A stretch of DNA of 64,000 bases from positions 825 to 64,824 of the forward strand of contig JAVVFY010000001.1 in NCBI GenBank assembly GCA_032249395.1, in the 5' to 3' direction. Numbering within the stretch: the stretch's first letter is position 1; the number at the start of each line of letters is the position of its first letter. Below, piece after piece: positions 1-64,000 of the stretch. A program made the position numbers and the translations under genes. This DNA is from Candidatus Aenigmatarchaeota archaeon. Lineage in GTDB: Archaea > Aenigmatarchaeota > Aenigmatarchaeia > CG10238-14 > SpSt-28. The notes under the pieces were generated by a model. It made no database searches. It was given only the letters and a program-made list of their open reading frames with translations, and was not told the DNA's origin.

Positions 1-750
1 AATTGGAGTTTTGTAAATGAGTAGATTTCTGAATAAGTAGCCTGATGGTATTAAAATGAGCAAAAGGAAGAATGGTAAATAGAGTTTTATTGTCGATAAA
101 TATTTCTTTTCTGAGAAAAGCTCATACAAAAAGTAAATTGAATAAATAGCATACAAAGTTAAAGCAAATTGGTTTGTTAACAAGGCTAATGAAGCAAAAA
201 TAGCAGACAAAAGAAAGAATCTTTTATTTCCTTCTTTAATGAAAACTAAAAAACTTAGGAAAGAGGCTGTTACAAGAAATAGAAGTAAGTCAGCATAGTA
301 AAATAAAACAGTGTAAGTCAAAACGCTTTGAAAGCTTATCAAAAGCAAGGAAGCAAAGAAAGCTGTAATTTCATCGCTAATTCTTTTAACTAAAGCGAAA
401 GTTAGCAAACCTAAGAAGAAAGTTATGATTAGAGTTATGATTTTGGCAACGATTTCGTTTATTCCAAAAATAAAGAAAAAGCTTGCTAGCAAAAAATTCC
501 AGAGAGGGGGTCTATAAAAACCATCTCTTATCAAAGCGCTTCCTTCAAAAGGAATGTACTTTGGATATTCTAAATTTCTAGCAATGTATCTTGCCATGCT
601 CGTATGGAAACCTTCATCCCCAAAAGAAATGTTTGTTGGCAAAACGACTTTCAACTCAAGGTAAAAGTATACAAAAGATATAAGTATCAAAAGAATTAAC
701 AAAGGAGATTTTATTGTAATTTCGATTTCTTTTTCGCTTTTTTGTTCCAT
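1..750 (-). CDS. Polytopic membrane glycosyltransferase, GT-C (PMT_2/ArnT-like), N-terminal part; the gene runs off the window at position 1
   Basis: Hand translation of the minus strand from the ATG (complement of 748-750) stays open to position 1: MEQKSEKEIEITIKSPLLILLILISFVYFYLELKVVLPTNISFGDEGFHTSMARYIARNLEYPKYIPFEG... This gives TM1, an acidic DE loop motif and then many hydrophobic helices. It is absent from the ORF track because there is no stop inside the window. Confidence 0.55.
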   Translation of the reverse strand, partial: MEQKSEKEIEITIKSPLLILLILISFVYFYLELKVVLPTNISFGDEGFHTSMARYIARNLEYPKYIPFEGSALIRDGFYRPPLWNFLLASFFFIFGINEIVAKIITLIITFFLGLLTFALVKRISDEITAFFASLLLISFQSVLTYTVLFYYADLLLFLVTASFLSFLVFIKEGNKRFFLLSAIFASLALLTNQFALTLYAIYSIYFLYELFSEKKYLSTIKLYLPFFLLLILIPSGYLFRNLLIYKTPI

Positions 751-779
751 TATTTCTTATTGCGAGTTTTAAATTAAAA

Positions 780-2867
780 ATGCAAAAATGGTTAATGAAA
801 TTTGATGCTAAGAGATTTGTAAATGAATACTGGGATTTGGGAATTCTCTTGTTAATTGTTTATATAGGTTTTAATATAAGAAGTATTAATGTTCCGGATA
901 TAGTTGCTGATTATGATCCATGGTGGTATTATAGGCATTCTGTTACAGTTCTTAAATATTGGTTTGACATGCCAAAATGGGACATTCTAAGTTTTTACCC
1001 TCCAGGAAGACCATATGAAGTTCATTTAGGAGTAGAATATACTTTAGTAATTTTCTACAAAATAATCAGTAATTTCGTTGAAATGACATTCATGCAATTC
1101 TTCATAATAGCTCCAGCAATAATTTCCGGCTTGTCAGCAATCCCAGCATATATTGCAACTCGCTACTTAACAAAAAGTAAAATTTCTGGATTATTCTCTG
1201 CATTTTTTGCAGTGTTAGCTCCATCTTTCATCGGTTATTCGGTTGCTGGCTATATGGATAGCAAAGCTTTTGTCGTTTTCTATTCTTTCCTATCGATTTT
1301 CTCTTTGATGTTTGCAATGAAAAGAAAAGACGTGATTGGTTATTTAACTGCAATTATCGTTAACTTGCTTTTCATTTACACTTGGTCCGGAGGAGGTTGG
1401 TATCCATTAATAGCATTTCTATTTTTCATTCCAGCGGTTCTAATATTCAGAATTTTTGAAGATATCATTCACAATAGGTCTTTGAAAGTGAATTTTAAAC
1501 CATTAATAGAAGAAGCAAAGTCTTTAGTTATTCCATTTTTGATTATTATAATCACAATAAATGTTATAACACAAATTTGGCTTAAAGAGAACATATTAAA
1601 TTCAATCTTAGCTGCTTTGGGTTTTGCTGGTTTTGTTCCTACTTTGTTAGTAAATATTTCAGTTGCGGAACTTCAAAGTATAAACATCTTCTCTTTAGAA
1701 GGTTTCCAAAGAGTTGCTAGTAGTGTTGGCTTCTTACCAACGATCTTAACTCTTTTTGGTTTGCCGCTTTTAATACTTTTCAAAATTTGGAGAAAAGAAA
1801 AAATAGCTTTTGAAGAGATTTTCCTATTCCTATTCGCTTTAGTAACTTTCTATATGATTTTGCACGGAGTAAGATTTGCTTTGATTTTCTCGGTTGCAAC
1901 TTCTTTGGCAGCAGGTTATGTCATTGGAAACTTTTACAATTATTTGAAATCTTATAGAAATCAATTCTTGATCGCTATTTTCTTTGGGATAATTTTGTTC
2001 TATTCTCTTGATTTGTTTTCAAATGCTTATGTTTTCGGCGAACAATACTCAAGAGGTTATGGTATAAGTGAAAATTGGAGAGATGCTCTAGATTGGTTAA
2101 AACAGCACGGCAATACAACAACTCTGGTTGCGACTTGGTGGGATCCAGGTCATATAATCGCTGGTTATACTGGCTTGAAAGTTCATGCAGACGGTGCTCA
2201 TTGTGGTCCAGGAGTTTGTATTCCTTACGATCACAACATAAGAATTCAAGACATGGGAAGAATTTTCTCTACTAGCAACGAAGAAGAGGCTTATAGCATT
2301 TTGAAAAAATATACTTACTTAACAAAAGAGCAATGCGATGAAGTTAAGAAAAAATATGGCAACATGATTTATGACAACATTTTGAAAGAAGATCCATGCA
2401 ATGTAAATATTACAAAAATTTACTTCATTGCTAGCAACGACTTGATTGGTAAATATTATTGGCTAACTTACTTTGGCACTGGAACAGGAAGACAATATGT
2501 TGTTTTGCCTTTAACGGGAAGAGATAATCAAGGCAACCTAGTTTATGGAAATGGTATTTTAACTCTAGCTTTTAAAGACGATAAAATTATTCCGATTTTA
2601 AACATACCATCTCAAGGAATTTTCAACATGGTTGTTAGAAAATTAGTTTTTGTGTACCAAGGAAATCAATATAACTTCGATTATTCAAACGTTACAAACA
2701 GAATAGACGGCTTAGTCTTTACGGATGGCACTACAGCAATATACATGGATCCTCAAACAGCTAATTCGATGTTTACAAAACTTTACTTTTTCAATGGCGA
2801 AGGCTTAAAATACTTTAAACTCGTTTACAGCAACCCAGAAGTAAAAATCTTCGAAGTAGATTTCTAA
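780..2867 (+). CDS. aglB: Archaeal oligosaccharyltransferase AglB (STT3 homolog), short form
   Basis: 695 aa. The N-terminal half has about 13 TM helices and is followed by a soluble domain. The catalytic-type motif is LVATWWDPGHIIAGY (a WWDYG variant), with an ISVAELQ (SVxE/TIxE-like) loop motif upstream. Confidence 0.85.
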   Translation: MQKWLMKFDAKRFVNEYWDLGILLLIVYIGFNIRSINVPDIVADYDPWWYYRHSVTVLKYWFDMPKWDILSFYPPGRPYEVHLGVEYTLVIFYKIISNFVEMTFMQFFIIAPAIISGLSAIPAYIATRYLTKSKISGLFSAFFAVLAPSFIGYSVAGYMDSKAFVVFYSFLSIFSLMFAMKRKDVIGYLTAIIVNLLFIYTWSGGGWYPLIAFLFFIPAVLIFRIFEDIIHNRSLKVNFKPLIEEAKSLVIPFLIIIITINVITQIWLKENILNSILAALGFAGFVPTLLVNISVAELQSINIFSLEGFQRVASSVGFLPTILTLFGLPLLILFKIWRKEKIAFEEIFLFLFALVTFYMILHGVRFALIFSVATSLAAGYVIGNFYNYLKSYRNQFLIAIFFGIILFYSLDLFSNAYVFGEQYSRGYGISENWRDALDWLKQHGNTTTLVATWWDPGHIIAGYTGLKVHADGAHCGPGVCIPYDHNIRIQDMGRIFSTSNEEEAYSILKKYTYLTKEQCDEVKKKYGNMIYDNILKEDPCNVNITKIYFIASNDLIGKYYWLTYFGTGTGRQYVVLPLTGRDNQGNLVYGNGILTLAFKDDKIIPILNIPSQGIFNMVVRKLVFVYQGNQYNFDYSNVTNRIDGLVFTDGTTAIYMDPQTANSMFTKLYFFNGEGLKYFKLVYSNPEVKIFEVDF

Positions 2868-2890
2868 AGAAAAAATAAAAAAGAAAAAAT

Positions 2891-4177
2891 TTACTCTAAG
2901 CCATTCTTTGTAATCTTTTCTGCTCCATTCAAATAAGGTCTCAAAACTTTTGGTATTATTATGCTTCCATCCTCTTGCTGATAATTTTCCATTATTGCAA
3001 TAATTGCTCTTTCTGTAGCTACTAATGTTGAATTCAATGTATGAACATATTTTATCTCATTTCCTTCTCTGAATCTTATATTAGCTCTTCTTGCCTGATA
3101 ATCCGTACAATTGCTACATGAGACAACTTCTCTGTACTTTCCTTGTCCAGGCAACCAAGCTTCTATATCATACTTTTTAGCCGCTATACTTCCTATGTCC
3201 CCGCTGCAAATGTTAACAACTCTATATGGAATTCCTAAACTTTGGAAGAATTCTTCAGCATTTTTCAACAAAACTTCATGCCAATGCCAGCTTTCCTCCG
3301 GCTTGCAAAAGACAAACTGCTCTACTTTTTCGAATTGATGAACTCTGAAAATTCCTTTTGTATCTTTACCATGAGTACCTGCTTCTTTTCTAAAGCAAGG
3401 TGAAATTCCAGCATAGAGCAACGGTAAATCTTTTCCATCAAGAATTTCATTCATGTGGTAAGCTAGTAAAGCATGTTCTGCTGTTCCAATCAAATATAAA
3501 TCTTCTCCATCAATCTTGTAAATCATGTCTTGAAAATCTTGGAAAGCTATTGCACCCTCTAAAGCTTCCCTTCTAATCATGTATGGAGGTTGAAATAGTT
3601 GAAAACCTCTTTTCTTTATGAAATCCAATCCATACTTTATCAAAGCCCAGTTCAATTCTACTAAAGCGTTTTTCAAATAATAAAATCTAGCTCCTGCAAC
3701 CTTAGCTGCTCTTTCTATGTCCATCAAATCTAAAGGCAGTCCTAAATCTTGATGGTCTTTTGGCTTAAAGTTAAATTTTGGAATTTCACCCCAAGTTTTT
3801 ACTACAACGTTATCGTTCTCATCTTTTCCAATTGGAACACTCTCGTGCAAGATGTTTGGTAAAGTCATTAGAATTTCTCTTATTCTATTTTCTTTTTCTT
3901 CAACTTTTTCTTCTAATTCTTTAATTTTTTTTGGAAGTTCTTTTGCTTTTTCTAATAAGTCTGAGACATCTTTTCCTTCTTTCTTAAACTTTGCTATCTT
4001 TTGGCTTATTTCATTTCTTTCTCTTCTAAGATTGTTTAATTCGCTGATTTCTTTTCTCCATTGTTTATCTAATTCTATAACTTCTTCCAAGAGTTTTATT
4101 TTCTCTAAATCATTTCTTTTCTCCAAGTCCTTTCTAACAATCTCGGGGTTTTGTCTAATTAGATTTATGTCTAACAT
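2891..4177 (-). CDS. serS: Seryl-tRNA synthetase
   Basis: MLDINLIRQNPE start, an N-terminal coiled-coil arm and a class II core (FRKEAG, GDLGSIAAKKYDIEAW, NSTLVATERAIIAIMENYQ). Confidence 0.95.
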   Translation of the reverse strand: MLDINLIRQNPEIVRKDLEKRNDLEKIKLLEEVIELDKQWRKEISELNNLRRERNEISQKIAKFKKEGKDVSDLLEKAKELPKKIKELEEKVEEKENRIREILMTLPNILHESVPIGKDENDNVVVKTWGEIPKFNFKPKDHQDLGLPLDLMDIERAAKVAGARFYYLKNALVELNWALIKYGLDFIKKRGFQLFQPPYMIRREALEGAIAFQDFQDMIYKIDGEDLYLIGTAEHALLAYHMNEILDGKDLPLLYAGISPCFRKEAGTHGKDTKGIFRVHQFEKVEQFVFCKPEESWHWHEVLLKNAEEFFQSLGIPYRVVNICSGDIGSIAAKKYDIEAWLPGQGKYREVVSCSNCTDYQARRANIRFREGNEIKYVHTLNSTLVATERAIIAIMENYQQEDGSIIIPKVLRPYLNGAEKITKNGLE

Positions 4178-4315
4178 TTAAACACCTCCTTTTTTGTAAA
4201 CCTTGAAGAGAAAGAGTGGGAAAAATCAAAGAATTCTAGTTGAAAATTGCGGATTGGAGTGACATCACCATATTTTTTATTCTCTAGAAGCTTTAAAAGC
4301 ATTTATTTATAAGTC

Positions 4316-4552
4316 TTGCAGCCAAATATTATTATGGCAAGGAAAGCTTCAAGGAAGGAAGACAAACCAAGGTTTTTAAATATAGCTTCTATAGCAATAA
4401 TTTTAATAGGACTTTTAATTCTCTTGGCAACAGCATTAACGTGGCAGCCATACGATGTCTCCTCTTTAGCAACGAAAGTAAACCTTTTAACTCTTTCAAT
4501 AGGAATTCTTTATATGCTTTTTGGTCTTGTATTATTAAGGTCAAAATTCTAG
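4316..4552 (+). CDS. Small membrane protein, unknown function
   Basis: 78-aa ORF with two hydrophobic helices. There is no recognisable family. The overlapping 4441..4713 ORF is antisense to hsp20. Confidence 0.3.
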   Translation: MQPNIIMARKASRKEDKPRFLNIASIAIILIGLLILLATALTWQPYDVSSLATKVNLLTLSIGILYMLFGLVLLRSKF

Positions 4553-4553
4553 T

Positions 4554-4973
4554 TTACTCAACTTTTATTTCTTTCCCTTTCTTCTTTTCTTTCTTCGGTA
4601 GAATTACTTCTAGAACTCCATCTTTCAACCTTGCTTTTGCTTTATCGGCTTCAACCTCTACTGGTAAGCTTATTAGCCTTCTAAAACTACCAACCTTTCT
4701 TTCCACTCTGTAAAATTTCTCTCCTCTTTCTTCTATTTTTTCTCTATGCTTTGCTTCTATTTCTAAACTATTTTCTGTTGCCCTTACAGATACTTCTTCC
4801 TTAGAAAATCCTGGCAAGTCTGCTCTAACTATTATCTCATTCTCTGTTTCGCTAATGTCTACAGGAAAGCTTTCTACTTCTTCGAAAGTCGCTACAGAAC
4901 CGAAAGATTTCATTAACCTTTCAATCCTTCTTCTCATTCTCACCAATTCATCAAAAATGTCTTCTTCAAACAT
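4554..4973 (-). CDS. Small heat-shock protein, Hsp20/alpha-crystallin family
   Basis: Alpha-crystallin domain: IIVRADLPGFSKEEVSVRATENSLEIEAKH...FRRLISLPVEVEADKAKARLKDGVLEVILPKK. Confidence 0.85.
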   Translation of the reverse strand: MFEEDIFDELVRMRRRIERLMKSFGSVATFEEVESFPVDISETENEIIVRADLPGFSKEEVSVRATENSLEIEAKHREKIEERGEKFYRVERKVGSFRRLISLPVEVEADKAKARLKDGVLEVILPKKEKKKGKEIKVE

Positions 4974-4982
4974 AATATAAAA

Positions 4983-5189
4983 TTAGCTTAACTCCTTAAT
5001 AACTTTTGCATCTATCAATTCTCCTTTTCCACCAGTTGGTATTAAAAGAATTGCTCCACAATTCAAACATTTAACTTCTGTGGAGGGCTTATCAAAAACT
5101 ATTTGTTGATGTTTACATTTTTTACACATTACTTTTAGGAACTTACTCCTCGGCATCTCAATAATCTTTTTCATAATATTATTCCCCAT
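4983..5189 (-). CDS. rps27e: Ribosomal protein S27e (eS27)
   Basis: Zinc ribbon KVMCKKCKHQQIVFDKPSTEVKCLNCGAILLIPTGGKGEL. The true start is probably an internal Met (MPRSKF). Confidence 0.85.
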   Translation of the reverse strand: MGNNIMKKIIEMPRSKFLKVMCKKCKHQQIVFDKPSTEVKCLNCGAILLIPTGGKGELIDAKVIKELS

Positions 5190-5205
5190 TCTAAATAATT
5201 TAAAA

Positions 5206-5493
5206 TTATTTTCCTTTTTCTACCAGTTCAAACTTTTTAGCTCTCCATCCTTCAATGAAGTGAGATTTTTTGCATTCTTGACATGTTAATTTTATGTTTA
5301 CTTTTTTTGTAGATTTCTCTCTATTTTTTGGGTTTTCTTTTGGAAAGCTTCCATATCCTTTCATCTTTCTAAGAAATCTTCTCTGACCTATAGCTAAAGT
5401 TCTTCTAGGTTTCTTTTTAACCAACTCTACTTTGTGTTCTGAATGTTTCCTACAATATGGGCAATACTTCCTTATTTTTTTTGGGAATTTCAT
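5206..5493 (-). CDS. rpl44e: Ribosomal protein L44e (eL42)
   Basis: MKFPKKIRKYCPYCRKHSEHKVELVKKKPRR...CQECKKSH, a basic protein with the typical CxxC...CxxC pattern. Confidence 0.85.
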   Translation of the reverse strand: MKFPKKIRKYCPYCRKHSEHKVELVKKKPRRTLAIGQRRFLRKMKGYGSFPKENPKNREKSTKKVNIKLTCQECKKSHFIEGWRAKKFELVEKGK

Positions 5494-5503
5494 TATCTAT
5501 TGT

Positions 5504-6043
5504 CTATTTTTCAACTTTAAATTCTTCAACTACACCTTTCTCAACTAATATTTTCCTATTTTCTTCCGGCAATTTTGCTATATCCCCCCTTTTAAAAGGT
5601 CCATAAGTTTGCCCGTCTATCCCTACAAAAGCGGGGAAATCTTGCTTAAAAACAACTAAAATTTCAAATTCTTTCTTTTCCTCTTTTTCTTCGAGAGCGG
5701 CTTTTATATTTTTCAGTATTTCTCTTCTACTATTTATCAATTCAACCAATTTATCAAAAAAAACTTTTTCTTCAGAGGTTAAGTTTGATGGTTGAACTCC
5801 AGCTCTAGCATACATTATAGCAAAATTAACAATCTTTCTTTCTCTCAAATTGAAAATGTTTTCTACAATTCTCTCAATGTTCCTTAATTCTATTTCATCT
5901 TTTCTCTCTTTTGCCAACTTTTTCTTTCCCTCTATGTATTGTTTAACAACTTCGTAGAAATCTTCAGGAATTTTAGTAAGATTCGGGTTTTTCTTTTCTT
6001 CGTTCAAAATCTTTCTCAAATACTCAAAGCTTATCGCTTCCAT
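5504..6043 (-). CDS. GINS subunit (Gins51/Gins15-like)
   Basis: 179 aa. Helical A-domain start (LRKILNEEKKNPNLTKIPEDFYEVVKQYI) and a C-terminal beta B-domain (VVFKQDFPAFVGIDGQTYGPFKRGDIAKLPEENRKILVEKGV). It lies directly downstream of the primase gene, which is a conserved archaeal pairing. Confidence 0.6.
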   Translation of the reverse strand: MEAISFEYLRKILNEEKKNPNLTKIPEDFYEVVKQYIEGKKKLAKERKDEIELRNIERIVENIFNLRERKIVNFAIMYARAGVQPSNLTSEEKVFFDKLVELINSRREILKNIKAALEEKEEKKEFEILVVFKQDFPAFVGIDGQTYGPFKRGDIAKLPEENRKILVEKGVVEEFKVEK

Positions 6044-6046
6044 ATT

Positions 6047-7345
6047 TTATTTTTTCTTCTTTCTTCTTTTCAATATTAGGAAAGGATAATTAACAGGATT
6101 TTTAAACCCAAGTTTTGAACATTCATTGCAAAATTCTTTAAGCCCCATGTCTTCGTAAAAGCTTTTATTATCGCAGTTTGGTGGCAATAGGTTTCTATCT
6201 TGTCTAAAATGCCACCTCAATTGAGTTCTCAAATAATTAACTCTTAAAGGCGGTTTATTTTTTTCATTCCACTCATACATTTTCTTTTCTATTTCTTCCA
6301 TGCTCCAATTCATGTTTCTCAAAAATGTTACTAAAATGAATATAGCTCTCTTTCTTCCATCACTAAGTCCCTCCAAAATCTTCTTTATACAAGGAGGGAA
6401 AAATTCCTCAGGGATTTTACTCTTTTTACCTATTGGTTTTTTTGGTAATTTTGATGTTTCGACTATTGCAGTCTCCTCTTCCTTATGGTATTTCTCATAC
6501 CAATCTAAAGCCTCAATTACTAAACTTGTTGCGTCTTCTTTGGCTAGAATCTTAATAAAGCTTTCTTCAACTTTTGCTCTTTTTATTTCTGCTTGCTCTT
6601 TCTCAAAAGAATCTATTTCTTCTATTTTTATTGGCAAACTAACTAGCATTGTGTTCTCATTAAGGCTATATGGCATTCTGAATAGGTGTCTAGAACCAAA
6701 TATGTCAACTGTTACGACTTTGAAAGGATCTAGTTCATCATTTATGAGTATCTCTTTCAATGGTTTGCCTATTCTTTGTGAAATGTTATTTGGATTGTCA
6801 ATAGATAGAAAGGCTTCTTTTAACTCATCCTTAATATACCATTTTAAATACTCAATAATTTTTTGAGAAAGTTCTGGATACAAATTTTTTGTTGGTATTC
6901 CATTTACTTTAGAAGGGAAAGACTCAAATGGTACAATAACATGAAAAGACTTTCCACCCGAAAATTTTACCCCAATATTCTTTACTCCGTGATCTTTCAA
7001 AGCATCTATGAACTTTTTTGTTGCTATTTTAGCTATTTCGAAATCTTTCACATCTAAATCAATTAGCAAGTCCCAACCAATTCTCAAATTGTCTAACTCT
7101 TCTCTTTTCATTCCAACATCCAATCTCATAGGATTTTCCCATCTTTCAACAGAAGAATGAAAAGCCACAGTACCTTCTGCTATAGCTTGTAAAACATCCC
7201 CATCATAATTTAGAGAATCTGGTCTTCTTCCATAGCTCCCATCAGAAAAAACGGAAACCACTTCTCTATTCTTCGCAAATTCGAGTATAGCTTTTCTAAC
7301 TTTCTCTCTCGAATACCAATTCCAAACTTGGATAAAATCTACCAT
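6047..7345 (-). CDS. priS: DNA primase, PriS catalytic domain fused to a PriL C-terminal (Fe-S) domain
   Basis: AEP motifs LLIDLDVKD, FSGGKSFHVIVP and RHLFRMPYSLNENT. The C-terminal ~120 aa carry FFPPCIKKILEGLSDGRKRAIFILVTFL...LPPNCDNKSF...FCNECS (four Cys, PriL-CTD-like). I start it at the Met of MVDFIQVWNWY (7345). The 53 codons upstream in the tracked ORF are low complexity and would overlap the divergent minD. Confidence 0.8.
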   Translation of the reverse strand: MVDFIQVWNWYSREKVRKAILEFAKNREVVSVFSDGSYGRRPDSLNYDGDVLQAIAEGTVAFHSSVERWENPMRLDVGMKREELDNLRIGWDLLIDLDVKDFEIAKIATKKFIDALKDHGVKNIGVKFSGGKSFHVIVPFESFPSKVNGIPTKNLYPELSQKIIEYLKWYIKDELKEAFLSIDNPNNISQRIGKPLKEILINDELDPFKVVTVDIFGSRHLFRMPYSLNENTMLVSLPIKIEEIDSFEKEQAEIKRAKVEESFIKILAKEDATSLVIEALDWYEKYHKEEETAIVETSKLPKKPIGKKSKIPEEFFPPCIKKILEGLSDGRKRAIFILVTFLRNMNWSMEEIEKKMYEWNEKNKPPLRVNYLRTQLRWHFRQDRNLLPPNCDNKSFYEDMGLKEFCNECSKLGFKNPVNYPFLILKRRKKKK

Positions 7346-7416
7346 TATACACCTTGGAGCTAGAAGAGCTCCAATTAATAGTTCTTTGAAAAGTTTAATA
7401 GCTTTAAACTCTAAAT

Positions 7417-8175
7417 TTGAAAATGAGAGTAATAAGTGTGTTGTCCGGAAAAGGAGGAGTAGGAAAAACAACAATAACGGCAAATCTTTCTGCAGCCTTA
7501 GCAAAACTTGGATATGATGTCGTTGCTCTAGACGCCAACTTGACTACACCAAACCTAGGAATTCATTTTGGAGTCCATTTAGCTGATATAACGTTGCACG
7601 ACATTTTGAAAAATACAGAGTTGCTTAGAGAGGGAATATACATTTATCCAGGAGGAGTTAAAGTAATTCCAGGAAGTTTGAGCGTAGAAGATATAGTAAA
7701 TGTAGATCCTTCAAATCTTTCAAAAGTTATTGCGAATTTGACTTCGGATTTCGTTTTTGTAGACTCAGCTGCTGGCTTAGGGAAAGAAGCCTTAGCATCC
7801 TTAAGCGTTAGTGATGAGATTTTAGTTGTTACTAATCCAGATTTGCCTTCAGTTGCAGACGCTTTAAGAGCAATTAAGGTTGCTGAAAAATTAGGTAAAA
7901 AAATTACTGGGGTTATTTTGAATAGAGTTGGTAGATTACCAAACGAGTTGAAAAAAGTTGATGTTGAGAGCGTTTTAAGTTACCCTGTAATAGCTCAAAT
8001 ACCGGAAGACAAATTGGTTCAAAAATCTATAAACGAGAGAAAACCATTGATTTACGCATATCCAAATTCAAAAGCAGCAATAGAAATACAAAACTTAGCG
8101 TTCAAGCTAATAGGAAGTAATTACAGAATACAGCAAAGTCTTTTAGACAGAATATTTTCATGGGTTAGATTCTGA
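7417..8175 (+). CDS. minD: MinD/ParA-family P-loop ATPase
   Basis: Deviant Walker A SGKGGVGKTTITANLS and Walker B FVFVDSAAG; 252 aa. Confidence 0.8.
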   Translation: MKMRVISVLSGKGGVGKTTITANLSAALAKLGYDVVALDANLTTPNLGIHFGVHLADITLHDILKNTELLREGIYIYPGGVKVIPGSLSVEDIVNVDPSNLSKVIANLTSDFVFVDSAAGLGKEALASLSVSDEILVVTNPDLPSVADALRAIKVAEKLGKKITGVILNRVGRLPNELKKVDVESVLSYPVIAQIPEDKLVQKSINERKPLIYAYPNSKAAIEIQNLAFKLIGSNYRIQQSLLDRIFSWVRF

Positions 8176-9786
8176 AATTTTCATTTCCAAAGCAGCAACA
8201 GGAATATAAACCTTGAAATTCTCAAGTACTTGTGGATTTATTTCTCCAAAGAACCCTATTTCTTCTCCGGCACTATAAATCCTAGCAAACCTACCCTCGA
8301 TAAAACTCGAATGCTTATCATCTCTAAACTCGACATTAATTTTCATTTTCTTTGCAATCTCTAAAGCAATTCTCTTCATTTCTGCAAAGAACGAACCATT
8401 AGCTGCTATTACTGCAGAAACTTTTCTAATTTCTTTTGCTCCGTTTTCTGATTTTTTATCAGGTAAAACAACATCGCCAACTTCAAAAATTTTTTGTGGA
8501 TAGGGTTCTTTTGTGTTTTTTGATAAGAAATCCATTAAACTTGGCAGCAACCAAACTCTCATTTGAGTGTAAAGTTCCGAAACAGGATTTTTTATATTAA
8601 TTGCTTCTCCTTCTATCAACATCTTTTTGAATTGAAGTTCTTCGTTAGTCAATATTGGTCTAACAATTTCCTGAAAGCCAAAGCCAATCATCAATTCTCT
8701 GATTTCGTCAGAAATTCTTTCTATTTCTGTAAGTTCACCTTTTGTAAAAACATTTGGTAGCTCTGGGGTAAAATTGTTGTATCCATATGCTATTGCTATA
8801 TCTTCAATAACATCAGTTTCTGAGAATACATCAAATCTATAAGGAGGGACTATTGCTATAACTTTATCTTTTTCAAAAACACTCTTGTAGCCCATTTTCT
8901 TTAGTAGTTTCTTTAGCTCATCATCTTTAAACTTTTCTCCTAGAAACTTTTCTATTTTTTTCTTTTCAATTTCAATTGGAGTCTCAATCCATTCTGGGGT
9001 AAACAATTCTCTCTTTCCTCTTATCTTTACACCCTCTATCTTACATCCCATCTCACCGAACATTAATACAAGAATGTTTGTCACTTGTTTAACAGCATTT
9101 CTATCAATTCCTGTAACATCAACAAAAATGTTTTTTGTGTTTTCTGTTATTTTCGTTCTATCAGAGTTCAAGATAGGAGGAAAACTAAATATTCCTTTAT
9201 TATCGACAAAGGCTGGCCACTTGTTTGCGTTTATTATTAAGTCAGCATATCTTTTTCCTTTTTCAGTTTTCGCCAATACATCAATCAAACTCATTTCTTC
9301 TCTCTCTCCAAGAGGAACAAATTTTTCATTTCTAGAAACACCCTTATACCAAATTTCTCCTTCTATCTTGTCAAGATCGTGCAAACCAATTGCAACTTTT
9401 TTTCTCTTTCTTCCAATAGTTTCGTGTAATATTTCTTGAGTATTCATTAAGCTCTTTATTGTATCATCATCAAGCTTCACATTTCTAACAATAAAACAAG
9501 CTATATAAGGTCTTACAGGGACTTCCTCTTGTTTTACAACTACCTTAGAATCATAAATTTTTATTTCAGGAGAATCTAAACCAATAAAATCTCTTAATAC
9601 TCTTGCAAATCCTTCTAGAACAAACATATCGCTTCTATCGGCAGTTAACTCAACTTTTATCTCATTCTCGCTTATCTCTTCAACGTTAGATTTCAGGCTA
9701 TTTATCAATTCTTCCAATTCTCTATCTTTCAAATTCTTTCCAATTAGTTTAAGTAGTCTTTTTTTATCAAATGTTATTGTCGGCAT
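8158..9786 (-). CDS. pheT: Phenylalanyl-tRNA synthetase beta subunit (archaeal type)
   Basis: MPTITFDKKRLLKLIGKNL...ELTADRSDMF start typical of archaeal PheT; 542 aa; directly downstream of pheS. Confidence 0.9.
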   Translation of the reverse strand: MPTITFDKKRLLKLIGKNLKDRELEELINSLKSNVEEISENEIKVELTADRSDMFVLEGFARVLRDFIGLDSPEIKIYDSKVVVKQEEVPVRPYIACFIVRNVKLDDDTIKSLMNTQEILHETIGRKRKKVAIGLHDLDKIEGEIWYKGVSRNEKFVPLGEREEMSLIDVLAKTEKGKRYADLIINANKWPAFVDNKGIFSFPPILNSDRTKITENTKNIFVDVTGIDRNAVKQVTNILVLMFGEMGCKIEGVKIRGKRELFTPEWIETPIEIEKKKIEKFLGEKFKDDELKKLLKKMGYKSVFEKDKVIAIVPPYRFDVFSETDVIEDIAIAYGYNNFTPELPNVFTKGELTEIERISDEIRELMIGFGFQEIVRPILTNEELQFKKMLIEGEAINIKNPVSELYTQMRVWLLPSLMDFLSKNTKEPYPQKIFEVGDVVLPDKKSENGAKEIRKVSAVIAANGSFFAEMKRIALEIAKKMKINVEFRDDKHSSFIEGRFARIYSAGEEIGFFGEINPQVLENFKVYIPVAALEMKISESNP

Positions 9787-10995
9787 CTATACCTCCCTCA
9801 ACCACTTTAAATCATCTGAATAAAGATATCTTATATCCTCTATTCCAAGTTTAAGCATCGCTAATCTTCCAATTCCTAAACCCCAAGCAAGAACAGGAAC
9901 ATTTATTCCAAAAGGTTTTGTAACTTCTTCTCTGAAAATTCCAGCACCACCCGCTTCTACCCAACCTAAATTACCAATTTTCACATACATCTCAACGCTA
10001 GGCTCTGTAAAAGGAAAGTAAGATGGTTTGAATTTTACATCTTCTCCACCAAAAACTTTTGCTATCTCTTTCAAATATCCTAAAAGATGTTTGAAATTCA
10101 AGTTTTCACCAACAACAATACCTTCGCATTGCTCAAATTCGATAAAATGTTTTGCATCTATTACATCTGGTCTAAAAACTCTATCTATTGTGAAAATTTT
10201 TACTGGAAGTTTTCTAATTTTTGCTAAGCTTCTGGCTGATACAGCTGTGCATTGACTTCTCAATATCAATTTCTTTGCCAAGTTTTCATCCCAATAGCCC
10301 CATTTTTTCTCGTGCATTTTTTTAACATTTTCCCAAATTTCTTTTTCTTTAACTTTTCCTTCACCCTCCACAAAGAATATATCATGGATTTCTCTAGCGG
10401 GATGATCGCTTGGCATAAAAAGAGCATCACAATTCCAAAAGTTTATTTCAACCAAAGGGCCTTTAACTTCTTTAAAACCTAAGCTAATCAAAAATTCCTT
10501 AACCTCTTTTATTATTTTAATGTAGGGATGAATCTTTCCTGGAAATGTCTCACTAGGAGGAACATCAGAACTATATTTCTTAATTTTTACTTCTCTCCAA
10601 TAACCGCTTTTTATTACATCACTTGTCAAAACTGTTATCTCTTTCCCTTTTAACCCTTCTAAGTGAGCATATGAAACTTTTTCTACTAGCTTTCTTTGAA
10701 TTAAAATTTTTAGCATTTCGCTATCGACTTCGTTTATTCTATTCTCTTTAATTTTTCTAAGGGCTTCTTCTTCTGGAAAAGATTCAGGTTTTTTTATAAG
10801 AACAATTTCATTGAACTTTAATTCGATCCACCCTTTCTTTTTTGCCCATAGTAGGGCAATATCAAAATTTTCTATTTCTTTCTCAAGATCGCTTATTGGT
10901 GCTTTTCCAAATTTTTCCAAGTAAATAACTAGGTTTTTTTCTGGTAAACCATTTCTCAAATATTTTTCTCCTTCTTCAGTTAAGACGTATTGCAT
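9787..10995 (-). CDS. pheS: Phenylalanyl-tRNA synthetase alpha subunit
   Basis: Class II motifs ALFMPSDHPAREIHDIFF, RSQCTAVSAR, FRPDVIDAKHFIEFEQCEG and GAGIFREEV. At 402 aa it has a shorter N-terminus than typical archaeal PheS. Confidence 0.9.
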   Translation of the reverse strand: MQYVLTEEGEKYLRNGLPEKNLVIYLEKFGKAPISDLEKEIENFDIALLWAKKKGWIELKFNEIVLIKKPESFPEEEALRKIKENRINEVDSEMLKILIQRKLVEKVSYAHLEGLKGKEITVLTSDVIKSGYWREVKIKKYSSDVPPSETFPGKIHPYIKIIKEVKEFLISLGFKEVKGPLVEINFWNCDALFMPSDHPAREIHDIFFVEGEGKVKEKEIWENVKKMHEKKWGYWDENLAKKLILRSQCTAVSARSLAKIRKLPVKIFTIDRVFRPDVIDAKHFIEFEQCEGIVVGENLNFKHLLGYLKEIAKVFGGEDVKFKPSYFPFTEPSVEMYVKIGNLGWVEAGGAGIFREEVTKPFGINVPVLAWGLGIGRLAMLKLGIEDIRYLYSDDLKWLREV

Positions 10996-11116
10996 AAACT
11001 AGAATTCTTGCCAAAAAATAAAAGTTTACTTTTGTATTATTGGTTTATAAATTTTCCTATCTATTTTTTCATGGTAAATAAGTATACTATATAAATGCCA
11101 ATGTATTTAGTCGCCT

Positions 11117-12259
11117 TTACTCATGTATTTTTTCCCACATTTCTTTTGCTAGCTTACCATCATACTTGAAATCTTTAACCCTCTCTTTAGCTTCTTCTCT
11201 CTTCCTCTGATGTTCCTGCAAAAACTTAACGATTTTTTCAATTAAAATGTCCTTAAGCTCTCCGGTTAGCAATTTACCACTTCTGTAATCTTCTTCTATT
11301 TTTTTTAGCTTGTTGTCATCTTCTTCAAAGAGAGTTTTTAGCCATTGAAAGCTAACATCTACATCAGGATTTCCACCAAGCTTTCTGTGTAATTCAATGG
11401 TTGGTTGTCCTCCAGAAAATGCGTGCTTGTAAATTTTTTCTCTTACAGTTTTCTCATCATCGGTTAAATAAATAGAGGATTCTGGTTTGCTTGCTGACAT
11501 CTTTCCTTCTATTCCAGTTAATGGTGGTAAGAATTTTGAATGTATTTGAGCTGATTTTCTTCTTCCAAGAGCATCTGCCACGTCTCTTTGCAACCTCCAG
11601 AAAGGATCTTGGTCAACTGCTGCTGGTATTAGGCAAATCTTATCTTCAAAGAATGTTGGGACTATTTCTAAAGCTGGGAAAAATATCAAGCCAATGTTTG
11701 TTTCATTTTTAAAACCAAAAACTGCTTTAACTGTTGAAAAGTTTATCTTTTTAGCAATTTTTATTGCAAGTGGATACATGTTCCTTATGTACTCAGTATC
11801 TTGAAAAATAAATGTTCTGTTTTCATCAAAACCTACAGCAATTATGTCTAAAATGTTTTCATAGGCCCATTTTCTTGTTTCTTCCAGGCTCAATTTTCTT
11901 TTTGGTTCTAGAAATTTTTCATCGTCAGTTAATTCTATGTAAACATTCACTTTGAACTTATCTTGGAGCCATTTTGTGAACATGAAAGGAATTAAATGAC
12001 CAATGTGCATTGGTCCACTAGGTCCTCTCCCAGTATAAAGAAAAAATCCATTTGTTTTTGCTTCATCTAAAACAACATCTAAATCTCTATGAGCAAAGAA
12101 ATATTTTCTTCTTAGCAAAACATGTAAATCCCCTGTAAAACTCTTTATTTTTTCTAATATTGCATCGTCTATTTCTTTCAATCCAAACTCCTTTACTATT
12201 CTATCATAATCAATTTTTCCTTCTACTTCCCAGGGAGTTATTTTGGACACATTATCCAT
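11117..12259 (-). CDS. trpS: Tryptophanyl-tRNA synthetase (archaeal/eukaryotic type)
   Basis: The HIGH-type motif GPSGPMHIGHLIPF and KMSAS (the TrpRS form of KMSKS) are both present. Confidence 0.85.
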   Translation of the reverse strand: MDNVSKITPWEVEGKIDYDRIVKEFGLKEIDDAILEKIKSFTGDLHVLLRRKYFFAHRDLDVVLDEAKTNGFFLYTGRGPSGPMHIGHLIPFMFTKWLQDKFKVNVYIELTDDEKFLEPKRKLSLEETRKWAYENILDIIAVGFDENRTFIFQDTEYIRNMYPLAIKIAKKINFSTVKAVFGFKNETNIGLIFFPALEIVPTFFEDKICLIPAAVDQDPFWRLQRDVADALGRRKSAQIHSKFLPPLTGIEGKMSASKPESSIYLTDDEKTVREKIYKHAFSGGQPTIELHRKLGGNPDVDVSFQWLKTLFEEDDNKLKKIEEDYRSGKLLTGELKDILIEKIVKFLQEHQRKREEAKERVKDFKYDGKLAKEMWEKIHE

Positions 12260-12335
12260 AATAAAAAATTTAGGTTCTTTCTTTTAATAGTTGCTTGATC
12301 TAAAGGATTTAAAGAAAAAATTTAAAGAAAATTTT

Positions 12336-12752
12336 ATGCCGACGTTTAAATTTGTAATAAGTGATCCAGAAAGTAGAAAAGCTTATCAGCTAGAGGTAGA
12401 TCAAAATAGAGCAGCTTTTATTATTGGTAGGAAAATTGGAGAAGAAGTTGATTTATCCCCTCTAGGATTAACAGGTTATGTTGTAAAAATAACGGGTGGG
12501 ACAGATAAAGATGGTTTCCCGATGCACCCAAATATAGAGGGTACTGTGAAGAAAAAAGTTTTGCTTTCGGGACCACCTGGTTTTCATCCATTGAGAAAAG
12601 GTCAGAGAAAGAAAAAGACTATTAGAGGAAATACGATATCTCCAGATATAGTTCAAATAAATTGCAAGGTTGTTAAAAAAGGAGAAAAGCCATTAGAAGA
12701 GCTTGTTCCGAAGAAAGAGAAGAAAGAAGAAGAGAAGAAAGAGAAAAAATAG
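12336..12752 (+). CDS. rps6e: Ribosomal protein S6e (eS6)
   Basis: MPTFKFVISDPESRKAYQLEVDQ...GGTDKDGFPM...GPPGFHP. ATG at 12336 is preferred over the TTG at 12291 used by the ORF track. Confidence 0.85.
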   Translation: MPTFKFVISDPESRKAYQLEVDQNRAAFIIGRKIGEEVDLSPLGLTGYVVKITGGTDKDGFPMHPNIEGTVKKKVLLSGPPGFHPLRKGQRKKKTIRGNTISPDIVQINCKVVKKGEKPLEELVPKKEKKEEEKKEKK

Positions 12753-12782
12753 TTTTTTAAACTTAAATTCAAGATAATTCTT

Positions 12783-13016
12783 ATGCCATTCTTACAAAAA
12801 GAGGTTTGGGAATGTCCATTTTGCGAAGCAGAAACTATAGAAGTTTTGATAAGACCAGCCACTTATGTTGCTAAGAGAAGTGCGGTAAGGGGAGGAAGAA
12901 AAACCACTTATCATAAAGTTAATCAAGAGGTTGCCGTTCTTAGCGAATCTTGTTCAAATTGTGGGAAGAAGAAAGAAGAAATAGAAAAAAAATGGAGAGA
13001 AATGGGAATAATATAA
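12783..13016 (+). CDS. Small zinc-ribbon protein, unknown function
   Basis: 77 aa with CPFC...CSNC; no family recognised. Confidence 0.4.
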   Translation: MPFLQKEVWECPFCEAETIEVLIRPATYVAKRSAVRGGRKTTYHKVNQEVAVLSESCSNCGKKKEEIEKKWREMGII

Positions 13017-13026
13017 GGCGAGAAAT

Positions 13027-13488
13027 TTGTTTGAGAAACTTCTATCAAAGTTATATGATAGTGAAATAAGAAATGAGGATTTGGAAAGGGCTAAAAGTCT
13101 TGTATCTGATTTCTATAAAATACCAAAAACAGTTTTAGATAATGTTAAAGTTAAGACTTCTTGCCTACCAACAATATATGCTTGTATTGTTAGAAGAGTA
13201 GGAGATTACTTGCAAATAATTTACAAACCGATTGTAAAGATTTTAGGTTTGTACGATCCATTAAAAAAGGAGATTTACATAGACAAAAATCTTTCTTATC
13301 TACAAAGAATTAAAACGATTTTGCACGAATACATTCATGCTGCCCAAGATTATTTAGGCAAACTTTATACTAAGAGTAGAAAAGAATTAGAAGGAGAGGC
13401 TTACAAGGTCTCTGATTATTTGTCTAAAATTTATATCCAAGCTTTTCGAAAGTCTCCTTCATTTTCAAGCTATCAAGCTCTAATTTAG
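13027..13488 (+). CDS. Hypothetical protein with an HExxH motif (possible small metallopeptidase-like protein)
   Basis: TTG start, 153 aa, ILHEYIHAAQ (HExxH). The last 65 nt overlap the convergent gene at 13424..14248. Confidence 0.35.
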   Translation: MFEKLLSKLYDSEIRNEDLERAKSLVSDFYKIPKTVLDNVKVKTSCLPTIYACIVRRVGDYLQIIYKPIVKILGLYDPLKKEIYIDKNLSYLQRIKTILHEYIHAAQDYLGKLYTKSRKELEGEAYKVSDYLSKIYIQAFRKSPSFSSYQALI

Positions 13489-14248
13489 GAGATTCCGAGA
13501 TTATAGTTATATCAAAGTTTCTTTTTAATATTTCCTTTGCCAATGGCTCAAAAGGTGGATGAGAATCTAATGGAATATGAATATCTACAAACTTTTTAGT
13601 GTTTAGATTGTACTTGACGTTTGAGAAATGAGAATGTATGTGTTTGAATCCTTTTAGCTTATCCAAAATAGAAGAGTAATCAATTTTTCCATTGTCTCTA
13701 CAATACAAGTGGGCGAAATCGATACAAACGGTAAAAAGTTTAGATTTAACTTCTTTCATTAATCTCAAAAGCTCGTCTAAGTCGGCAAATTGACTTTCCT
13801 TAGCCATAGTTTCATAGGCAAGTTTTGTCTTTTTTATGCCCATCTTTTCCATATTCTCAATTATTTTCAAAGTTATCTCTTTCATTTTTTTGAAAGCTTC
13901 TTCCTTACTAAGCTTTCCGTAATAAGCAGCATGAACAACAACAAATTTTGCTCCCATCCTTTCAGCTCTATCTATACTTTCTAAAATTCTTTTGATAGAA
14001 GCTTCTAAAGTTTCATTTTTATCTGATAGCAAGTTTATGAAGTAAGGAGCATGAACACTCAATACTATCCCATAGTTCTTTGCTTGTCTTCCGACTTCTT
14101 CTGCTGCTTTAGAAGAAAGATATATGCTTCTAACAAATTCTATTTCTTGAGCATTTAACCCAAGTTCTTTTAACCTCTCAAAAGATCCCAATGTAGAACT
14201 TTCTTTTGCTGTTAAGCAATTACCACCTGGTCCCAAAAATATTTTCAT
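13424..14248 (-). CDS. Xylose-isomerase-like TIM-barrel protein, endonuclease IV (AP endonuclease 2) family
   Basis: VHAPYFINLLSDKNETLEASIKRILESIDRAERMGAKFVVVHAAYY and CIDFAHLY match the metal-ligand pattern of the Nfo-like fold. Confidence 0.6.
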   Translation of the reverse strand: MKIFLGPGGNCLTAKESSTLGSFERLKELGLNAQEIEFVRSIYLSSKAAEEVGRQAKNYGIVLSVHAPYFINLLSDKNETLEASIKRILESIDRAERMGAKFVVVHAAYYGKLSKEEAFKKMKEITLKIIENMEKMGIKKTKLAYETMAKESQFADLDELLRLMKEVKSKLFTVCIDFAHLYCRDNGKIDYSSILDKLKGFKHIHSHFSNVKYNLNTKKFVDIHIPLDSHPPFEPLAKEILKRNFDITIISESPKLELDSLKMKETFEKLGYKF

Positions 14249-14306
14249 AATTTTTCTTTTCTTTGTATGTTAAAAGCATTTAAGCTTTTCTAACCATTTA
14301 ATACTA

Positions 14307-14639
14307 ATGAAAGATTGGAAAAATATTTTGGATGAGAAAACAAGAGAAGAATTGAGAGAATTGATAGAAAGGACAGAGAAACACAAGTATGCATATTCTC
14401 AAGCTGAGGATGTTAGGACAGCTCAACTATGGGTAGCTTTAGCAGAAATTTCAAAAGATTTGAAAGAAATAAAGGAGAAGCTTGGCAAAGTAGAAGAACC
14501 ATTTAAGGCAATAATTGAAATTGGAGAAGAAGAGAAGAGAAAAGCTATTCAAAGAATAGTAGAAGAGATAATAAAACCAGCAGATAAAGAAACGCAAGAG
14601 GTTACAAAGAAGCTTGTAGACACTTTGATGAAATTCTAA
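14307..14639 (+). CDS. Hypothetical helical, charged protein
   Basis: 110-aa ORF rich in E and K; no family recognised. Confidence 0.4.
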   Translation: MKDWKNILDEKTREELRELIERTEKHKYAYSQAEDVRTAQLWVALAEISKDLKEIKEKLGKVEEPFKAIIEIGEEEKRKAIQRIVEEIIKPADKETQEVTKKLVDTLMKF

Positions 14640-15124
14640 CATACTTTATTTTAATTATTAAGACAAAACTACAGAGAAAATGTTTAGAGTACAGACTAGG
14701 TTAAATAACCATACTTCTGTTTTGTTCATAAAAACTTGGTTTATGAAATACTATATATACATTATTAAGTCCAATAGAAATTCTTATTATGCTTCGTGAT
14801 TACGACACTTAAGGAAAAATCTCGATAGATACAATCAAAAAAATTTTAAATAGATTATAAAATTTCAGATGTATTCTTAAAATCACCCAGCTATGTTTAT
14901 GGTAATTTTCCTTGATATCTAAAAGAGTAGCTTACATTCTGATATACGAGAAGAATATATAAGAAAACATATACAAAAGGTTTAGGAAGGATTCTTATTC
15001 GGAGATAAATAAATGAAAGAAGAGATAATAAATCATTGTAGCGACGATTTAGTCTCTCTGTCAGAAATTTATGAAGAGATAAAATATTTAGTAGAAGTTT
15101 TCGAGAAAAGACGGAGAAAACTCA

Positions 15125-16276
15125 TTATTTTAACTCTTTTATCATCTCTTCGATTCTAATCATTTCATTTATTTTGACTATTCTTTCGCCAGACACTCCA
15201 AGCTTAAAATAATCAGCACCAAAACCCACAGCTAGATGAGAAAGCAAATTATCATCAGTTTCAGCACTTCTATGAGAAACAACAACTTTCATGTTATTTT
15301 TCTTCGCCTCTTTAACAAAATTTAAAGCATCTGTTATCGTTCCTATTTGGTTTGGTTTTACTAAAACAGCATTTGTTGTCTTTATGTCTAATCCAGCTTT
15401 CAATCTTTTAATGTTAGTTGCATATATGTCATCGCCAACAACCAAACAATTTGAATTTTTGGTGAAAACAGAAAAACTAACAAAATCATCCTGGTGAAAA
15501 GGATCCTCAACATAAAAAATCTTATATCTTCTACTCAATTCAATCATATAATCTATTTGTTGCATTGTAGATAGTTGCTTGTCTTTGTAAACATATTTCT
15601 CTCCATCCCAAAGATTGCTTGCTGCAACATCTAATCCAATCATCAAATTTTCTCCTTTGACTTTTGAAATTGCTTCTAAAATTTTCTCTGCTGGTAATGA
15701 AGTAACCCATGCAGACTCAATATTTTTAGAATAGTTAAAAGTTGGGTCAATTTTCTTTAGTTCATCGCCAAGCTTTAAATAAGAATCCATAATTTCATCA
15801 ATCGATTCTATAAATCTTTCTTGATGTAAAGGTAAAAGAAGGAATTCTTGAATGTCACTCTGACCTTTCCACCCACCAGCAATATTACAAACCGGTTTTG
15901 GTATGGTAGGGTTTTTATTTAAGTATAAAAATACAGGAATACCCTCTTCTAAAGCAAAAGCTTTTAGGAAAACTGATGATATCGCTAACGCCAGATTTCC
16001 TCCAATTTCTCTAAAGTCTTCCGTTTTATCTATTGTATGTAACAGCTCATCAACATCTTTCAAACTATCGAATTCTTCCAAAAAATATTTTTTTATTCTT
16101 CCAAAATTGTTTATAATTTGATTAAAAGGTAAATATCTAACTTCATATTTGCTTTTACTAGTTCCAAAAGGAACGCTTGAGTGGATTTTACCTTTTTTTG
16201 TTATTGCTTCTATCTCTATAGTTTCTTTCGAATTAGAAGCGTAAACTTTCCTAATTTTTAAGTCCAAAACTCTCAT
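15125..16276 (-). CDS. eno: Enolase, compact and divergent
   Basis: LDVAASN, YVEDPF, VGDDIYATN, LVKPNQIGTITDA, SHRSAETDD and KINEMIRIEE are present. At 383 aa it is shorter than the usual ~420-430 aa. Confidence 0.85.
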   Translation of the reverse strand: MRVLDLKIRKVYASNSKETIEIEAITKKGKIHSSVPFGTSKSKYEVRYLPFNQIINNFGRIKKYFLEEFDSLKDVDELLHTIDKTEDFREIGGNLALAISSVFLKAFALEEGIPVFLYLNKNPTIPKPVCNIAGGWKGQSDIQEFLLLPLHQERFIESIDEIMDSYLKLGDELKKIDPTFNYSKNIESAWVTSLPAEKILEAISKVKGENLMIGLDVAASNLWDGEKYVYKDKQLSTMQQIDYMIELSRRYKIFYVEDPFHQDDFVSFSVFTKNSNCLVVGDDIYATNIKRLKAGLDIKTTNAVLVKPNQIGTITDALNFVKEAKKNNMKVVVSHRSAETDDNLLSHLAVGFGADYFKLGVSGERIVKINEMIRIEEMIKELK

Positions 16277-16293
16277 TTATATTTTAGATTTTT

Positions 16294-17130
16294 TCAAATT
16301 AAAGAAAATAGATTTATTAGCAGAAATACAGAGTTTCCAAAGAGCATAGTAAAAACTAGAGCTATAAAAAATGAAGGAGCGAAGCATATTCCACTTTTTA
16401 TGTAAACGTATTTCCTACCGCTTTTTTTAATTCTCTCTATTTCTTCTTTTGTAATGCCTTCCCACCTTTTGTTTTCTAATAGCACATCTCCAACCTTGAG
16501 CTTAGATACAGGAATTTTTCTTATAAATGATTTTTCTACAACTTTAGAGAATATGAAAATAATTATTAAGAACGTGCTAATGGAAGATACTAAAATTGGA
16601 ACGCGAATATTTAGATCATGAAATAGAAAATAATAAAAGATGAGAGATGCCAATATAAATAAAATGAAAAGTATTAAAATTGAAAATGAAAATCTTCTTA
16701 GTTGCATTAAAAACTCTTTTATTATTTTTTCGTTTTTAACAGCATAAAAAAGTGAATATAAAATCATATAAATACTCCCTAAAAAGAATAGGTTTGTCAA
16801 GTAGGTGAACACAAAAGGAAAATCGCTTCTAATTAAAAAGTTTTTAGGTATCAAGAATCCAACAGCAATAAGTAAAAACGCATCTCCAGCCCCCCACTGT
16901 CCAGCAAGATACATAGAAAAGCCAATTAATGTAAATATTATACCGTTAAAAAATGAAAGAAGAATGTAGTCTGGGTTTTTTGTTAATAAATAGTTTGCAA
17001 AATTTATAGCAATTCCAGCAATTATCATTACTATTGGTAACCAATCTGGAATTTCTGTCGTCTTCAAATCATAATATGATGCTATTAAAGTTCCTAAAAG
17101 TGCTATAGTTAATAATACAATTTCTAACAT
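16294..17130 (-). CDS. Type IV prepilin/preflagellin peptidase (A24 family, PibD/FlaK-like)
   Basis: It is polytopic, with the two catalytic Asp motifs DLKTTEIPDW and GAGDAFLL. ATG at 17130 is preferred over the TTG at 17139. Confidence 0.8.
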   Translation of the reverse strand: MLEIVLLTIALLGTLIASYYDLKTTEIPDWLPIVMIIAGIAINFANYLLTKNPDYILLSFFNGIIFTLIGFSMYLAGQWGAGDAFLLIAVGFLIPKNFLIRSDFPFVFTYLTNLFFLGSIYMILYSLFYAVKNEKIIKEFLMQLRRFSFSILILFILFILASLIFYYFLFHDLNIRVPILVSSISTFLIIIFIFSKVVEKSFIRKIPVSKLKVGDVLLENKRWEGITKEEIERIKKSGRKYVYIKSGICFAPSFFIALVFTMLFGNSVFLLINLFSLI

Positions 17131-17135
17131 AATTT

Positions 17136-17279
17136 TCAACTATATTTTTTGAACCCTATAGTTTCTGCTACTTCTCTGAAACATTTTCTACAATAATAAA
17201 GACCATATTTTCTTATTACGCCTCTTGTAGAACCACACCTTCTGCAAGGATGAGTGGCTTTACCAAATTTTTTTGGCAA
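17136..17279 (-). CDS. rps14: Ribosomal protein S14 (uS14, zinc type); not in the ORF track because it is under 60 aa
   Basis: Hand translation gives (TTG)PKKFGKATHPCRRCGSTRGVIRKYGLYYCRKCFREVAETIGFKKYS*. GGTGG lies 5 nt upstream of the start. Confidence 0.8.
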   Translation of the reverse strand: MPKKFGKATHPCRRCGSTRGVIRKYGLYYCRKCFREVAETIGFKKYS

Positions 17280-17459
17280 TTAACCACCTAGCTCTCCTAG
17301 AATTTCTAGTACTCTTATATCATCTATGCTTTCTACTTTTTGAAGAGAACTGAATACTCTTTCATAAGTTAGCTCAAAGTTTTTTGTAGATTCAAACTTT
17401 TTCCATATTATTCCGTTCAACTTATTAGATATTTCCAATATCTCTTCTTTATACAACAT
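17280..17459 (-). CDS. Unknown 59-aa ORF inserted between rpl5 and rps14
   Basis: MLYKEEILEISNKLNGIIWKKFESTKNFELTYERVFSSLQKVESIDDIRVLEILGELGG*. Its ATG overlaps the end of rpl5, and its TAA is immediately followed by the rps14 TTG start. Confidence 0.4.
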   Translation of the reverse strand: MLYKEEILEISNKLNGIIWKKFESTKNFELTYERVFSSLQKVESIDDIRVLEILGELGG

Positions 17460-17946
17460 TCACTCCCCTTTCTTTTAACCATTGAATAACATCTTCCTTA
17501 TTAATAATATGTTTTTTTCCTATATTAGCTTTTTTTACTTTTCTTCTCTTAACTCTATATCCTGGTCTTTCTAGAGTTACACACACATCAAAACCTAAAT
17601 TTCCTATCTCATGATTATATTTCACTCCAGGCAGTTCTATATACTCTGCAACACCAATACTAAAATTACCATCGCTAATTTGTTTACTACTTATAGTATT
17701 TTTTTTAGCTTCTAAGACCTTTTTTAAAAATTCTTCAGCCTTTTTCTTTCTTAATGTAACTTTAACACCAACAGGCTTACCCTTTGCTATTCCAAATGTT
17801 GATCTTTTTTTTGATACAGTGATTACAGGCTTTTGGTTAGTTAGTAACTCTAGGAGTTTTTTCGCTCTTTCTATTTTATCTAAGTCTCCACCACACCCAA
17901 CATTAATTGTTACTTTCTCTATTCTTATTTCTCTCATTTTGTTCAC
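17449..17946 (-). CDS. rpl5: Ribosomal protein L5 (uL5)
   Basis: IRIEKVTINVGCGG...FGIAKGKPVGVKVTLR...YNHEIGNLGFDVCVTLERPGYRV. Confidence 0.9.
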   Translation of the reverse strand: MNKMREIRIEKVTINVGCGGDLDKIERAKKLLELLTNQKPVITVSKKRSTFGIAKGKPVGVKVTLRKKKAEEFLKKVLEAKKNTISSKQISDGNFSIGVAEYIELPGVKYNHEIGNLGFDVCVTLERPGYRVKRRKVKKANIGKKHIINKEDVIQWLKERGVNVV

Positions 17947-18653
17947 TCAATCACCTTTATTAGTGGCTCTTCTCTACCTATAACTATTGCGTGTTCTTTT
18001 AATACTTCTACGTTCTTATTTTCTATCTCGCATACTATTTTTGGTTTAACATTAAACTTTCCTTCTAACACTTTTACTATTTTTCCAATCTTTCCAGCGT
18101 TTTGACCAGAAGTTATTAAAACTAAATTTCCAACAACCATTTCAATATAATCTAGTATTTTCAAGTTAGGAAGTTCTACCAATAAAGATGAGTGAGTTTT
18201 GTATTTATTGTCTTCTACTATTATGTTCTTACCGTCATTCATGTTCAGTTGAATCTTCCCCCCTTTAACGTTCCTCTTTCCTAAAATTTTTAAGATCTTT
18301 TTTCTAGCATCGTTTTCATCAATCTCTATTAGCTTAAATCCATTCTTATAAGGAACAACTCTATAATGTTTGTTAATTTTAGGTAGCGAGATAGTATCTA
18401 ATAAGCCTACAGGAAATCTGTGATCAGTTCTCACTTTTCCATCGACAATTATTTCTCGCGATTTTATTATTCTTTTTGCTTCTTTTCCCGTTTCAGCTAG
18501 TTTTAGAATATCTCTAACTATTATTGCCAGTGGTATGCATTCATTCTTTTTGTGTGGTCCGGGAGAAGGGGAAAAAGTCCAAGTATACTTTTTCTTAGGT
18601 ATTGGCCAAAATTCTGGAGCTGCCAATCTTTTAAGATGAGACATTTTTACCAC
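17943..18653 (-). CDS. rps4e: Ribosomal protein S4e (eS4)
   Basis: MSHLKRLAAPEFWPIPKKKYTWTFSPSPGPH start and a KOW region. Confidence 0.9.
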   Translation of the reverse strand: MVKMSHLKRLAAPEFWPIPKKKYTWTFSPSPGPHKKNECIPLAIIVRDILKLAETGKEAKRIIKSREIIVDGKVRTDHRFPVGLLDTISLPKINKHYRVVPYKNGFKLIEIDENDARKKILKILGKRNVKGGKIQLNMNDGKNIIVEDNKYKTHSSLLVELPNLKILDYIEMVVGNLVLITSGQNAGKIGKIVKVLEGKFNVKPKIVCEIENKNVEVLKEHAIVIGREEPLIKVIE

Positions 18654-19029
18654 GCTCCAACATTTTTATTCTATATTTGTCTTCCAAGTTTAGATTTGTT
18701 ATAAGTAAATTGCTGGGGTGAATTGGTACTAAGTATTCTGTTCCTATGCTCCTTTTCTTTTTTACTGTATCTATATAAACTTTATATTCTTTAGTATCTA
18801 TCCTTACAATCTTGCCTATAGTACCTTTAAATTCACCACGCATAACTTTAACTTCATCTCCTTTCCTTAATGGAATACTTCTTCTTTTATATTTTTTTCT
18901 CAGTTCCTTCGAAAGATGAGCAGATATCATTTTTCTTCTTATATGCAATGGGGCGTTATACAAAAATTTTCGCTGTTTTCTCGGTTTTTTTGATTTAGGC
19001 CTTTTCATTCTAACCACTTTAATATTCAA
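18631..19029 (-). CDS. rpl24: Ribosomal protein L24 (uL24)
   Basis: KPRKQRKFLYNAPLHIRRKMISAHLSKELR...GDEVKVMRGEFKGTIGKIVRID (KOW). Confidence 0.9.
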   Translation of the reverse strand: MNIKVVRMKRPKSKKPRKQRKFLYNAPLHIRRKMISAHLSKELRKKYKRRSIPLRKGDEVKVMRGEFKGTIGKIVRIDTKEYKVYIDTVKKKRSIGTEYLVPIHPSNLLITNLNLEDKYRIKMLERGKNVSS

Positions 19030-19424
19030 ACTATAATAGTTGCTATCTTTCCTATGCTCGAAAATCTCTCTATAACTTCTCTTGCTACAGGACCCTTTAT
19101 TTCTGTTCCTTTTGGTTCTCCAATCTCATTCACTATTACAGCTGCGTTATCTTCGAAAGCAATTCTAGTACCATCGGCTCTTCTATATTCCTTTTTCTGT
19201 CTTATGATTACAGCATCAAATATTTGCTTCCTTAGCTTAACATCACCTTCTTTTACTACAACCTTAACCATATCACCCACTCCACTTTTTGGTATTCTTC
19301 TTCTCTTACCTTTATATCCTCTGACTGCTATTATTTGCAAAATTTTCGCTCCCGTATTATCCGCACATACTATATAACTACCAACGTTAAGAGCTTTTGT
19401 TACACTTGCCTTTAAAGCCTTCAT
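19026..19424 (-). CDS. rpl14: Ribosomal protein L14 (uL14)
   Basis: VCADNTGAKILQIIAV...GDMVKVVVKEG...FEDNAAVIVN...GPVARE. Confidence 0.95.
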   Translation of the reverse strand: MKALKASVTKALNVGSYIVCADNTGAKILQIIAVRGYKGKRRRIPKSGVGDMVKVVVKEGDVKLRKQIFDAVIIRQKKEYRRADGTRIAFEDNAAVIVNEIGEPKGTEIKGPVAREVIERFSSIGKIATIIV

Positions 19425-19750
19425 TTTCTCTTCACCTGTAAAACTACAAATGCTTTTGTCTTGCTCAATTTTCTAGTTTCTCCTATTATTGCAAAATCTC
19501 CAACGTTTGCATCTATACAAGGGGGCAGATGTGCATACATCTTTGATCTTCTTCTCTCATACCTTTCGTATTTTGGTAAATAATGAAAATATTCTCTCTC
19601 TATTATAGCAGTTTTTTGAGGTCTAAGAGAGACTATTTTTCCTTCGAAAATCCTACCTCTAACCTTTATATTTCCATGCCAAGGACATTTAGCATCTTTA
19701 CATTCTTTTGAAGGTGGAGTTAATCCTTCTATTCCAACGTTATTTACCAT
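19421..19750 (-). CDS. rps17: Ribosomal protein S17 (uS17)
   Basis: CKDAKCPWHGNIKVRGRIFEGKIVS...GDFAIIGETRKLSKTKAFVV. Confidence 0.9.
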   Translation of the reverse strand: MVNNVGIEGLTPPSKECKDAKCPWHGNIKVRGRIFEGKIVSLRPQKTAIIEREYFHYLPKYERYERRRSKMYAHLPPCIDANVGDFAIIGETRKLSKTKAFVVLQVKRK

Positions 19751-19754
19751 TCTC

Positions 19755-19759
19755 TCACC
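19755..19759 (-). promoter_or_regulatory. Shine-Dalgarno-like GGTGA four nt upstream of the rps17 ATG
   Basis: The minus strand reads ...AATCATAGGTGAGAGAATG. GGTGA is complementary to the conserved archaeal 16S 3' end. Confidence 0.45.
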
Positions 19760-20267
19760 TATGATTCTAATTCTTTATATTTCAAAGATATAAAATTAAT
19801 GCTATGAGGTAATAAACTATTTCTGCCTTTTATTACCGCTTATTTACTTTATAAAGACCTAGAATGTTTATTTGAGTTTAGGGAAGCCTTAAAAGAAGTT
19901 ATAAAATACTCTCAAGTAAATCTTTAAATAAAAGGTTTTAATCGTTTTTCTAAATATGGGTAGCGAATACGTTAGATTTAGTAGTTTTTGATAACTACTC
20001 TAGCAACAATACTATAACGTAACATTAAATGAAAAAGTTTTTTAGAAGGTCAGAGTTTAATGAAAAAAAGGAAAGAAAAAGGGAAAAACCAGCAAGAAGT
20101 CATTAGTTGTTTTATTTCTTTTTCTTCTTTGCCATTTTGCTCTTTACCCGGGTTCCGGATGGAACCCTGATATAAATTTCTCGCTCATACTTAAATAATT
20201 TTTGCCGATTTTTTATGAAAATTGGAGGGATTTGCCCATTTTTATTTTTGCAAGTTAACTCTTTAAC

Positions 20268-20495
20268 GTGAGAATAAAAATCTCTGCAACATTTTACGAT
20301 AAATGTGATATTTGTGGAAAGGAGAGCTTAGTTTTTAAGGTTGGGGATGAAGATACAAAGAAGATTGTGGTAATTTGTGAAGAATGTTCAAAAAAATATG
20401 CTAACAGCAGAATAAGTGAAATAATAGATAAATTCGGAAGAAAAGATGAAGAATCTTTTTACCCTGGAATTAAAAATTTAAGCGAAAATAATTAA
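20268..20495 (+). CDS. Small zinc-ribbon protein, unknown function
   Basis: GTG start, 75 aa, CDICGKE...CEECSKK. It ends 3 nt before the nuclease gene. Confidence 0.35.
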   Translation: MRIKISATFYDKCDICGKESLVFKVGDEDTKKIVVICEECSKKYANSRISEIIDKFGRKDEESFYPGIKNLSENN

Positions 20496-20497
20496 TA

Positions 20498-21262
20498 ATG
20501 ATAACTACAAAGAAAGCCTTTATAATTTCCTTGGTTTTAACATTATTACTATTTTTGTTTGATGTTTCAAAGAAAAGTAGCTATTTTTTTGCTTCAAAAG
20601 AAAATTTCCTAGTTTCGAGAGTGATAGATGGGGATACTCTTGAGCTTTCTAATGGAGAGAAAGTAAGACTTATTGGAATAAATGCTCCAGAGATTGGAGA
20701 TTTTTTAGGCGAAGAAGCTAAAAATTTTTTAGCTAGCCTTGTTGAAGGGAAGATGGTAGATTTAGAAGCTGATTACATAGAAAGAGATGAGTATGGGAGA
20801 AGATTAGTTTTTTTGTTTTTAGATGGGAGGAATATTAATGTGGAAATGGTTAGAAATGGATTGGCCCATACTTTTGGGTTAGGAAAGGTTTCAAAATATG
20901 TTAATGAACTAAAAGAAGCAGAAAGTTATGCCATAAAAGAACAAATTGGAATTTGGAAAAAATCAAATATAACTTGCATAAAGCTTATTGATCTTAAAAT
21001 AGTTGGAAACGAAAAGGTTGTTTTAAAGAACGGGTGCAATTTTTCGATCCAACTCAAAAACTGGAGCTTAAAGGACGAGAGTAACAACTTATTTAAGTTC
21101 CCTTCTTATACTTTTAAACCAAATGAAGTAATAGAAATATATTCAACAAATAAAACAGCAAAATTTTCTTTCAAGAAAGAATTCCAAATATGGAATAAAG
21201 AGGGAGATAGTCTTTTTCTGAGAGATTCTCAGGGTTTGCTTGTTTTATTTTATCGTTACTAA
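20498..21262 (+). CDS. Membrane-anchored or secreted thermonuclease (SNase) fused to a lamin-tail-like (LTD) domain
   Basis: N-terminal TM helix. SNase core VSRVIDGDTLELSNGEKVRLIGINAPE...GRRLVFLF...NVEMVRNGLAH. The C-terminus VVLKNGCNFSIQLKNWSLKDESNNLFKFPSYTFKPNEVIEIYS...IWNKEGDSLFLRDSQGLLV follows the LTD pattern. Confidence 0.8.
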   Translation: MITTKKAFIISLVLTLLLFLFDVSKKSSYFFASKENFLVSRVIDGDTLELSNGEKVRLIGINAPEIGDFLGEEAKNFLASLVEGKMVDLEADYIERDEYGRRLVFLFLDGRNINVEMVRNGLAHTFGLGKVSKYVNELKEAESYAIKEQIGIWKKSNITCIKLIDLKIVGNEKVVLKNGCNFSIQLKNWSLKDESNNLFKFPSYTFKPNEVIEIYSTNKTAKFSFKKEFQIWNKEGDSLFLRDSQGLLVLFYRY

Positions 21263-21687
21263 CCACCAGCAAATTTACCAGCATTTAATGAAATTAGTGA
21301 TGCAATACTAGCTACTATTTTTGGTTCTACTATCGCTATATCACTAACAGTTATTATTCCAACCAGCTTTTCATTCATTAAAACAGGAAGCTTTTTAATT
21401 TTGTTTTTAACCATTATATCAACAGCTTTTTCTAATGGCTCATCTGCTTGAATAGTTATAACATTTTTTGTTGCAATTTCATATATTGTAACTTTATCTG
21501 GATCTTTACCTTCTCCAATAGCTTTTAGAATATCTGTGCTAGTTACTATACCAATTATTTTATCATCATCCATAATAACTAAGCTTCCCATGTTCATCTC
21601 TCCCATTACCTTTGCTGCTTCTCTTAGCGTTACTGTTGGCTTAGCAACTACTACATTTTTGTTCATCACATCTTTGACTAACAACAT
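21259..21687 (-). CDS. CBS-domain pair protein
   Basis: Two CBS repeats (VMNKNVVVAKPTVTLREAAKVMGEMNMGSLVIMDDD... and ...ATKNVITIQADEPLEKAVDIMVKNKIKKLPVL). Confidence 0.85.
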   Translation of the reverse strand: MLLVKDVMNKNVVVAKPTVTLREAAKVMGEMNMGSLVIMDDDKIIGIVTSTDILKAIGEGKDPDKVTIYEIATKNVITIQADEPLEKAVDIMVKNKIKKLPVLMNEKLVGIITVSDIAIVEPKIVASIASLISLNAGKFAGG

Positions 21688-21691
21688 AATT

Positions 21692-22429
21692 TTATTTGTT
21701 TTTATTTAATATACGTATTTTCTTTAGTACTAACGCAAAATAAATGCTCAAAAGAATCAAACCTAAAATAAATAAATAAAGCAGAAAATCTAGCTGAGCT
21801 TTAATCTTTGGTAATATTAATGCGAAAATTTCATTATTATCAATTTTTATTGGTAACATAGAAAACAAGTAACCAGAAAAGAAATATGGTAACGATGTTA
21901 ATATGAATATTGTTGCAAACGAAAGTAATTTGTTCTCTAATGTTTCTATTAGGACCAAATACACTATTCCAAAGACTATTGTTGCAATCAATATATAGTT
22001 GAAAATTTCCTTTAGCGATTTGTTAAAGTCAAAACTCATAAAATACATAGGGTTTTTCATATCTATGCACTCCAACAACTTGCAGTTATACTTTTCAAAG
22101 TATACAGAATCCAGTATTTTTGTCGCTAGATAATTGCTTATATTTTCTTCTTTTAGATAAGGCACATCTTTACAATCTATAGTAATATTTATTCCAATAT
22201 CAAAAGTTATTTTGCTTTCGCTTTCGCATTTGTATTTCAGATATTGCAAAGCCAAAGTTTTTTGCTCCTGTGTTAAATTTAATTGAGAGTTTATTATTGG
22301 AATGGCAATTTCTTTTATTGTTTCATAATTTGTAATTTTGATTAACGCTAGTAATAGAATAGTTAATGTTAACGCTAGAATAAAAAGCGTTGAAAATAAC
22401 ATTTTTCCAATAGTTCTAAAAATTCCCAT
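21692..22429 (-). CDS. Membrane protein, unknown function
   Basis: 245 aa with an N-terminal TM helix, a Cys-containing extracytoplasmic segment and C-terminal TM helices. Confidence 0.5.
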   Translation of the reverse strand: MGIFRTIGKMLFSTLFILALTLTILLLALIKITNYETIKEIAIPIINSQLNLTQEQKTLALQYLKYKCESESKITFDIGINITIDCKDVPYLKEENISNYLATKILDSVYFEKYNCKLLECIDMKNPMYFMSFDFNKSLKEIFNYILIATIVFGIVYLVLIETLENKLLSFATIFILTSLPYFFSGYLFSMLPIKIDNNEIFALILPKIKAQLDFLLYLFILGLILLSIYFALVLKKIRILNKNK

Positions 22430-22555
22430 ATTTTCTATTGTTTTTACCTATAAAAACTTGAAAAGAGGGCGAACTTCATTTTCATCCTTCCAGACAATGT
22501 TCTCAATATTTTGAAAACTAACAGAATAATTATTTTGGAAAATAAAAGTATCTTT

Positions 22556-23821
22556 ATGCTAGAATTTTTGTTTAAGCTTTTAGGAATGAAAAGAAAAGTA
22601 GAAGTAGAACAAAAGAAAGATTTCTTGATGATAAGAGAGAATGAACTATCGGAATTCGTTAATTCGCAAATAGTTAACGTAAGTAATCTAATGATGAAGG
22701 ATATTTTGAATTTTGTTTCGTTAATTAATGAAAAATTATATAAATTAGAAAATAGCGTTTCCTTATTAGAGCAAGAAAATATTTCCATACCGGACAAACA
22801 AGTTGAAAAAATTGTAAATACTAAGAAACACGAATTTTTAGGAAAGATTAAACAAGCAATTGAAAAAGTAAAAGAAGTTGACACATCTAATTTAGAAAAT
22901 TTTTCTAAAACATACGAAATTGCTTCATTAAAACTAAAAGAAGTGGATACAATTTCATTAAAGGATTTTTTGAATATCAGAAATTATTTTTCTAACTCAA
23001 AGGTTGTTTTAGAAAGTTTTAAAGATTTATTTGATAACTTTTATTCTTTTCAAGACAAACTAAAAAGCGAACAGTTTTTGGAAATGGTGGAGTTGAGAAA
23101 AGTTTATTCAGATTATTGTTGGATTAAAGATGAGATTTCTTCGAGGAAAAATGAACTAGAAAAGTTAAAATCGGAAATAGAGGAAAAAAGAAAAGAGGTT
23201 GAAAGAAAAAAGGAAGAGTTATTAAAGCTAGAAGATTCAGATGAAATGAAAAGATTATTAGAACTTCAAAAAGAAAAGATGAGAATTAGCTATAAAGAAA
23301 AAGAATTGGCTTCAATTTGTGTTGAAAAGTATTCCAGCTTGGAGCATATTTTCAAAAAGTTAAAGAGACAATTGGAAAATAAAAATTTAAGAGAAGCACG
23401 AATTATAACAGAATTTATCAATTCGCCTTTTGATGCTACAATAAACTATGATATGCAAAAAATTCTTGATGACATTGTTTCATTTATGAAAAATACTAAT
23501 TTCTCTAACGATGAGATATCAAAGATAGAAGATTTGGTTAGAGAAGAATTCTTCTTAAGATTAAAAAAGGAGTATTTTGATTTGGAAAATAGATTAAAAG
23601 AAATAGAAGATGAGATCGAAAAAATAGATATCGTTAATAGAAAACTAAAAATTGAAAATGAAATCAAATCTATCGAGTTTGATTTAGAAGAATTGAATAA
23701 AAAGCTTGAGAGTTTAGATAAAAAACTTAAAGAGCTTGAAGATCTACTTCCAAAATTAAAAGAAACTCTTGAAACTAAACTATCAAAAGTCTCTGGAAAA
23801 GAAATAAAGATTTTGGATTAA
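22556..23821 (+). CDS. Long coiled-coil protein, unknown function
   Basis: About 420 aa and rich in E, K and L with heptad character throughout. ATG at 22556 is preferred over the TTG at 22511. Confidence 0.55.
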
Positions 23822-26800
23822 CCGATATATGGCTGAATTTCTTCTTTTTGTATTTGTCTCCTTCTTTCCTCAAACCTTTTATAGTATTCAATCAGCTCTT
23901 TTGATAAGCTTGGTGGTATTTTCTTTAATGCTTCTTCAAAATGTTTTGCTTTTACTTCCTTAGCATTTATGTCTTCTCTTAAAGCATTCATTGCCGCTTC
24001 TTTAACCAAAGCTTCTAGATCAGCACCAGAATAACCTTCTGTTCTTTTCGCTAATTCTTCTAGGTTAACATCTTTTGCCAATGGAACTTTTCTTGTATGA
24101 ACTTTTAGAATTTCTAATCTTGCCTTTTCATCTGGTGGTGGAATGAAAATAAGTTTATCTAGTCTCCCCGGTCTTAATAATGCTGGATCAACTAGCTCTG
24201 GTCTATTAGTTGCTGCAATTAATACAACGTTTTTAACTTCCTCTATACCTGAAATTTCTGTTAAAAGTTGGGCTACAATTCTTTCAGAAGCTTCATGCAT
24301 TCCTATTCCTCTTCTTGGGGCTAGAGCGTCGATTTCGTCAAAGAAAATTATACAAGGAGCAACTTGTTTAGCCTTTTTGAATAAATCTCTGACTCTCTTC
24401 TCAGACTCTCCAAACCACTTGCTTAATAATTCTGGCCCTTTAACAGCAATAAAGTTTGCTCCACTTTCTGTAGCTACTGCTTTAGCTATTAAAGTTTTTC
24501 CACATCCCGGCGGTCCATAAAGCAAAATTCCTCTATGCGGTTCAATTCCAAGTCTTTCAAAAGATTCTCTATATTTCAAGGGCCATTCAACCATTTCTCT
24601 CAACAATTTTTTAACTTCTTCCAAGCCACCAATATCTTCCCATTTTACTTTTGGAACTTCTACCAAAACTTCTCTCATCGCAGAAGGTTCCACAACTCTC
24701 AAAGCATTTTCAAAATCTTGCTTTGTTACGACAAGCTTTTCTAAAACTTCTTTTGGTACTTCTTCTCCTTCTTTCAACTTATCTCTTATCTCTGGCAAAA
24801 CTCTCCTTAAAGCACTCATAGCAGCTTCTTTACACAAAGCCATTAAATCAGCACCAACAAACCCATGAGTTTTATCTGCTATTTCTTCCAAATTAACATC
24901 TTTAGCTAAAGGCATATTTCTCGTATGAATCTTTAATATCTCTAATCTACCATTTCTATCAGGAACAGGAACTTCAATTTCTCTGTCAAACCTTCCTGGT
25001 CTTCTTAAAGCCGGATCTATATCGTTCGGTCTGTTTGTTGCAGCAATAACAATAACTTTTCCTCTACTTTTCAAACCATCCATCAAACTCAACAAAGTTG
25101 CAACTATTCTTCTCTCAACTTCTCCAGTGACTTCCTCTCTTTTTGGAGCTATCGCATCAATCTCATCAAAGAAAATTATAGCTGGAGCATTCTTTTCTGC
25201 TTCTTCGAAAATTTTTCTTAAATTCGCTTCGCTATTATGAGCAAAAATTCCTCCAAAACCAGCAATGAAATTATGAGTGTTTTCAACTTCCACATCATAA
25301 ACATATTCTGGAGTTTCTATTTCTTTTATTTCAACAATTTCATCAAAGAAAATATCTCCTTCTAAAATCTTTCTTAAGTCGAGTGGAATATCCATTCTCA
25401 AAAGTATATTCTTCCCTATGCTCTTTAGACCATCATAACTTGAATCTATATTTACTTTTGATTTTATTGCATCAAGTGGAACTCTTTCTATTCTACCTTC
25501 CTCTCTACAAGAATTTACATACTCCTCAATCTTTTTGTTTTTAGATGGATTCAAGAATCCTATTTCCAAAAATCTCTCTAAGTTTTGCTTATCTGAAATA
25601 CAGATTCTAAATCTTCCATCTTTTTCTTCATATATTTTTGCAACTATTCCAAAGAATAAAAGCAAGTATGGAATATCATGGGCAATGTTTTTGCTATATG
25701 TAGCTATTTCAACTTGAGGCAAGTAAGTCTTTGTATTTAGAGTACCATCTCCACTTATGTATCCTTTGAGGAATGCTGCTAATTTTTCTCTTGAGACGTT
25801 AAAAACAAAACTAGGTATTTTCTTTTCTCTTGCATGTCCATTAAATCCTAGTGCTTTCATTGCTTTACCTAAAGCTGAGTTAAATATCCAAACATCAGCA
25901 GATTTGCTAGTGTTTTTGTAAATCCTAATTTTATCAAAAGCATTTGATATTATTGCAAGAACAAGCGGAACTTCTTCTGTGTTTAGAGAAAATCTTGGTG
26001 TATTTTTACTATAAGAACCTTCTGCTAACCATAAGCCAAAGAAAAACATTAAGCTATTTGTTAGCTTTAATTGTGAAGGAACTTTACTCCTTTTTGAATA
26101 AATGTTTATTCTTTCTTTTTCTTCGAAGCTAAGACTTATTTCGGCCTCTTTTATAAGCTTAACAAATCTCGAAACTCTTATGCCAATATTTTGATTCTTT
26201 ACGTCGTACAAATACTTCCTATTTGTTCCTAAGATTTTGGCAACTTTATCCCAACCCAATTTATTTGCAGCCATTTCAATAATTGTCCATACTTCCTTTG
26301 GTCTTACAGTCAATCCATAATCTTTTTCTTTCAAAACTTCAAGCAGATCAATTTTTTCTATTGGATTAGAGTTTTCTGGTATAATATTTGGAATTGCGAT
26401 GAATGAACCAACTTTTAATTCATCGGTTCTCTTCGATTCTAGTCCATTTTTAGTTAATGTGAATAGAGAATGATATTCTGTGACTCTAATCTTTCTTCCG
26501 CTTTTTGTTTTTATTTCGAATAGCTTTCCTGTGGCCTTATGTTTTATAAAATCTTTAATTTTTTTGAAAGTTACCTTGAAATTTTCATCAAAACAACCAA
26601 CTTCAACATCTTCTCTATTTTCAACAATCTTTCCTATTTCCTCAAGTTGTATAAAGCCATTTTTTCTTACTAGAATCTTTTCGTCATAAGGCAAAGATTC
26701 TCCATAAAACTTCGATAAGAATTCTGGTCCATTAACTGAAATAAAGTAAGCTCCGCTTTCGTTTGCTACAGCTTTAGCAAGTAAAGTCTTTCCTGTACCA

Positions 26801-27570
26801 GGTGGACCATACAACAAAACTCCCTTTGGAGGTTCAATACCAAGTCTCTCAAAAATTTCAGGATGTCTTAAAGGTAGTTCAATCATCTCTCTAACTTTTT
26901 CAACAACGGGTTTTATACCACCAATATCCTCATAAGTTACAGCAGGAATTGCCCTAGCTTCTAATTTCATTCCCTCTGGCAACTTCTTTAAAACTTCTAC
27001 TTCAGTTATCTCTCCAACTCTAACAATTTTGTTAGAAGGTTCCGTATTGACAACAATAAACTTTGTTTCAGATGGGAAAGGTGTGAAAAAGAAATCTTCA
27101 AAATCTCCACCAAAAAACTCTTCAAAAAAAGTAGTACCTCTCCTTCTTCCAAAAGCCGGAGCAGGAACAATGATATCTCCTTTTACTAAAGGTCTTCCGA
27201 GCAAATTTTGTTTTATTAAATCTGGAGCAACATGCAATATAACGCCAGGCTCAGCAGGAGCTAAAACAACTTTTCTTGCCTCTATTGGTTCGGCTCTTCT
27301 AACAATAACACTTTCTCCTACTCCAACGCCCGCGTTCTTTCTTGTAATTCCATCCATTCTTATAATATTCAAACCAATATCAGCAGGATAAGCTCTTCTA
27401 ACAATAGCGGCAGTTTTTCTCGTTCCTTCTAACTCGACAATATCCCCCTCTTTAACTCCAATTTTTCTCATTGCTTCGCTATCCATTCTAACAATTCCTC
27501 TTCCAGCTTCATCCTTAGCTGTTAATTCACCAACTTTAAGCTTTACTTCTCCATTTGCCATATTATTCAC
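23818..27570 (-). CDS. cdc48: CDC48/VCP-type AAA+ ATPase (two AAA domains) interrupted by an intein
   Basis: N-domain ([25 protein letters not shown]), D1 Walker A GPPGTGKT and D2 Walker A GPPGCGKT with IIFFDEID in both. It is 1250 aa, of which 488 aa are intein; the extein is 762 aa. Confidence 0.9.
25234..26697 (-). mobile_element. Intein with a LAGLIDADG homing-endonuclease domain inside cdc48 D1
   Basis: The host motif FYGE|SEANLRKIF is split. The intein starts [10 protein letters not shown] (block A, Ser1) and has IRVTEYH (block B, TxxH), [12 protein letters not shown] and [14 protein letters not shown] (two LAGLIDADG motifs). It ends [23 protein letters not shown], followed by a +1 Ser. 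Confidence 0.85.
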
Positions 27571-27629
27571 TTTTGCTCCAAATTTAAATTCTTACTTCAA
27601 ATCTATAAACTCTCAATACAAAAATTAGT

Positions 27630-30128
27630 ATGAAGACATATATCACAAGATTAACTCTGCAAGGGTTCAAGAGTTTTAATAGAAAGGTTTCTATTCCATT
27701 TTTTCCCGGGTTAATAGAAATTACTGGCCCGAATGGCAGTGGAAAAAGCAACATTATCGATGCAATAAGTTTTGTCTTGGGGAGAACTTCAGCCAAAAGT
27801 TTGAGAGCAGATAGATTGCACGAATTAATTTTTAGAGGGACTGAAACCAAAAAGCCTGCGGAGTATGCTAGTGTGACTATCTACTTAGATAACTCTCAAA
27901 AAGTTTTTCCGTTTGAAGATAAAGAAATATCAATAACAAGAAAGGTTAACAAAAAAGGATATGTTGTTTATAAGTTGAATGGAAAAACAACAACTAGAGA
28001 AAAGATTCTAGAAGTTTTATCTTTAGCTAATATAAGGCCAGATGGTTATAACATAATTCAGCAAGGAGACGTAACGCGAGTTTTAGAGATGAATCCAGTA
28101 GAAAGAAGAGAGATTATAGATGAGATTTGTGGGATTGCCGAATACAATGAGAAAAAAGAAAAGGCTTTGAAAGATTTGGAGATTGTCGATCAAAAGTTGA
28201 GAGAAGTTGAGATAATAGTAACTCAAAAATATGAAATTTTCAAAAAGCTAGAAGAAGAAAGAAACAATGCAATAAGATACCAAGAGTTGCAAAAGCAATT
28301 AACAATCTTGAAAGCTTCTTACTGGAAGAAAAAAGTTGAGAGTTTGAATGAAAAGTTAAACAAAATTCTTGAGAACATTTCAAAAATTAAAGAGAAAATA
28401 GATGAAGTCGATAAAGAAATAAAAGAGAAAGAGCAAAAACTTGAAGAGATTGAAAAAACAAATGCGGAAATCGTTAAAAAAATTATCGAGCTTTCTAAGA
28501 AGTTTAAGGTTGAAGAAGAAGCAAGCAAAATAAGGTCAAGATTGATGATTATTAGAGAGAAGATCGAAACTAATAAAAGAGAAGCAGAGAGACTTCAAAA
28601 TTTGATTGATGAAATGGAGAAACTTGAAATAAAGAAGGCTGAATTCACAAAAGAAATGTCAAGACCTGTTAGGGAAATATTGAATTTAAGACTTAGAGGT
28701 GTTTATGGAACGATTGCAGACTTGATTTCTGTTCCAGAAGAATATAAAACAGCAATAGAAGTTGCAGCAGCACAGCATTTATACGATATTGTTGTTGAGA
28801 ATGAAGACGTTGCTATAATGTGTATAGACTTTCTTAAGAGAGAAAGAATTGGTAGAGCAACATTTTTGCCATTGAATAAAATAAAACCGCAAGAGTTTAA
28901 GGAGAGAGAGTTATTGGATAGAGAGGGTGTTATTGGAATAGCAAGTAAAATTATAAACTATGATAGAAAGTTCATGCCCGCTATTGAATTTGTTTTTGGA
29001 AACACTTTGATTGTTGATAGTTTACAAACAGCAAAAGAAATCGGAATTGGAAAAGTCAGAATGGTTACTTTAGATGGAGATTTAATAGAGAGAAGTGGAG
29101 CAATTACAGGAGGATATTTAGTAAGGGAGGCAAAGAAAGATGAAAAAGAAAAAGTTAACGTTGAAGAATATAGGAAGCTTAGGCTACAATTGTTAGCAGA
29201 AGTTGAGGAACTGAAGAAAGAAGAAGAAGAACTTGAAAGAAAATTAAAAGAGCTTTCTACATCTGAAGAAAGCAAGGAAATGATAAATTTAGAGAAAATA
29301 AGGATTGCTTCTGAAAAAGAGGTTGAGAGGTTAAGAGAGACTAGAAGAAAATTACAAGACAGAAGAATTAACTTAGAAATTGAGATGAATAGATTAGCAA
29401 TAGAGAAGGCTAAAATAGAGACTGAGTTAGAAAATGCGAGGATTGAATATGAAAAATTTTCTAGTATAGAGACGATAGATGAAAGCTTGAATGTATTAGA
29501 GGAAAAATTGAAGAAAGTTGAGGAGGATCTTAAAAAAATTGGAACAGTCAACCTGAAGGCTATAGAAGAATATGAATTTATGAAAAAGGAATTTGATGTT
29601 TTGAAAGAGAAATATGAAAAGATTTTAGAAGAAAAGAAAGCTGTTTTGAAAATGATTGAGGAAATTGATAGCAAAAGAAGGGAAGTTTTCTTCTCTACTT
29701 TAGAAAAAGTTAGCAAAGAGTTTAACGATGTTTGTAATAGAATGATGGAAGGCGAAGGTGTTCTTATGTTAGAAGATGTTAATAATTTGGAGTCAGGTTT
29801 GTTAATTAAAGTTAAATTGCCGGATAAAGGAGAAGTTGACATTGACGCATTATCTGGAGGGGAGAAAAGTTTGGTCGCTTTAGCGTTTCTCTTTGCATTA
29901 CAGAGGTTTAAACCTTCTCCATTTTATCTTATGGATGAAATAGATGCAGCTTTAGATAAGGAAAATAGTCTCAAAGTTGCGAGATGGCTTAAAGAAGCAT
30001 CCAAAGAGAGTCAGTTTATCATAATTACACATAATGACATAACGTTAAAGTTTGCCGATAAGATTTATGGCTGTACTTTAGAAGAAGGAGAAACAAAAAT
30101 ATTGAGCATAGAACTACCAAAAGAATGA
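27630..30128 (+). CDS. smc: SMC chromosome-segregation ATPase with shortened coiled-coil arms
   Basis: Head: LQGFKSF...GPNGSGKSNIIDAI. Hinge: GVYGTIADLISVPEEYKTAIEVAAAQHLYDIVVENEDVA...GRATFLPLNKI...TLDGDLIERSGAITGG. C-terminal head: LSGGEKSLVALAFLFALQ...FYLMDEIDAALD. It is only 832 aa. Confidence 0.85.
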   Translation: MKTYITRLTLQGFKSFNRKVSIPFFPGLIEITGPNGSGKSNIIDAISFVLGRTSAKSLRADRLHELIFRGTETKKPAEYASVTIYLDNSQKVFPFEDKEISITRKVNKKGYVVYKLNGKTTTREKILEVLSLANIRPDGYNIIQQGDVTRVLEMNPVERREIIDEICGIAEYNEKKEKALKDLEIVDQKLREVEIIVTQKYEIFKKLEEERNNAIRYQELQKQLTILKASYWKKKVESLNEKLNKILENISKIKEKIDEVDKEIKEKEQKLEEIEKTNAEIVKKIIELSKKFKVEEEASKIRSRLMIIREKIETNKREAERLQNLIDEMEKLEIKKAEFTKEMSRPVREILNLRLRGVYGTIADLISVPEEYKTAIEVAAAQHLYDIVVENEDVAIMCIDFLKRERIGRATFLPLNKIKPQEFKERELLDREGVIGIASKIINYDRKFMPAIEFVFGNTLIVDSLQTAKEIGIGKVRMVTLDGDLIERSGAITGGYLVREAKKDEKEKVNVEEYRKLRLQLLAEVEELKKEEEELERKLKELSTSEESKEMINLEKIRIASEKEVERLRETRRKLQDRRINLEIEMNRLAIEKAKIETELENARIEYEKFSSIETIDESLNVLEEKLKKVEEDLKKIGTVNLKAIEEYEFMKKEFDVLKEKYEKILEEKKAVLKMIEEIDSKRREVFFSTLEKVSKEFNDVCNRMMEGEGVLMLEDVNNLESGLLIKVKLPDKGEVDIDALSGGEKSLVALAFLFALQRFKPSPFYLMDEIDAALDKENSLKVARWLKEASKESQFIIITHNDITLKFADKIYGCTLEEGETKILSIELPKE

Positions 30129-30136
30129 AATTTGAT

Positions 30137-30499
30137 TTAAGAGATTTTTTGCAATTTAACCAATTTTAGGATACATTTTTTTTGAAACTCCTCTATAAGA
30201 TGTGTAATGTATTCATATAAAACTTACAAATATTCGTATGCTAGGATATTCCTCAATCTTGTGAATTCAGTAAGTTTAATCGATTTATTTTCTTTCAGTT
30301 TTGCAAACTTTCAAAGATATTATAAAGTTTCAGCATAGGTTTTTGGAACTTTAATTTTTTCAGAAGCTAGAATTATCTTTCCGACTTTTATCAATGAATT
30401 AATAATATTTCAACCAATCCTTCAACATTTCTCATATTATCTTTTTCTTTCAAATACTCATCAAAAATCTAATAGTCTAAATTTTTCTATTTCTTTCAT
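30137..30499 (-). pseudogene. Decayed HepT (DUF86) toxin gene remnant
   Basis: One continuous minus-strand frame reads MKEIEKFRLLDF**VFERKR*YEKC*RIG*NIINSLIKVGKIILASEKIKVPKTYAETL*YL*KFAKLKENKSIKLTEFTRLRNILAYEYL*VLYEYITHLIEEFQKKC... It is collinear with the HepT copy at 33972-34379 (PMSYSDAFEVLKE...AEFRNFLVHRY). The Rx4HxY motif has decayed to RNILAYEY, and there are 8 in-frame stops. Confidence 0.55.
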
Positions 30500-31003
30500 C
30501 TCTAATTCAAGAAATTGTAGTCTCTGATAAAGAACAATTTTTGCTTAAGGCGACAGAGATTTTGCTATCTTTTAAATTTTCTAATAACTTTTAGTAAAAT
30601 CTAAAAGGTTTCGGCTTTTAGTGTCTTTTTATAAATATAGCTTTCAAAAAACGTTTCTCATAATTTTATTAGAGTGAAATTCCTGTTTTTAGAACATCTG
30701 AAATTAAAGTTGTTTTGATATAGTTTAAACAAATAGGATCGATTTATTTATGCGTTAATTTCGTAACTTGAAATAATATTTTGTTCTCGATTCTCTTATT
30801 TTTTTGGTTTTTTCCATTAAAGGTAGAGATTTGTAGTTTTTAAAGTAAGCCGCTACGTCTAAATCAGATTTTCTCTTTTTAGTTTTCTTATCAGAGGAGC
30901 TAAAGAGAAGTGTGAGAGAATTTTTTAAAATATTGATGAAGAACATTGAGTATCTTTCCATATTTGATTCTTACATTCATTTAAAAAAGTATAAAATAAT
31001 TAA

Positions 31004-31480
31004 ATGGAGCATTGTATCTTTTGTAGGATTGTTGAAAAGAAATTACCATCTTATAAAATTTTAGAAGATGAAGAACACTTAGCATTTCTAGATATCTATC
31101 CAATTGTTAAAGGACAAACTTTAGTTATAACAAAAAAACACTTTGATAGTTATCAATTTGATTTACCAGATGACGTATATACCAAACTTTTCTTGTTTGC
31201 TAAAAAGGTTGGAAAGGTTTTAGAGAAAGCCTTAGGAGCTCTGAGAGTTTTTCTTGTTGTCGAGGGAATGGAGATAAATCATATTCACATAAAACTTTAT
31301 CCAGCATATAAAATTAATTCAAATGTTTCGCCAAAAATAATTGACGTTCTATCTAAAGACATAAAGGAAAATTGGTATAATGGATACATTGCAACTTTGC
31401 ATGGGGAGAGAGCAAGAGACGAAGAACTAAAAGAGATAAGCAATAAAGTTAGAGAGTATTTGATGAAGCAAAACATTTAA
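31004..31480 (+). CDS. HIT-family nucleotide hydrolase/transferase
   Basis: MEHCIFCRIVEKKLPSYKILEDEEHLAFLDIYPIVKGQTLVITKKH and the histidine triad INHIHIKLYP. Confidence 0.85.
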   Translation: MEHCIFCRIVEKKLPSYKILEDEEHLAFLDIYPIVKGQTLVITKKHFDSYQFDLPDDVYTKLFLFAKKVGKVLEKALGALRVFLVVEGMEINHIHIKLYPAYKINSNVSPKIIDVLSKDIKENWYNGYIATLHGERARDEELKEISNKVREYLMKQNI

Positions 31481-31502
31481 GTGAGGAAAAGACATCAAAA
31501 AA

Positions 31503-32912
31503 ATGAAAAAAGATATTCTTATTATAAATCCTAAAAGCAATGTTGCTATTTCTACTCTTTGGACCAAGAAAGATTTTCTACTTGAAAAAATTCCCGAAAA
31601 TTTAAAAAAGAAAGTTGGAATAATTGGAACAACTTATACCTCTCATGGCATAAACTACATTTTTGAAACTTTAGCAGAAAATCCGCAAATAGATACATTA
31701 ATTCTATATGGCCATGATTTATCCACTAGCGGAGAAACTTTGGCTAGAGTTTTCGGAGAAAAGAACACTAATTTACCAGTAATAATTCTTGATAAAGATA
31801 AGGTTGAAGAAATTGTTAGATCTGTTAAGCTTGTTGATTTAAGAAAAGAAGCAAAAGAAATGAAAATTGAAAAGCTTTTTGAAGAGGTCGAAAAGAATTA
31901 TAAAGAAGAAAAGCCAAAAAGAAAAAAAATTGATTTGAAAGTTGAAGAAAAGAGCAATATTGAAAGCTACCCATTTCCTTTAAGTGGACATTATATCTAT
32001 GACAATAAAAGCGTTTTTAGAGCCTGGGTTAAAATTTTGGATTTGATAATGAGGTTTGGCAGTTTGAAGTTTAGCGAATATGAAATTCCACAAAAGGAAT
32101 TTTTTAATGTTGTTGTTACTTTGGGTCTATATGGGAATGATTATAAGCTAGAAAAAGAGTTTTTTGAATTCATTGAAAAAGAAAATTTTGATAGGCACAT
32201 AAATGAAGTTTTAAATCCAAAAAAGCCAGAAGGCGTTGAATATACTTATGGAGAAAGATTTTTCGCTCATAGATTCGGCAAAAATCAAATAAACTATTTG
32301 ATTGAAAAGTTGTCTAAATCTCCATACTCTAGAAGAGCTTTAGTAGTTAGCTGGGATCATGAAAAAGATCAAAATATAGGAAATCCTCCTTGTATTATAG
32401 GAGTTCAAGGAATAATAACAGATAATTTCTACAATCATACTGTAATCATAAGAAGCAATGATATGTTTAAAGCTTGGCCACTAAATTTTGTTGCTCAAAT
32501 AGAACTTGCAAAATTTATTGTTAGTGAGATAAACAAGAGAGCCAATACTGACTATAAGATTGGTAGTATTACAAGCATAAGTATAAGCGCTCATATCTAT
32601 CAAACAGATTTCGAGAGAGCAAAAGAGGTTATAGAGAAGTATTCTGGAAAAATGAGGGAATTTGTAGAGGATCCAAAAGGAAACTTTTTAATTTATTTAG
32701 AAAATGGAAAAGTTGTTTTAGAGCATAGGACGCCAGATAATTCTTTTATTCTATGGAAAAATTCTTTTGAAACTTTTGAACAAGCCTACAGATTTTTAAA
32801 GAGTGGCAATATGTTTAGCTTTGCATCTCATGCTTTTTATTTAAGTAAGGAACTGAAGAACGCGTTTGATAAGCTGAAGAAAGGAGAAGATTATGAGCAA
32901 GATGCAGATTAA
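31503..32912 (+). CDS. thyA: Thymidylate synthase (ThyA family) with an N-terminal MtrA-like domain
   Basis: ThyA core: YSRRALVVSWDHEKDQNIGNPPCIIGVQG...IIRSNDMFKAWPLNFVAQIELAKFI (RR, catalytic PPC, RSxD, PxNF). The N-terminal ~170 aa (VAISTLWTKKD...GIIGTTYTSHGINYIFETLAENPQIDTLILYGHDLSTSGETLARVF) resemble tetrahydromethanopterin S-methyltransferase subunit A homologs. Confidence 0.7.
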   Translation: MKKDILIINPKSNVAISTLWTKKDFLLEKIPENLKKKVGIIGTTYTSHGINYIFETLAENPQIDTLILYGHDLSTSGETLARVFGEKNTNLPVIILDKDKVEEIVRSVKLVDLRKEAKEMKIEKLFEEVEKNYKEEKPKRKKIDLKVEEKSNIESYPFPLSGHYIYDNKSVFRAWVKILDLIMRFGSLKFSEYEIPQKEFFNVVVTLGLYGNDYKLEKEFFEFIEKENFDRHINEVLNPKKPEGVEYTYGERFFAHRFGKNQINYLIEKLSKSPYSRRALVVSWDHEKDQNIGNPPCIIGVQGIITDNFYNHTVIIRSNDMFKAWPLNFVAQIELAKFIVSEINKRANTDYKIGSITSISISAHIYQTDFERAKEVIEKYSGKMREFVEDPKGNFLIYLENGKVVLEHRTPDNSFILWKNSFETFEQAYRFLKSGNMFSFASHAFYLSKELKNAFDKLKKGEDYEQDAD

Positions 32913-33526
32913 ATTTTTTGCAATTTTTTAACAAGCTTCTTGAAAATTAAGTAAGTGATTATCGCAAGTATTATTGTAAAGAAAATTAAGTGTGAGAATT
33001 TTTCTAGTTGTAAGGCTTTCCAATTCTCTCCAAGAAAATATCCGAGAGAAGTTAAGAATGAGCACCAGATTAAAGAACCAAAGAAAGTATAGATTATATA
33101 ATCTTTGAGTTTCATTTTTGAAAAACCGGCTGGTAAAGAAATTAATTCCCTTATTCCGGGAAGCATCCTTCCAAAGAATACCGCTTTTCTACCATGTTTC
33201 TTAAACCAATTGTCAGCAGCTCTCAGTTTTTTCTTGTCTATGAAAAAATATTTACCATATTTTTCAACAAATTTTCTTCTAAACTTCAAAGCAGCGAGGT
33301 AGTATAATAAAGATCCTGTTGTTGTACCAACTGTTGCTATTAATATTCCTAGAATTAGTCCAAAAAAACTTAAATTATAGAAAGAGATGAGATACCCTGA
33401 TAAAGGTAGTATTATCTCGCTTGGTATTGGTGGAAATATTGTTTCTAGAAAGACGCCAAGAAATATCCCAAGGAAAAGATTTTGGTAAATTATTGCTATT
33501 AAAAAGTTTACTATTTCATTCAACAT
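32909..33526 (-). CDS. DedA/VTT-family membrane protein
   Basis: FPPIPSEIILPLSGYL...FFGRMLPGIRELISLPAGFSKM. Confidence 0.8.
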   Translation of the reverse strand: MLNEIVNFLIAIIYQNLFLGIFLGVFLETIFPPIPSEIILPLSGYLISFYNLSFFGLILGILIATVGTTTGSLLYYLAALKFRRKFVEKYGKYFFIDKKKLRAADNWFKKHGRKAVFFGRMLPGIRELISLPAGFSKMKLKDYIIYTFFGSLIWCSFLTSLGYFLGENWKALQLEKFSHLIFFTIILAIITYLIFKKLVKKLQKI

Positions 33527-33588
33527 TTCATTGATTTTGTTGCTCAGAATTTAAATAGAGGTTTTATTTTGGCAATAAAAAGTAATGA

Positions 33589-33985
33589 ATGGAGAAAGAG
33601 GAAATTATAAGAAAAATAGCCGAGGTTTTGGAAAAAGAAAAGAAAGTAGCATTTGCTTATTTGTTTGGCTCTTTTCTTTCAAACAAATATTCAAAAGATA
33701 TAGATTTAGCTGTTTATGTAAAAGGTAAAAGCTGATGTTAATTTTGAGGCGAGGCTAGCACTTAATTTATAGAAAGAGGTTGGAAAAGAGTTTGATATTT
33801 TTGTAATTAACGACAAACCAACACTTTTTCTTTCAGAAGTATTTAGAAGAGGAAAACTAGTGTTTTCGCGAGGTGAAAATTTGAGAGTTAAATTTGAAAC
33901 GGAAAAGATTCCAGAAATTTTAGAGTATAATGAGCTAATGAAGCAGTTTGATGAAAAGAGGTTTGAGAAATATGGAATTGGATAG
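33589..33985 (+). pseudogene. MNT-type nucleotidyltransferase (antitoxin) gene, disrupted
   Basis: MEKEEIIRKIAEVLEKEKKVAFAYLFGSFLSNKYSKDIDLAVYVKGKS then TGA. The reading continues in the +1 frame (ADVNFEARLALNL*KEVGKEFDIFVINDKPTLFLSEVFRRGKLVFSRGENLRVKFE...). This amounts to one frameshift in an A-run plus an in-frame TAG. Its end overlaps the HepT start (ATGGAATTGGATAG). Confidence 0.6.
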
Positions 33986-34379
33986 AAAGCTTATTCAGCT
34001 TATGATTGATGTTATAGAGAGAAATATTAAATAGGCTAGAGAGATTGTTGAAGGATAAATTAGTTATAGAGATGAATTAGCTTTAAAACATGCGCTTCTT
34101 GAGAGCATAGAAGCATGTTTCGATATTGCAAATCATATAATTTCTGCTTTTGATTTTAGAAGACCCATGAGTTATAGCGATGCTTTTGAGGTTCTAAAGG
34201 AAAATAGGATAATCTACAAGAAACTCGATGAAAGATTAAAAGAGATGGCTGAGTTTAGAAATTTTTTGGTTCATAGGTATGCTTTTGTTAAGAAAGAAAA
34301 ATTAGTGGAAATAGTAAAACAAGATATAAAAGACATTAAAGAATTTGTGAAAGTTGTTTTGAAATTAATCAAAAAATAG
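33972..34379 (+). pseudogene. HepT (DUF86) toxin gene with two in-frame stops
   Basis: MELDRKLIQLMIDVIERNIK*(TAG 34032)AREIVEG*(TAA 34056)ISYRDELALKHALLESIEACFDIANHIIS...MAEFRNFLVHRYAFV. The Rx4HxY motif is intact. Only the last 70 codons form an open ORF in the track. Confidence 0.7.
34371..34376 (-). terminator. Oligo-T tract directly after the tRNA discriminator base
   Basis: The minus strand reads ...CGGGGCU A TTTTTT. Archaeal RNA polymerase terminates at oligo-T tracts. Confidence 0.4.
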
Positions 34380-34461
34380 CCCCGGGCGGATTCGAACCGC
34401 CGTCTCAGGCTCCAGAGGCTTCCGCTAGATTCTGCGTCCTTGACCGCTAGACGACGGGGCT
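34377..34461 (-). tRNA. tRNA-Gln (anticodon CUG) with a 12-nt intron at non-canonical position 29/30; no encoded CCA
   Basis: Minus strand: AGCCCCG UC GUCU AGCGGUCAA GGAC G CAG[AAUCUAGCGGAA]GC CUCUGGA GCCUG AGAC GGCGG UUCGAAU CCGCC CGGGGCU A. It has a 7-bp acceptor stem with A1-U72 (an archaeal tRNA-Gln hallmark), a GUUCGAAUC T-loop, and after intron removal the stem CAGGC/GCCUG with U33 and G37. This is the only GC-rich stretch in its neighbourhood. Confidence 0.8.
34420..34431 (-). other. Putative tRNA intron (AAUCUAGCGGAA) between positions 29 and 30
   Basis: It must be removed to form the anticodon stem. A relaxed bulge-helix-bulge can be drawn with central helix (A)CGC/GCG(G), 3-nt bulges AG^A and AA^G, and outer helix AGG/CCU. 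Confidence 0.6.
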
Positions 34462-34514
34462 ATTGTGTTGTATTCCCAAAATTATTTTTATTTTTCATTT
34501 CAATAATTTTACTA

Positions 34515-35222
34515 ATGACAGAAAAACTTTTTTGGCAAGATGCTTATTTAAAAGAATTCGATGCAAAAGTTTTAGAGATTAGAGGAAAAGAAGTTATTTT
34601 GGATAAAACTGCTTTTTATGCTAGAAGTGGAGGTCAGCCAGGAGATACAGGAGAAATTAATGGAATAAAGGTTGTTGATACTTATTATGATGCTAATGGA
34701 AACATTGTTCATTTGTTAGAAAGAGAGCCAGATTTTAAAGTTGGAGATATTGTTCATGGGAAAATTGATTGGGAAAGAAGGCATAAGATAATGCGTTTGC
34801 ATACAGCAGCTCACATAATTTCTGCAGTTTTGGTAAAAGCTTTTGGTGATATAAGGTTTACAGGAAGTCAAATTTATGAGGATAGAGCAAGAATGGATTT
34901 CAATTTGGAAAAGCTTGATGACGAAATTGTTAGATTTATAGAAGAAAAAGCGAATGAAATTGTGGAAAAAGACTTACCAACATTTTCAAAGATAATTAGC
35001 AAGGAAGAATTGGAAAAACACCCTGAGTTGAAAAGATTGATGGATGAGAGCAAGTATGAAAAATTTGATGTTTTGAGAGTTGTTGGCATTGGTGATATAG
35101 ATTTACAGTTGGATGGAGGAACTCATGTTAGATCAACAAAAGAAGTAGGAAGAATAAAAATAGTTAAAAGGGAAAATAAGGGAAAGAATAATAGAAGGAT
35201 AACTATTGTTGTTGAGAGTTAA
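34515..35222 (+). CDS. alaX: Alanyl-tRNA editing protein AlaX (AlaX-M type)
   Basis: FWQDAYLKEFDAKVLEI..., TAFYARSGGQPGDTGEI, RLHTAAHIISA (HxxxH) and DGGTHV. ATG at 34515 is preferred because the tracked TTG start at 34440 lies inside the tRNA gene. Confidence 0.85.
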   Translation: MTEKLFWQDAYLKEFDAKVLEIRGKEVILDKTAFYARSGGQPGDTGEINGIKVVDTYYDANGNIVHLLEREPDFKVGDIVHGKIDWERRHKIMRLHTAAHIISAVLVKAFGDIRFTGSQIYEDRARMDFNLEKLDDEIVRFIEEKANEIVEKDLPTFSKIISKEELEKHPELKRLMDESKYEKFDVLRVVGIGDIDLQLDGGTHVRSTKEVGRIKIVKRENKGKNNRRITIVVES

Positions 35223-35270
35223 GTTTCAAGAATAACGAGAGTAGGAATAATTTTCTATCCTAATACCAAA

Positions 35271-36127
35271 CTATTTATCTTGTCTGTAAGCATAAAGGAA
35301 ACCAACTACTGTATGAGGATTTTTTGCGTATTTGTTGAAGGTATATATAGGTCTAGTAACTTTCACCTTGAATCCTGCTTTTAGTAGTTTTTTCATCAGA
35401 TTAATATAACCATAATGATATTCAATCATTATTTCTTTAAAAACTCTTAGATCCTTATTTGAGGCGTTTAGAATACTATTGTATTCACAACCTTCACAAT
35501 CCATCTTTAATATTGCATCTCTTAGTTTGAATCTTTTAATTATATCTCTCAATGTTGTAATCTTAACTTTTTTCCTTTCTTAAAATTCTTTAACTGTGCT
35601 CCAGGTGGGTTTTTATAATTTTTGTTAATGTAAATTAATCCTTTATTTCTTCCAATTGCTTCATTAAAAAGAGTAATCTTATTTTCTAATTTATTCATCT
35701 TAATATTTCAAGTAGCAATTCTATAGGAGAAAGGATAAGGTTCAAAAGCATAAACATGTTTTGCTCCATTCAATGCAAAATAGATTGAAGAATCCCCAGT
35801 ATATGCTCCTATATCCACAACTTCCTTTCCTCTCACCTTTAATATCTTATAATCTTGTTTTACAAATTGGCTCATATAAGAATATAGCATGTATAACGCA
35901 TGAACATTTGTAATATTAGGAAGATATAACCGTAGTAAGTGATTTTTCCATTTAAACTTAACAACATTTTTATGCGTAAATTTTAAGTTTACTTTTTTAA
36001 CTCTACGAAAAGTTAAAATTATCTCTGGTAAAAACCCAACAAATTTTCTAGCTATAATTAACAAAATAAGCCAAAAATAATCAAAAGAAGTTATATTCTT
36101 TCTCACATTTTTTATATATTCAAACAT
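35271..36127 (-). pseudogene. FkbM-family methyltransferase, disrupted (in-frame TGA plus a frameshift in a homopolymer)
   Basis: VVDIGAYTGDSSIYFALNGAKHVYAFEPYPFSYRIAT then TGA (35708-35710), continuing in frame as NIKMNKLENKITLFNEAIGRNKGLIYINKNY...KKGKK. A shift at the A6/T6 run (35578-35583) then gives VKITTLRDIIKRFKLRDAILKMDCEGCEYNSIL. Confidence 0.7.
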
Positions 36128-36162
36128 TGTTGTCTACCTAAAGGTTAATTTCCATAAAAACA

Positions 36163-36996
36163 TTAAAATCTATTTAAAGAACGTTCCCATATTATTTCAT
36201 ACTTATTTCTTTTTGCATCTATCGTTGCGCAAATCCTTGCTAGAATTTCTATAAAAATAACTATTAGAAGATTAAAAAAAGTTTTCAGCGAATGTTCTTT
36301 TCTTAGATACTCAAGAACTATTTTCAAAAGTAAGCTAATTTTCATGCTACTTGTTTCGAATTTATATCTTTCTTTTATTTGCAGATGGCCATTAAAGCTC
36401 CTTCTCCTTTGCCTAAAAAATTGAAGTAAGGTGTATGGTGTTTTGGTATATCCATAGGCTCTTGGTTCGTAAACAATTTTATATCCTGCTTTTCTTATTT
36501 TGTATTCTATAAAAACTTCATCGGCTGAAACTAAAGGAAAATCTTTGAAAATTTTTCTGAATAGCATTATTTCTGTTCCTTTTGGTTGATGTAAACAAAG
36601 TAAATGATGCAAATCCCAAATGATTTTTGAAAATTTGTATATTTTACTATTTTTATCAGCTATAGGTCTACCAACTACCGCACCGATTGTAGGATCTTTT
36701 AAATGAGAAAGTAGGTATTGAAGAAAATTTTTTCTTATTCTTATATCAGAAGTTAACAAGAGGACTAGAGATGTATTTATATGTTTTAATCCAATTTTTA
36801 TTGCATAGGATTTACCTTTTCTTTTTCTTTCTTTTATGACAACAATTTTCCTTGATTTAGGCAATTTCACTTCGTTAGGAGTGACGATAATGATTCGCTG
36901 AATATTTTTAGAGGGTTTATCTTTTAGAAGCGTATTAACAAGAGCAGTTAATCTTCTCTTTTCGAGAAAACTTGGTATTAAGACAGAAATTTTCAT
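36163..36996 (-). CDS. Glycosyltransferase family 2
   Basis: MKISVLIPSFLEKRRLTALVNTL...IIIVTPNE...KGKSYAIKIGL, the GT-A N-terminal pattern, with a C-terminal membrane-associated tail. Confidence 0.8.
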   Translation of the reverse strand: MKISVLIPSFLEKRRLTALVNTLLKDKPSKNIQRIIIVTPNEVKLPKSRKIVVIKERKRKGKSYAIKIGLKHINTSLVLLLTSDIRIRKNFLQYLLSHLKDPTIGAVVGRPIADKNSKIYKFSKIIWDLHHLLCLHQPKGTEIMLFRKIFKDFPLVSADEVFIEYKIRKAGYKIVYEPRAYGYTKTPYTLLQFFRQRRRSFNGHLQIKERYKFETSSMKISLLLKIVLEYLRKEHSLKTFFNLLIVIFIEILARICATIDAKRNKYEIIWERSLNRF

Positions 36997-37031
36997 AAAT
37001 TATTTATTTTTATTTTGTGATTAATATTAGT

Positions 37032-37862
37032 ATGGAAGGGATATTTCCATATTTCAAATTGAGAAGAAAAGAAGATGAATATGCTTTTCTTTATAAATCA
37101 AAAATTTTGAGAGAGAGCGAAAAGGCTTTCTCTAAAATGTATTTTTATCTTTTTCTGTATCCTTTTATTGAAGTAAGAAAGATTAAACCATCAAATAATT
37201 TGTCTATTTTAAAATTTGATGTGTGGGAAGAATCTTCTTTACGAGAGTCTAAAATAAGACATTTACCTTTTCTCATAAAAAAAATTTTCAATCCTAAAGA
37301 GATTTACTTTGTTGATATAGATAGGGAATTAGTAAAAATGGCAAGAAAAAATATTAAGTTTTTTGGTTTTAGAAAAGCTTTTGTAAAAAATGGAGACATT
37401 AAGAATCTTCCGTTTCCTGATGAAAAGTTTGATATAGTTATAGATTTTAGCACAACAGATCATTTGCCTTTTAAAGATTTGAAAAAAACAATAAAAGAAG
37501 TTTATAGAGTATTAAAGGAAGATGGAATATACTTGATTTATCATTTGAATTCCGAATATTTTAACATACAAAGATGGAATTATAGGTACAAGTCAGTTAA
37601 AATTGCTAACCTTACATTGCCCTCATTCCCTAGGAGTCGAAAGAGCGTAGAAAATGTGTTAAGGAGAAACGGATTTTTCATTCATAAGAAAGGATACACT
37701 TTCCCCTTTTATTTTGATAATGGTCTATCTATTTATTGGACACTCCTTTTAAATAATTTTTTTAGTTTACCGCCTTTTTTTCTTCATTCATTTTTCAATT
37801 TTCCAACCCTAAACTTGTTTTTTTATATAGTGGCAATTAAAAGATTAAATGATAGAGTTTAA
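37032..37862 (+). CDS. SAM-dependent methyltransferase-like protein (Methyltransf_11-like) with a degenerate motif I
   Basis: IYFVDIDRELVKMARKNI...FDIVIDFSTTDHLPFKDLKKTIKEVYRVLKEDGIYLI. The usual GxGxG motif is not evident (ILKFDVWEES). Confidence 0.55.
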   Translation: MEGIFPYFKLRRKEDEYAFLYKSKILRESEKAFSKMYFYLFLYPFIEVRKIKPSNNLSILKFDVWEESSLRESKIRHLPFLIKKIFNPKEIYFVDIDRELVKMARKNIKFFGFRKAFVKNGDIKNLPFPDEKFDIVIDFSTTDHLPFKDLKKTIKEVYRVLKEDGIYLIYHLNSEYFNIQRWNYRYKSVKIANLTLPSFPRSRKSVENVLRRNGFFIHKKGYTFPFYFDNGLSIYWTLLLNNFFSLPPFFLHSFFNFPTLNLFFYIVAIKRLNDRV

Positions 37863-37883
37863 TTTGTTTACCATAATTTATGT

Positions 37884-38984
37884 ATGAAAACCAGCAAAAA
37901 CAAAATCCTGATATTGAATGTAGAAGCGAGCAATGTACTACCATTTACATGGTATTACAGAAGGAAGGGATATATTGTTATTGGTGGTAGTAATTTAGCA
38001 ATTCCCTCGATTTTTTTTTCAAAGTCGCTTGCCTATAGGATATATATACCTTATTCAAACATAGGAAAAATAGAGGTTCAAGAAAGAGGTAAAGAAAGAA
38101 CTTTTATAAGTAAAATTAAAAAGGTTTGTGAAAAGTATGGAATATCATTAGTTTTGAGTTTTTATGAGAATACAACCAAGCCGCTTATTAAATATAAAAA
38201 GGAGTTAAAAATTAAGGATGTTTACCCCTCATATAAATCTTACCTTACATTATATGACAAAAACATTTTAAAGAAGCATTTGGAAAGCGAAAATTTTAAG
38301 TCTTTCTATGTGCCTAAATCCTACGAGAAGATAATTAAATTTCCATGTATTATTAAACCTAATATAGGATGTGGTGGCGAATATGTTAGAGTATGCACAA
38401 ACTTTTCTGAACTTAAAAAATACTCTAGAATGATTAGATTAGCTAGAAAAAAGCCAATAATAGAAGAGTATATACCATTTCAAGATGGAATAGCAATGAA
38501 TTTACTGATTGATAAAAAGTTTGAGATAAAAAGGGCTGTAGTAAGAGAAGTAGTTTCACGTAATAAGTTAATAAATGTTATTAATGAGTTAGGGGGGTTT
38601 TTTAAGAAAATAAAATACTTTGGATTAGCATCTCCTCAGTTTCTTATTAAGGATGGTAAATTATACTTGATAGAGATTAATCCCAGACTTACTTACGTTC
38701 CGTTTGGTATAGATTTTGGTGTAAATTTTCCTGAAAGTTTTCATGAGGCAATCGTAGAAAACAAGAATATAGAAGAAAAATTTGTTTTTATACCTAAAAA
38801 TTATCCACGCGGGAAGATTTTATATTTGTGGAGAATTTATAAAGGCACGTATAAAGAAATCTCACCAATTTTTCTACAATGTTTTACGCACTTTAAATGG
38901 GAAATTGAAAACAAGATTAGATCTCTAGTGTCTCCAGAACATAGAAAATGGCTAAAAATTTTTCACCCCAAGCTAAAATTATAG
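37884..38984 (+). CDS. ATP-grasp domain protein
   Basis: CIIKPNIGCGGEYVRVC...IIEEYIPF...LYLIEINPRL. Confidence 0.6.
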   Translation: MKTSKNKILILNVEASNVLPFTWYYRRKGYIVIGGSNLAIPSIFFSKSLAYRIYIPYSNIGKIEVQERGKERTFISKIKKVCEKYGISLVLSFYENTTKPLIKYKKELKIKDVYPSYKSYLTLYDKNILKKHLESENFKSFYVPKSYEKIIKFPCIIKPNIGCGGEYVRVCTNFSELKKYSRMIRLARKKPIIEEYIPFQDGIAMNLLIDKKFEIKRAVVREVVSRNKLINVINELGGFFKKIKYFGLASPQFLIKDGKLYLIEINPRLTYVPFGIDFGVNFPESFHEAIVENKNIEEKFVFIPKNYPRGKILYLWRIYKGTYKEISPIFLQCFTHFKWEIENKIRSLVSPEHRKWLKIFHPKLKL

Positions 38985-39034
38985 AATAAAAACCCAAAAC
39001 CAGGGTATCCAAAAATTATTGGCGAGGGCTGATA

Positions 39035-39809
39035 ATGTTAATTATAGGGCTTGGATGGTCTCCAATAATTAACGATACAAGATTGTTAATCAGAACTATT
39101 AAAAGTTTTATCTCCGAGCCAAAAAGACCTAAGCAAAAGGGAAGGAAACCAAAAAAGCTTAAGGAATACTTAAGCTTGATAGTTGCTAAGGAAGCTAGGA
39201 AAGCGTTGCTTAGATATGCAGAATCTAGTTTATAGAATTAGTATGCAATGAAAGGGTTCCTAAATCAACGATAGCTTATTGGGAAAGCTCGGTTTGATTC
39301 TAGCTTAATAGAAAGAATTGTTATGGCTTTAGGAAGAAAGGTCAAGCAGTTGCTTGGATATATCTCTTCAATCCTAGATTCAACGAAGTTTACAAGCTGA
39401 AATAAAAGTTTGGTTGAATTTCATTTGCTAATTAGGAAAGCTGCAAATACAGTTTATCCAGTACCAATAGCTTTTGGCTCAAGCTTTCTAGCTCCATTAA
39501 GAGCTACCGCATGGTACGATAATAACATCATACTTAAGGCAATGGTCAAAGCAGGCTATTTACCTCTAGTAAAACCAAACAAAGTAAGAGGTAGAAAGAA
39601 CTTACATGAGAATTACTTACTTATTTTATAATGTTTTATAATGAATTTTTAGGCACGCTTCACCCAACCGAAAACTTTATAAAGCATAAATCTAAAATTA
39701 CATTATGAATGTAATTGAAAGATTGTTCCTAAGATTGGTGAAAAGCCTTGAAAATATTAGAAAGCCAATGCGTACATGGATCAGTCCTTCCGAGGAACCA
39801 AAGATGTAG
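39035..39809 (+). mobile_element. Degraded DDE transposase / IS remnant (IS4/IS5-like)
   Basis: Fragments lie in three frames separated by stops: ...KRPKQKGRKPKKLKEYLSLIVAKEA..., ERVPKSTIAYWE, ILDSTKFTS*, VEFHLLIRK...AWYDNNIILKAMVKAGYLPLVKPNKVRGRK and NVIERLFLRLVKSLENIRK. These are D, D and E-region-like motifs. I could not identify terminal inverted repeats. Confidence 0.5.
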
Positions 39810-39886
39810 TTTTTTATCTCTTTAATTTAAGAGAGACATTAAGTAAGTGATTAATTTAGTTATTTGTAAACGTGTAGATATAAGAT

Positions 39887-40813
39887 ATGAATAAGGTTTT
39901 CATTAGTGGTGTTGCAGGTTTTGTGGGGAGTCACTTAACCGAATCACTCTTAGACTATTTCGAAGTTATAGGAATAGATAATTTACTCAACGGAAAATTG
40001 ACTAATCTCAAAAACTTCATTCTTAAGAAAGAGTTCAACTTTCTGAGGAAAGATGTAAAATTTTTAAGAGACGAGAATTTACCTTCAAATATAAAAATTG
40101 TATACCATTTAGCAGTTAATCATAATTCTACATATACTTCTTATATAGATAACATTCAAACAACAAAGAAAATGTTAGAAATTGCAAGAAAAAAAGATGC
40201 AGAAAAATTTGTCTTTATGAGTAGTACCAAAGCAATGGGTCTAATAGCTTCTAAAAAACCTCTAGATGAATCAACTCCATGTAAACCATATGAGTGGTAC
40301 GGAAAAAGTAAACTTGAATGCGAAAGGCTTGTTAAAGATTTTTGTGAGACTTATGGAATAAAATATTATATATTTCGACCACCTAGAATTTTCGGTCCTA
40401 GAGATTGGCAAAAAACTTTTGCTGATTTTTCTACTTTAATTTTAAGGGCGAATATTCTTCCGCTCTCTCCAATTAAAATTAATCTTATTTATGTGAAGAA
40501 TTTAGTAGAGACTTTGTATCTAGTTTCAAAGAGGAATGCAAAATCAGGAGTTTATATTGTTTCTGATGGGGCTTATTCTATTTCTCAAATCTCACTTACA
40601 ATAGCAAAAATTCTTGGAAAGAGAAATGCACGAAAAATAAAAATACCTAGTTCGATTTTCACTATTTATTCTATATTTACAGGTTCTTTCACTCATGCAA
40701 GAAGAGGGATAGTGTATTCGTCAAAAAAATTCCGCAAAGAATTCAATTTTAAACCCCCATATACTTTTTATCGAGGAATGAAAGAAACATTAATTTATTT
40801 TGGTATAAAATAA
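39887..40813 (+). CDS. NAD-dependent sugar epimerase/dehydratase (extended SDR)
   Basis: FISGVAGFVGSHL (Rossmann fold), SSTKAMG and YGKSKLECE (YxxxK). Confidence 0.85.
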   Translation: MNKVFISGVAGFVGSHLTESLLDYFEVIGIDNLLNGKLTNLKNFILKKEFNFLRKDVKFLRDENLPSNIKIVYHLAVNHNSTYTSYIDNIQTTKKMLEIARKKDAEKFVFMSSTKAMGLIASKKPLDESTPCKPYEWYGKSKLECERLVKDFCETYGIKYYIFRPPRIFGPRDWQKTFADFSTLILRANILPLSPIKINLIYVKNLVETLYLVSKRNAKSGVYIVSDGAYSISQISLTIAKILGKRNARKIKIPSSIFTIYSIFTGSFTHARRGIVYSSKKFRKEFNFKPPYTFYRGMKETLIYFGIK

Positions 40814-40815
40814 AT

Positions 40816-41889
40816 ATGGAAAAAGTTATTTTTGATCTATTATCAACTTTCCAGTTTTTCAAATATCTGTTAGGTTATAACCTTTTTGTAAAGCTTGGAT
40901 GGCCTAAAATTTTGCCTTCTTTCTTAACATTCTCTGTTAACAATTACTGCAATCAACTTTGTAAAACTTGCAACATATGGAAGAATAATCCAATTGAAGA
41001 AAAGAAAAAAGAATTGAAATTAAACGAAATAGAAAGAATTTTTTCACAATTTCCTAAAATTTTCTGGCTTACTATTACTGGTGGAGAACCTTTTCTTCGT
41101 AGAGATTTAGTAGAAATAGTAAAAATAGCTTATGAAAAAAGCAAAGTTAATGTATTAACTATAACTACAAATGGTTCATTGCCAGATATAATAGAGAAAG
41201 ATGTAAAAGAAATTCTCATGAAGTGTAAAAATCTCACAATAATAGTCAATGTTTCAATTGATGGTGATAGAGAATTACACGACAAAATAAGAGGTATTAA
41301 AGGAAGTTTTGACAAAGCTGTTGAAACAATTGAAAAATTAAAGAAAATAAAAAGTCGAAGATTGATAGTAGGAATAAACAGTGTAATCTCAATTTTTAAT
41401 GTTGGTAAATTATACAATTTACTGAATGTTATTAGAAAACTTTCTCCAGATTCTTTTGCTTTTTGTGTAGCTCAAAACCGTGAAAAACTTTTCAATCTAG
41501 ATTTAAATATTTCCCCTTCTGTTAGCATAATAAGGAAAAACCTTTTATATTTAGTTAGATATTCCTTAGAAAAAAGAAAAGGCGTAATAGGCACGATAAA
41601 GAATTTTCTAAGATTAAGGTTTTACCGATATATTTTAAATCCAAGTTTAATGAATAATAAGCCAAATTTTGAAGGTATAGCAACGGTTTACCTTCTAAGC
41701 GACGGTAGATTAACTTTTAGCGAGATTTCTCTTCTTGAAGTAGGAAATTTAAGATACCATAAGTTTACTCTTCCAAAGCTGCTCTTTTCCAAAATAGCTA
41801 ATAAATACAGAAAATACGTAAATTCTGTTGAATATAAAAAGAGAATGATGGAAAATCCATTTATTGTCAATCAACTAATAAGTTTCTAG
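40816..41889 (+). CDS. Radical SAM protein
   Basis: NNYCNQLCKTCNIW (CxxxCxxC) and ITGGEPFLRRD. Confidence 0.75.
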   Translation: MEKVIFDLLSTFQFFKYLLGYNLFVKLGWPKILPSFLTFSVNNYCNQLCKTCNIWKNNPIEEKKKELKLNEIERIFSQFPKIFWLTITGGEPFLRRDLVEIVKIAYEKSKVNVLTITTNGSLPDIIEKDVKEILMKCKNLTIIVNVSIDGDRELHDKIRGIKGSFDKAVETIEKLKKIKSRRLIVGINSVISIFNVGKLYNLLNVIRKLSPDSFAFCVAQNREKLFNLDLNISPSVSIIRKNLLYLVRYSLEKRKGVIGTIKNFLRLRFYRYILNPSLMNNKPNFEGIATVYLLSDGRLTFSEISLLEVGNLRYHKFTLPKLLFSKIANKYRKYVNSVEYKKRMMENPFIVNQLISF

Positions 41890-41930
41890 AAAAAAGAAAA
41901 ATACTTAAATACCCAATTTAAACTATTTCT

Positions 41931-42629
41931 ATGAACAGACAATGGTTGTTCGTTAGCATTGGTTTATTTCTTCTAATAGTAGCTGTAGTAGCCTTCCTTT
42001 CAACTCGACAACCATCTTCTTTACAACCCTATTTTATCATTACATCACTATCTTCCAAGCCAACTTTGTTAGGTACTTACATAAAAAATCCTGATATAAT
42101 TCATAGTGCTGCAGGTTTTCTTTCGTTAAGCGAAGGAGTGTCGCCAAACGATCTTCTTCCCACATCGTCAGATTGGAAAGGGACGGCCTTTGTAGGCTAT
42201 AGTATTAGAGAATTGGGAGGAAGAAATGGCGTTGCTATTATCCATCCTGTGACTTCAACAATTGGTAGATATATAGAACAAGAGACCTACTTACCATCAG
42301 GAAAATATAAACTAGTTTTTGGAATAGCAAATGTAGCTGATATATTTCCTCCTGACGTTCTACAAGCAGGCATTGGTGGTTTTGTTGGTGATTGTGCAGA
42401 CGTTGGCATAAAAGTAATAGTGACAGACTTAGAAAAAGGAAAGGACTACATTATTTTTGACAAAGTTATTAGAAATGGAAGGTGGTACGATTATTCAGTT
42501 GATTTATCCTCCTACTTTTCGAATAAGAGAATTAAAGTAAGAGCAGAAAGCTACGCAGCAGATAAAGGATGCGGACTCTGGAACGGTGAGTGGGCAGCGG
42601 TTGATTATATAGACATTCAACCTTATTAG
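41931..42629 (+). CDS. Signal-anchored extracytoplasmic protein, unknown function
   Basis: N-terminal TM helix MNRQWLFVSIGLFLLIVAVVAFL. By eye it is richer in G, A, V and D and poorer in Lys than its neighbours. Confidence 0.5.
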   Translation: MNRQWLFVSIGLFLLIVAVVAFLSTRQPSSLQPYFIITSLSSKPTLLGTYIKNPDIIHSAAGFLSLSEGVSPNDLLPTSSDWKGTAFVGYSIRELGGRNGVAIIHPVTSTIGRYIEQETYLPSGKYKLVFGIANVADIFPPDVLQAGIGGFVGDCADVGIKVIVTDLEKGKDYIIFDKVIRNGRWYDYSVDLSSYFSNKRIKVRAESYAADKGCGLWNGEWAAVDYIDIQPY

Positions 42630-42745
42630 TCTTTCCCACTTTTCTCATATCTTTTGAATCCGTTTAACATAAGATAAGATGATAAAAAATTTACGGTAAG
42701 TTTTAAATAAAAATAGTTTTAAAAACGTTGTAGCGCATTTAGGAT

Positions 42746-43871
42746 ATGAAAAGAAAAGTAGTGATTTCAGGGTGGTACGGAATTCCAAATATGGGTGCTG
42801 AAGCAATTTTACAACAAACTATATTTTTTAAAAAACTACTTCCAGGAAATTACGGTATTCTCATGGGATCCCGAATACACTATGAGATTTCATCATGTCA
42901 AAAGTATTTCACACTTTTCTCCTATAGAAGTTATAAGAGAAATAAAAACTTCAGATACATTTGTTGTAGGAGGAGAATTAATTGATGATTCAGGCGGAGG
43001 ATTAACTTTTCGGTTGAGTAAACCGTTCATTTCAAAAATACTAGGTAAGAAAGTAATAATTTCTGCAGTTTCTGCTAAGCCTATAAAATTTGAGGTTAGA
43101 AAATTTTTGCTTCGGAAGATACTTAGTAAATTTGAATTAATAACACTTCGTGACAAATTTTCCTACTTATATTTTAAGAAGTTAGGATTAAAAAATATTC
43201 ACTTAGTTTCAGACCCAGCTGCTCTTATTAAATCAGCTCCAACTAGCGATATTGAAAGAATATTTAAAAAATATGAAATTAAGAAAAATAAGCGAATTAT
43301 TTCTGTTTGTTTGCACCCCCAATTTCAACAAAAAAGAGGATGGTCTGTTAGAAAAATTTATAATGAGGAGATATTACTAGAAGCTTTGCCAGAAGCTTTT
43401 GATAATTTAATTGATAAAGGTTTTCAATTGATTTTTATTCCTACACAAATTTCTCGTGTAGGAGATGATAGGATTCTAGCATATAAGATACGTAAAAAAA
43501 TGAAGTATAAAGATAGTTTTAAAATAATTGAAGAGTTGTATTCTCCTGAGGAGATTAAAGGAATAATAAAACAAAGCGAGTTGCTTTTAAGTATGAAGTT
43601 TCATCCATTAGTATTTGCTATTTCCGAAGGTATCCCAACAATAGCTATAACTTGCGAAAATCTATCCAGAGTTAAAAATTTTCATAAGGAGATGAACTTA
43701 GATCGATTTACACTTAATTTAGATGAGTTAACATCGAAAATGATAATAAAAAAAGTAGAAGATCTAGTTTTGTTTAAAAGCAAAATTAAAAGTATTATAC
43801 AACTAAATGCAGAAAAATTGAAAAAAAGAGCACAAAAGAATTTTAAGTTAATCGAGAAGTATATTGCTTGA
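42746..43871 (+). pseudogene. Polysaccharide pyruvyl transferase (CsaB-like), frameshifted near the 5' end
   Basis: The N-terminus MKRKVVISGWYGIPNMGAEAILQQTIFFKK is in one frame. The rest (...EITVFSWDPEYT...FVVGGELIDDSGG...KFHPLVFAISEGIPTIAI) is in another. The switch falls at the T6A6 run near 42832-42845. Confidence 0.7.
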
Positions 43872-44118
43872 TACTAGAACTTTCTATCCCAATCTATAAA
43901 ACTATTTTTAGCTTTTGTCAAAGTAAAGAAGTTTTTCCTAATATCCACAGGATTCTTTATGATTATAATTTATATCAACAATCATGCTTAAAAACTAATG
44001 TATCTAGTGAAAAAGGTAGAGTTTAAGTCGATAAAATTATTAAATAATGCCAGAATTTCTATTTAACCCAAAAAGTATTTTCTTAGAGGCACTACCGTAA
44101 CTATGAAAATTATAGACA

Positions 44119-45381
44119 TCAAACCTTGCTAGTTTTTTCTACTAAAATACACTTTCCTGTTTTTTCGTTTTTCATTACATCCTTCGAAAAAACAACATTT
44201 ATTTCTTTGAAGTATCTTTTAAGCGGTTTAATATCAGGATAGCCAGATTCTTTCCAAGGGACAACTACTAACCTTGCTTTTAATTGATTATCAAAAAATA
44301 ATTGGCATTTCCAAAAATCTTTGCAAATATTAACTAACAACTCCATAAGCTTTTTTTGAGTAACTTTTTTGCTAATAGAGTGTTGTTTTCTTCCTTCTAT
44401 GCTTTTTATTCTTATTGGATAGGCAATTTCACATTTGCCATTACTTTTAATTGCATAATCTTCTTGTCTATATCTTACAAGAGGCATTGCTTTATTCAAC
44501 AGAGAAGTTATAACAACCTCGCCAGTCTCATTTTCCTTAACTTCATTTCCATTCTCATCTAAAATCTCAACAATCAAAGCATCTTCAGGTACATGATAGC
44601 CTAATTTATACTTACACTCGAATGCTATTCTATTAAACTCATTAGATCCGTATTCATCATGAACTGGAGCATCAAATGCTTCTTCTATTGTTTTCCTCAT
44701 AGTTTCTGTCAAGATTTCAGCATGAGTAATTATTATCTTAGGCTTAAAATTTAATCTGATGTTATTATGTAGAATATACTTTGCAATGAAAAAAAGTTGA
44801 GAGGGATAATAATATATATATTCAGGCTTTATTTTCTGCATAAATTCTAGTTGCTTTAATTCATTCCAATGGATTGGAACAAAAATTTTCTTAAAATATC
44901 CAAAAATTTTAGAATACCATTTATTTTCTCTCATTGACCACCAATAGTAGAGAAGAGGCTTAAAAGGATTATATCCTGCATATACAAGAGCATTTGCATA
45001 TACCGCATCGAGATAGGTTTTTGTTGGAATATCAAAATAAACTCTTAAAGGTTTTCCCGTGCTTCCAGAGGTTTGTCTAAAAAATAAAAACTGGAAGTTT
45101 AGTTGGTCAACAAACCCTTTGTACTCTCGTGAAATAAAAGAATGATAATTTTTCTTAATGGTTTTTTTATCAATTATTGGTAATTTTTTTAAATCCTCTT
45201 CGTCTTTAATATTGCTTGGAGATAAGTTTAGTTTTTTCCAAAGTTTTCGATAGAAGGGAACATTTTCATAAGCATATTTTACTATTTCTTTTAATCTTTC
45301 TTTTTTTAAATCCTTTACTTTTTTTTCATCAATTTTTTTTAGAGAAATATACCAATATAATTTGTAAAAATTCTCAAGCAT
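44119..45381 (-). CDS. Adenylate-forming enzyme, phenylacetate-CoA ligase / CapK / F390-synthetase family
   Basis: FRQTSGSTGKPLRVYF (AMP-binding P-loop), YGSNEF, and the general CapK-like length and layout. Confidence 0.75.
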   Translation of the reverse strand: MLENFYKLYWYISLKKIDEKKVKDLKKERLKEIVKYAYENVPFYRKLWKKLNLSPSNIKDEEDLKKLPIIDKKTIKKNYHSFISREYKGFVDQLNFQFLFFRQTSGSTGKPLRVYFDIPTKTYLDAVYANALVYAGYNPFKPLLYYWWSMRENKWYSKIFGYFKKIFVPIHWNELKQLEFMQKIKPEYIYYYPSQLFFIAKYILHNNIRLNFKPKIIITHAEILTETMRKTIEEAFDAPVHDEYGSNEFNRIAFECKYKLGYHVPEDALIVEILDENGNEVKENETGEVVITSLLNKAMPLVRYRQEDYAIKSNGKCEIAYPIRIKSIEGRKQHSISKKVTQKKLMELLVNICKDFWKCQLFFDNQLKARLVVVPWKESGYPDIKPLKRYFKEINVVFSKDVMKNEKTGKCILVEKTSKV

Positions 45382-45460
45382 TTTATGTATAGTAATTCTA
45401 AATATAAAAAGATTTTAGATAATTTTACAATTTTTATCCTTTGAAAAAATAACACAATTA

Positions 45461-48400
45461 ATGGGATTTTTGAAAGTCGAGGAGTTGAAAATTTTCCTCA
45501 CTTTTTTTATTCTCTACTCTTTATTTATACATTGGGTAGGATGGAATGAAGATACTCGACTTTTAACAGCAATTTCTATAATAGAAAAAAATACTTTTGA
45601 TATAAACACTTATGCAAATTTCACAGGCGATAGAATATTAGTTAATGGAAAGTATTACTCTGATAAGGCTCCAGGAATTTCTCTCTTTTTATCATCGATT
45701 TATTTCATTTTTAAAACTTATTTTGGAGAGCAGTTTGGCACGAACAAATATGTTTTAGTTCCACAACCACAATTCAATACAACAGTTTACTTTATATATG
45801 ACAACATAGAAAAGAGCGTTTTAATGACAATGATTTTTGGTGTAATTCTCCTTTCCTCTCTAGTTGGAGCACTTTCTGTAGTTTTATTTAGAAGGATTCT
45901 TCTTTTATACTTTAGTAAAAAAACATCTTTATTACTTTCCATTGTTTTTGAATTATCCTTAGTTTTTCCCTATTCAACAGTTTTGATGGGAGCCTCATTT
46001 TCTCTTTTCTTACTTCTTTTGTCATTTTATATTCTTCAAAAAGATTATAAACAAAAGTATGTTATAGGGGGAATTTTACTTGGCTTATCATTTCTTATTG
46101 ATTATACTTCAATACTGGTTGCAGTTCCTTTGATTTTCTTCATTTGGAATAAGACATCGATAATCGAAAGAATAAAGTTTTTTCTATCCTTCGCATTAGG
46201 AGTATTGTCACTTTTTATTTATTCTTTCTCTATTTTCAATAACCCCATTGGTTTTTTCATTTATTATAATTTTATAGATCCAAGTATATATCCCTGTACA
46301 TACGGTAAAAAATACTTTGAATTTTGTCCAGAACCTCTTCTCTTATCACTTAAATCTCTTCCTGATATTAGTGTAGAATGGATTCTCAAAATATTACACT
46401 TGCTTATATTTCCGTATCGTGGAATTATTTTTTATAACCCATTTTTAATATTTTTCATTGTAAGCTTGTTTTTTGTCTTTAAAAGAAATAAGCAAATTTT
46501 TTATCTTTCTTTCTTTACATTTCTTTTATCCGTGCTTTCTATTTCTTTACATGGATACTGGTTTGGTGGTTCAAGTTTCGGTCCAAGGTATTTAGTAAAT
46601 TCTTTACCTCTAATGGTTATTCCTATTGGTTATCTTTTGGAAGATGAGAAATTTAAAAGAAGCAAGATTTTAATAGGTCTCTTTTCTTTGTCTATTCTAA
46701 TTTCAACTTTTCATACGTTTCTTTCAACAGCTGCTAATTGGGAGGGAGTGATAGTTGTTTTTACAAAAACCAGCGCATATTTATATGCCGACTGGTATGA
46801 AAAGTCATTTTTTGCTAAAAAATTCAGAGAACTGAATCCTCTTTACCAACATTATTTGCCAGCTTTTCTAGATAATGGTCCAAGAAGCAGAATTCTAGAG
46901 TTTTTGTTGGCCGGAGAAATACCAGATATAAGAGATTTTAAAGTAATGCCAAAGAAAGAAATAAAATTATTTACTCTAGAAAATTTTGGAATTTTGACTC
47001 TTCGCATTCCATTTGTTGTTATACCAATTTTACTTTCAATACTTCTTTTAATCTGGCACAAAGAGCTTTCTAGTTTTAAAGTTCTAAATTTAAGATTGGA
47101 CATTTTATTGCTATTAATAATAATTATTATTTCTCTTTCCAGGATTGAATTTAAATACTTAGCTTTTGGTAAAGGATGGTTGCCTCAAGGCACAAATGAA
47201 ACTGCTATATGGAGTAGCAAAAACGGAGAAATATACATTTTCTCCCCAATTGAGAGAGACGTGATAATAAATATTTCGGTTGTTAATTACAGGGGCAAAA
47301 CTTTAGAATTGTATATGAATGAAAATATTATAGGTAGTTATGTATCTCCAGAGAATATTGTTGAAACAGTTAAGTTTAAAAAAGGCGAAAATAAGCTGTT
47401 GCTTCTCTCAAAAGAAGATTGTGAGATTCCTCTCTATGTTGAAAATCAATTGATATGTTCTAATTTATTAGAATGTATGAAGTTGAATACAACACCCTTT
47501 AATCTTAGTTTTGATGCAAGATGCTTGAGCTTTGGAGTAAAAAACATTTCAGTTATTCCTTTAGAAACTCTTTTAACTGGAGACATAAAAGTTGTATACG
47601 GTAGCGGTTTTTATACTCCAGAAAAATATGGAAGATGGATGAGCAATAATTCGGTATTGTACATTTATTTTCCTCAAACAAGAATAGCATTTCTAAACAT
47701 TTCATTCGATGGATATCAAAATGTTAATGTTTCTGCCTTTTTAAACAATAAATTTATTGGACGATTTTATGCTCAAACATTCTTTGAAAAAGTTGTTTTG
47801 AAAAAAGGAATAAACGAGCTAAAATTTATTTCCGATTCATGCGTAGTTCCTGCATATATCTCAAATGGCTCGAATGATTATAGATGTTTAACTAAAGTTC
47901 TAAGAAACATTACAATTGTTTACGAGAATGATTTGAAACCAGGAATTTATTTTGGAAGCAATTGGTACGATGATTATTGGATGTCCATGAATGCAAGCTT
48001 TTACATATATTCTGATAAATATGAAAATGTATTTTTGAATGTTTCTCTATCTACATATAAAAACATAACATTTGTTCTTTTACTTAATAAAAAGAGAATA
48101 GGAGAATTTCAAGGGTATAGAGTTTTCGAGCCGATAGAACTTAATAAGGGATTAAATAGACTAACAATCATTTCAAATGACTGCTACATTCCAGCCTTTG
48201 AAGAAAAAAATTCAAGTGATTTAAGATGTCTAAGTTTGGCAGTAAAAAACATAAGTCTGATTGATATGGCTAAACTTAGAAAACCAGGAGTTTATTTTGG
48301 AAGCGGTTGGTATGATGAAGAAAAATACGGTGGAAGATGGGCATCTAAAAAATCGACACTTTACATCTATTCTGATGAAGAAAAAACCGTTTTCTTTAGT

Positions 48401-49714
48401 GCCTCAATTCCTTATTATAGGGCTGAAGATATTAAGCTTATTCTAAACAATCAATCACTAGGAGACTTTAAAGTTCAGTCGCTTTTTGTTCCTTTAACTT
48501 TAAAGAAAGGATTGAACAAGTTGGAATTATATTCTGATAAATGCGAAATTCCGGCTCATCTAGAAAATAACTCTAAAGACTTTAGGTGTTTAAGTTTTTT
48601 CGTAAGAAATATTAGTTTGATTGATTTAGATGAGTTGAAAGAAATAGTACATTTTGGTAGCGGATGGTACGAAAAAGAAGAAATCGGAAGATGGATGTCT
48701 TCTTCTTCAATGATTTATTTAATAAAGCAGATGGACTACACTAAACTTTCTTTAGAGCTTGAAAGTTTTAGACAACCAAGAAAACTCCATATTGAAGTTG
48801 ATGGAAAATCTTACGTTTTCAATATTCCAGCTGAAAAATCGCAAAAAATTTCTTTAATTTTGTCGCCATCAAACATAACAAAAATTAAGCTAGAAACTTA
48901 TCCAGCATGTGAGGTGCCTAGCAAAAACGATAATAGATGTTTAAGCCTATTTCTAAGAAACCTTAGTCTAGAGAATTTGAAAAATATAGAATATTTCAAT
49001 TTCTTTGACGAAGAAAAATATAACGAAATCAAATTTAGATGGTTTTCCACGAATTCAAAAGTCTATGTTTTGAGCAACGAAACTAATCTATTTCTAATTA
49101 AGTTTAATGTCTGGACACTACCAGCTCAAAAAAGAATTTTGAAAATCTATGTTAATGGGATGAAGATAAACGAATACAATGTTAACGAGACAATAGCATC
49201 AATTCATTTGCCAGTAGTTTTAAGAAAAGGTGTAAACGAAATTATTTTCCTTGTAGATGCATGTGGATATGTTGCTAAAGATATACGTTGCTTAGGAGCG
49301 GCTATTTCTGAAATTCAAAAAGAAGAAATTGATATAAAAAATATAGAAAAAATCGCTAAAGGATTTTATGGTCTAGAAAGTGCTTATGGTAGCTACTTTA
49401 GATGGATGAGCAACGAAGGAGAAATTCGTCTATTCTCTCCTCAAAATTCAAGTGTGAAGTTATACGTAAAAGTCGGCTGGACATACTTTTCTGATAGGAA
49501 TTTGAATATAACATTAGATGATAAATTGATTTTTTCCGAAAAGATTGCTAAAAGTGGAATGGAATTTCCAATAATATTGGATTTAGTAGAAGGGTGGAAT
49601 AAGATAAAGTTTACTTCAAGTTGTGATCTTCCAGCAAGTTTAGAATTTAGTGAGGATAAAAGATGTCTGAGTTTAGCTTTTACGAGTTTAAGCTTTTTAC
49701 CTTCTAGCTCTTAA
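45461..49714 (+). CDS. Giant membrane protein: N-terminal GT-C-type polytopic glycosyltransferase domain plus seven C-terminal RCLS repeat domains
   Basis: 1417 aa. Residues ~1-560 contain more than 12 TM helices, with WNEDTRLL after TM1 and YYSDKAPG. Residues 569-1417 contain seven ~115-aa repeats. Confidence 0.8.
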   Translation: MGFLKVEELKIFLTFFILYSLFIHWVGWNEDTRLLTAISIIEKNTFDINTYANFTGDRILVNGKYYSDKAPGISLFLSSIYFIFKTYFGEQFGTNKYVLVPQPQFNTTVYFIYDNIEKSVLMTMIFGVILLSSLVGALSVVLFRRILLLYFSKKTSLLLSIVFELSLVFPYSTVLMGASFSLFLLLLSFYILQKDYKQKYVIGGILLGLSFLIDYTSILVAVPLIFFIWNKTSIIERIKFFLSFALGVLSLFIYSFSIFNNPIGFFIYYNFIDPSIYPCTYGKKYFEFCPEPLLLSLKSLPDISVEWILKILHLLIFPYRGIIFYNPFLIFFIVSLFFVFKRNKQIFYLSFFTFLLSVLSISLHGYWFGGSSFGPRYLVNSLPLMVIPIGYLLEDEKFKRSKILIGLFSLSILISTFHTFLSTAANWEGVIVVFTKTSAYLYADWYEKSFFAKKFRELNPLYQHYLPAFLDNGPRSRILEFLLAGEIPDIRDFKVMPKKEIKLFTLENFGILTLRIPFVVIPILLSILLLIWHKELSSFKVLNLRLDILLLLIIIIISLSRIEFKYLAFGKGWLPQGTNETAIWSSKNGEIYIFSPIERDVIINISVVNYRGKTLELYMNENIIGSYVSPENIVETVKFKKGENKLLLLSKEDCEIPLYVENQLICSNLLECMKLNTTPFNLSFDARCLSFGVKNISVIPLETLLTGDIKVVYGSGFYTPEKYGRWMSNNSVLYIYFPQTRIAFLNISFDGYQNVNVSAFLNNKFIGRFYAQTFFEKVVLKKGINELKFISDSCVVPAYISNGSNDYRCLTKVLRNITIVYENDLKPGIYFGSNWYDDYWMSMNASFYIYSDKYENVFLNVSLSTYKNITFVLLLNKKRIGEFQGYRVFEPIELNKGLNRLTIISNDCYIPAFEEKNSSDLRCLSLAVKNISLIDMAKLRKPGVYFGSGWYDEEKYGGRWASKKSTLYIYSDEEKTVFFSASIPYYRAEDIKLILNNQSLGDFKVQSLFVPLTLKKGLNKLELYSDKCEIPAHLENNSKDFRCLSFFVRNISLIDLDELKEIVHFGSGWYEKEEIGRWMSSSSMIYLIKQMDYTKLSLELESFRQPRKLHIEVDGKSYVFNIPAEKSQKISLILSPSNITKIKLETYPACEVPSKNDNRCLSLFLRNLSLENLKNIEYFNFFDEEKYNEIKFRWFSTNSKVYVLSNETNLFLIKFNVWTLPAQKRILKIYVNGMKINEYNVNETIASIHLPVVLRKGVNEIIFLVDACGYVAKDIRCLGAAISEIQKEEIDIKNIEKIAKGFYGLESAYGSYFRWMSNEGEIRLFSPQNSSVKLYVKVGWTYFSDRNLNITLDDKLIFSEKIAKSGMEFPIILDLVEGWNKIKFTSSCDLPASLEFSEDKRCLSLAFTSLSFLPSSS
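47165..49711 (+). repeat. Seven tandem protein-level repeats (~114-144 aa each) of an unrecognised domain
   Basis: Repeat starts are at 47165, 47597, 47951, 48296, 48653, 48995 and 49361. Consensus: [FY]GSG[WF]Y..E....RWMS....LYIY...(~25 aa)...LN...IG.F.....F..L.L.KG.N.L...S..C.IPA.....S.D.RCLS..V.NISLI. The copies are diverged at DNA level. Confidence 0.8.
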
Positions 49715-49896
49715 ACCTTCCAAGCTAGTATTATGATTGAAATATAAACTATAGTAGATCCAACGATTAGAACTAGATTTCCATAAGGTATATGTTTACC
49801 AACTAGAAATATTCCTAAGCTTAAAATAAAAATCCCAATAACTAAAGCCATCGTTAAAACATTAATAAGATTTTCTTTTCCTTTATCTTTTTTCAT
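49711..49896 (-). CDS. Small two-TM membrane protein, unknown function
   Basis: 61-aa ORF with two hydrophobic helices; weak support. Confidence 0.3.
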   Translation of the reverse strand: MKKDKGKENLINVLTMALVIGIFILSLGIFLVGKHIPYGNLVLIVGSTIVYISIIILAWKV

Positions 49897-49973
49897 TCAA
49901 AAATTTTATTTTTTAATAAAAAATTCTAAAGTTTTGTTAAAAACTTAAATAGCTTTCTTACCTTAATCAATTA

Positions 49974-51974
49974 ATGAATAGAAGAGACTTATTTAAGTTT
50001 TTATTTGGAGTGGGTTTGGGTGTTGCGGCAGCAGAAACTTATGAAAGACTTTATAATATTCCAGCGTTAGAGAGAGCATTTAGAAAGGAAATTGAATATT
50101 GGTGGAGTCAATATTTGGATGCAAAAAGAAAAACAGAAGAATTATCAAGCAAATTGAAAACAAAAGAAGAAGAAATAGATACTCTTCAAAAAGATGTAAG
50201 TTATTGGAAGAGCCAATACTATGTAGTGCAGGATGAAGTTAATAAATTAAATACGAAAGTGGATGAATTGTCAAGCAAATTGAAAGAGTCCAATGAAAAG
50301 ATTGATAGCCTAGAGAAAGAATTAGACAATTGGAAAAGTAAATATGAAAGTACAAAAGAAGAGGCTGATGGGCTAAAATCAATTATTGGAAGCATGGATG
50401 AATTGGAAAGAGAGTCAGTTGATGCAATTTCCTATTATAGAGAAAAAATGAATGAAGCAATATATAATTTGAGAAGAACGATTGAGAAATACAGAGCAAT
50501 ACTTGGCGATGATAGAGTTGCCTTCGAATCTTCTACAGTGAAAATATTAGAAGATTTGAAATTAACTCAGGAAAAATTGCAAAAAGTTTTGCCTTATTTT
50601 CCATTGATATTAAACTTCGCTTGGAAGCCAACAAAGGTAATTAACGATAAAATATACGATATAAACGTTAGCTTTGAGGTTATTTCTCCTTTGAATAGTT
50701 TGAGAGAAGTTGAGGTTATGCTTATTCCTGAAGAATACAGATATTTTATAACTACGTATGGAATGAGAGAAGAAGATTATGATAAAGTTTTTCCAAAGGA
50801 GGAAGTAAGAAGTATTAAAATTAAACCAAGAAATCTTGAAAGAGAAATGTTTAGCGTTGATTTTGAAGATTTGAAAGGGGGAAGAGAGTACATCATTAAA
50901 GCAAGAGTTGAGGATGTTGCTGGGAATAAAAAAATGGTAGAAGTGAAAACACCTTATATAAGACAGTTTGAAAACATTGCTAAGACAGATGACATTTTGG
51001 TAATAGTTCCTTACTATCTTTGGTATAGACCTGATCTTAGTAACTGGAAAGATGGGCATAAATATACATCACTACTTGGTGAATACCGTTCAGACGACTC
51101 AATAGTACATTCTAAACATATAGATTGGGCAACTGGTTATGGAATAGACGTATTTATTGTTTCATGGGATGGTTATAATTCTAACAAAGACATTCAGTAT
51201 TTTAATAATAATCTAAAGCTACTTTTTAGAAATGAGTTATCAAAAGATATTAAAATAGCAATATTATATGAAGGTTTGAAATTTAAAACAACAGGAAATC
51301 CACAAAAGCCTTGGGAAAGAGACATTTCTGATCCTCATAATTTAGAGATATTACTATCGGATTTCAAATACTTAGCAGATAATTATTTCAATGACGAAAA
51401 TTATTTTAGAATAGAGGGAAAGCCTGTTGTATATGTTTATGGTTCTGCTACATATATAAATACAAAAGATGCTCTTGAAAAACTACAAGAAATCATGAGA
51501 GAAAAAATTGGAAAGAAGGTTTTTTTAATTTCCGATCATGTTACTCCTCATTTTTTTCCCGGGCAGAAACCTGAATGGGAAAGAGAAGCTAGATCATTTG
51601 AAGGTACTACTTCTTGGCTAGGTGGATATTCTCCTTCAGGTGAATATCTAGGTGGCAGTTATGAGGTACAGATAGATAAAATGTATTCGGAATGGTTTAA
51701 ATGGACTTTAGAAAATAAAAAGCTACATGTGCCATCAACAACGCCTGAATTTGATAATCGATATGTTAAATGGGGTAATCCTACCTCCATACCTTTAGAG
51801 AGGTCTCCTGAGAACTTCAGGAAAAGATTAGAAATTATTTTGAAATATACTAATTACCCTAGAGTAATATCTCTAGGTACGTGGAATGATTTTTTTGAAA
51901 GTACAACATTAGAGCCAACTAGGGAATACGAATTCACGTATCTTAAAATAATTAGGGAGATAATAGGTTTATGA
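49974..51974 (+). CDS. Tat-signal protein with a coiled-coil stalk and a GH99-like glycoside hydrolase domain
   Basis: MNRRDLFKFLFGVGLGVAAA is a twin-arginine motif. The coiled coil has duplicated ELSSKLK..E.ID.L.K....WKS.Y units. The C-terminus has PYYLWYRPD...LLGEYRSDDSIVHSKHIDWATGYGIDVFIVSWDG...GKPVVYVYGS...ISLGTWNDFFESTTLEP, collinear with the endo-alpha-mannosidase (GH99) motifs FYYxWYG / LGxYSSxD...SWY / SFNEWHEGTQIE. Confidence 0.6.
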   Translation: MNRRDLFKFLFGVGLGVAAAETYERLYNIPALERAFRKEIEYWWSQYLDAKRKTEELSSKLKTKEEEIDTLQKDVSYWKSQYYVVQDEVNKLNTKVDELSSKLKESNEKIDSLEKELDNWKSKYESTKEEADGLKSIIGSMDELERESVDAISYYREKMNEAIYNLRRTIEKYRAILGDDRVAFESSTVKILEDLKLTQEKLQKVLPYFPLILNFAWKPTKVINDKIYDINVSFEVISPLNSLREVEVMLIPEEYRYFITTYGMREEDYDKVFPKEEVRSIKIKPRNLEREMFSVDFEDLKGGREYIIKARVEDVAGNKKMVEVKTPYIRQFENIAKTDDILVIVPYYLWYRPDLSNWKDGHKYTSLLGEYRSDDSIVHSKHIDWATGYGIDVFIVSWDGYNSNKDIQYFNNNLKLLFRNELSKDIKIAILYEGLKFKTTGNPQKPWERDISDPHNLEILLSDFKYLADNYFNDENYFRIEGKPVVYVYGSATYINTKDALEKLQEIMREKIGKKVFLISDHVTPHFFPGQKPEWEREARSFEGTTSWLGGYSPSGEYLGGSYEVQIDKMYSEWFKWTLENKKLHVPSTTPEFDNRYVKWGNPTSIPLERSPENFRKRLEIILKYTNYPRVISLGTWNDFFESTTLEPTREYEFTYLKIIREIIGL

Positions 51975-53617
51975 ATCTTCATGGCAACATAAATATATTT
52001 ATTAATGAGAAAATGATTTACTGCATATTAGCTTTTTCTCTTATTATTAGAATTCTAAAATTAGAAGAAATACCCCCAGGATTTTATGTTGATGAGGTTG
52101 TTTTCGGTTATGATGCTTATTCATTAATTACAACAGGAAGAGATAGTGATGGAAACTTACTTCCTATCTATTTCAGGCATTTAGGAACTTACGTAGACCC
52201 TATTTATGTTTATTCTATAATTCCATTAATACTTCTGTTTGGAAATACTATTTTTTCAGTAAGATTTACTTCTGTTCTTTATGGTGTTATGTCAATTTTT
52301 ACTACCTATCTTTTTGTCAAAGAGGCTTTCAACAAAAAATTAGCTCTATTAACTTCACTCTTTCTTGCTTTATCACCTTGGCATTTTTTCTTTAGTAGGG
52401 TTGGTTTCCAATGTATTTCTTTTACATTTTATTTTACCTTGAGTTTATACTTTTTGCTGAAAAGTTTACAAAATAAGCCGCGATTCCTTTATCTAGGTTT
52501 TATTATTCTTGGGATTTCCATTTACACTTATTTCGTTTCTAGGCTTTTTATTCCCTTATTTATATTAGGATTTATCTTTATCTATAGAAAAAAACTGTTA
52601 TACTTAGATGAGTTTCGCAAATATTTAATTTGGTCATTTTTTATTTTTTTCATCATAATAACACCATTTATATATAACTTAGTCTTTAATTACGAGATAA
52701 TAATGAGTAGGTTTAATCATGTATCTATATTCAGAAACGGATACGAAAGTATGAGAATTGAATTTAATCTTCCAGAAAATTTTTCCAGATATCTTTTGGT
52801 ATCATTATCTTTTGTCGAAAATTATATTTCTCATATTTCCCCAACATTCCTCTTTTTCGAAGGAGACCCCAACCCAAGACATTCTTTGAGAGAATTTGGT
52901 CAACTTTATTTGTTTCAATCTTTACCGATTCTTTTTGGTATTTTCGTTTGTATAAAAGAAAGAAGAGAAATACATAAGCTTCTAATATTTTGGCTTGCCA
53001 TTTATAGCATTCCCGCATCTTTAACATATGAAGGAATACCTCATGCAGTTAGAACTATAACGGCACTACCTTTATTTGAAATTTTTACTAGTATTGGTCT
53101 GAGCTACATGTTTACTGCTATTAATAAGGACAAAAGTTTTGCTTTGCTTCTTTTGATAAATTCTATTTTATTATCATATAATGTTATAAAATTCTTTAAT
53201 CATTATTTTAGTATTTATTCAGTCTATGCATATCCCTATTGGAATACTAAGTTTAATGAGGTTGTAATATTTTTAGAAAATGTTAAAAATAGTTACAGAA
53301 ACGTTTTTGTTGAAGAGACATGTTTAAGTTATCCTCAATATTATATAGCTTACTTTTTGAGGATTCATCCGATCGAATTTCAATTTAATAAAAAAGTAGA
53401 GGAGGTGACACGGATCGACAATTATGTTATCGTAAAAAAGATACCGGAAAGTTTTTGTGAACAATCACCCGATTCCATCTACGTAACATGTGCTAATTTT
53501 GTTTATTCCTCTAGTATGTTTGGTAAGGCACTTAAAATATTTTTAAATCCTGACGAATCAATAGGTTTTATAATTTTTGATTGCAAATCTTTGGTTGTAT
53601 CATCCTCTCTCGCTTAG
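51971..53617 (+). CDS. Polytopic membrane glycosyltransferase, GT-C (PMT_2/ArnT-like)
   Basis: IPPGFYVDEVVFGYDAYSL after TM1 (acidic loop motif), then about 12 TM helices and a C-terminal soluble domain. The start overlaps the upstream stop (ATGA). Confidence 0.65.
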   Translation: MNLHGNINIFINEKMIYCILAFSLIIRILKLEEIPPGFYVDEVVFGYDAYSLITTGRDSDGNLLPIYFRHLGTYVDPIYVYSIIPLILLFGNTIFSVRFTSVLYGVMSIFTTYLFVKEAFNKKLALLTSLFLALSPWHFFFSRVGFQCISFTFYFTLSLYFLLKSLQNKPRFLYLGFIILGISIYTYFVSRLFIPLFILGFIFIYRKKLLYLDEFRKYLIWSFFIFFIIITPFIYNLVFNYEIIMSRFNHVSIFRNGYESMRIEFNLPENFSRYLLVSLSFVENYISHISPTFLFFEGDPNPRHSLREFGQLYLFQSLPILFGIFVCIKERREIHKLLIFWLAIYSIPASLTYEGIPHAVRTITALPLFEIFTSIGLSYMFTAINKDKSFALLLLINSILLSYNVIKFFNHYFSIYSVYAYPYWNTKFNEVVIFLENVKNSYRNVFVEETCLSYPQYYIAYFLRIHPIEFQFNKKVEEVTRIDNYVIVKKIPESFCEQSPDSIYVTCANFVYSSSMFGKALKIFLNPDESIGFIIFDCKSLVVSSSLA

Positions 53618-53618
53618 T

Positions 53619-55430
53619 TCAAATTCTAAGTTTTATAATAATGTAGTAATTATCTTCCCATATAACTTCTTTTATTTCTGGAGGAATAATTTTTATAATT
53701 TCTTCAAAAGTGGTTGCGAATGCTTCACCTCTCAAGAATTTATAATGGATTATATATCTCGTGTTCTGTTCTTTTAAAAATTTTAATAATCCTTCTACAT
53801 CCTTATTACGAATGAACTCTTTTAGCATAACTAGGGAATAAATACTTTCTGTATCTCTCCGTGAAATATAACCGTCTAATATCTTTTTTTCATGTATGGT
53901 TTGTAAATACATAGAAAACGAGTTTGCCCATTCTGGAGGGATATTTAGAATCGTGATATTCTCTTTATCACTTTTAATAGTGTAAATCACAGATGGAGGT
54001 GGTAAATCAAAGGTAATAAAGAAAAAATTCTGAGGAAAAGTTTCTACATAAGAAGCAACCATAAGTAAAGGAATAAACAAAGTAAACTTTCTATCTTTTT
54101 TTATTAGTTTGTTTAAAAGAATCATGAAAATAATTATTAAGCTTAATAACACAACAATAGAAAATCTCGTTGAAACACGGATATAAGGAAATATTTTATG
54201 ATACATTTTAAATACTAAATTTTCTCTGTTTAATATCTCCGGTCCAGATGAAAGTACGAAAAAAATAATTGATACTAGAAAAAATAAAAATAATAATTCT
54301 TTCTCTCTTTTACTTAAGTAAACTCTTTTGAACATTAACAAACTAGTAACTATCAAAAGCGGAAATGTTAATGACCAAGGTAAGGATATAATGCTATCTG
54401 CATAAGAGAATAAATTTCCAGGTTTTAAATGATATGATGGATTCAGATTTATATAGTAGTTATACTTACCAAATAAGGAAAAAGGAGAAAAAGAAAGATA
54501 ATTAATAAGAGATGATAGATGTAAAACATCTTTTAGTTCAATGATACAACTTTCACATCTTTTATTACTAAACTCGAACATTATAAAGATGAGTTTAGAT
54601 AAAGATATTAAAAAAAATATGAGTGTTGCCAATATAACCATGAAGCTTACTATATCATGTTTTTTAATTACAAAAAATAGCATGAAAATAAAAGTTATGA
54701 TTAGGGTGAAAGAAAAGTAATACAAATCAGTAAAAAATACTAAAACGTAAAAGATAAAAAGAGAAAACATAAGATAAAATAATTTTAAGATTTTTTCTTT
54801 TCTTTCTAATAGTTTCAATAGTAAGAAAATGAGGATAGGAAATACAAAAATGGCTGTGAGATTTAGCTGACCTATAATCTTGGCGTACATATAATTAGAA
54901 AAACCGAAATAAATGCCTCCAAGAAATGATAGTAATAAATTTTTAGTTATATACTTAACTAGGAAAAAAACTGAATAAGAAGCAACTATAACTGAAGCTA
55001 AAATAAGAATATTATAAATCAAAATTAAATTACTAGTAAAGTTTTGAAGTAAAAATGCTATTAATGAATAAGTAAGTGTTAATGTGTGCGCGTATAAGTA
55101 TGTTCCCTTGGGGTAAAATAAATAGTCTGTATAAAAAACATCTCTTCCTTCTAAAATAGCTTTCTTTATCCACCAGAAATTCCATAAAAATTGATAACCG
55201 TCTCCCCCATCTCCAATTAAAACTCTATCAATCCCAAGTATAAATAACTTGTGAAAAGCAAGAATTGTTAGCAAAGTATAAAGTTCTAGAACTATTATAT
55301 GTTCTAGAACAGAATCTACATTAATCTTTATATGAATTCTTTTCTTTAAGAAGTGAAATATATAAGAAAATTTAGAAGGCAAAACATAAATCATTTTTTT
55401 AACATTATTCTCATTATTTTCCTTTTCCAT
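53619..55430 (-). CDS. Polytopic membrane protein, possible GT-C-like transferase
   Basis: 603 aa with more than 12 TM helices. The first loop has LIGDGGDGYQFLWNFWW...YTDYLFYPKG, and there is a C-terminal soluble domain. Confidence 0.5.
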   Translation of the reverse strand: MEKENNENNVKKMIYVLPSKFSYIFHFLKKRIHIKINVDSVLEHIIVLELYTLLTILAFHKLFILGIDRVLIGDGGDGYQFLWNFWWIKKAILEGRDVFYTDYLFYPKGTYLYAHTLTLTYSLIAFLLQNFTSNLILIYNILILASVIVASYSVFFLVKYITKNLLLSFLGGIYFGFSNYMYAKIIGQLNLTAIFVFPILIFLLLKLLERKEKILKLFYLMFSLFIFYVLVFFTDLYYFSFTLIITFIFMLFFVIKKHDIVSFMVILATLIFFLISLSKLIFIMFEFSNKRCESCIIELKDVLHLSSLINYLSFSPFSLFGKYNYYINLNPSYHLKPGNLFSYADSIISLPWSLTFPLLIVTSLLMFKRVYLSKREKELLFLFFLVSIIFFVLSSGPEILNRENLVFKMYHKIFPYIRVSTRFSIVVLLSLIIIFMILLNKLIKKDRKFTLFIPLLMVASYVETFPQNFFFITFDLPPPSVIYTIKSDKENITILNIPPEWANSFSMYLQTIHEKKILDGYISRRDTESIYSLVMLKEFIRNKDVEGLLKFLKEQNTRYIIHYKFLRGEAFATTFEEIIKIIPPEIKEVIWEDNYYIIIKLRI

Positions 55431-55688
55431 ATTTTAATAATAAGTCCGGAAATTTTAATCTATCTTAACGTTATTGTATTTTATTATTTTTACTTTTTCA
55501 CATAGACACAATATTCAACTTTCTTTCTTATATGCAAATTGAAAGACAGGATAGGGAAAAAAACAAGCTTTAACTTTTGTAGTAAAGTTGAAATAGTCGA
55601 TTTATCTACTTATTCGCCATTATCTAGTTGACTGCTCAAATTTTAACCTTTAAGAAAAGCTTTTAAACATAAGGAAAAAAATTACATA

Positions 55689-56426
55689 ATGAATAGGAAT
55701 AAGTTACTTATAATCGCCTTTTTGCTATTCTTTGTAATTATTGGTATTGTATTTTTCCTTACAGAAACTTCTAAAATAAAAACAGTACATCCTAACCTAA
55801 TAGCTTGGTATAAATTTGATGAAGGGAAAGGCACTAAAGTAAGGGACTACTCTGGATATAGAAATGATGGAGCTATTTATGGAGGTGCTTCTTGGGTTAA
55901 AGATACACCATTTGGTACCGGATACGCTTTGTATTTTAATGGAATAGATGCTATGGTACAAATTCCTGATAACCCTATACTTAATAATTTAGAAGAGATA
56001 ACCGTTACTGTATGGATTAAAGCTGAAGATTTGCAATATGGCGCTTCCATTGTTGATAAAGGTTGGTATAACCCTAGAATATGGTATGATTCTCCTTTCA
56101 ACAGATTTATGTTCCAATTGAGAGATATTCAAGAAGAGAGAGGTTTTGGTTGGTCTGACGACTCTTTTTCTAAATGCTATAAAAAATGGTGTTTCTTGGC
56201 TGCCACTTACTCTTCTAGTGAAAACAAAGTTAGACTATACATAAATGGAGAGTTGGATAAAGAGTTTGAATGGAATGGTAAACCATTAGTTTCAAGAGCT
56301 GGAGAGTCTTTAAAAATAGGTTTTCAGGATAAATACTTCAAAGGAATTATTAGTGATTTAAGGATATACAATAAGGCTTTGAGCAACCAAGAGATACTAA
56401 ATGTCATGAGAGGTCAAATAATTTAA
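55689..56426 (+). CDS. Signal-anchored LamG (concanavalin-A-like lectin/glucanase) domain protein
   Basis: LIAWYKFDEGKGTKVRDYSGYRNDGAIYGGASWV...ALYFNGIDAMVQIPD...ITVTVWIKA...RLYINGEL...FKGIISDLRIYNKALSNQEI. Confidence 0.75.
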   Translation: MNRNKLLIIAFLLFFVIIGIVFFLTETSKIKTVHPNLIAWYKFDEGKGTKVRDYSGYRNDGAIYGGASWVKDTPFGTGYALYFNGIDAMVQIPDNPILNNLEEITVTVWIKAEDLQYGASIVDKGWYNPRIWYDSPFNRFMFQLRDIQEERGFGWSDDSFSKCYKKWCFLAATYSSSENKVRLYINGELDKEFEWNGKPLVSRAGESLKIGFQDKYFKGIISDLRIYNKALSNQEILNVMRGQII

Positions 56427-56493
56427 AAGTAATTAATTTTAGTTTTTCGAGTTTCAGTAAAATAATTTAAAGAGTTAATATAAAAACATTTTA

Positions 56494-57396
56494 ATGAAAA
56501 GACGAATGTTGAAGCAAAAATCTTTATTAACTTTATTAATATACTTTATTCCACTTCTTTTTATATTCATTTTTATTTTTAGCATTGCAGTCATTAGCTC
56601 AATCTCAAAGAATTGTGAAGAAAACGTTATTTCTTATTACATAAAGAAAAAGGAGTTTATCATTTTTGATGAAAACTTTTATGAAGAAGAAAAAGCTGAT
56701 ATAACTTATCGATGGTTATCTGGTAACGCAACAATTACTTTAGTTATACCATACGACCAGGTTATTAAACTTCATTTTATTATTTGGTCTTACAATATAC
56801 CTAGAGATGTAAAGATTTATCTTGGTGATTTTTTATTAACGGAGCTCAATCTTACGCAAAATAGAACAGAATGCTCTTCGCCCTTTATTTATTTAAAGAA
56901 GGGGGTATACAAACTAAGGTTTATTGTTTCTGGAGAATGTCAATTTCCAGCTTTAATAGAAGGCAGTGAAGATATTAGATGTTTAAGCATAGGTTTAGGG
57001 GACTTCAAAAAAGAAGAAACATATAATTTAATGTTAAAGATAGATTCTCCCGGATGGTACGATATTGAAAATTATTATGGAAAGGATATGAGATGGATGA
57101 GTGAAGTAGGTACAATAAACTTAATAAATATGGAAAAAGGTGACTTTGTTTTGGAATTTTTTGCTTTCAGTTTTTACAAAGATAGAGAAGTTAGGCTTTA
57201 CGTAGATGAAAATTTAATAAAAACTTTTAAAGTTACAACAAATGGATCGACGGAAAATATAAAAATTAGTTTAAATCCAGGCTTTCATAAAATTAGATTT
57301 GTTGCTGATGGATGCGACATTCCATCTAAACTCGGAATTAGTGATGATCCTAGATGTTTAAGCATAGCTGTAGTTAGACCGATAATTTACGAGTAG
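56494..57396 (+). CDS. Signal-anchored protein with two RCLS repeat domains (paralog of the 45461..49714 C-terminus)
   Basis: An N-terminal TM helix is followed by two repeats (starting 56665 and 57046): FYEEEKADITYRWLSGNATI...CQFPALIEGSEDIRCLSIGL and PGWYDIENYYGKDMRWMSEVGTI...CDIPSKLGISDDPRCLSIAV. Confidence 0.7.
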   Translation: MKRRMLKQKSLLTLLIYFIPLLFIFIFIFSIAVISSISKNCEENVISYYIKKKEFIIFDENFYEEEKADITYRWLSGNATITLVIPYDQVIKLHFIIWSYNIPRDVKIYLGDFLLTELNLTQNRTECSSPFIYLKKGVYKLRFIVSGECQFPALIEGSEDIRCLSIGLGDFKKEETYNLMLKIDSPGWYDIENYYGKDMRWMSEVGTINLINMEKGDFVLEFFAFSFYKDREVRLYVDENLIKTFKVTTNGSTENIKISLNPGFHKIRFVADGCDIPSKLGISDDPRCLSIAVVRPIIYE

Positions 57397-57431
57397 TTAA
57401 TTTTTAATTGTTCCATCTTAAATGTATTTAA

Positions 57432-59072
57432 ATGATGAAAAGTTTAGTTAGTTTAATATGTTTATTCTTGTCGGTTGTTTTCCTTCTATTTCTTTTTTCT
57501 AAAAGTTTCACAACATTCGATTCTTATTTTCACATGCAAGTTGCAAAACATTATAGAGAAAACTGGTTTTCAACTTTACTACAAAAAGTTGGAATGGTCG
57601 ATTTATCTACTTATCCTCCATTGGCACATCAGCTATTGGCAATAATTCCTCTTCCACTCGAAATAAATTATTCTCTCCTAACAATTATTTTTACTATTTT
57701 GCTTTCTTTCTACTCAGCAAAATTCATTACTTCTTACTTAAAAACAAAAAACAATTTCTGGTTAGTTTATTTTTTTGTTTTATTTTCTCCAGCTATTTTA
57801 ATAACAATTTTTACTTTTGGTCAGCTTCCAACTTTAATCGGCTTGGCTTTTTCTTTCATTTCTTTATACTATTTCTCCGAATTCTTGAATATGAAAAGAA
57901 GAGACCTTTTACTATTAGCTTCGCTTTCCCTCGTTTTAGTAGCTTATACTAACATTTTAATTTTTCTAATTTTAGCAATTTTTTATTTTTTTATTTTTTT
58001 GTTCTTCTTGAGATTTATAATCAGAAATTTGAAGAGTATTTTTTCCTATTTTTTTCTCTCCGCATTTCTCATTTTTTTGATTTATTACCCATTTTTCTTT
58101 AAATCTGTGGTTCAAAAAGAAATTCCTCACTGGTCTAGATATCCTTTTGAGGATAATTTGAATGCCCAAAGATTTATAAAAATGTATGGGATAGCTTTCC
58201 CAGTCTCCTTAATTCTTCCATTTATGATTATTTCTTTAAACAAAAAAATAAGGAAAAGAGCTTTAGAAATTTACATTTTAGCTATAATCTTTCTCATTCT
58301 TAGCTTAGGAACAACAACACCTTTAATAAAATTTTTTGGGAGCCACGCTTATTGGTTAACTTATGAAAGGTTTTTGTTAACATCATCAATAATATTTTTA
58401 TCACTTTGTGCCGCTCTTTTACCAAAATTTGAGATAATTTTCTTCAATAGAAAGATTCCTGTTCACGTCTTTTTAACAATACCTCTTTTGATATTTATTT
58501 CAACTAACCTTCTTCTACATGAGCACGCTCACTTTTTTGGAGACACGATAAAAAGAAGTGACAAAAATATAAGGGATCAATACACTAAATTCGCCCTTGA
58601 TTACCTTAACAATATTGAAGGAAATTATAGATATCAGACTTTTGGTTATGATAGACCTATAGGTGAAATTTATTTCTATTCAAAATTACCAACTTTAGAT
58701 ACAGATTATTTTACTGGCAGGACAATAAGTTGGATAAGAGAGTTAGGAATAGAAGAAATAGATCAAATTAAAGATGAGACCATGTTAGACGCTTTCTTAA
58801 ATCACGCAACTAATTATTCAATAAAATATGTAATCACTTTTGACGATTTCTATTTTAATTATTTTCAATCTAAGGGGTGGGAGTTGGTAAATCAAAATAT
58901 TTTTGAAGGGAAGAAGGTTGCAATTTTTGTAAATCCTGAAAATGTAGAAGAGGTCAAATTTAGTAAAGAAAGCTATGGATTTATAAATTACTTAAGGGGG
59001 ATACTACCCTTAGCTTTACTAACAACGTTTCTTATTATTGTTATAAAAACAAAAATTCAAAAATTAGAATGA
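57432..59072 (+). CDS. Polytopic membrane protein, possible GT-C-like transferase
   Basis: 546 aa with about 12 TM helices. FDSYFHMQVAKHYRENWFS...STYPPLAHQL follows TM1, and there is a C-terminal soluble domain plus a terminal TM helix. Confidence 0.45.
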   Translation: MMKSLVSLICLFLSVVFLLFLFSKSFTTFDSYFHMQVAKHYRENWFSTLLQKVGMVDLSTYPPLAHQLLAIIPLPLEINYSLLTIIFTILLSFYSAKFITSYLKTKNNFWLVYFFVLFSPAILITIFTFGQLPTLIGLAFSFISLYYFSEFLNMKRRDLLLLASLSLVLVAYTNILIFLILAIFYFFIFLFFLRFIIRNLKSIFSYFFLSAFLIFLIYYPFFFKSVVQKEIPHWSRYPFEDNLNAQRFIKMYGIAFPVSLILPFMIISLNKKIRKRALEIYILAIIFLILSLGTTTPLIKFFGSHAYWLTYERFLLTSSIIFLSLCAALLPKFEIIFFNRKIPVHVFLTIPLLIFISTNLLLHEHAHFFGDTIKRSDKNIRDQYTKFALDYLNNIEGNYRYQTFGYDRPIGEIYFYSKLPTLDTDYFTGRTISWIRELGIEEIDQIKDETMLDAFLNHATNYSIKYVITFDDFYFNYFQSKGWELVNQNIFEGKKVAIFVNPENVEEVKFSKESYGFINYLRGILPLALLTTFLIIVIKTKIQKLE

Positions 59073-60214
59073 AAGTTTGCTTCGTTTCTGCATATCCTCC
59101 ATCGAGAGGAAATTTGGCTGAATATGCCTATTTTTTAACAAAAGAATTAATAAGAGACGCTCGCATTTCTTCTTTGACTATTTTGGCAAATGGAGATTTT
59201 TTAAAAAGAGAAAGAAAAAGAAAACTTAAAATTATAAGATGTTGGAAGAATGATAGTTTATTAATCCCTCTGAAAATCTTAATAAATGTTTACAGAGAAA
59301 ATCCGGATGTAGTGCACTTTAACATTCATATGAGGAGTTGGGGAAGGAAAAAATTGGTTAATTTCTTTGCACATCTCACACCATTTCTAGTAAAATTTTT
59401 TCTTAGGAAAAAAGTGGTTGTTACCTTGCATAACATATTAGAGAGCGTTAACTTAAAAGAAATGGGAATAAGTAACGATTTTTTAACTCTTTTAGGAGCG
59501 AAGATTTCAACGAAGTTTCTACTTTTTAGCGATAGGTTAGTTGTGTTGTTAAAAAGATATAAAAGGATAATTAGAAATAGATACAAAAAAAACGTTGTGT
59601 ATATTCCGCATGGGACACTTGGTAAAAAGATAAGCAATATAAATTTTAATGGTTATAAAATATTAACTTTCGGATTCTGGTCGCCATATAAAAACTTACC
59701 CCTTCTAATTGAGGTTTTTAATGAGTTAAAGAAAAAATTCAAAAAAATAGAATTGATAGTTGCGGGAGGACCTCATCCTAACTATCCTACATATCTAACA
59801 ACGATAAAAGAGAAGTATAAACTTATGAAAGGTATAAAATTCCTCGGATATATTCCTAATAGAAAGTTGTCTAGCCTTTTTTCATCTAGCTCGTTAATAG
59901 TTTTACCTTATCTTGTATCCACTGGAACTAGTGGGGTAGTTCATTTGGCTGTCTCTTATGGTAAGCCAATTATAGTTTCTAAACTGCCTGACATAGAGGC
60001 TACTGTTAGAGAAGAAGGCTATAAAATAATATTCGTTAGAAAAAACGATAAAGTAGCACTAAGAAAAGCTATCGAGAGGCTACTTAAAAACAAAAAACTG
60101 TATTTGAGAATAGCAGAAAGGAATTTAGAGTTAAGCGAAAAATACTCTTTTTCAAAAATATCAAAAATGTATGTAAATCTTTATAGAAAACTGATTCCGA
60201 CGAATAATAAATAA
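59069..60214 (+). CDS. Glycosyltransferase family 4 (GT-B, Glycos_transf_1)
   Basis: MKVCFVSAYPPSRGNLAEY...ELIVAGGPHPNYP...LPYLVSTGTSGVVHLAVSYGKPIIVSKLPD. Confidence 0.8.
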   Translation: MKVCFVSAYPPSRGNLAEYAYFLTKELIRDARISSLTILANGDFLKRERKRKLKIIRCWKNDSLLIPLKILINVYRENPDVVHFNIHMRSWGRKKLVNFFAHLTPFLVKFFLRKKVVVTLHNILESVNLKEMGISNDFLTLLGAKISTKFLLFSDRLVVLLKRYKRIIRNRYKKNVVYIPHGTLGKKISNINFNGYKILTFGFWSPYKNLPLLIEVFNELKKKFKKIELIVAGGPHPNYPTYLTTIKEKYKLMKGIKFLGYIPNRKLSSLFSSSSLIVLPYLVSTGTSGVVHLAVSYGKPIIVSKLPDIEATVREEGYKIIFVRKNDKVALRKAIERLLKNKKLYLRIAERNLELSEKYSFSKISKMYVNLYRKLIPTNNK

Positions 60215-60251
60215 GCGTAAAACAATTTTTGTTTCTTATGAAATTATTAGT

Positions 60252-61604
60252 ATGAAAAGATTTAAAAAGGCTTTTTTAGTGAAGTTTGAACATATTTTTC
60301 CATTGATTCTTTTCATCTTGATAAGGCCTTTCTTTATTACTCCTGTTCCTTCGGATGAAACAATTTACATAAACATGGCAAAAGCTTTGAAAGAAGGTTT
60401 ATTGCCCTATAAAGATTTTTTTTATGCCCATCCACCATTTCAACTTTTGTTGCTATTTCCAGCAGCTCAAACAGGGAATTTTTTTCTGACAAAAGTTTAC
60501 ATTTCAATAATAGGTTTGGCTTGCGTATTCCTAACTTATCTTATAGCAAAAAAGATTTTTGATGAAAGAACAGCTTTTATAAGCATGCTATTTTTCCTTC
60601 TTTTCCCAGGATTTATAATTTTTGGAAATTTGGCAATGGGAACTTTCGAAGCTTTATTCTTCTTTTTATTGTCTTTTTACTTTCTTCTTAAAGAGAGGTT
60701 ATTAATTTCAGCTATTTTTATGTCTATCTCTATTTTCACTCGTTATTTAGTTTTGTTTCTAATCCCCCTTGTTTTAATATATCTATTTTTGTATAATAGA
60801 AAAATTTTGAAAGGATTTCTAATCTATTTTGCTTTCGCACTATTTGGCATTTTTTTAGTTATTTACTATTTCTTTGGATTTAAATTTATTAGAGACACGA
60901 TCATTTACCATTTTTGGAGCAACATAAAACTATCATTAGAATTAGCAGATTGGATTTGGCAATATCTTTCTCTTGGCTTCTTTACGGAATTCATTTCTTT
61001 TATTTCCTTAGCCTTCGGATACTTAAAAAAAGATTATAAACTTATAATTTTCTCAGCTTATCCTATTATATATGATTTTGTAATTCTCCTCACATTCAAG
61101 CAAGTAATTTATCATTATTTTGCCTTTGTTCTACCTTTTCTTTCAATTGCTTTTGGGAGAACATTTTCATCATCGAGATTTTTAGAGTTAAAAATCTTCT
61201 TAATTTTAATTTTATTTATTTCGTTATTTTCAAACTTCCAAAGCTTGATATATTATTTTGATAAAAGCAAAAACTATTTTTTTGACGAGCTTGTAAGTTA
61301 TACTTTACAACTTACCGAAAAAAACGACTTAATATTTGGGGAGCCAAGGAGTATAAATTATATATCTTTTGTTACCGATAGAAAAATCGTAAATAGCTAC
61401 TTTGATTCAGACTTGAAATATTTAAGTTTTGAAGGTTTCGAGAAGGTTGTTGAAGAAGTAAAAAAAAGTAAACCAAAGATAATGGTTGTTGATGCGAATT
61501 ATTATAAAACTCTTTATAATTATTTTGAAGGGAATTATGAAATAATAAAGGAATGGTATGTTCCAAGTTACTGCAATTTAATTTTAATGAAAAGCTTGAA
61601 ATAA
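60252..61604 (+). CDS. Polytopic membrane glycosyltransferase, GT-C (PMT_2-like)
   Basis: PVPSDETIYINMAKALKEGLLPYKDFFYAHPP follows TM1, then about 11 TM helices and a short C-terminal soluble domain. Confidence 0.65.
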   Translation: MKRFKKAFLVKFEHIFPLILFILIRPFFITPVPSDETIYINMAKALKEGLLPYKDFFYAHPPFQLLLLFPAAQTGNFFLTKVYISIIGLACVFLTYLIAKKIFDERTAFISMLFFLLFPGFIIFGNLAMGTFEALFFFLLSFYFLLKERLLISAIFMSISIFTRYLVLFLIPLVLIYLFLYNRKILKGFLIYFAFALFGIFLVIYYFFGFKFIRDTIIYHFWSNIKLSLELADWIWQYLSLGFFTEFISFISLAFGYLKKDYKLIIFSAYPIIYDFVILLTFKQVIYHYFAFVLPFLSIAFGRTFSSSRFLELKIFLILILFISLFSNFQSLIYYFDKSKNYFFDELVSYTLQLTEKNDLIFGEPRSINYISFVTDRKIVNSYFDSDLKYLSFEGFEKVVEEVKKSKPKIMVVDANYYKTLYNYFEGNYEIIKEWYVPSYCNLILMKSLK

Positions 61605-61628
61605 TTTAACTATAAATTAAATAAAAAT

Positions 61629-62618
61629 ATGAAGAAAGCTAAAAAAGGTCTTGACTTTAAATTTTTTGCTTCTCTAGCTTTTATATTAATAATTTTTATA
61701 ATTCCAAATTTGTATTCTTTTATTATTCAGACCTTTCTTTCTAGGCTGATGGTTTTAGTTCTCCTTCCATCTTGGTTTTTGAGTATTTATCTATTTACAT
61801 CGAAAAGAGTTTTCGGTTTTAAAGTAAGAAAAGAGACTAAATATAGAGCCTTTTTCTACTCTATTTTCATAACTTTTATAGTATTCTATTTTACATTTAT
61901 TTCTAAAAATTTGACATTTATACTTGCTCTAACATCTCCAACACCTACAGCACCTACATGTGATTGCTCTTATTGTGGCTTTTATTCTAGTTGCTCTTCT
62001 TGCAATGAGTGGCAAGATTGTATTCAACAAACTTGTTTAGCTAGCGGTTGCACAGCTAACACAAACTGCTATAATTGCGAGTGGAAATCTTGTTCAAACG
62101 TAAAACCAAAAGTTTATATTTTAACTCCATTCATCGTAAGTGGAGGAAACTTAGGCATATCAGTAGTTTTTGAGTGCAGGGAATGGAGTTCTTCAGCCAA
62201 AAACTTAACATTATCTTTAAAAATAGACAACCAGGATTGGAAAGAATGCTTCTTGAACAATAAAGGTTTAATGACAGATTTTGGATGGAGTAGCAATTGT
62301 GACAATATGATGTCCGGAAATTGTGGTTCTAACAATCAATGGAGTTGCGATTCTCAAGCTTATTGTAAACATCAAAACTACAATTTATGGGTAAAATCCA
62401 ATTTTAATAATCATTATGTAAATGTAACGTTCATTTGCAAGCTTCCTTATTTAAGTGGGGGTTCTCATTCATTAACAGTAATAGCAAAAGTTTATGGAAG
62501 CGAGATAACCTTAAAACCATCAATAATGACTTTTAGAGTTTTGGAAGCAAGCGAAACAAAAATATTTGAAGTCCTTTTATTACCAATAAAAATCTTAAGA
62601 AATCTTTTACCTTTCTAG
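61629..62618 (+). CDS. Membrane-anchored cysteine-rich extracytoplasmic protein
   Basis: Three N-terminal TM helices, then PTPTAPTCDCSYCGFYSSCSSCNEWQDCIQQTCLASGCTANTNCYNCEWKSCSN and further Cys pairs. Confidence 0.5.
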   Translation: MKKAKKGLDFKFFASLAFILIIFIIPNLYSFIIQTFLSRLMVLVLLPSWFLSIYLFTSKRVFGFKVRKETKYRAFFYSIFITFIVFYFTFISKNLTFILALTSPTPTAPTCDCSYCGFYSSCSSCNEWQDCIQQTCLASGCTANTNCYNCEWKSCSNVKPKVYILTPFIVSGGNLGISVVFECREWSSSAKNLTLSLKIDNQDWKECFLNNKGLMTDFGWSSNCDNMMSGNCGSNNQWSCDSQAYCKHQNYNLWVKSNFNNHYVNVTFICKLPYLSGGSHSLTVIAKVYGSEITLKPSIMTFRVLEASETKIFEVLLLPIKILRNLLPF

Positions 62619-62650
62619 AACTTTTTATTTGTTAAAAGCAAATTTAATCA

Positions 62651-63595
62651 ATGAAAAGAAATCTAATATTATTGGTCTTCTTATCTCTCTTTCTTTTTCA
62701 TATTGTTAGGGCCCAAGTAAATTTACAACCAGCTACTGTTACTTTTGTTGTCAATTCAATCGAACTTTATGCTGTAGATGATTATACAGGAGGTAAGCAA
62801 TATATTGGTCTTTTTGGAGATAAAACAAGAATTGACATTTTATGGGATGTAAGATACAATCCAGAAAGTTTAGATCCTATAAATGTTACTTGTTGGCTAA
62901 ATTGTAAAAACAATACTGACGTAACTCAATGTTATGGTTTACAAAACTGTAGCTACCAAGGAAAAACGGGACCAGCAGCTTGCACAATTTTAAACCCAAA
63001 CTATAATTATTCTGTTATAAACAATATAACTTGCAAATTCTTCAACCCAAATTATCCAGCGCTTGATTATAGACTTCCAGACGGAACTTATCCTCAAAGA
63101 GTTTTTTACCCAGTTAGATATACAGTTTCAGTAAGCGGAGGAACTTATTTAGTTGGAAGAACAATTAGCTTGCCAATAAATTTTGTTTCCTATAGCTTTT
63201 TGAATGGCAATTATACAGGGTTTGCCTATACTCAACCAACATCTTTCATTTCAATAGATAATAGTTATAATACGACAAGTGTTCTAAAATATTCTCAAAT
63301 AGATACAGTTTATCCTAAAATAACAGTAATTTATGCGAGCGGAAAAACAACACTTTACATAAACACAACAGCAAATGAACTACCTTCTTGCAACTCCGTT
63401 AATGATTGCTCAGATATAGTTACTCAAGCTTACCAAATAAAAGCTTGCATTCAAAATCAATGTCAATACATTTTCACAACAGAAATCGGTTCTGCTTACT
63501 TAAGTCTACCAGAATACGGGACGAAAGAATTAATAATACTTCTTTTCGGAGCTACGCTTATTTTTATTGCTGTTTTAAAACTGAGAAATCTTTAA
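62651..63595 (+). CDS. Secreted, C-terminally anchored Cys-rich putative surface glycoprotein
   Basis: Signal peptide MKRNLILLVFLSLFLFHIVRA|Q and a C-terminal TM helix ELIILLFGATLIFIAVLKL. It has 8 N-x-S/T sequons (NVT, NNT, NCS, NYS, NIT, NYT, NTT, NTT). Confidence 0.55.
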   Translation: MKRNLILLVFLSLFLFHIVRAQVNLQPATVTFVVNSIELYAVDDYTGGKQYIGLFGDKTRIDILWDVRYNPESLDPINVTCWLNCKNNTDVTQCYGLQNCSYQGKTGPAACTILNPNYNYSVINNITCKFFNPNYPALDYRLPDGTYPQRVFYPVRYTVSVSGGTYLVGRTISLPINFVSYSFLNGNYTGFAYTQPTSFISIDNSYNTTSVLKYSQIDTVYPKITVIYASGKTTLYINTTANELPSCNSVNDCSDIVTQAYQIKACIQNQCQYIFTTEIGSAYLSLPEYGTKELIILLFGATLIFIAVLKLRNL

Positions 63596-63603
63596 AATTT
63601 TCG

Positions 63604-64000
63604 CTAATAATTCAAGCAAAACTTTCTGATTTTCAAAAGTTCGAGAAACATTTTTATTGGAGTAATAAAACTTATTTTACTCTTTCCTTTTTTCCTTTCT
63701 TCATAAATTACAGGATAGTTGCAAATCTTAAAACCAGATTTTTTTGCTTTGTAGAGAAATTCAACATCCCAGGCCCAAGAATCTGCTTTAAAATCAATTT
63801 TTTCCTTAACTTCTCTTCTAAAAGCCCTAAATGTTGATTGAGTTTCAATTGTTAAGCCAAAGAGCAAAAACACAAGAAATCTAAAAGATAGACCGAGCAA
63901 CTTTCTGTAGAAAGCATCTTTTCTCAATCTTCTAGTATTTACTATATCACATTCTTTTAATTTCTCAACTAAAGCAGGAATTTTTTCAACTGGATGTTGC
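63604..64000 (-). CDS. Glycosyltransferase family 2 (dolichyl-phosphate sugar synthase-like), C-terminal part; the gene continues past position 64000
   Basis: The frame is open to the window edge: QHPVEKIPALVEKLKECDIVNTRRLRKDAFYRKLLG...AFRREVKEKIDFKADSWAWDVEFLYKAKKSGFKICNYPVIYEERKKGKSKIS. The tracked Met is an internal TTG. Confidence 0.7.
   Translation of the reverse strand, partial: QHPVEKIPALVEKLKECDIVNTRRLRKDAFYRKLLGLSFRFLVFLLFGLTIETQSTFRAFRREVKEKIDFKADSWAWDVEFLYKAKKSGFKICNYPVIYEERKKGKSKISFITPIKMFLELLKIRKFCLNY

Follow-up and report, generated by a model that had tools for sequence, protein, structure and literature searches.

A predicted class-1 intein and its two-motif LAGLIDADG endonuclease next to the D1 pore loop of CDC48 in a Candidatus Aenigmatarchaeota archaeon

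Conserved active-site loops are the usual insertion places of selfish inteins, and in the established homing-cycle model the endonuclease of many inteins decays once the element has become fixed. Some inteins show documented conditional protein splicing. Haloarchaeal MCM carries inteins at multiple sites, designated MCM-a to MCM-d (PMC10643990). One article (PMC10710043) mentions in passing that CDC48 ATPases of bacteria or archaea have inteins at orthologous sites; beyond that mention, the literature searched yielded no dedicated account of CDC48/AAA inteins in archaea. The intein described here lies in a CDC48 gene in the window, the whole stretch of 64,000 nucleotides that was analyzed, which belongs to an assembly of 752,806 bp in 25 contigs (89.5% complete), in keeping with the reduced genome presumed from the window by itself. 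We consider it likely that the insert is a canonical class-1 intein with a monomeric two-motif LAGLIDADG homing endonuclease, situated in the sole CDC48/VAT of this ~0.8-Mb DPANN archaeon and predicted both to splice and to home. The features are listed in Table 1.

The host protein is composed of a double-psi barrel N domain and two AAA+ modules of the CDC48/VAT/p97 type. It scores 1082.5 bits against the CDC48 model TIGR01243, above the cut-off of 802.65, which places it in that family, and its Pfam domains are CDC48_N, CDC48_2, two AAA, and two AAA_lid_3. In the PDB, the spliced D1 is nearest to VAT (5vc7 or 5g4g, 1e-190), and the KFYG sequence of D1 is, from established AAA+ knowledge, presumably pore loop 1. 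D2 has no insertion. The reading frame is intact across 1247 codons from the ATG at 27561, the start chosen by gene callers on three related contigs; this codon lies three codons after a GTG at 27570, and reading from the GTG extends the ORF (23818..27570, minus strand) by 3 residues to 1250. The start is ambiguous (window 27562-27640, minus strand), with GGAG 5 nt before the GTG and a TTTATA box ~40 nt upstream. The gene is the single copy of CDC48 found and, because no other was found in the 89.5%-complete genome, we infer that the cell needs efficient splicing.

Table 1. Positions in the window of the CDC48 gene, its intein, and their functional elements
Feature	Position	Strand	Detail
CDC48/VAT precursor gene	23818..27561	-	1247 aa from ATG; N domain, D1, intein, D1 remainder, D2
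N-extein (N domain and beginning of D1)	26698..27561	-	
D1 Walker A, GPPGTGKT	26785..26808	-	
D1 pore loop 1 (presumed), KFYG	26701..26712	-	aligned to VAT KYYG
Intein, 488 aa, Ser1 to Asn488	25234..26697	-	profiles, PDB sequence matches, AlphaFold2 model, Foldseek
Block A nucleophile Ser1 (TCT)	26695..26697	-	Ser in 96/96 family inteins extracted
Block B, T73-E-Y-H76	26470..26481	-	aligned to TSGH of PI-PkoII
LAGLIDADG homing-endonuclease core, ~residues 200-400	25498..26100	-	PF14528 (LAGLIDADG_3), 5.5e-17
LAGLIDADG motif 1 (GLWLAEG; LAEG = residues 224-227)	26014..26046	-	catalytic E226 at 26020-26022
Conserved K292 of endonuclease	25822-25824	-	
LAGLIDADG motif 2 (GYISGDG; SGDG = residues 315-318)	25741..25773	-	catalytic D317 at 25747-25749
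Blocks F and G (D468, H487, N488)	25234..25305	-	
+1 nucleophile Ser (AGC), first residue of C-extein	25231..25233	-	
C-extein (SEANLRK..., D1 remainder, intact D2, stop codon)	23818..25233	-	
D1 Walker B, IIFFDEID	25156-25179	-	inside C-extein

The intein corresponds to residues 292-779 of the 1250-residue reading, or 39.0% of the ORF, and splits D1 between Walker A and Walker B at FYGE/SEANLR (the slash marks the point of insertion), one residue past the KFYG loop. The sequence-only reading had described a 488-residue LAGLIDADG intein in D1 that makes up 39 percent of the gene, and its end points proved exact to the nucleotide, with profiles and predicted fold in agreement. The splicing blocks that it had listed (Ser1, TEYH, HN, and the +1 Ser) were all found at computed coordinates, and alignment of 44 sequences gave no sign that residues of block A, B, or G have been lost: S1, H76, D468, H487, and N488 do not vary, and the conservation of T73 is 90% or higher. 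The sequence matches, far above chance expectation, Pfam Intein_splicing (7.6e-32) and the NCBIfam models for the N- and C-terminal parts of inteins (TIGR01445 and TIGR01443); NCBIfam models of several archaeal proteins that contain inteins are matched in their intein portions as well. In the PDB, the best sequence match is PI-PkoII (9.5e-25), and TFIIB mini-inteins and VMA inteins are also matched. With the intein removed in silico, alignments with VAT of Thermoplasma and with human p97 have no gap at the junction, and the spliced reading is colinear with the contiguous empty alleles of congeners. In sequence and fold the insert is a class-1 intein, for which autocatalytic splicing is predicted. 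That it stays in the protein instead, as a non-splicing domain insertion or part of a pseudogene, or that it is an artefact of assembly, is highly improbable, given the intact 1247-codon frame, the recurrence of the same architecture on independent contigs from different samples, and the retention under selection of all catalytic residues; furthermore, 488 residues at the pore loop would not allow a working AAA+ ring, and there is no second CDC48 among the genes found. The GC content of the intein (29-32%) is lower than that of the exteins (35-39%), but the genome average is 31.9%, so that the intein matches the average and the exteins are the GC-rich part; the dip was therefore rejected as a mark of foreign origin.

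An AlphaFold2 model of the intein was built from the 44-sequence alignment (pLDDT 95.2, pTM 0.93). Its top match in Foldseek is PI-PkoII (2cw7; E 1.3e-30, TM 0.74), followed by others that include TliVMA, PI-PfuI, PhoVMA, and PI-SceI. The N- and C-terminal segments together form a Hint fold, matched by full inteins and by the mini-inteins 5o9i, 6rpq, and 2lcj, and the central domain is matched by the free-standing LAGLIDADG enzymes I-DmoI, I-OnuI, I-AniI, and I-Tsp061I. In the model, residues 214-396 comprise two alpha-beta-beta-alpha-beta-beta-alpha halves, the arrangement of a pseudo-dimeric LAGLIDADG fold. The acidic residues that had been noted as kept in LAEG and SGDG, E226 and D317, are invariant in the 44 diverse family sequences, and K292 is too.

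To estimate selection, dN/dS was calculated between the window allele and three related occupied alleles from metagenome contigs (L041, L043, and L042). The values are 0.094, 0.143, and 0.045, respectively, for the endonuclease core and 0.12, 0.14, and 0.075 for the whole intein; these values are of the same order as in the splicing segments and only somewhat above those of the exteins (0.012-0.14). On these substitution rates the endonuclease core is under purifying selection, which, together with the invariant acidic residues, supports a functional endonuclease, although selection on this domain could stem from a structural need for splicing and not from nuclease activity. It has to be considered, then, that splicing is intact and the endonuclease dead, the element being vertically inherited and stuck, with the domain kept for folding or splicing. 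Decay after fixation is common in inteins, as the homing-cycle model describes, and the intein persists on several related contigs, from which it is separated by dS of 0.2-1.5. Against this stand E226, D317, and K292, invariant in 44 family members, the low dN/dS of the core (0.05-0.14 when rounded), and the existence of near-identical alleles that differ in occupancy, in a genus where no congener searched has the intein. Since occupancy is polymorphic and the intein is absent from the congeners searched, fixation has not been reached in the genus. We regard a dead endonuclease as doubtful. The earlier suggestion that the endonuclease may still be active is strengthened by the selection on its core, by the three invariant residues, and by the near-identical empty alleles of congeners.

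The sequence features, the fold, the family membership, the selection, and the pattern of alleles were observed, whereas splicing and DNA cleavage are inferred; by the standard class-1 pathway, the course of events for an active element would be as follows. Translation would give a 1247-residue precursor, in which an N-O acyl shift at Ser1 would be helped by T73 and H76 of block B. Attack by Ser+1 would lead to a branched intermediate, and cyclization of Asn488, helped by H487 and by D468 of block F, would release the products, namely a 759-residue CDC48 in which KFYGE-SEANLR is restored and a free 488-residue endonuclease. The endonuclease would be expected to cut intein-free CDC48 alleles across GGAGAA/TCNGAAGC, and repair off the occupied allele would then copy the intein into the cut allele.

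A search of the CDC48 region against 5.8 billion proteins gave 436 matches; almost every one of the best 120 is an AAA protein resembling CDC48 that contains ~490 inserted residues. Insertion sites were mapped by anchoring on Walker A and Walker B; chained BLAST HSPs were discarded for this purpose because D1 and D2 are paralogous and the HSPs ran into the intein, which produced artefacts. From these best 120 of 436 matches, 96 inteins of the family were extracted. Eighty-eight are at the D1 site (pattern YG[EQ]/S...HN/SE) and eight at the paralogous D2 site (VGE/S...HN/SE); the HN terminus is present in all 96, and the +1 position is taken by Ser in 92 of them and by Thr in the other four. 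The sequence-only reading had not recognized this position in D1 as a standard site for inteins, a view that the 88 of 96 overturn: YG[EQ]/SE is, as judged from these matches, among the most often occupied intein sites of DPANN CDC48 genes in public data. Because the same family shares the site in many related archaea, the intein of the window is a typical representative of a mobile element already known. The source labels among the best 120 of 436 matches include Aenigmatarchaeota, Woesearchaeota, Nanoarchaeota, Pacearchaeota, Diapherotrites, and a few bacterial-labelled bins. In the last group, bins labelled Bipolaricaulia (P0075), Chloroflexi (P0080), and Omnitrophota (P0095) have CDC48-like proteins with a member of this family at the site, which could reflect mis-binning or real spread between domains.

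A second, unrelated site in CDC48 (site A, GPExM/C...HN/SK) is situated six residues upstream of the site occupied in the window (site B) and is found in both D1 and D2. Some DPANN CDC48 genes have two or three inteins (P0008, P0100, P0113, P0117, P0119, and L049 of genome G028), giving precursors of 1,700-1,900 residues that combine sites A and B in D1 and D2. In a quick tree of the inteins, that of the window groups in an all-D1 clade with Aenigmatarchaeota-labelled sequences, and the D1-site intein of G039, another genome of the order, belongs to the second major clade (43% identity). We read the presence of two deep site-B clades in one order as independent invasions, as far as a quick tree can indicate. 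D2-site inteins are interspersed among D1-site inteins in at least three places in the same tree, a scatter consistent with occasional moves between the paralogous D1 and D2 sites.

The distribution of the intein was examined in 41 genomes, namely the genome of the window and 40 species representatives of the same order, a comparison with the CDC48 alleles of relatives that had been proposed from the sequence. D1 site B is occupied in three of them (the genome of the window, G039, and G028), D1 site A in four (G024, G027, G028, and G032), D2 site B in two (G006 and G011), and D2 site A in one (G014); in nearly all of the remaining genomes none of the four sites is filled. The intein of the window is absent from every congener searched. 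The D1 site is uninterrupted in the seven congeners in which it was read (G001-G004 and G006-G008), and in G005 the match to the spliced gene of the window runs contiguously across it. The alleles of G002 and G005, which both run through the site, have 91.3 and 94.2% DNA identity, respectively, to the spliced gene; around the site the empty allele of G002 (L011) reads ...TTTTATGGAGAA/TCGGAAGCCAAT....

Divergence between these alleles varies along the gene. Over 264 nt upstream of the site, the window is only 0.8% away from the empty allele of G002 but 3.4 and 8.7% away from the occupied alleles L041 and L043; over 436 nt downstream, the difference from G002 is 2.3%, as compared with 13-17% further 3'. 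In the 3' third of CDC48, where the window is 13-17% from G002, it is only 1.7-3.5% from the empty allele of G005. Compared with L011 (G002), L023 (G005), L041, and L043, the exteins are thus a mosaic, nearest to G002 in the 5' two-thirds and to G005 and L041 in the 3' third. Because divergence is so strongly mosaic, the gene appears to recombine within the genus, and alleles with near-identical flanks differ in occupancy; as the relatives come from metagenome bins, chimeric assembly could partly produce mosaic patterns of this kind. Near-identical flanks around empty and occupied sites are what an ongoing homing cycle predicts. The allele comparison suggests that within the genus the intein was acquired, or that relatives lost it, very recently; together with the selection on the endonuclease core and the invariant catalytic acids, it points to an element that has moved recently and is probably still active, and that is predicted to splice and to cleave. 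Related contigs keep the intein at 82-95% identity (dS 0.2-1.5), and it has therefore been resident for some time in part of the lineage and is not strictly a fresh arrival. For the +1 Ser, the four occupied alleles read from the group use the codon AGC or AGT, and the empty alleles use TCG or TCT. This pattern was not accepted as the trace of a co-conversion tract, since a trivial alternative fits as well: both junction codons encode Ser, which leaves the limit of the element in the DNA uncertain by one codon. In the D2-site inteins and that of G039 the pattern is reversed or absent.

The location also raises the question of regulation, in that an intein at the D1 pore loop could hold the sole unfoldase inactive until redox state, temperature, or contact with a host permits splicing. 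The intein adjoins the loop that grips the substrate, its family recurs at the paralogous pore-loop site of D2, and conditional splicing is documented for some other inteins. Most close relatives, however, do without the intein, Ser1 and Ser+1 provide no redox handle, conserved active-site loops are where selfish inteins generally insert, and the sequence is in all respects that of a standard intein. We consider such a domesticated or conditional switch quite unlikely, and equally so its extension to DPANN archaea at large, in which conditional splicing at the D1 and D2 pore-loop sites would make a post-translational switch of CDC48 out of what is otherwise a purely selfish element. A splicing and homing intein remains the preferred reading.

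The CDC48 intein is the only one in the window, but the genome carries 11 (contigs C1, C2, C3, C5, C7, C12, and C14), which amount to 4,615 residues, 13.8 kb, and ~1.8% of the assembly; for that reason it is not exceptional in this organism. Five of the hosts were confirmed by profile search (CDC48, aEF-2, a terminase-like ORF, a HerA-like ATPase, and aRF1 (TIGR03676)), and six were read from flanking motifs only (MCM, RFC, aIF2-gamma, SufB, PEP synthase, and RadA). The single-copy aRF1 gene (G000:C1:130606-132201, plus strand), ~66 kb past the end of the window on the same contig, has a 141-residue mini-intein exactly at the catalytic loop. After splicing in silico this loop reads GGM-SQGRYDRL in place of the "universal" GGQ; in the readable relatives of the order, SQ is preceded by GGM, GGW, GGF, or GGA, and GGQ does not occur. 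The terminase-like ORF (G000:C14:8152-9276, minus strand; 913 residues) contains a 384-residue intein at ...GRGHR/C...HN/CSVVYMDE, and its spliced form matches the N-terminal domain of the T4-type terminase large subunit (PF03237, 4.2e-05). Possibly this ORF is a gene of a virus or provirus in a DPANN bin.

Taken alone, the intein of the window is of little weight, being one more intact member of a widespread family. The D1 and D2 pore-loop sites of CDC48 are hardly described in the literature searched, yet they are among the most often occupied in DPANN archaea. In this genus an occupied and an empty allele, nearly identical near the site, form a clean natural comparison that is suited to testing the activity of the endonuclease and its target. 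The assembly also illustrates that a heavy intein load is possible in a reduced genome of 0.75 Mb, with all 11 inteins in core informational and ATPase genes. What is new for this locus is the lack of the intein in the congeners searched, one of which has an empty allele only 0.8% different upstream of the site, the purifying selection on the endonuclease core, and the invariance of the catalytic acids.

The nearest described or deposited relatives are the inteins at YG[EQ]/SE in D1 of other DPANN CDC48 proteins, such as P0010 and P0011, labelled Candidatus Aenigmatarchaeota, and P0036, labelled Woesearchaeota, which have an insertion site identical to that in the window. They share with the present intein a length of 479-503 residues, Ser1, a start at SLPYDE, an end at GGIFAHN/SE, and both LAGLIDADG motifs; identities range from 38 to 95% (~60% for the nearest named relatives), and only the allele differs. 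The copy in the window is distinguished by its setting, a genus in which no other species representative searched has the intein. PI-PkoII, intein 2 of the Thermococcus kodakarensis DNA polymerase (PDB 2cw7), is the best match in both sequence and fold and similarly combines a splicing domain, a LAGLIDADG endonuclease, and extra DNA-binding parts, with blocks B, E, F, and G aligning residue by residue, but its host is a family B DNA polymerase, it has 537 residues, and the identity is 21%. The endonuclease-bearing TliVMA and PhoVMA inteins (7qss, 7qsu, and 7qst) and PI-PfuI (1dq3), likewise archaeal, share this architecture, and their hosts are P-loop NTPases or nucleotide enzymes; their E values in Foldseek lie between 1e-21 and 1e-16, but they differ in host and site and have 16-21% identity. 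In the manner of its occupancy, the locus resembles haloarchaeal MCM, also a ring ATPase, whose conserved motifs contain several neighboring, sporadically occupied sites comparable with sites A (GPExM/C) and B (GE/SE) of CDC48. The MCM inteins are unrelated and in a different host, whereas in CDC48 the sites are duplicated over two paralogous domains of one polypeptide.

Follow-up and report, generated by a model that had tools for sequence, protein, structure and literature searches.

The locus and its host

The window, by which we mean the whole 64-kb stretch of DNA analysed here, has a G+C content of about 30% and contains a single sharp G+C island (34367-34477), which holds a tRNA gene on the minus strand (34377-34461). 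Among the products of other genes in the window are archaeal ribosomal proteins, GINS, AglB and several aminoacyl-tRNA synthetases. The proteins of the window are identical to the NCBI entries MDT7858429-MDT7858462 of a Candidatus Aenigmarchaeota archaeon, and the host is an Aenigmarchaeota metagenome-assembled genome (MAG) of a hot-spring-type DPANN archaeon. Contigs assembled from this population reach 307 kb. An identical copy of the tRNA gene is present in three other metagenome assemblies of this population. Neither an Rfam search in permissive E-value mode nor a scan for G+C islands revealed any other hidden or disrupted tRNA in the 64-kb window.

The gene comprises 85 nt including the proposed intron and reads, from 34461 down to 34377, AGCCCCGUCGUCUAGCGGUCAAGGACGCAG-AAUCUAGCGGAA-GCCUCUGGAGCCUGAGACGGCGGUUCGAAUCCGCCCGGGGCUA (exon 1, intron, exon 2); the CCA end is not encoded. 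It was detected with the Rfam family RF00005 and, after excision of the intron, by ARAGORN. The sequence preserves the acceptor stem, the D arm (GUCU/GGAC) and the T arm (GGCGG/CCGCC) in full, and both the A1-U72 first pair and the A73 discriminator, which are typical of archaeal tRNA-Gln, are present. The A1-U72 pair is an identity element of tRNA-Gln. Moreover, the two ends of the gene, AGCCCCG...CGGGGCUA, are common to at least about 100 archaeal tRNA-Gln genes. An earlier sequence-only reading of this DNA had assigned the gene and its intron to the same positions, and these coordinates are correct, with the gene lying on the minus strand.

Both flanks carry candidate transcription signals. 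Directly after the discriminator, a run of six T residues (34371-34376, minus strand) is a putative archaeal oligo-T terminator, and a T-rich run 3′ of the gene is also found in most of the sequence variants described below. Upstream, the A/T-rich box AAAAATAAAAATAA (34482-34495, minus strand), centred about 27 nt before position 1, may represent a TATA box, although this reading is weak because the genome as a whole is A/T-rich.

The interrupted arm is visible in the output of both search programs. For the 85-nt gene, RF00005 gave 44.1 bits (gathering score 29; E = 4e-06; model positions 1-71), and in the alignment only CAG/CUG are paired as anticodon stem, while the 23 nt between them are treated as an insertion. 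ARAGORN reported the unspliced gene as ‘tRNA-??? (agcg)’.

A single excision restores the tRNA

Sequence analysis confirmed the feature as a real tRNA-Gln gene with a predicted 12-nt intron at an unusual site in the anticodon stem. Since the D stem ends at gene base 26 and the T stem starts at gene base 61, the 17-nt anticodon arm corresponds to a 29-nt region minus 12 nt. When all 18 contiguous 12-nt deletions possible in this region were enumerated, a single one yielded five out of five stem pairs: it cuts after position 29 and takes out AAUCUAGCGGAA (34420-34431, minus strand). Every other deletion leaves between zero and four. A canonical intron at 37/38, like any other 12-nt excision, was rejected by this enumeration. 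The intron is thus assigned to the non-canonical position 29/30, where the same site carries an insert in 12 other variants. Exon 1 (34432-34461, minus strand) covers tRNA positions 1-29, namely the acceptor strand AGCCCCG, the D arm, G26 and C27-A28-G29. Exon 2 (34377-34419, minus strand) covers positions 30-73 and holds G30-C31, the anticodon loop, the 3′ strand of the anticodon stem, a variable region of 4 nt, the T arm, the 3′ acceptor strand and A73.

In the restored arm, a CAGGC/GCCUG stem closes the loop CUCUGGA with U33, the anticodon CUG at positions 34-36 (34413-34415, minus strand) and the purine G37, and the predicted splice junction is ...GGACGCAG joined to GCCUCUGG. ARAGORN called the edited 73-nt sequence tRNA-Gln(CUG). 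This product aligns without gaps to archaeal tRNA-Gln genes which have the AGCCCCG acceptor stem and no intron (at least about 100), and its best match among the matches listed, a gene from Micrarchaeia (L016), is identical at 65 of 73 positions and has the same CAGGC/GCCUG anticodon stem. The earlier proposal of a tRNA-Gln(CUG) with intact acceptor stem, D arm and T arm, in which the removal of exactly these 12 nt at 29/30 creates the stem around CUCUGGA, therefore holds: the three arms and the restored stem are seen in the sequence, the deletion is the only one that gives a 5-bp stem, and the identity follows from the ARAGORN call on the spliced form. Its mature body of 72 nt is right when the discriminator is left out; with A73 the mature product has 73 nt.

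One could also imagine that the 12 nt are retained in the mature RNA and that the molecule does not decode but serves, for instance, as a tRNA-like integration target or as a regulatory RNA near the HepT/MNT remnant. tRNA genes are common integration sites, and a truncated HepT-like open reading frame does end inside the 3′ end of the tRNA gene. However, U33, the CUG anticodon, G37, A1-U72, A73 and the T loop, that is, all decoding features, are kept, while a stem of 3 bp with a 23-nt loop would be unusable as an anticodon arm. Furthermore, this explanation leaves the conservation of the splice-motif bases described below unaccounted for, and we regard it as extremely improbable.

The gene and its intron are conserved among relatives

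To define the distribution of the insert, we used a metagenome search pattern which describes a tRNA-Gln with the same 5′ end and an obligatory extra 5-30 nt before the anticodon loop. It retrieved 46 contigs, 16 of which carry an insert of 11-12 nt at exactly 29/30. Together with the window, these represent 13 distinct sequences, i.e. 12 further variants; the intron of one of them (L155) is 11 nt long. The variant loci are syntenic: a gene of the DedA family adjoins the tRNA and encodes a protein 78-91% identical to that of the window, and AlaX at these loci reaches a protein identity of up to 97%. The non-coding flanks, in contrast, are strongly diverged between most variants.

Among the 13 variants, only four of the 73 exon columns differ, in the D loop, in the variable region and at positions 28 and 42. 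Exon 1 varies solely at D-loop column 20 and at position 28 (A or G), and exon 2 has two variable columns. Positions 28 and 42, which lie on either side of the intron, pair with each other in the mature stem, and this pair is A-U in nine variants, G-U in three and G-C in one. In the intron, five of the 12 columns differ (32-35 and 40), four of them in the unpaired loop, while A31, A36, the GCG and the final AA are invariant. The unpaired intron bases drift considerably and read AUCUA, AAUUA, AUUUA, AUUCA, AUUGA, AUAUA, UAGAA or AAUA. Because the exons are nearly invariant while the non-coding flanks of the syntenic loci differ strongly, the exons appear to be under purifying selection.

These data bear on the possibility that the gene is a decaying pseudogene, in which a 12-nt insertion broke the stem and another, intact tRNA-Gln does the work, with either a CUG anticodon or a UUG anticodon that wobbles to CAG. 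ARAGORN indeed does not recognise the gene as it stands, and CAG codons are a minority at 30% G+C, so that a CUG isoacceptor might be dispensable. Moreover, our metagenome pattern demanded an insert, and the comparison therefore covers insert-bearing tRNA-Gln genes. Nevertheless, 69 of the 73 exon columns are unchanged in 13 variants despite the divergence of the flanks, the rare exon changes include one with a compensating substitution on the opposite side of the stem, and the insert keeps its site, its length of 11-12 nt and its motif bases while the loop drifts, which is unlike the behaviour of a dead gene. We consider decay very unlikely. The pattern of substitutions indicates that the gene and its intron are maintained by selection across a clade of genus or family level, which is a strong argument against a pseudogene. 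Part of the conservation could reflect shared ancestry, since the clade is shallow, with neighbouring proteins 78-97% identical.

The predicted splice sites lie in a relaxed bulge-helix-bulge motif

Archaeal splicing endonucleases (EndA) act on a 4-bp helix between two 3-nt bulges and make their cuts 2 nt beyond the 3′ ends of its strands (PMC5829648, PMC3239211). For the cut positions deduced above, this rule fixes the helix strands as gene bases 25-28 (ACGC) and 37-40 (GCGG), and the cuts after gene bases 30 and 42 each fall 2 nt 3′ of the respective strand. The exon strand of this central helix is A24-C25-G26-C27 in tRNA numbering (34434-34437, minus strand) and shares bases with the D stem (3′ strand), with the 5′ cut 2 nt downstream. 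The intron strand GCGG (34422-34425, minus strand; GCGA in five variants) is followed 2 nt downstream, after AA, by the 3′ cut. The helix consists of three Watson-Crick pairs (C-G, G-C and C-G) and an A.G mismatch, which becomes A.A in the five variants. An outer helix is formed by AGG from the D loop and D stem (34438-34440, minus strand) and C31-C32-U33 (34416-34418, minus strand); the pairing of AGG with CCU is present in all 13 variants and in the local fold.

Of the two predicted splice sites, the 3′ one (AA^G) lies in a bulge of 3-4 nt (R-A-A^G), closed by the exon-exon outer helix, and the 5′ one (AG^A) is part of a hairpin loop of 8 nt (AG^AAUCUA). With four to five unpaired bases between the 5′ site and the intron strand, no inner helix is possible. 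An outer helix, a splice-site bulge, a central helix and a second splice site in a loop thus make up the relaxed hBH, or bulge-helix-loop, form of the motif; the strict hBHBh' form, with its two 3-nt bulges, a central helix of 4 bp and an h' of at least 2 bp, does not apply, since the inner helix h' is missing, the 5′ site lies in the 8-nt loop and the fourth central pair is mismatched. The sequence-only reading had drawn a relaxed bulge-helix-bulge (BHB) whose inner helix is replaced by a loop, and its register is correct; this is the only BHB-like structure in the right register.

Every one of the 13 variants has standard pairs at gene bases 26-39, 27-38 and 28-37, and none has one at 25-40. 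No covariation was found in the hBH helices among the 13 variants because the helices never vary, and their evidence is one of conservation only. Three pairs in the same register arise in 1-2% of shuffled or random introns. Considering also the location in a G+C island and the recurrence in 12 other variants, the comparison indicates that the arrangement is more than chance.

Folding of the precursor and the competing cloverleaf

For gene bases 19-49, hBH is the local minimum-energy fold, ‘(((.(((........)))....)))’, in 12 of the 13 variants. For the whole precursor encoded in the window, the predicted minimum is a different structure (-36.5 kcal/mol, compared with -33.0 kcal/mol for the motif-bearing conformer), which keeps the cloverleaf and pairs the UCUAG of the intron with the anticodon region C34-A38. 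Across the variants, the motif conformer lies 0.1-4.1 kcal/mol above the predicted minimum of the whole precursor. Because the motif takes up the 3′ strand of the D stem, the precursor would have to leave the cloverleaf fold and open the D stem.

Alternatively, EndA might act directly on a fold compatible with the cloverleaf, with the UCUAG of the intron paired to C34-U35-G36-G37-A38, and locate its sites by measuring from the mature domain of the tRNA instead of by the hBH motif. Such a substrate would correspond to the predicted energy minimum, would retain the D stem and would resemble canonical introns in its pairing between intron and anticodon. The individual intron-anticodon pairs are kept in 62-100% of the variants, with A36-U35 and G37-C34 invariant. 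On the other hand, three of these pairs are lost in two to five of the 13 variants, in contrast to the hBH pairs, which are intact throughout, and the U-rich loop bases readily pair with G or A by chance. In this fold, the 5′ site would lie at a junction between a helix and an internal loop, the 3′ site would fall within a hairpin loop of 3 nt, and neither would have the 2-nt offset from a shared 4-bp helix required by the BHB rule (PMC5829648, PMC3239211). Recognition of a ruler type has been described for eukaryotic but not for archaeal enzymes (PMC3239211). Splicing from the cloverleaf is hence improbable in our view. The whole-molecule minimum-energy fold was rejected as the splicing substrate, as its splice sites lack BHB geometry, and on the basis of these predictions we treat it as a competing or resting conformer of a precursor that would be spliced from the hBH fold.

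An epsilon2-type endonuclease is widespread in the phylum

To our knowledge, the three-unit epsilon2 type of EndA has so far been described only for ARMAN-1, ARMAN-2 and Mia14 (Micrarchaeota). No splicing endonuclease is encoded in the 64-kb window according to Pfam scans and precomputed Pfam hits. With the EndA of M. jannaschii as query, the 120 matches listed comprised relatives from Methanococcales and Methanobacterium only. The contig L154, which carries a tRNA-Gln with a D-loop intron, also encodes an EndA of 396 aa. Searches with this protein and with P0302, a relative of low G+C content, retrieved more than 1300 proteins of 390-400 aa (about 395 aa). Those matches of the epsilon2 type that bear an organism name are all labelled Aenigmarchaeota or Aenigmatarchaeota, except for one labelled Nanoarchaeota. 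P0302 matches the epsilon2 three-unit EndA of ARMAN-2 (PDB 4FZ2) over residues 13-392 with E = 3e-99, and the match spans the ARMAN-specific loop region. Furthermore, on contig L186 an epsilon2-type EndA and a tRNA-Gln(CUG) are encoded 8 kb apart; this tRNA shares the T arm and acceptor stem of the window gene but carries an insert of about 21 nt in its D loop.

The same epsilon2 queries gave no match in the accession range of this MAG (MDT7858xxx), and the contigs that encode P0242, P0302, P0304, P0341, P0288 and P0268 come from samples other than that of the MAG. Ranking the EndA matches by amino-acid composition, as a proxy for low G+C content, did not discriminate between them. The earlier suggestion of a broad-specificity endonuclease is well grounded at the level of the phylum, in which epsilon2-type EndA is widespread, while the enzyme of the organism itself was not found in the window or in the homolog searches.

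Proposed splicing pathway

Taken together, it is highly likely that the locus is a functional Aenigmarchaeota tRNA-Gln(CUG) gene, interrupted at 29/30 by a 12-nt intron which is spliced by proteins of the EndA type. In the pathway that we infer, the gene would be transcribed as the 85-nt body with a leader and a trailer. The intron region would then refold and leave the cloverleaf, with exon bases C25-G26-C27 and the GCG of the intron pairing as central helix and the exon AGG and C31-C32-U33 as outer helix. This would place the 3′ site in the bulge R-A-A^G and the 5′ site in the loop AG^AAUCUA, as in the bulge-helix-loop form of the bulge-helix-bulge. Both sites would be cut by a broad-specificity endonuclease, in this organism most likely of the phylum-wide three-unit epsilon2 type. 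Finally, a ligase of the RtcB type would join G29 to G30, whereupon the CAGGC/GCCUG stem would form.

Comparison with known splicing systems

The closest parallel is the pre-tRNA-Cys(GCA) of ARMAN-2 (Ca. Micrarchaeum acidiphilum), whose 13-nt intron at 59/60 is of the hBH (BHL) form and is cut in vitro by the epsilon2 enzyme of that organism (PMC3239211, PMC12397907). Both cases share a very short intron (12 versus 13 nt), a non-canonical site, a DPANN host, and a motif that lacks an inner helix and has one splice site in a bulge and the second in a loop; moreover, the ARMAN-2 enzyme type has full-length homologs throughout Aenigmarchaeota. In contrast to the T-loop intron of ARMAN-2, the intron described here interrupts the anticodon stem at 29/30, has three Watson-Crick pairs plus a mismatch in its central helix and competes with the D stem, and its cleavage is predicted.

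The site itself has precedents. Whereas introns at 29/30 had been attributed in the sequence-only reading mainly to Thermoproteales, this position is a recognised site of non-canonical introns and split genes in several archaeal groups (PMC4090602). Introns of Thermoproteales and the split tRNA-Ala of Caldivirga maquilingensis (29/30) share the insertion point with our gene, and, as is the case here, splicing at the 29/30 sites of Crenarchaeota requires the precursor to refold so that a BHB-type motif can form, and needs a broad-specificity endonuclease (PMC4090602). However, the crenarchaeal systems use an (alpha-beta)2 EndA with a Crenarchaea-specific loop, while our gene belongs to a DPANN archaeon and its enzyme is likely of the epsilon2 type; there are also differences in isoacceptor and intron sequence. 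Canonical 37/38 introns with a strict hBHBh' motif share the protein-catalysed splicing chemistry and the 2-nt offset from the central helix, but they differ from the present intron, which lies at 29/30, has no inner helix h' and has its 5′ site in a loop. Relaxed hBH motifs are substrates of the (alpha-beta)2 and epsilon2 types of EndA. Enzymes of the strict alpha4 or alpha'2 type are not expected to cut a relaxed motif such as this one (PMC5829648).

In DPANN archaea, EndA enzymes with extra loops have been linked to more extensive disruption of tRNA genes, the tRNA sets predicted by standard tools are incomplete, and disrupted tRNA genes have already been described (PMC5829648). This survey covered 46 species in a set from which Aenigmarchaeota genomes are absent. 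Our literature search, which was limited in reach, returned no paper on tRNA introns or the EndA type of Aenigmarchaeota, or on this intron or clade. DPANN archaea were already known to have relaxed motifs, very short introns and incompletely predicted tRNA sets (PMC3239211, PMC5829648). The general picture of archaeal tRNA splicing is therefore unchanged: the kind of intron is already known, and the example is new.

Implications for annotation and for tRNA splicing in Aenigmarchaeota

That standard finders would mishandle the gene had been anticipated, and this proved to be the case not only for the window, where ARAGORN gave no identity. The L142 ortholog was called tRNA-Ala(agc) by ARAGORN because the AGC of the intron was read as the anticodon, and the L127 and L151 orthologs were missed. 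Rfam also misses L151, as well as L186 and L029. As a consequence of such calls and omissions, MAGs of this clade seem to be without a tRNA-Gln(CUG) or to possess a spurious tRNA.

Our analysis adds to the DPANN phyla a very short 29/30 intron which is conserved in a clade and has a predicted bulge-helix-loop motif. With an unvarying GCG next to loop bases that vary freely, the variants provide a natural mutational series for a minimal epsilon2 substrate. More tentatively, we consider it possible, though less probable than not, that the epsilon2 EndA is the standard enzyme of Aenigmarchaeota, and that gain and loss of introns is ongoing in the single tRNA-Gln gene of this phylum at several non-canonical sites, at 29/30 in the clade studied here and, in other lineages, around the D loop or immediately before the anticodon stem on its 5′ side. 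If this were true, the intron of 12 nt (11 nt in L155), with a central helix of 3 bp that has to form at the expense of the D stem, would be close to the minimal substrate of an epsilon2 endonuclease.

Intron-anticodon pairing and annotation of the orthologs

The predicted minimum-energy fold of the tRNA-Gln(CUG) precursor has the 12-nt intron base-paired to the anticodon and the nucleotides just 3′ of it (C34-A38). The pairing partners are bases 33-40 and 44-51 of the gene (window 34377-34461, minus strand), and most of these pairs are kept across the 13 variants, comprising this gene and 12 relatives with an insert at the same 29/30 site. As modelled, this fold may represent a resting state of the precursor in which the anticodon is hidden until splicing; alternatively, the pairs could reflect chance pairing by U-rich loop bases.

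Standard tools mislabelled or missed several of the orthologs. On contig L142 (6286-6372), ARAGORN labelled the ortholog tRNA-Ala(agc) because it takes the AGC of the intron as the anticodon, and it made no call at the orthologous loci of contigs L127 and L151. At the Rfam gathering threshold, the L151 ortholog was likewise undetected, as were the tRNA-Gln genes with D-loop introns on contigs L186 and L029.

Gene neighbourhood and other features of the window

Beside the tRNA gene we found a 70-aa HepT-like ORF (34167-34379, plus strand), which runs with its stop codon into the 3′ end of the tRNA-Gln gene, and a 48-aa fragment of an MNT nucleotidyltransferase (33589-33735, plus strand), both far below the typical length of HepT/MNT toxin-antitoxin proteins. 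The HepT match is broken across two frames in several relatives (L132, L136, L143, L144 and L167), which suggests that the module adjoining the tRNA gene is decaying.

Elsewhere in the window, a single 485-aa ORF (6047-7504, minus strand) has matches to the small DNA primase subunit (PF01896, residues 149-293) as well as to the large one (PF04104, residues 309-445). From its sequence it looks like a fused PriS-PriL primase such as that of Nanoarchaeum equitans. A 1250-aa CDC48-type AAA ATPase (23818-27570, minus strand) is split by an intein that bears a LAGLIDADG homing-endonuclease domain, and one 469-aa protein (31503-32912, plus strand) has both a thymidylate synthase and a PterinBD-DUF4346 domain. 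A perfect G+C-rich hairpin (GGGTTCC-GGAT-GGAACCC; 20149-20166, plus strand), which matched no Rfam family, lies in a 750-nt gene-poor spacer between a ribosomal-protein cluster and the next genes.

Splicing endonucleases and tRNA-Gln inserts at other sites

The protein collection searched contains more than 1300 three-unit tRNA splicing endonucleases of the epsilon2 type (about 395 aa; for example P0209-P0367), which give full-length matches to PDB 4FZ2 (E = 3e-99). Genes for such enzymes lie on contigs L154 (3266-4456, minus strand), L181 (3001-4179) and L186 (9122-10300), and in low-G+C lineages the order KaiC-like ATPase, DUF498, EndA and PolB is conserved. All organism-named hits are from Aenigmarchaeota except one with a Nanoarchaeota label; in the literature searched, the type was described for ARMAN-1/-2 and Mia14 only.

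In other archaeal lineages, tRNA-Gln genes that share this acceptor stem have inserts of about 11 to 30 nt at different non-canonical sites, mostly in the D-loop region or immediately 5′ of the anticodon stem. These genes lie on contigs labelled Aenigmatarchaeota, Hadarchaeota, Micrarchaeota or Marsarchaeota and on unlabelled metagenome contigs (L186:~1204-1300, plus strand, and likewise L187 and L188; L154:1829-1920; L029; L012/L064; L053; L089; and many among L127-L172). Since inserts occupy several non-canonical sites across lineages, our comparison suggests that introns have been gained or moved repeatedly in this tRNA-Gln gene family.

Follow-up and report, generated by a model that had tools for sequence, protein, structure and literature searches.

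The question raised by this locus is what a tiny DPANN archaeal genome of about 0.75 Mb makes with a gene cluster of about 30 kb, and whether that cluster belongs to the lineage at large. In positions of the window, by which we mean the whole stretch of 64,000 nucleotides analyzed, the cluster runs from 35.3 kb to about 64.9 kb with a tRNA gene at either border, and contains five GT-C membrane glycosyltransferases together with predicted enzymes for making and flipping lipid-linked sugar donors. We consider it highly probable that this is an accessory cluster for a surface glycan, most of whose assembly takes place on the outside of the cytoplasmic membrane. Its features and those around it are as follows.

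1..750, minus: N-terminal 250 aa of a PMT_2-type GT-C (PMT_2 37.8 bits; 526-aa frame in the contig), outside the island
780..2867, plus: AglB/STT3 oligosaccharyltransferase (STT3 96 bits, E 4e-27), outside the island
34376..34462, minus: tRNA gene, left border (ARAGORN)
34515-35222, next to the left-border tRNA: AlaX-like editing protein (tRNA_SAD and tRNA-synt_2c matches)
35271..36127, minus: FkbM-family methyltransferase, fragmented (Methyltransf_21 on the C-terminal fragment)
36163..36996, minus: GT2 glycosyltransferase (GT2a), weakly PgaC/NodC-like (Glycos_transf_2 42 bits; NCBIfam)
37017..37862, plus: SAM-dependent methyltransferase, intact (Methyltransf_11 58.8 bits)
37884..38984, plus: ATP-grasp ligase (ATP-grasp_3 35.4 bits)
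38985..39886, strand not assigned: about 900 bp without an intact ORF (four stops in one frame)
39887..40813, plus: NAD-dependent sugar epimerase/dehydratase, SDR (Epimerase 94.6 bits)
40816..41889, plus: radical SAM enzyme (Radical_SAM 68 bits; SkfB E 9e-10; NCBIfam)
41931..42629, plus: signal-anchored 232-aa protein with one N-terminal TM (homologues in loci L006, L008 and L024)
42746..43871, plus: CsaB-like polysaccharide pyruvyl transferase (PS_pyruv_trans 129 bits; CsaB E 5e-35)
44119..45381, minus: PaaK/F390-synthetase/CapK-type adenylate-forming ligase (NCBIfam E 1e-40 to 1e-31, all under the equivalog cut-offs)
45461..49714, plus: 1417-aa GT-C with PMT_2-type membrane domain, motif WNEDTRL (PMT_2, NF047440)
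49974..51974, plus: secreted protein, coiled coil plus WbsX/GH71/GH99-clan glycosidase-like domain (WbsX 47.5 bits)
51971..53617, plus: 548-aa PMT_2-type GT-C, motif YVDEVVF (PMT_2 43-47 bits)
53619..55430, minus: 603-aa GT-C of an uncharacterised family, motif GDGGDGY (AlphaFold/Foldseek, hhalign)
55100..57750, strand not applicable: recombination tract of 2.6 kb (95.1% nucleotide identity to metagenome contig L008)
55689..56426, plus: signal-anchored LamG/concanavalin-like lectin-fold protein (Laminin_G_3 70 bits)
56494..57396, plus: signal-anchored, two RCLS repeats (BLAST match to the repeats of the 1417-aa protein; alignment)
57432..59072, plus: 546-aa GT-C of the PTPS_related/DUF6541 family, conserved D30 and H34 (AlphaFold/Foldseek, hhalign)
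59069..60214, plus: GT4 glycosyltransferase, GT-B fold (Glycos_transf_1 74.7 bits)
60252..61604, plus: 450-aa PMT_2-type GT-C, motif PSDETIY (PMT_2 19.5-25 bits by itself)
61629..62618, plus: membrane-anchored Cys-rich protein, 18 Cys, TSPTPTAPT linker
62651..63595, plus: secreted protein with C-terminal anchor, 10 Cys, 8 sequons
63604..64000, gene to 64281, minus: 225-aa polyprenyl-phosphate sugar synthase-like GT2 (PfDPMS 5mlz)
about 64523-64897, next to the right-edge GT2: ArnE/F-like 124-aa protein (NCBIfam ArnF E 1e-18)
about 65407-65480, beyond the window: tRNA-Val, right border

The island is no artefact of assembly. At least four other samples yielded contigs that each span half or more of it and are 99.93-100% identical where they cover it; those reaching the right end have the same right flank, and one has the same left flank. 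Decayed toxin-antitoxin and ligase remnants adjoin the border tRNA genes.

As judged from profile comparisons and predicted structures, all five polytopic proteins of the island are GT-C-fold glycosyltransferases rather than transporters, as the earlier note had proposed. Three of the five are of the PMT_2/ArnT type, by HMM or via their homologue families. The Pfam cut-off for PMT_2 is 26.1 bits, and the 1417-aa protein scores 25.9 bits in hmmscan and 31.8 bits when the genome was searched, matching in addition NF047440, a putative glycosyltransferase family; the 450-aa protein is a paralogue of the 548-aa one, and its diverse set of 68 homologues includes 56 with a PMT_2 match (best E 4e-21). 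The 603-aa and 546-aa proteins have no Pfam or PDB match to their own sequences. Some homologues of the former carry a precomputed DUF6311 match, and 8 of 31 homologues of the latter match PTPS_related, which is a member of the GT-C clan (PMC7801869). When their AlphaFold models (pLDDT 84.4 for the 603-aa and 92.5 for the 546-aa protein) were searched against the PDB with Foldseek, GT-C enzymes were the only matches at E <= 6.6e-3, comprising STT3, AglB, PglB, DPY19, AftD, AftA, ArnT, ALG9 and ALG12 (E 1e-7 to 1e-3, TM-score 0.4-0.54), whereas MFS and other transporters appeared only at E > 0.1 with TM-scores of about 0.1. Furthermore, profile-profile alignment of the two with the PMT_2-type family in hhalign gave 97% probability (E 9e-12 and 1e-10), with the acidic residues of loop 1 lining up.

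The earlier note also described a common layout, in which TM1 is followed by an acidic loop motif. All five motifs that it quoted do lie just after TM1; however, translation places one of them, FGDEGFH, in the partial GT-C at window positions 1-750 and in no island gene. Within the island families, D35 (PSDETIY) is nearly invariant in the 450-aa family, D74 and D77 (GDGGDGY) are invariant across the 603-aa family, and D30 (FDSYFH) is nearly invariant in the 546-aa family. AglB and the partial GT-C at the other end of the window had been correctly recognised, and five of the eight GT-C genes in the genome fall inside 16.1 kb, a clustering with P about 5e-5 under random placement in a scan-statistic simulation. 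The "large investment" that was read into these genes is not unusual for the order, as 40 relatives have between 0 and 12 PMT_2 matches (commonly 1-5, median 2) and 7 of the 40 have at least five.

All of the other enzymes named earlier are present, with two tailoring genes, those for the FkbM methyltransferase and the pyruvyl transferase, broken in frame and identically so in other assemblies. The FkbM gene shows the same fragmentation and tract in another assembly, and the pyruvyl transferase gene is frameshifted at a T6A6 run, leaving the N-terminal 25-30 codons in another frame, with an identical tract in L105 and L106. The ATP-grasp gene differs between assemblies by a single homopolymer indel at 38959. 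L021 and L024 have GT2a together with the PaaK-like and radical SAM genes, the radical SAM core is similar to SPASM/twitch maturases, and neither the 232-aa protein nor the 38985..39886 segment, which is single-copy in the genome, has a Pfam match.

Conservation among relatives is patchy, in agreement with the earlier view of the block as accessory. The 546-aa family is found in 0 of 8 genomes from the genus, 0 of 10 from the family, 1 of 22 from the order and 5 of 370 from the phylum, the relatives searched being MAGs of 58-97% completeness, a type of assembly from which variable islands are often missing. None of three independent markers was found in the 8 congeners, and two of them were not found either in the 10 further genomes of the family, among them G015 and G017 (94% complete, 4-7 contigs); the 603-aa family was found in none of the 18 same-family genomes, and the RCLS repeat occurs in 2 of the 10. 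A core of repeat-bearing GT-C, PTPS-related GT-C and GT4, often with a PMT_2 GT-C, appears in scattered Aenigmatarchaeota and Nanohaloarchaea contigs. The first three occur together in L006, L008, L021, L022, L024 and L109, while GT4 gives no match in L023, which has both GT-Cs, and L110 combines the 546-aa GT-C with GT4 and PMT_2 but lacks the repeat-bearing GT-C. Homologues of the 1417-aa protein (810-1417 aa) adjoin the 546-aa GT-C gene in L021-L024 and share its locus in L006, L008 and L109. The 546-aa GT-C and GT4, whose genes overlap at 59069, form a conserved pair: of 80 loci from archaea and also bacteria, 45 have them side by side in the same orientation. Together with the overlap of genes at 51971 and the recurring core, this speaks for functional coupling. 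The block could instead belong to the core of the lineage as an envelope pathway, its absences being an artefact of incomplete or fragmented MAGs that lose repeat-rich or strain-variable regions; the completeness range, the native composition, a sister lineage that has the right arm in the same place, and L008 and L109 island proteins that are 59-75% identical, similar to genus-level housekeeping divergence (Mre11 70%), would all suit this. It is nonetheless improbable, given the marker absences, the restriction of the 546-aa family to so few genomes of the phylum, the unequal gene content among loci that have the block, and the congeners G006 and G008, where the AlaX gene runs straight into housekeeping genes.

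Equally unlikely, in our view, is a mobile element recently acquired from a foreign donor and integrated at a tRNA gene. The tRNA genes at both borders, with decayed remnants alongside, the patchy phylum distribution and the exchange with L008 speak for it. The 2.6-kb tract is 95% identical to that contig while its flanks are 62% and 74% identical, which indicates recombination; like the replacement of the center of the island in L109, it shows a mosaic structure that also suits an accessory cluster. Against a mobile element, neither an integrase nor a transposase turned up in the island, no direct repeat longer than 15 bp flanks it in this AT-rich DNA, and the right arm, from the 546-aa GT-C gene onward, occupies the same locus in a sister lineage of about 95% identity, whose contig begins at that gene, so that the island is resident in the species cluster and not a recent arrival. 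The comparison of GC and codon usage suggested earlier was negative too: GC3 is 0.232 in the island against 0.242, synonymous codon usage is as deviant in 6.8% of blocks of that size, and the lower total GC (0.293 against 0.323) fits the amino-acid content of membrane proteins. Composition, with GC3 and codon usage within the range of the genome, gives no sign of foreign origin.

The secreted proteins permit a third reading, in which the hydrolase, LamG and repeat proteins mainly bind or cut host surface glycans, for feeding or entry, instead of decorating the cell itself. The glycosidase-like domain, previously called GH99-like, does belong to the WbsX/GH71/GH99 clan (GH71 34.0 bits, at the cut-off; PDB OpGH99A E 3e-4), but GH99 itself, at 21.5 bits, is under its Pfam cut-off. 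It follows a signal and a coiled-coil stalk, with the LamG lectin fold alongside, and its gene overlaps the start of the 548-aa GT-C at 51971. The 1417-aa GT-C has seven repeats of about 115 aa ("RW...C-x-IP...D-x-RCLS") beside its membrane domain, several ending in an N-I-S/T sequon. These repeats weakly resemble carbohydrate-binding modules, and the nucleotide-sugar capacity of the genome is small; a genome search for NTP_transferase gave one match only, carrying a stop. We regard this reading as very unlikely, since most of the cluster serves biosynthesis (five GT-C and one GT4, with two GT2, a donor synthase and a flippase besides), the repeats form one polypeptide with a transferase, and the resemblance to binding modules is not significant (E 0.56). 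Almost certainly wrong, and already contradicted by the Foldseek, hhalign and PTPS_related results, is the idea that the polytopic proteins are not GT-Cs but transporters or membrane proteins of some unrelated kind, even with four 546-aa homologues named "MFS family permease" by JGI and neither orphan matching Pfam directly.

Returning to an accessory cluster that assembles a surface glycan, the island ends about 1 kb beyond the window with the ArnC/Dol-P-Man-synthase-like GT2 and then the candidate flippase. The best PDB matches of this GT2 are P. furiosus Dol-P-Man synthase (5mlz, E 1e-22), ArnC and GtrB, and its NCBIfam matches are ArnC, AglJ and dolichyl-phosphate hexose transferase; the 124-aa protein matches ArnF and ArnE over its full length, with the ArnC, ArnF and AglJ matches all under their NCBIfam equivalog cut-offs. 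Together the two would complete a three-component lipid-linked sugar system, which fits the extracytoplasmic, lipid-carrier-dependent glycosylation proposed earlier. A cis-prenyltransferase is present in the genome. The island lacks an initiating phosphoglycosyltransferase and Wzx, both of which lie on contig C10, and therefore cannot be a self-contained pathway. The two broken tailoring genes and the small nucleotide-sugar capacity of the genome also weigh against the proposed glycan assembly.

From the families, folds, gene order and conservation pattern we infer a possible donor sugar route, step order, acceptor and biological role, be it surface variation or contact with a host; the host attachment proposed earlier is a plausible role. 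On the inside, the right-edge GT2 would charge dolichyl phosphate with a sugar, while GT4 and the second GT2 may build or prime the acceptor using nucleotide sugars. The SDR epimerase, radical SAM enzyme, methyltransferase, ATP-grasp ligase and PaaK/CapK-like ligase could tailor the sugars; the genes for the pyruvyl and FkbM transferases are broken at present. The small ArnE/F-like protein would flip the lipid-linked sugar, and the five different GT-Cs, all with an acidic loop of their own behind TM1, would work outside the membrane, transferring sugars to an acceptor that is either a protein or lipid-anchored. Binding or trimming of the glycan would plausibly fall to the LamG protein, the RCLS-repeat modules and the secreted hydrolase of the WbsX/GH99 clan, and the neighboring Cys-rich proteins are candidate acceptors. 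Both of the latter are indeed Cys-rich (97.7th and 99.6th percentiles), although of the two, described earlier as sequon-rich as well, only the second clearly is (97th percentile); the C-terminal half of the first has a paralogue at C1:83209-84828.

The island is thus a real accessory glycan-assembly cluster, and surface-sugar islands of a similar kind are already known.

The stretch that runs from 35271 to just beyond the end of the window is most likely an accessory surface-glycan assembly island, a variation on known island types. An earlier note had described 35271-64000 as a surface-glycosylation island rich in GT-C paralogs; our open reading frames and domain matches agree with the gene list given there, and the observation of a GT-C-dense island is confirmed, with its interpretation partly supported. 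The genome under study (G000) is assembled as 752,806 bp in 25 contigs (89.5% complete, ~31% GC), and the island, at ~29.6 kb, makes up 3.9% of it, with its right border ~0.9 kb past the window end. The main features, in window coordinates, are as follows.

1-35 kb: housekeeping genes, among them AglB/STT3, SerRS, PheRS, a class Ib tRNA synthetase, enolase, SMC and a thymidylate-synthase-like protein
34376-34462: tRNA gene of the left border, followed by an AlaX-like gene, before the first island gene
45461-49714, plus strand: 1417-aa GT-C with seven RCLS repeats
49974-51974: hydrolase-like protein
51971-53617, plus strand: 548-aa GT-C
53619-55430, minus strand: 603-aa GT-C
56494-57396: protein with two RCLS repeats
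57432-59072, plus strand: 546-aa GT-C
60252-61604, plus strand: 450-aa GT-C
window end: GT2 (225 aa in full), followed beyond the window by a 124-aa membrane protein
right flank, in order: tRNA-Val, DNA-ligase fragment, HepT-like remnants, Mre11, Rad50

Two of the genes outside the island have an unusual architecture: the small- and large-subunit domains of primase are fused in a single 485-aa protein (PriS-PriL; 6047-7504, minus strand), and a CDC48/VCP-type AAA ATPase is split by an intein, which bears a homing-endonuclease domain of the LAGLIDADG type (23818-27570, minus strand). Inside the island, ~900 bp (38985-39886) hold no intact open reading frame, one frame crossing four stops. A decayed transposase was considered here and dropped, since the segment has neither a Pfam match nor a second genomic copy; perhaps it is the remnant of a gene of some family. 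A 540-aa protein encoded ~18 kb downstream (83209-84828 of the same contig) is 41% identical to the C-terminal half of a Cys-rich 329-aa protein of the island.

The five polytopic island proteins are GT-C glycosyltransferases from three distinct families. The 1417-aa, 548-aa and 450-aa proteins are assigned by sequence to the PMT_2/ArnT-type enzymes. The 548-aa protein matches PMT_2 at 43-47 bits (cut-off 26.1) and the 1417-aa protein at 25.9 bits by hmmscan to 31.8 bits in the genome search, against the same cut-off. The 450-aa protein itself reaches only 19.5-25 bits; its family numbers 857 relatives, PMT_2 matches were found in 56 of 68 sampled homologues (best E 4e-21), and it is 26% identical to the 548-aa protein across 308 residues. 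Searches of Pfam, NCBIfam and PDB sequences with the 603-aa and 546-aa proteins returned no match, and a Pfam scan of 603-aa family members none at E <= 0.01, so structure prediction was needed for these two. AlphaFold produced helix-rich models for the 603-aa protein (18-homologue alignment; pLDDT 84.4, pTM 0.86) and the 546-aa protein (31-homologue alignment; pLDDT 92.5, pTM 0.93). Searched against the PDB with Foldseek, these models retrieved GT-C enzymes alone down to E ~7e-3, with TM-scores of 0.4-0.54: STT3 of the yeast and human OST, AglB, PglB, DPY19, AftD, AftA, ArnT, ALG9 and ALG12.

The rival reading, that the polytopic proteins are transporters or belong to unrelated families, found no support in HMM, Foldseek or profile-profile comparisons. 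MFS and other transporters appeared among the Foldseek matches only at E > 0.1 and TM-scores of ~0.1. Profile-profile comparison of the two families with the PMT_2-type family aligned the acidic loop residues, at probabilities of 97.4% (E 9e-12, 440 columns) and 97.0% (E 1e-10, 207 columns). Among the 31 homologues of the 546-aa protein, eight match PTPS_related (PF10131) and three DUF6541, and some homologues of the 603-aa protein have a precomputed DUF6311 match. PF10131 is listed in the GT-C clan as a family whose function is unknown (PMC7801869). Taken together, the fold, the profile-profile alignments and the PTPS_related matches show that the name 'MFS family permease', given by one source to 546-aa homologues, is wrong.

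The architecture of the proteins agrees with this assignment. A simple hydropathy scan finds 8-12 hydrophobic segments per candidate, within the ~8-13 transmembrane segments of a polytopic module, and acidic residues occur in the first loop after TM1. In the family alignments D74 and D77 of the 603-aa protein are invariant, and D30 of the 546-aa and D35 of the 450-aa protein nearly so; the 1417-aa and 548-aa proteins have the loop motifs WNEDTRL and YVDEVVF. All of the motifs quoted in the earlier note are present just after TM1, but FGDEGFH belongs to the partial GT-C at 1-750 of the window and not to an island gene. Beyond the island the genome encodes three more GT-Cs, namely AglB, the partial PMT_2 protein where the contig begins and a PMT_2 protein from contig C5, which makes eight in total; the five of the island lie within 16.1 kb (P ~5e-5 if placed at random). 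The neighboring Dol-P-sugar synthase-like GT2 and ArnE/F-like protein suggest that the sugar donor of these enzymes would be linked to a polyprenyl-(di)phosphate.

This GT2, at the right edge of the island, is classed at family level only as a polyprenyl-phosphate glycosyltransferase. Its PDB matches, which span the entire catalytic domain, are led by the P. furiosus Dol-P-Man synthase (5mlz; E 1e-22 over residues 1-215), followed by ArnC and GtrB, and its NCBIfam matches are ArnC (78.8 bits against an equivalog cut-off of 529), PgfS, AglJ and dolichyl-phosphate hexose transferase, the last two at E 1e-17 to 1e-18. Its 124-aa neighbor matches ArnF at 67.8 bits (cut-off 99; E 1e-18, 113 of 124 residues covered), ArnE at 43.9 bits and, over its cut-off of 28.2, EamA at 31.6 bits. 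As all ArnC- and ArnF-type matches fall under their equivalog cut-offs, they indicate family-level similarity only. A cis-prenyltransferase is also encoded in the genome.

With the Glycos_transf_4 (AglH-type) and Polysacc_synt (Wzx-like) profiles, the island showed neither the initiating phosphosugar transferase nor the oligosaccharide flippase that a self-contained AglB-dependent agl cluster would contain. A second glycosylation cluster, with GT4, GT2, an AglH-type transferase and a Wzx-like flippase, lies on contig C10 (1977-18396) and is probably the basic N-glycan pathway feeding AglB. The genome's only matches to these two profiles were on C10, making the island an add-on to the basic N-glycan pathway rather than a replacement for it. 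The genome has a single match to NTP_transferase (sugar-nucleotide pyrophosphorylase-type), at 95828-96181 of the window's contig, and an internal TAA interrupts it.

These components enable us to propose a model for glycan assembly. The synthase-like GT2 on the inner side of the membrane, the small ArnE/F-like protein as flippase candidate and the GT-Cs outside would form a three-component layout. The GT4 and the other GT2 would act on the cytoplasmic side with nucleotide sugars, and the SDR epimerase, radical SAM protein, methyltransferase, ATP-grasp protein and PaaK/CapK-type ligase may tailor the sugars, which would be added outside the membrane by the five GT-Cs. If the acceptor is protein, candidates are the neighboring Cys-rich proteins (eight sequons in one, a TSPTPTAPT linker in the other) and the N-I-S/T sites of the RCLS repeats; a lipid-anchored glycan is an equally possible acceptor, as in mycobacterial lipoglycan assembly. 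The product could then be bound or trimmed by the WbsX/GH71/GH99-clan protein, the LamG protein and the RCLS modules.

The hydrolase-like protein at 49974-51974 matches WbsX at 47.5 bits (cut-off 25.1), GH71 at 34.0 (cut-off 34) and GH99, below its cut-off of 33, at 21.5, and aligns with OpGH99A in the PDB (E 3e-4 over 164 residues). The RCLS repeat, a module of ~115 aa, is a new domain. Its profile gave insignificant matches in the PDB, to a carbohydrate-binding module (E 0.56) and a GH2 sugar-binding domain (E 0.82), and to call it 'CBM-like' is a guess. An N-I/L-S/T sequon closes five of the nine repeats at the same aligned position (47165-49711 and 56494-57396), a pattern which suggests that the modules may themselves be N-glycosylated. 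Repeat number varies, as the repeat-bearing GT-C ranges from ~810 to 1417 aa among related contigs.

Three markers of the island were not found in the congeners searched and are patchy among relatives, as expected of an acquired island. Members of the 546-aa family occur in none of eight same-genus genomes (58-89% complete), none of ten others of the same family and one of 22 others of the same order; across the phylum, five of 370 genomes have them, each from a different family. The 603-aa family is found in none of 18 family genomes and two of 22 order genomes, and the RCLS repeat in none of eight genus, two of ten family and three of 22 order genomes. MAGs often lose variable regions, so absence here means 'not found in those searched'. 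In two congeners (G006 and G008), AlaX leads straight into housekeeping genes whose counterparts in G000 lie on another contig, C2. The flanks lying on different contigs in these relatives, the gene order of the site is not conserved and comparison with an empty site is impossible. A different island at the same site in a further relative (G015, with 36 kb from AlaX to Mre11) was considered and rejected, as the interval consists of housekeeping genes.

The island is stable in its own population, as contigs of four or more other samples match it at 99.93-100% identity and show the same flanks where these are reached. In a sister lineage (~95% identical) the island's right arm occupies the same locus. 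The frames of the pyruvyl transferase (42746-42850, at a T6A6 run) and the FkbM methyltransferase (35271-36127) are broken, and the contigs from other samples share both breaks; the same tract lengths recur in independent assemblies, which indicates breaks fixed in the consensus rather than an error of one assembly. The sole indel among independent assemblies of the island is one base in an A5T6 run at 38959, near the 3' end of the ATP-grasp gene, giving a product of 363 aa versus 366 aa.

The earlier note had also taken the island for a large investment by a reduced genome, a reading weakened by the GT-C richness common in this order: among 40 relatives, PMT_2 matches number 0-12 per genome (median 2), with at least five in seven genomes, several of these clustered. 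In one relative, G040, a comparable island combines a member of the 603-aa family with RCLS repeats and several PMT_2 genes. As for function, the host attachment suggested in the earlier note is a plausible candidate in a DPANN archaeon, on an equal footing with surface variation against viruses and with a structural polymer.

The compositional deviation that the earlier note proposed to look for was not seen. GC3 was 0.232 versus 0.242, the synonymous codon distance was matched or exceeded by 6.8% of equal-sized blocks, and the drop of 3 points in total GC matches that expected from the amino-acid content of membrane proteins. Domain searches found no recombinase (integrase or transposase) domain in the island, and a search for att-like flanking direct repeats gave only chance-level matches of <=15 bp; tRNA genes flank the island on both sides. 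Mosaicism is visible in comparison with L008, a 15-kb metagenome contig carrying a 450-aa GT-C, GT4, 546-aa GT-C, RCLS protein, LamG, 603-aa GT-C, hydrolase, repeat-bearing GT-C and 232-aa protein. Nucleotide identity to L008 is 62% at 53.7-55.05 kb and 74% at 57.8-61.6 kb, against 95.1% at 55.1-57.75 kb and 97% in the central 2 kb. The high-identity tract (55100-57750, 2.6 kb) takes in the LamG gene, the RCLS protein with two repeats, intergenic DNA and the 5' ends of the 603-aa and 546-aa GT-C genes. Selection is an unlikely cause of near-identity that includes intergenic DNA, and a chimeric assembly with the window's own population is also unlikely, since the tract differs from L008 at 130 of 2,659 aligned positions and that population varies by < 0.07% across samples. 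The tract looks like the result of recent recombination between diverged lineages. At a second locus, L109, other genes replace the island centre (49.9-55.1 kb).

The named genomes nearest to the island genes are Candidatus Aenigmatarchaeota and Nanohaloarchaea MAGs, and comparison of loci reveals a recurring core: an RCLS-fused PMT_2 GT-C, a second PMT_2 GT-C, a PTPS-related GT-C and a GT4, next to which a DUF6311-like GT-C and a WbsX/GH99-clan hydrolase are often present. L109 holds a 1417-aa GT-C, a 442-aa gene, a TSP3-containing hydrolase, a DUF6311 GT-C, the 546-aa GT-C, GT4 and the 450-aa GT-C. Six further loci (L006, L021, L022, L023 from Nanohaloarchaea, L024 and L110) hold subsets of repeat-bearing GT-C, 546-aa GT-C, GT4 and PMT_2 GT-C; L023 has no GT4 match and L110 no repeat-bearing GT-C, and L021 and L024 additionally hold GT2, radical SAM and PaaK-like genes. 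Of 80 loci of 546-aa GT-C homologues from species-representative genomes, most of them bacterial (Chloroflexota, Acidobacteriota, Bacteroidota), 45 have a GT4 homologue <=300 bp away on the same strand. The GT4 of the bacterial loci (L025-L100) is usually immediately upstream of the 546-aa-type (PTPS_related/DUF6541) GT-C on the same strand. Judged by this gene order, the 546-aa GT-C and GT4 are a conserved functional pair with no described function. In the literature on DPANN and Aenigmarchaeota GT-C clusters, PF10131, DUF6311 and DUF6541 we found no description of such a cluster. A bolder and rather doubtful proposal is that the core may encode an uncharacterised glycan or lipoglycan pathway outside the cytoplasmic membrane, which DPANN archaea would exchange by recombination and diversify, and which would set surface specificity towards hosts and viruses.

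DPANN archaea live attached to other cells and, to our knowledge, how their surfaces are constructed is largely unknown. The cluster provides a concrete, testable list of the parts with which an organism of 0.75 Mb could assemble a surface glycan beyond its cytoplasmic membrane, and its patchy and mosaic occurrence marks it as a candidate for what makes surfaces differ between strains. Two unannotated membrane-protein families (PTPS_related/DUF6541-like and DUF6311-like) are now given a fold and a likely activity, and the GT-C/GT4 pair, being common to bacteria and archaea, could be studied in tractable organisms. Given that similar islands and multi-GT-C pathways are known and that relatives in the order are GT-C-rich, the finding is useful rather than surprising.

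No equivalog cut-off was reached, and the island is therefore not an orthologue of any known system with which we compared it. Three-component polyprenyl-phosphate-sugar systems include ArnC/ArnE-F/ArnT (lipid A), GtrB/GtrA/Gtr-type (O-antigen) and CsbB/GtcA/YfhO (teichoic acid). Like these, the island unites a GT2 resembling polyprenyl-P sugar synthases, a small flippase-like protein of 4-5 TMs and GT-Cs of the ArnT/PMT_2 type; it differs in having five GT-Cs of three families in place of one, together with a GT4, enzymes for tailoring and secreted proteins for binding and hydrolysis, and the lipid carrier in this archaeon would be dolichol. Haloferax volcanii completes its N-glycan with the Dol-P-hexose synthases AglD and AglJ, the flippase AglR, the GT-C mannosyltransferase AglS and AglB. 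The genome studied here likewise combines an archaeal Dol-P-hexose synthase-like GT2, a predicted external GT-C and AglB; however, AglB lies 33 kb from the island, a different contig carries the initiating transferase and the Wzx-like flippase, and there are five GT-Cs rather than one.

Mycobacterial lipomannan/lipoarabinomannan and arabinogalactan are built by PimA/B (GT4), Ppm1 (GT2) and the GT-Cs PimE, MptA-C, EmbA-C and AftA-D, which act serially outside the membrane on polyprenyl-P-sugars after GT4s have primed the lipid acceptor inside. The island resembles this pathway in combining several GT-Cs, which would act in series, with a GT4 and in having one GT-C with extra extracytoplasmic modules of putative sugar-binding type, as in AftD, and AftD, AftA and EmbB are among the Foldseek matches of the two modelled island GT-Cs; it differs in lacking sequence-level orthology, in belonging to an archaeon without such a cell wall and in its repeat module, a new domain whose likeness to CBMs is insignificant. 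Finally, the island shares with the flexible glycan islands of environmental prokaryotes, and with O-antigen and capsule loci, a patchy and mosaic character, a recombination tract and broken tailoring genes, yet unlike them it has no compositional deviation, is at least 99.93% identical within its population across samples, and is dominated by GT-Cs rather than being of the Wzx/Wzy type.

Follow-up and report, generated by a model that had tools for sequence, protein, structure and literature searches.

A predicted GT-C glycosyltransferase with a tail of seven jelly-roll modules in an Aenigmatarchaeota genome: a candidate acceptor-glycan-binding array

What might a membrane-embedded glycosyltransferase gain from a long tail of repeated domains? 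The question is raised by a gene of a Candidatus Aenigmatarchaeota archaeon, located at 45461..49714 on the forward strand of the stretch of contig JAVVFY010000001.1 analysed here (64,000 nucleotides; hereafter the window). According to the list of open reading frames, the gene is complete and encodes a 1417-aa protein in which a GT-C domain with 13 helices (aa 1-565) is followed by seven repeats (aa 566-1417); an identical 1417-aa gene call is found in two public assemblies (JGI contig Ga0326762_1000084 and SRR10916988). A preliminary description of the locus had covered positions 47165-49711, corresponding to aa 569-1417, and had proposed seven tandem modules of about 115 aa fused to a GT-C transferase, an architecture borne out by the motifs, profile scores and homologues presented below.

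The membrane domain (45461..47155, forward strand) was characterized with Pfam, NCBIfam, AF2, Foldseek and an alignment of homologues. Pfam PMT_2 matches it with 25.9 bits, just under the gathering cut-off of 26.1, and NCBIfam LA_3751/2 matches with an E value of 7.8e-12, but its 44.7 bits lie below the cut-off of 200. For orthologues that are 54-81% identical, a PF13231 match is precomputed and the names given are ArnT-like or GT39. An AF2 model of aa 1-707 (pLDDT 90.8, pTM 0.92) displays 13 TM helices and adopts the fold of solved GT-C enzymes, with ALG12, EmbA/B, AftB, AglB and ALG9, all GT-C enzymes, as the top Foldseek matches (E 1.8e-4 to 2e-3, TMt up to 0.49). The first outside loop (aa 22-117) bears D57 and a YSDKAPG motif; D57, which supplies the acidic residue of the first extracytoplasmic loop of GT-C enzymes, is invariant in 55 homologues, and Y66, K69 and P71 of the motif are at least 90% conserved. 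The domain is kept at full length in the family and, with its invariant catalytic-loop Asp, is thus not a mere anchor. The PMT_2 and LA_3751/2 matches, D57 and the structural comparison together support the earlier assignment of the N-terminal half to the GT-C transferases.

In the same model, repeat 1 (aa 566-706; 47156..47578, forward strand, as for all seven) lies directly after TM13; it contains a 19-aa insertion with an extra Cys pair (C666 and C672). Next comes repeat 2 (aa 710-827; 47588..47941), the copy chosen for modelling. Motif alignment and profile search located repeat 3 (aa 828-941; 47942..48283), repeat 4 (aa 943-1061; 48287..48643), repeat 5 (aa 1062-1178; 48644..48994), the diverged repeat 6 (aa 1179-1294; 48995..49342) and the C-terminal repeat 7 (aa 1295-1417; 49343..49711), with short linkers between modules. 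All seven carry the GWY..E..RWM and C..P...D.RCLS motifs, and none deviates at W, S, C or D-RCL; repeats 5-7 are more diverged, repeat 6 lacking IP after the first Cys and reading RCLG. Neighbouring repeats share 29-48% pairwise identity, and a family profile, which includes the window's own units, scores each at 85-110 bits (E 1e-26 to 1e-34). The preliminary description was right about the RW and central LN motifs, KG.N.L, C.[IV]P, D.RCLS and the two conserved Cys per repeat; its "nine repeats" correspond to these seven plus two in a second gene at 56494-57396.

The location of the array follows from the topology of the membrane domain. K/R clusters occur on all of its inside loops and on none of the short outside loops, and 13 helices bring the C-terminus to the same side as loop 1; the odd TM count and the positive-inside pattern thus put the array outside, as had been proposed. 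The second gene (56494..57396, forward strand) points the same way, encoding 300 aa in which two repeats (local hmmsearch E 6e-65, two domains) follow a K/R-rich signal anchor at the N-terminus, a membrane-anchored repeat-only architecture that recurs in other clusters. Among 383 family units, both Cys are present in 363, neither in 14 and only one in 6. This coupling agrees with the intradomain pair suggested earlier, and a disulfide between C..P and RCLS probably clamps each module.

Repeats 1-5 also bear an N-glycosylation sequon four residues past RCLS (N695, N816, N930, N1050 and N1167), exactly the five of seven copies previously listed, while none is found at this boundary in repeats 6 and 7. 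In total, the modules hold 24 sequons against 8.3 +/- 2.6 expected, a roughly 3-fold excess that 0 of 2000 shuffles reached, and N is coupled with S/T at the sequon (odds ratio 10; 6.6-7 after thinning). Although the boundary sequon had been regarded as obligatory, it occurs in only 29% of 369 family units, where it forms one of three hot spots, and is better termed recurrent; the N/S-T coupling argues that, in the units that have it, it serves as a genuine glycosylation site. An AglB/STT3 oligosaccharyltransferase, the enzyme that would use such sites, is encoded in the window (780..2867, forward strand; Pfam STT3, E 4e-27), so that enrichment, selection and a glycosylation enzyme coincide. 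Most modules carry predicted N-glycosylation sites, which may be occupied.

The AF2 model of repeat 2 (pLDDT 96.3) is an all-beta jelly roll, in line with the beta-sandwich anticipated from the sequence. Foldseek returned the CBM35 structure 2w3j as the best match (E 7.2e-4, TMq 0.58, probability 1.0, 13% identity), a comparison that points to the galactose-binding-like beta-jelly-roll fold of CBM35/CBM6. All top matches had a probability of 1.0 and were CBM35, CBM6 or related jelly rolls (TM 0.5-0.59, identity 8-16%, E about 1e-3), and many CBM35/CBM6 entries appeared in the top 50. An independent sequence-profile search likewise ranked 2w3j first, at a non-significant E of 0.09, with 4qb1 at 0.13. 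CAZy membership rests on significant sequence similarity to CBM35/CBM6 members, which a best profile E of 0.09 does not provide. Furthermore, neither Pfam nor NCBIfam contains a model that matches the repeat, PDB sequences give no significant match, and no Pfam CBM model matches any of 79 units. Two Pfam families were considered as relatives and rejected: DUF7024 matches only 2 of the 79 units (best E 0.0048, below threshold), and DUF7532 matches a single Cys-less homologue (E 3e-5, 24.5 bits versus a cut-off of 27); neither match was reproduced on isolated units. The module is indeed not assignable to a named family, as first stated, and its novelty holds for the sequence family but not for the fold, which, as modelled, is a galactose-binding-like jelly roll nearest to CBM35/CBM6 and related to them at fold level only.

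CBM35/CBM6 domains (PDB 2w3j, 2w47 and 4qb1) and the module have in common the jelly roll, a similar size (about 115-140 aa) and the 'vNG ... L..G.N.i.l' strand motifs, whereas GWY..E..RWM, C..P..D.RCLS and the Cys pair are features of the module and not of CBM35/6. The vNG and G.N motifs also occur in GH2/beta-galactosidase jelly rolls and are probably structural. Weak profile and structural matches over the 'vNG ... G.N' core were obtained with the carbohydrate-binding domains of BcsB and the sugar-binding jelly rolls of GH2/GH35; these are sub-threshold, and architecture and context differ. Many jelly-roll domains bind no sugar.

Family-wide comparison provides a second line of evidence. 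A profile built only from the seven repeats finds at least 1028 other protein clusters (counted at 50% identity), so the repeats are neither chance nor low complexity. The commonest architecture is a GT-C domain of ~550 aa followed by 1-10 repeats. Fusion of such an array to a lipid-linked-sugar transferase had been thought unusual; instead, it is common in metagenomes, and AftD and the Emb proteins carry CBMs as well. So far, the family is found almost only in metagenomes, its few named members belonging to Aenigmatarchaeota and Nanohaloarchaeota (all DPANN), and the W/Y/E/R/D motif set is kept throughout. Same-position repeats in orthologues are 75-92% identical, far above the identity between neighbours given above, and this position-specific conservation speaks for a distinct, constrained role of every module and against interchangeable spacers. 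Orthologues with five repeats lack repeats 2 and 3, and those with four lack repeats 2, 3 and 4. These losses are clean and remove whole modules, the orthologues sharing 54-86% identity in the modules that remain; several modules are thus dispensable, which also fits a spacer role.

The gene resides among glycan-biosynthesis genes, assigned by Pfam. The upstream block (36163..45381) encodes a GT2, a methyltransferase, ATP-grasp, NAD-epimerase and radical SAM proteins, a polysaccharide pyruvyl transferase and an AMP-binding enzyme. The downstream block (49974..60214) includes a coiled-coil-containing WbsX/GH71/GH99-like protein, a LamG lectin-like protein (55689-56426) and a GT1/GT4 (59069-60214). 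It also encodes another PMT_2 GT-C (51971-53617), which is unrelated to the one described above, its sequence not being significantly similar to aa 1-565. No recognised Dol-P-sugar flippase is encoded within the window, and no GT2 directly adjoins the gene. The genome is AT-rich (about 30% GC). A fused primase, a DPANN-like feature, is also present in the window. Elsewhere in the family, a 723-kb contig carries at least two GT-C-plus-repeat paralogues beside GT2, epimerase and DegT genes, and a Cys-less member lies directly after genes for DegT, a small EamA protein, an acetyltransferase and a GT2, which is an Arn-like three-component layout.

This layout resembles that of the ArnT/AglS systems (GT2 lipid-P-sugar synthase, flippase and GT-C), and PMT_2/ArnT-like signatures are likewise present in the N-terminal domain described here. 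To our knowledge, ArnT and AglS occur without a tandem module array. By analogy with these systems, the enzyme would be an extracytoplasmic glycosyltransferase of the ArnT/PMT/AglS type that acts at the outer face of the archaeal membrane and depends on a lipid-phosphate sugar as donor. AglS offers a precedent, transferring mannose from Dol-P-mannose onto a protein-bound glycan outside the cell (PMC3871713).

A precedent for the tail is provided by AftD, a GT-C enzyme that carries three CBMs and binds complex arabinans (10.1101/2019.12.22.885152). AftD and EmbA/B/C are multi-TM GT-C enzymes using a lipid-phosphate sugar, as is presumed here, and they carry extracytoplasmic beta-sandwich modules of the CBM type that are thought to hold the polymeric acceptor; EmbA/B are, as noted, among the top structural matches to aa 1-707. 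Sequence homology to them could not, however, be detected, and the TM score reaches only about 0.3. AftD/Emb have two or three modules, which differ from one another, pack tightly and, in AftD, precede further TM helices; in contrast, the archaeal family has one module type in 1-10 copies, arranged as a strictly C-terminal string, with a conserved Cys pair and many sequons. With moderate confidence, the tail may be regarded as an analogue of the AftD/Emb CBMs, an array by which an extracytoplasmic transferase of the ArnT/AglS kind binds its acceptor glycan. Seven small modules, CBM35/CBM6-related in predicted fold, would be arranged as beads on a string and would most likely bind a polymeric acceptor, either a polysaccharide of the cell's own surface or the glycans carried by its surface glycoproteins. 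The bound acceptor would be held near the active site and the enzyme kept engaged, as proposed for the CBMs of mycobacterial AftD/Emb.

Alternatively, the array could be a structural stalk, spacer or ruler, namely a rigid, disulfide-clamped and heavily N-glycosylated rod that binds no specific sugar and either sets a distance or carries part of the enzyme, or a partner protein, up through the S-layer or envelope. The variation in repeat number from 1 to 10, the clean loss of whole modules between orthologues, the excess of sequons and the short linkers all suit such a rod. Conversely, the catalytic site of a GT-C enzyme is at the membrane surface and would be left unmoved by a C-terminal stalk, neither the position-specific identity of 75-92% nor the family-wide W/Y/E/R/D motif set is expected of a pure spacer, and the fold matches are mostly carbohydrate-binding modules; we thus deem this explanation possible but unlikely. 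Somewhat less probable again is a bolder reading, in which the array would do more than help to bind the acceptor and would form a surface organelle of DPANN cells, variable in length and itself glycosylated. It would act as a ruler or processivity track that determines how long a surface glycan becomes or how it is patterned, or else as a lectin arm for host glycans; gain and loss of whole modules between close relatives would tune its reach or specificity, and the Cys-stapled module would represent a new DPANN-specific CBM family.

A further proposal is that the array serves an episymbiotic DPANN cell as a host-adhesion device, its CBM-like modules gripping host glycans, with the GT-C domain mainly an anchor or a modifier of the host surface. 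The named members being all DPANN, DPANN-like features of the window such as the fused primase, and the existence of membrane-anchored repeat-only proteins are compatible with adhesion, and seven modules, judged from typical CBM dimensions, could span several tens of nm if extended. Nevertheless, the full-length GT-C domain with its invariant Asp does not look like an anchor, the genes are located in the cell's own glycan-biosynthesis clusters, and no host-interaction genes are evident nearby, which makes this use of the array doubtful. Finally, although AT-richness inflates Asn, Ile and Lys and hence chance motifs, the suspicion that the repeats arose artefactually from composition or assembly, or that they lie in the cytoplasm, is most improbable and effectively refuted by the independent assemblies, the 1028 homologous clusters, the confidently predicted fold, the shuffles and the topology.

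The genomes of DPANN archaea are tiny, and yet up to several genes of 1-2 kaa per genome are spent on the GT-C-repeat architecture, with at least two on one 723-kb contig; the surface glycans on which the episymbiotic lifestyle of these organisms centrally depends have hardly been studied. The present analysis defines a large unannotated module family by its confidently predicted fold, a testable disulfide, recurrent glycosylation sites and copy-number variation, and its HMM, domain boundaries and candidate binding modules offer a handle for genome annotation and for work on archaeal envelope glycosylation. Should the modules prove to bind sugars, they would be the founders of a new CBM family; otherwise, the protein would be a new instance of a GT-C enzyme that carries a glycosylated stalk.

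The array-bearing gene, found in the ORF list at 45461..49714 (+), encodes a 1417-aa protein in which a GT-C domain (aa 1-565) is followed by a string of ~115-aa modules, and an identical gene call was recovered from a 48-kb JGI metagenome contig and from an independent Logan assembly. Motif mapping and alignment divided the C-terminal region, previously delimited as aa 569-1417, into seven tandem units (aa 566-706, 710-827, 828-941, 943-1061, 1062-1178, 1179-1294, and 1295-1417). All seven repeats share, without exception, the W of the RW motif, the S after it, the first Cys, and D-x-R-C-L, and each carries both Cys; pairwise identity is 29-48%, with repeats 5-7 the most diverged, and a chance or low-complexity origin was considered and rejected. 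A boundary sequon lies four residues past RCLS in repeats 1-5 and is absent from repeats 6-7. The preliminary description of the units, their motif residues, and sequons in five of seven was thus accurate; its mention of nine repeats corresponds to seven in this protein, the remainder probably being two copies in the product of 56494-57396. Repeat 1 additionally carries a 19-aa insertion (aa 656-674; window 47426-47482) with an extra Cys pair, C666 and C672 (ENQLICSNLLECMKLNTTPFNLS), located between the two conserved Cys and modeled as two short helices; a similar insertion is present in one distant homologue (NQIKCTTMLECFDMKLSPYNMS).

An exhaustive search of 1.84 billion representatives with a profile of the seven repeats returned 1028 proteins at E <=1e-3, including 376 at E <=1e-10 and 89 at E <=1e-30. 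Because a word-indexed protein search with the same profile yielded just 8 fragments, all short and from close orthologues (a 79-unit profile gave no match there), the family is visible only by exhaustive representative search. The best 150 of the 1028 are mostly 800-1200 aa long, with the first repeat beginning near aa 550. Together with the eight word-indexed fragments and the window protein, these make 156 sequences, which carry one repeat in 5 cases, two in 83, three in 33, four in 19, five in 10, six in 1, seven in 2, eight in 2, and ten in 1, placing seven copies at the high end. The consensus of 383 family units reads GWY..E....RWM ... LNg ... L..G.N.l.f.S.GC.vP.....D.RCLS. The ~550-aa N-terminal domains are homologous family-wide (22-81% identity to the window protein), indicating that GT-C plus repeats is an inherited architecture and not a one-off fusion. 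The fusion, initially regarded as unusual, therefore recurs across a family of 1028 proteins, and AftD and Emb, GT-C enzymes with extracytoplasmic carbohydrate-binding-type modules, show that proteins of this kind were already known.

Within the array, each repeat of the window protein shares 75-92% identity with its positional counterpart in the seven-repeat orthologues. A five-repeat orthologue (P0159) retains clear orthologues of repeats 1, 4, 5, 6, and 7 at 76-86% and lacks repeats 2-3; in two further homologues (P0010 and P0162) the order of best matches is the same and several repeats are just 44-54% identical, and four-repeat orthologues retain repeats 1, 5, 6, and 7. The modules are thus individually constrained, yet mid-array gains and losses cleanly involve whole modules.

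The named members are all DPANN, comprising an Aenigmatarchaeota MAG locus (a one-repeat GT-C and a four-repeat protein), one Aenigmatarchaeota hypothetical protein, and two Nanohaloarchaeota proteins. Most members are metagenome singletons (a cluster look-up of 10 diverse members gave neither names nor organisms), and a contig search with a motif-focused alignment matched one Aenigmatarchaeota MAG only, so the taxonomic range is poorly sampled. At locus L003 (4278-6065, Aenigmatarchaeota MAG JAGVVZ010000006), a 596-aa protein consists of just TM helix 1 and the beginning of the GT-C outside loop (…DDKYYPAQPIGYS), to which four repeats are fused directly; it resembles what is left of a truncated GT-C in which the array survived, and two homologues (P0094 and P0089) match its layout. 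The window is itself archaeal and shows DPANN-like features, namely a combined primase ORF, AglB, an intein-bearing CDC48, and ~30% GC. The primase, a single 485-aa ORF (6047-7504, -), matches both the small-subunit and large-subunit Pfam domains, and such a fused PriS-PriL has been reported as a trait of DPANN/Nanoarchaeota-type archaea. The 1250-aa CDC48/AAA ATPase (23818-27570, -) is split by an intein (Intein_splicing, aa 308-779) that contains a LAGLIDADG homing-endonuclease domain. Elsewhere, a 469-aa protein (31503-32912, +) has both a thymidylate-synthase domain and, at its C-terminus, a pterin-binding DUF4346 domain. The sole tRNA in the 64 kb (34376-34462, -; 87 nt; Rfam, 44 bits) overlaps the listed TTG start of ORF 34440-35222; ARAGORN reported a four-base anticodon, 'agcg', without an assignment, and the tRNA may be intron-containing or atypical.

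Several lines of evidence support the GT-C identity of the N-terminal domain. Pfam PMT_2 matches aa 123-253 at 25.9 bits, just under its threshold of 26.1, and an NCBIfam putative glycosyltransferase subfamily matches at E 7.8e-12. Orthologues 54-81% identical carry a precomputed PMT_2 match and the JGI name 'ArnT-like', and farther relatives in Nanohaloarchaeota MAGs are annotated as ArnT-family or GT39. A confident AlphaFold2 model of aa 1-707 (55-sequence alignment; pLDDT 90.8, pTM 0.92) found only GT-C proteins as its best PDB matches (ALG12, EmbA/EmbB, AftB, AglB, and ALG9); these were weak (E 1.8e-4 to 2e-3, TM 0.35-0.49), and the domain thus has no close solved relative. D57 in the first loop is invariant across 55 homologues, and the YSDKAPG motif is nearly so. 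With 13 membrane helices in the model and the N-terminus inside, the first loop (aa 22-117, with D57) and the C-terminal tail would both lie outside. Three to four K/R occur around each of the six inside loops, and none in the three short outside loops. Helix counting and the positive-inside rule, applied in place of a dedicated predictor, thus point to an array outside the cell, as first proposed; independent support comes from the protein encoded at 56494..57396, which bears the same modules behind a K/R-rich N-terminus and an anchor. The sole low-confidence stretch of the membrane-domain model, aa 276-300 (window 46286-46360; pLDDT <50 at aa 281-300), is part of a long outside loop, within which lie C279 and C289, the GT-C domain's sole Cys residues.

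No Pfam or NCBIfam family matched above threshold for the whole protein, the seven repeats, 79 diverse units, or 9 Cys-less units; weak sub-threshold hints were limited to BetaGal_ABD2, SAC9_GBDL, CE2_N, BcsB, DUF7024, and DUF7532. PDB sequence searches with a single sequence and three profiles (A1, A2, and A4) gave nothing significant, in keeping with the original reading, which could not assign the module to a named family, and the top sub-threshold profile matches were CBM35 modules (2w3j, E 0.09; Xyn30D CBM35), GH2/GH35 jelly rolls, and BcsB. The AlphaFold2 model of repeat 2 (79-unit alignment, pLDDT 96.3) is all-beta, as the suggested beta-sandwich predicts. Foldseek against the PDB placed CBM35 2w3j first (E 7.2e-4, TM 0.58, 13% identity), followed by further CBM35 and CBM6 modules and related jelly rolls, with two matches only at E <=1e-3; profile and structure searches thus ranked the same CBM35 entry first. 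From these structural matches and the absence of family-model matches, the module is judged to be a divergent sequence family inside the galactose-binding-like (CBM6/35-type) jelly-roll fold. By a CAZy-style sequence criterion it falls outside CBM35 and CBM6, and no description of it was found in the literature on DUF7024 and on GT-C, CBM, or DPANN surface glycosyltransferases. The novelty once suggested is thereby lost for the fold, already known from CBM6/35, and stands for the family, which is unannotated among the sequence libraries queried.

Both Cys occur in 363/383 units, neither in 14/383, and one in 6/383. Such a both-or-neither pattern would be expected of a disulfide, so that the intradomain bond proposed earlier gains a coupled pair while the bond itself stays a prediction. 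In the repeat 2 model, one conserved Cys sits after the penultimate long strand and the other immediately before the final strand, and the bond would close a ~15-residue loop. Cys-less units have D.R.LGV in place of D.RCLS.

The repeat region contains 24 N-x-S/T sites versus 8.3 +/- 2.6 in composition-matched shuffles (24 reached in 0/2000), and the 565-aa membrane domain contains 3. Family-wide, units average 2.8 sequons, with hot spots at profile column 22, right after RWM (32%), column 109, the boundary site (28.5%), and column 38 (22%). The original idea that the boundary sequon is obligatory is therefore rejected; it is recurrent and one of three hot spots. At this site, N and the S/T two residues on are strongly coupled (odds ratio 10; 6.6-7 once units are thinned to <40% or <35% identity), which argues that the sequon itself is selected, with relatedness among units as a caveat. 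In the model the site falls midway along the last strand, as N-[ILFV]-[ST], so both N and S/T would point outward. An AglB/STT3 oligosaccharyltransferase encoded in the window (780-2867, +; Pfam STT3, E 4e-27) indicates that the organism can N-glycosylate these repeats. Given the sequon excess, hot spots, N/S-T coupling, and AglB, the module is very probably N-glycosylated.

The gene sits in a glycan-biosynthesis cluster encoding a GT2, a methyltransferase, an ATP-grasp protein, an epimerase, a radical SAM enzyme, a pyruvyl transferase, an AMP-binding enzyme, a WbsX/GH99-like protein, a second PMT_2 protein, a LamG protein, a two-repeat protein, and a GT1. The two-repeat protein (56494..57396, +; 300 aa), four genes downstream of the array gene, has a K/R-rich N-terminus and a single hydrophobic anchor ahead of its two modules, and other metagenome clusters contain proteins of this anchored repeat-only type. 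The gene immediately after the array gene (49974-51974, +) encodes a 666-aa protein whose N-terminus is Tat-like or an anchor (MNRRDLFKFLFGVGLGVAAA) and which also has a ~150-aa coiled coil and a WbsX/GH71/GH99-like domain, an unusual combination for a glycan-processing enzyme. The second GT-C in the window (51971-53617) was rejected as a repeat-less paralogue for want of significant similarity, and neither a small flippase nor an adjacent lipid-P-sugar synthase was recognized in the cluster gaps. Two GT-C-plus-repeat paralogues, together with a third PMT_2 gene, are found on a 723-kb contig, where their neighbours include GT2, epimerase, DegT, and radical SAM genes. At locus L006 (4028-12596, ENA ERZ25039515 contig_20101), the five-repeat homologue P0130 is Cys-less (D.R.LGV), suggesting that the family reaches beyond the Cys-stapled form; it is preceded by genes for DegT, a 124-aa EamA protein, a hexapeptide acetyltransferase, and GT2, a gene order that reads as an Arn-type three-component layout.

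We propose, at about even confidence, that the window protein is a putative lipid-phosphate-sugar-dependent transferase of the ArnT/AglS type (for AglS, see PMC3871713), facing outside, whose C-terminal module string would bind a polymeric glycan acceptor on its own cell surface. A parallel is offered by AftD, in which three CBMs bind complex arabinans and a grip on a long acceptor was proposed (10.1101/2019.12.22.885152). Copy-number variation of the repeats would also suit a non-binding glycosylated stalk or ruler, which we consider rather unlikely. More doubtful still is a host-glycan adhesin of an episymbiont, for which the only arguments are the distribution of the family among DPANN and the existence of repeat-only proteins with an anchor. 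An artefact or a cytoplasmic location is excluded, the latter by the helix count and K/R pattern. What is new is a separate, unannotated sequence family in which the two Cys are coupled and sequons recur; its deployment as a homotypic, strictly C-terminal array of 1-10 copies subject to modular indels; and the abundance of this family in DPANN-type archaea, anchored repeat-only forms included.
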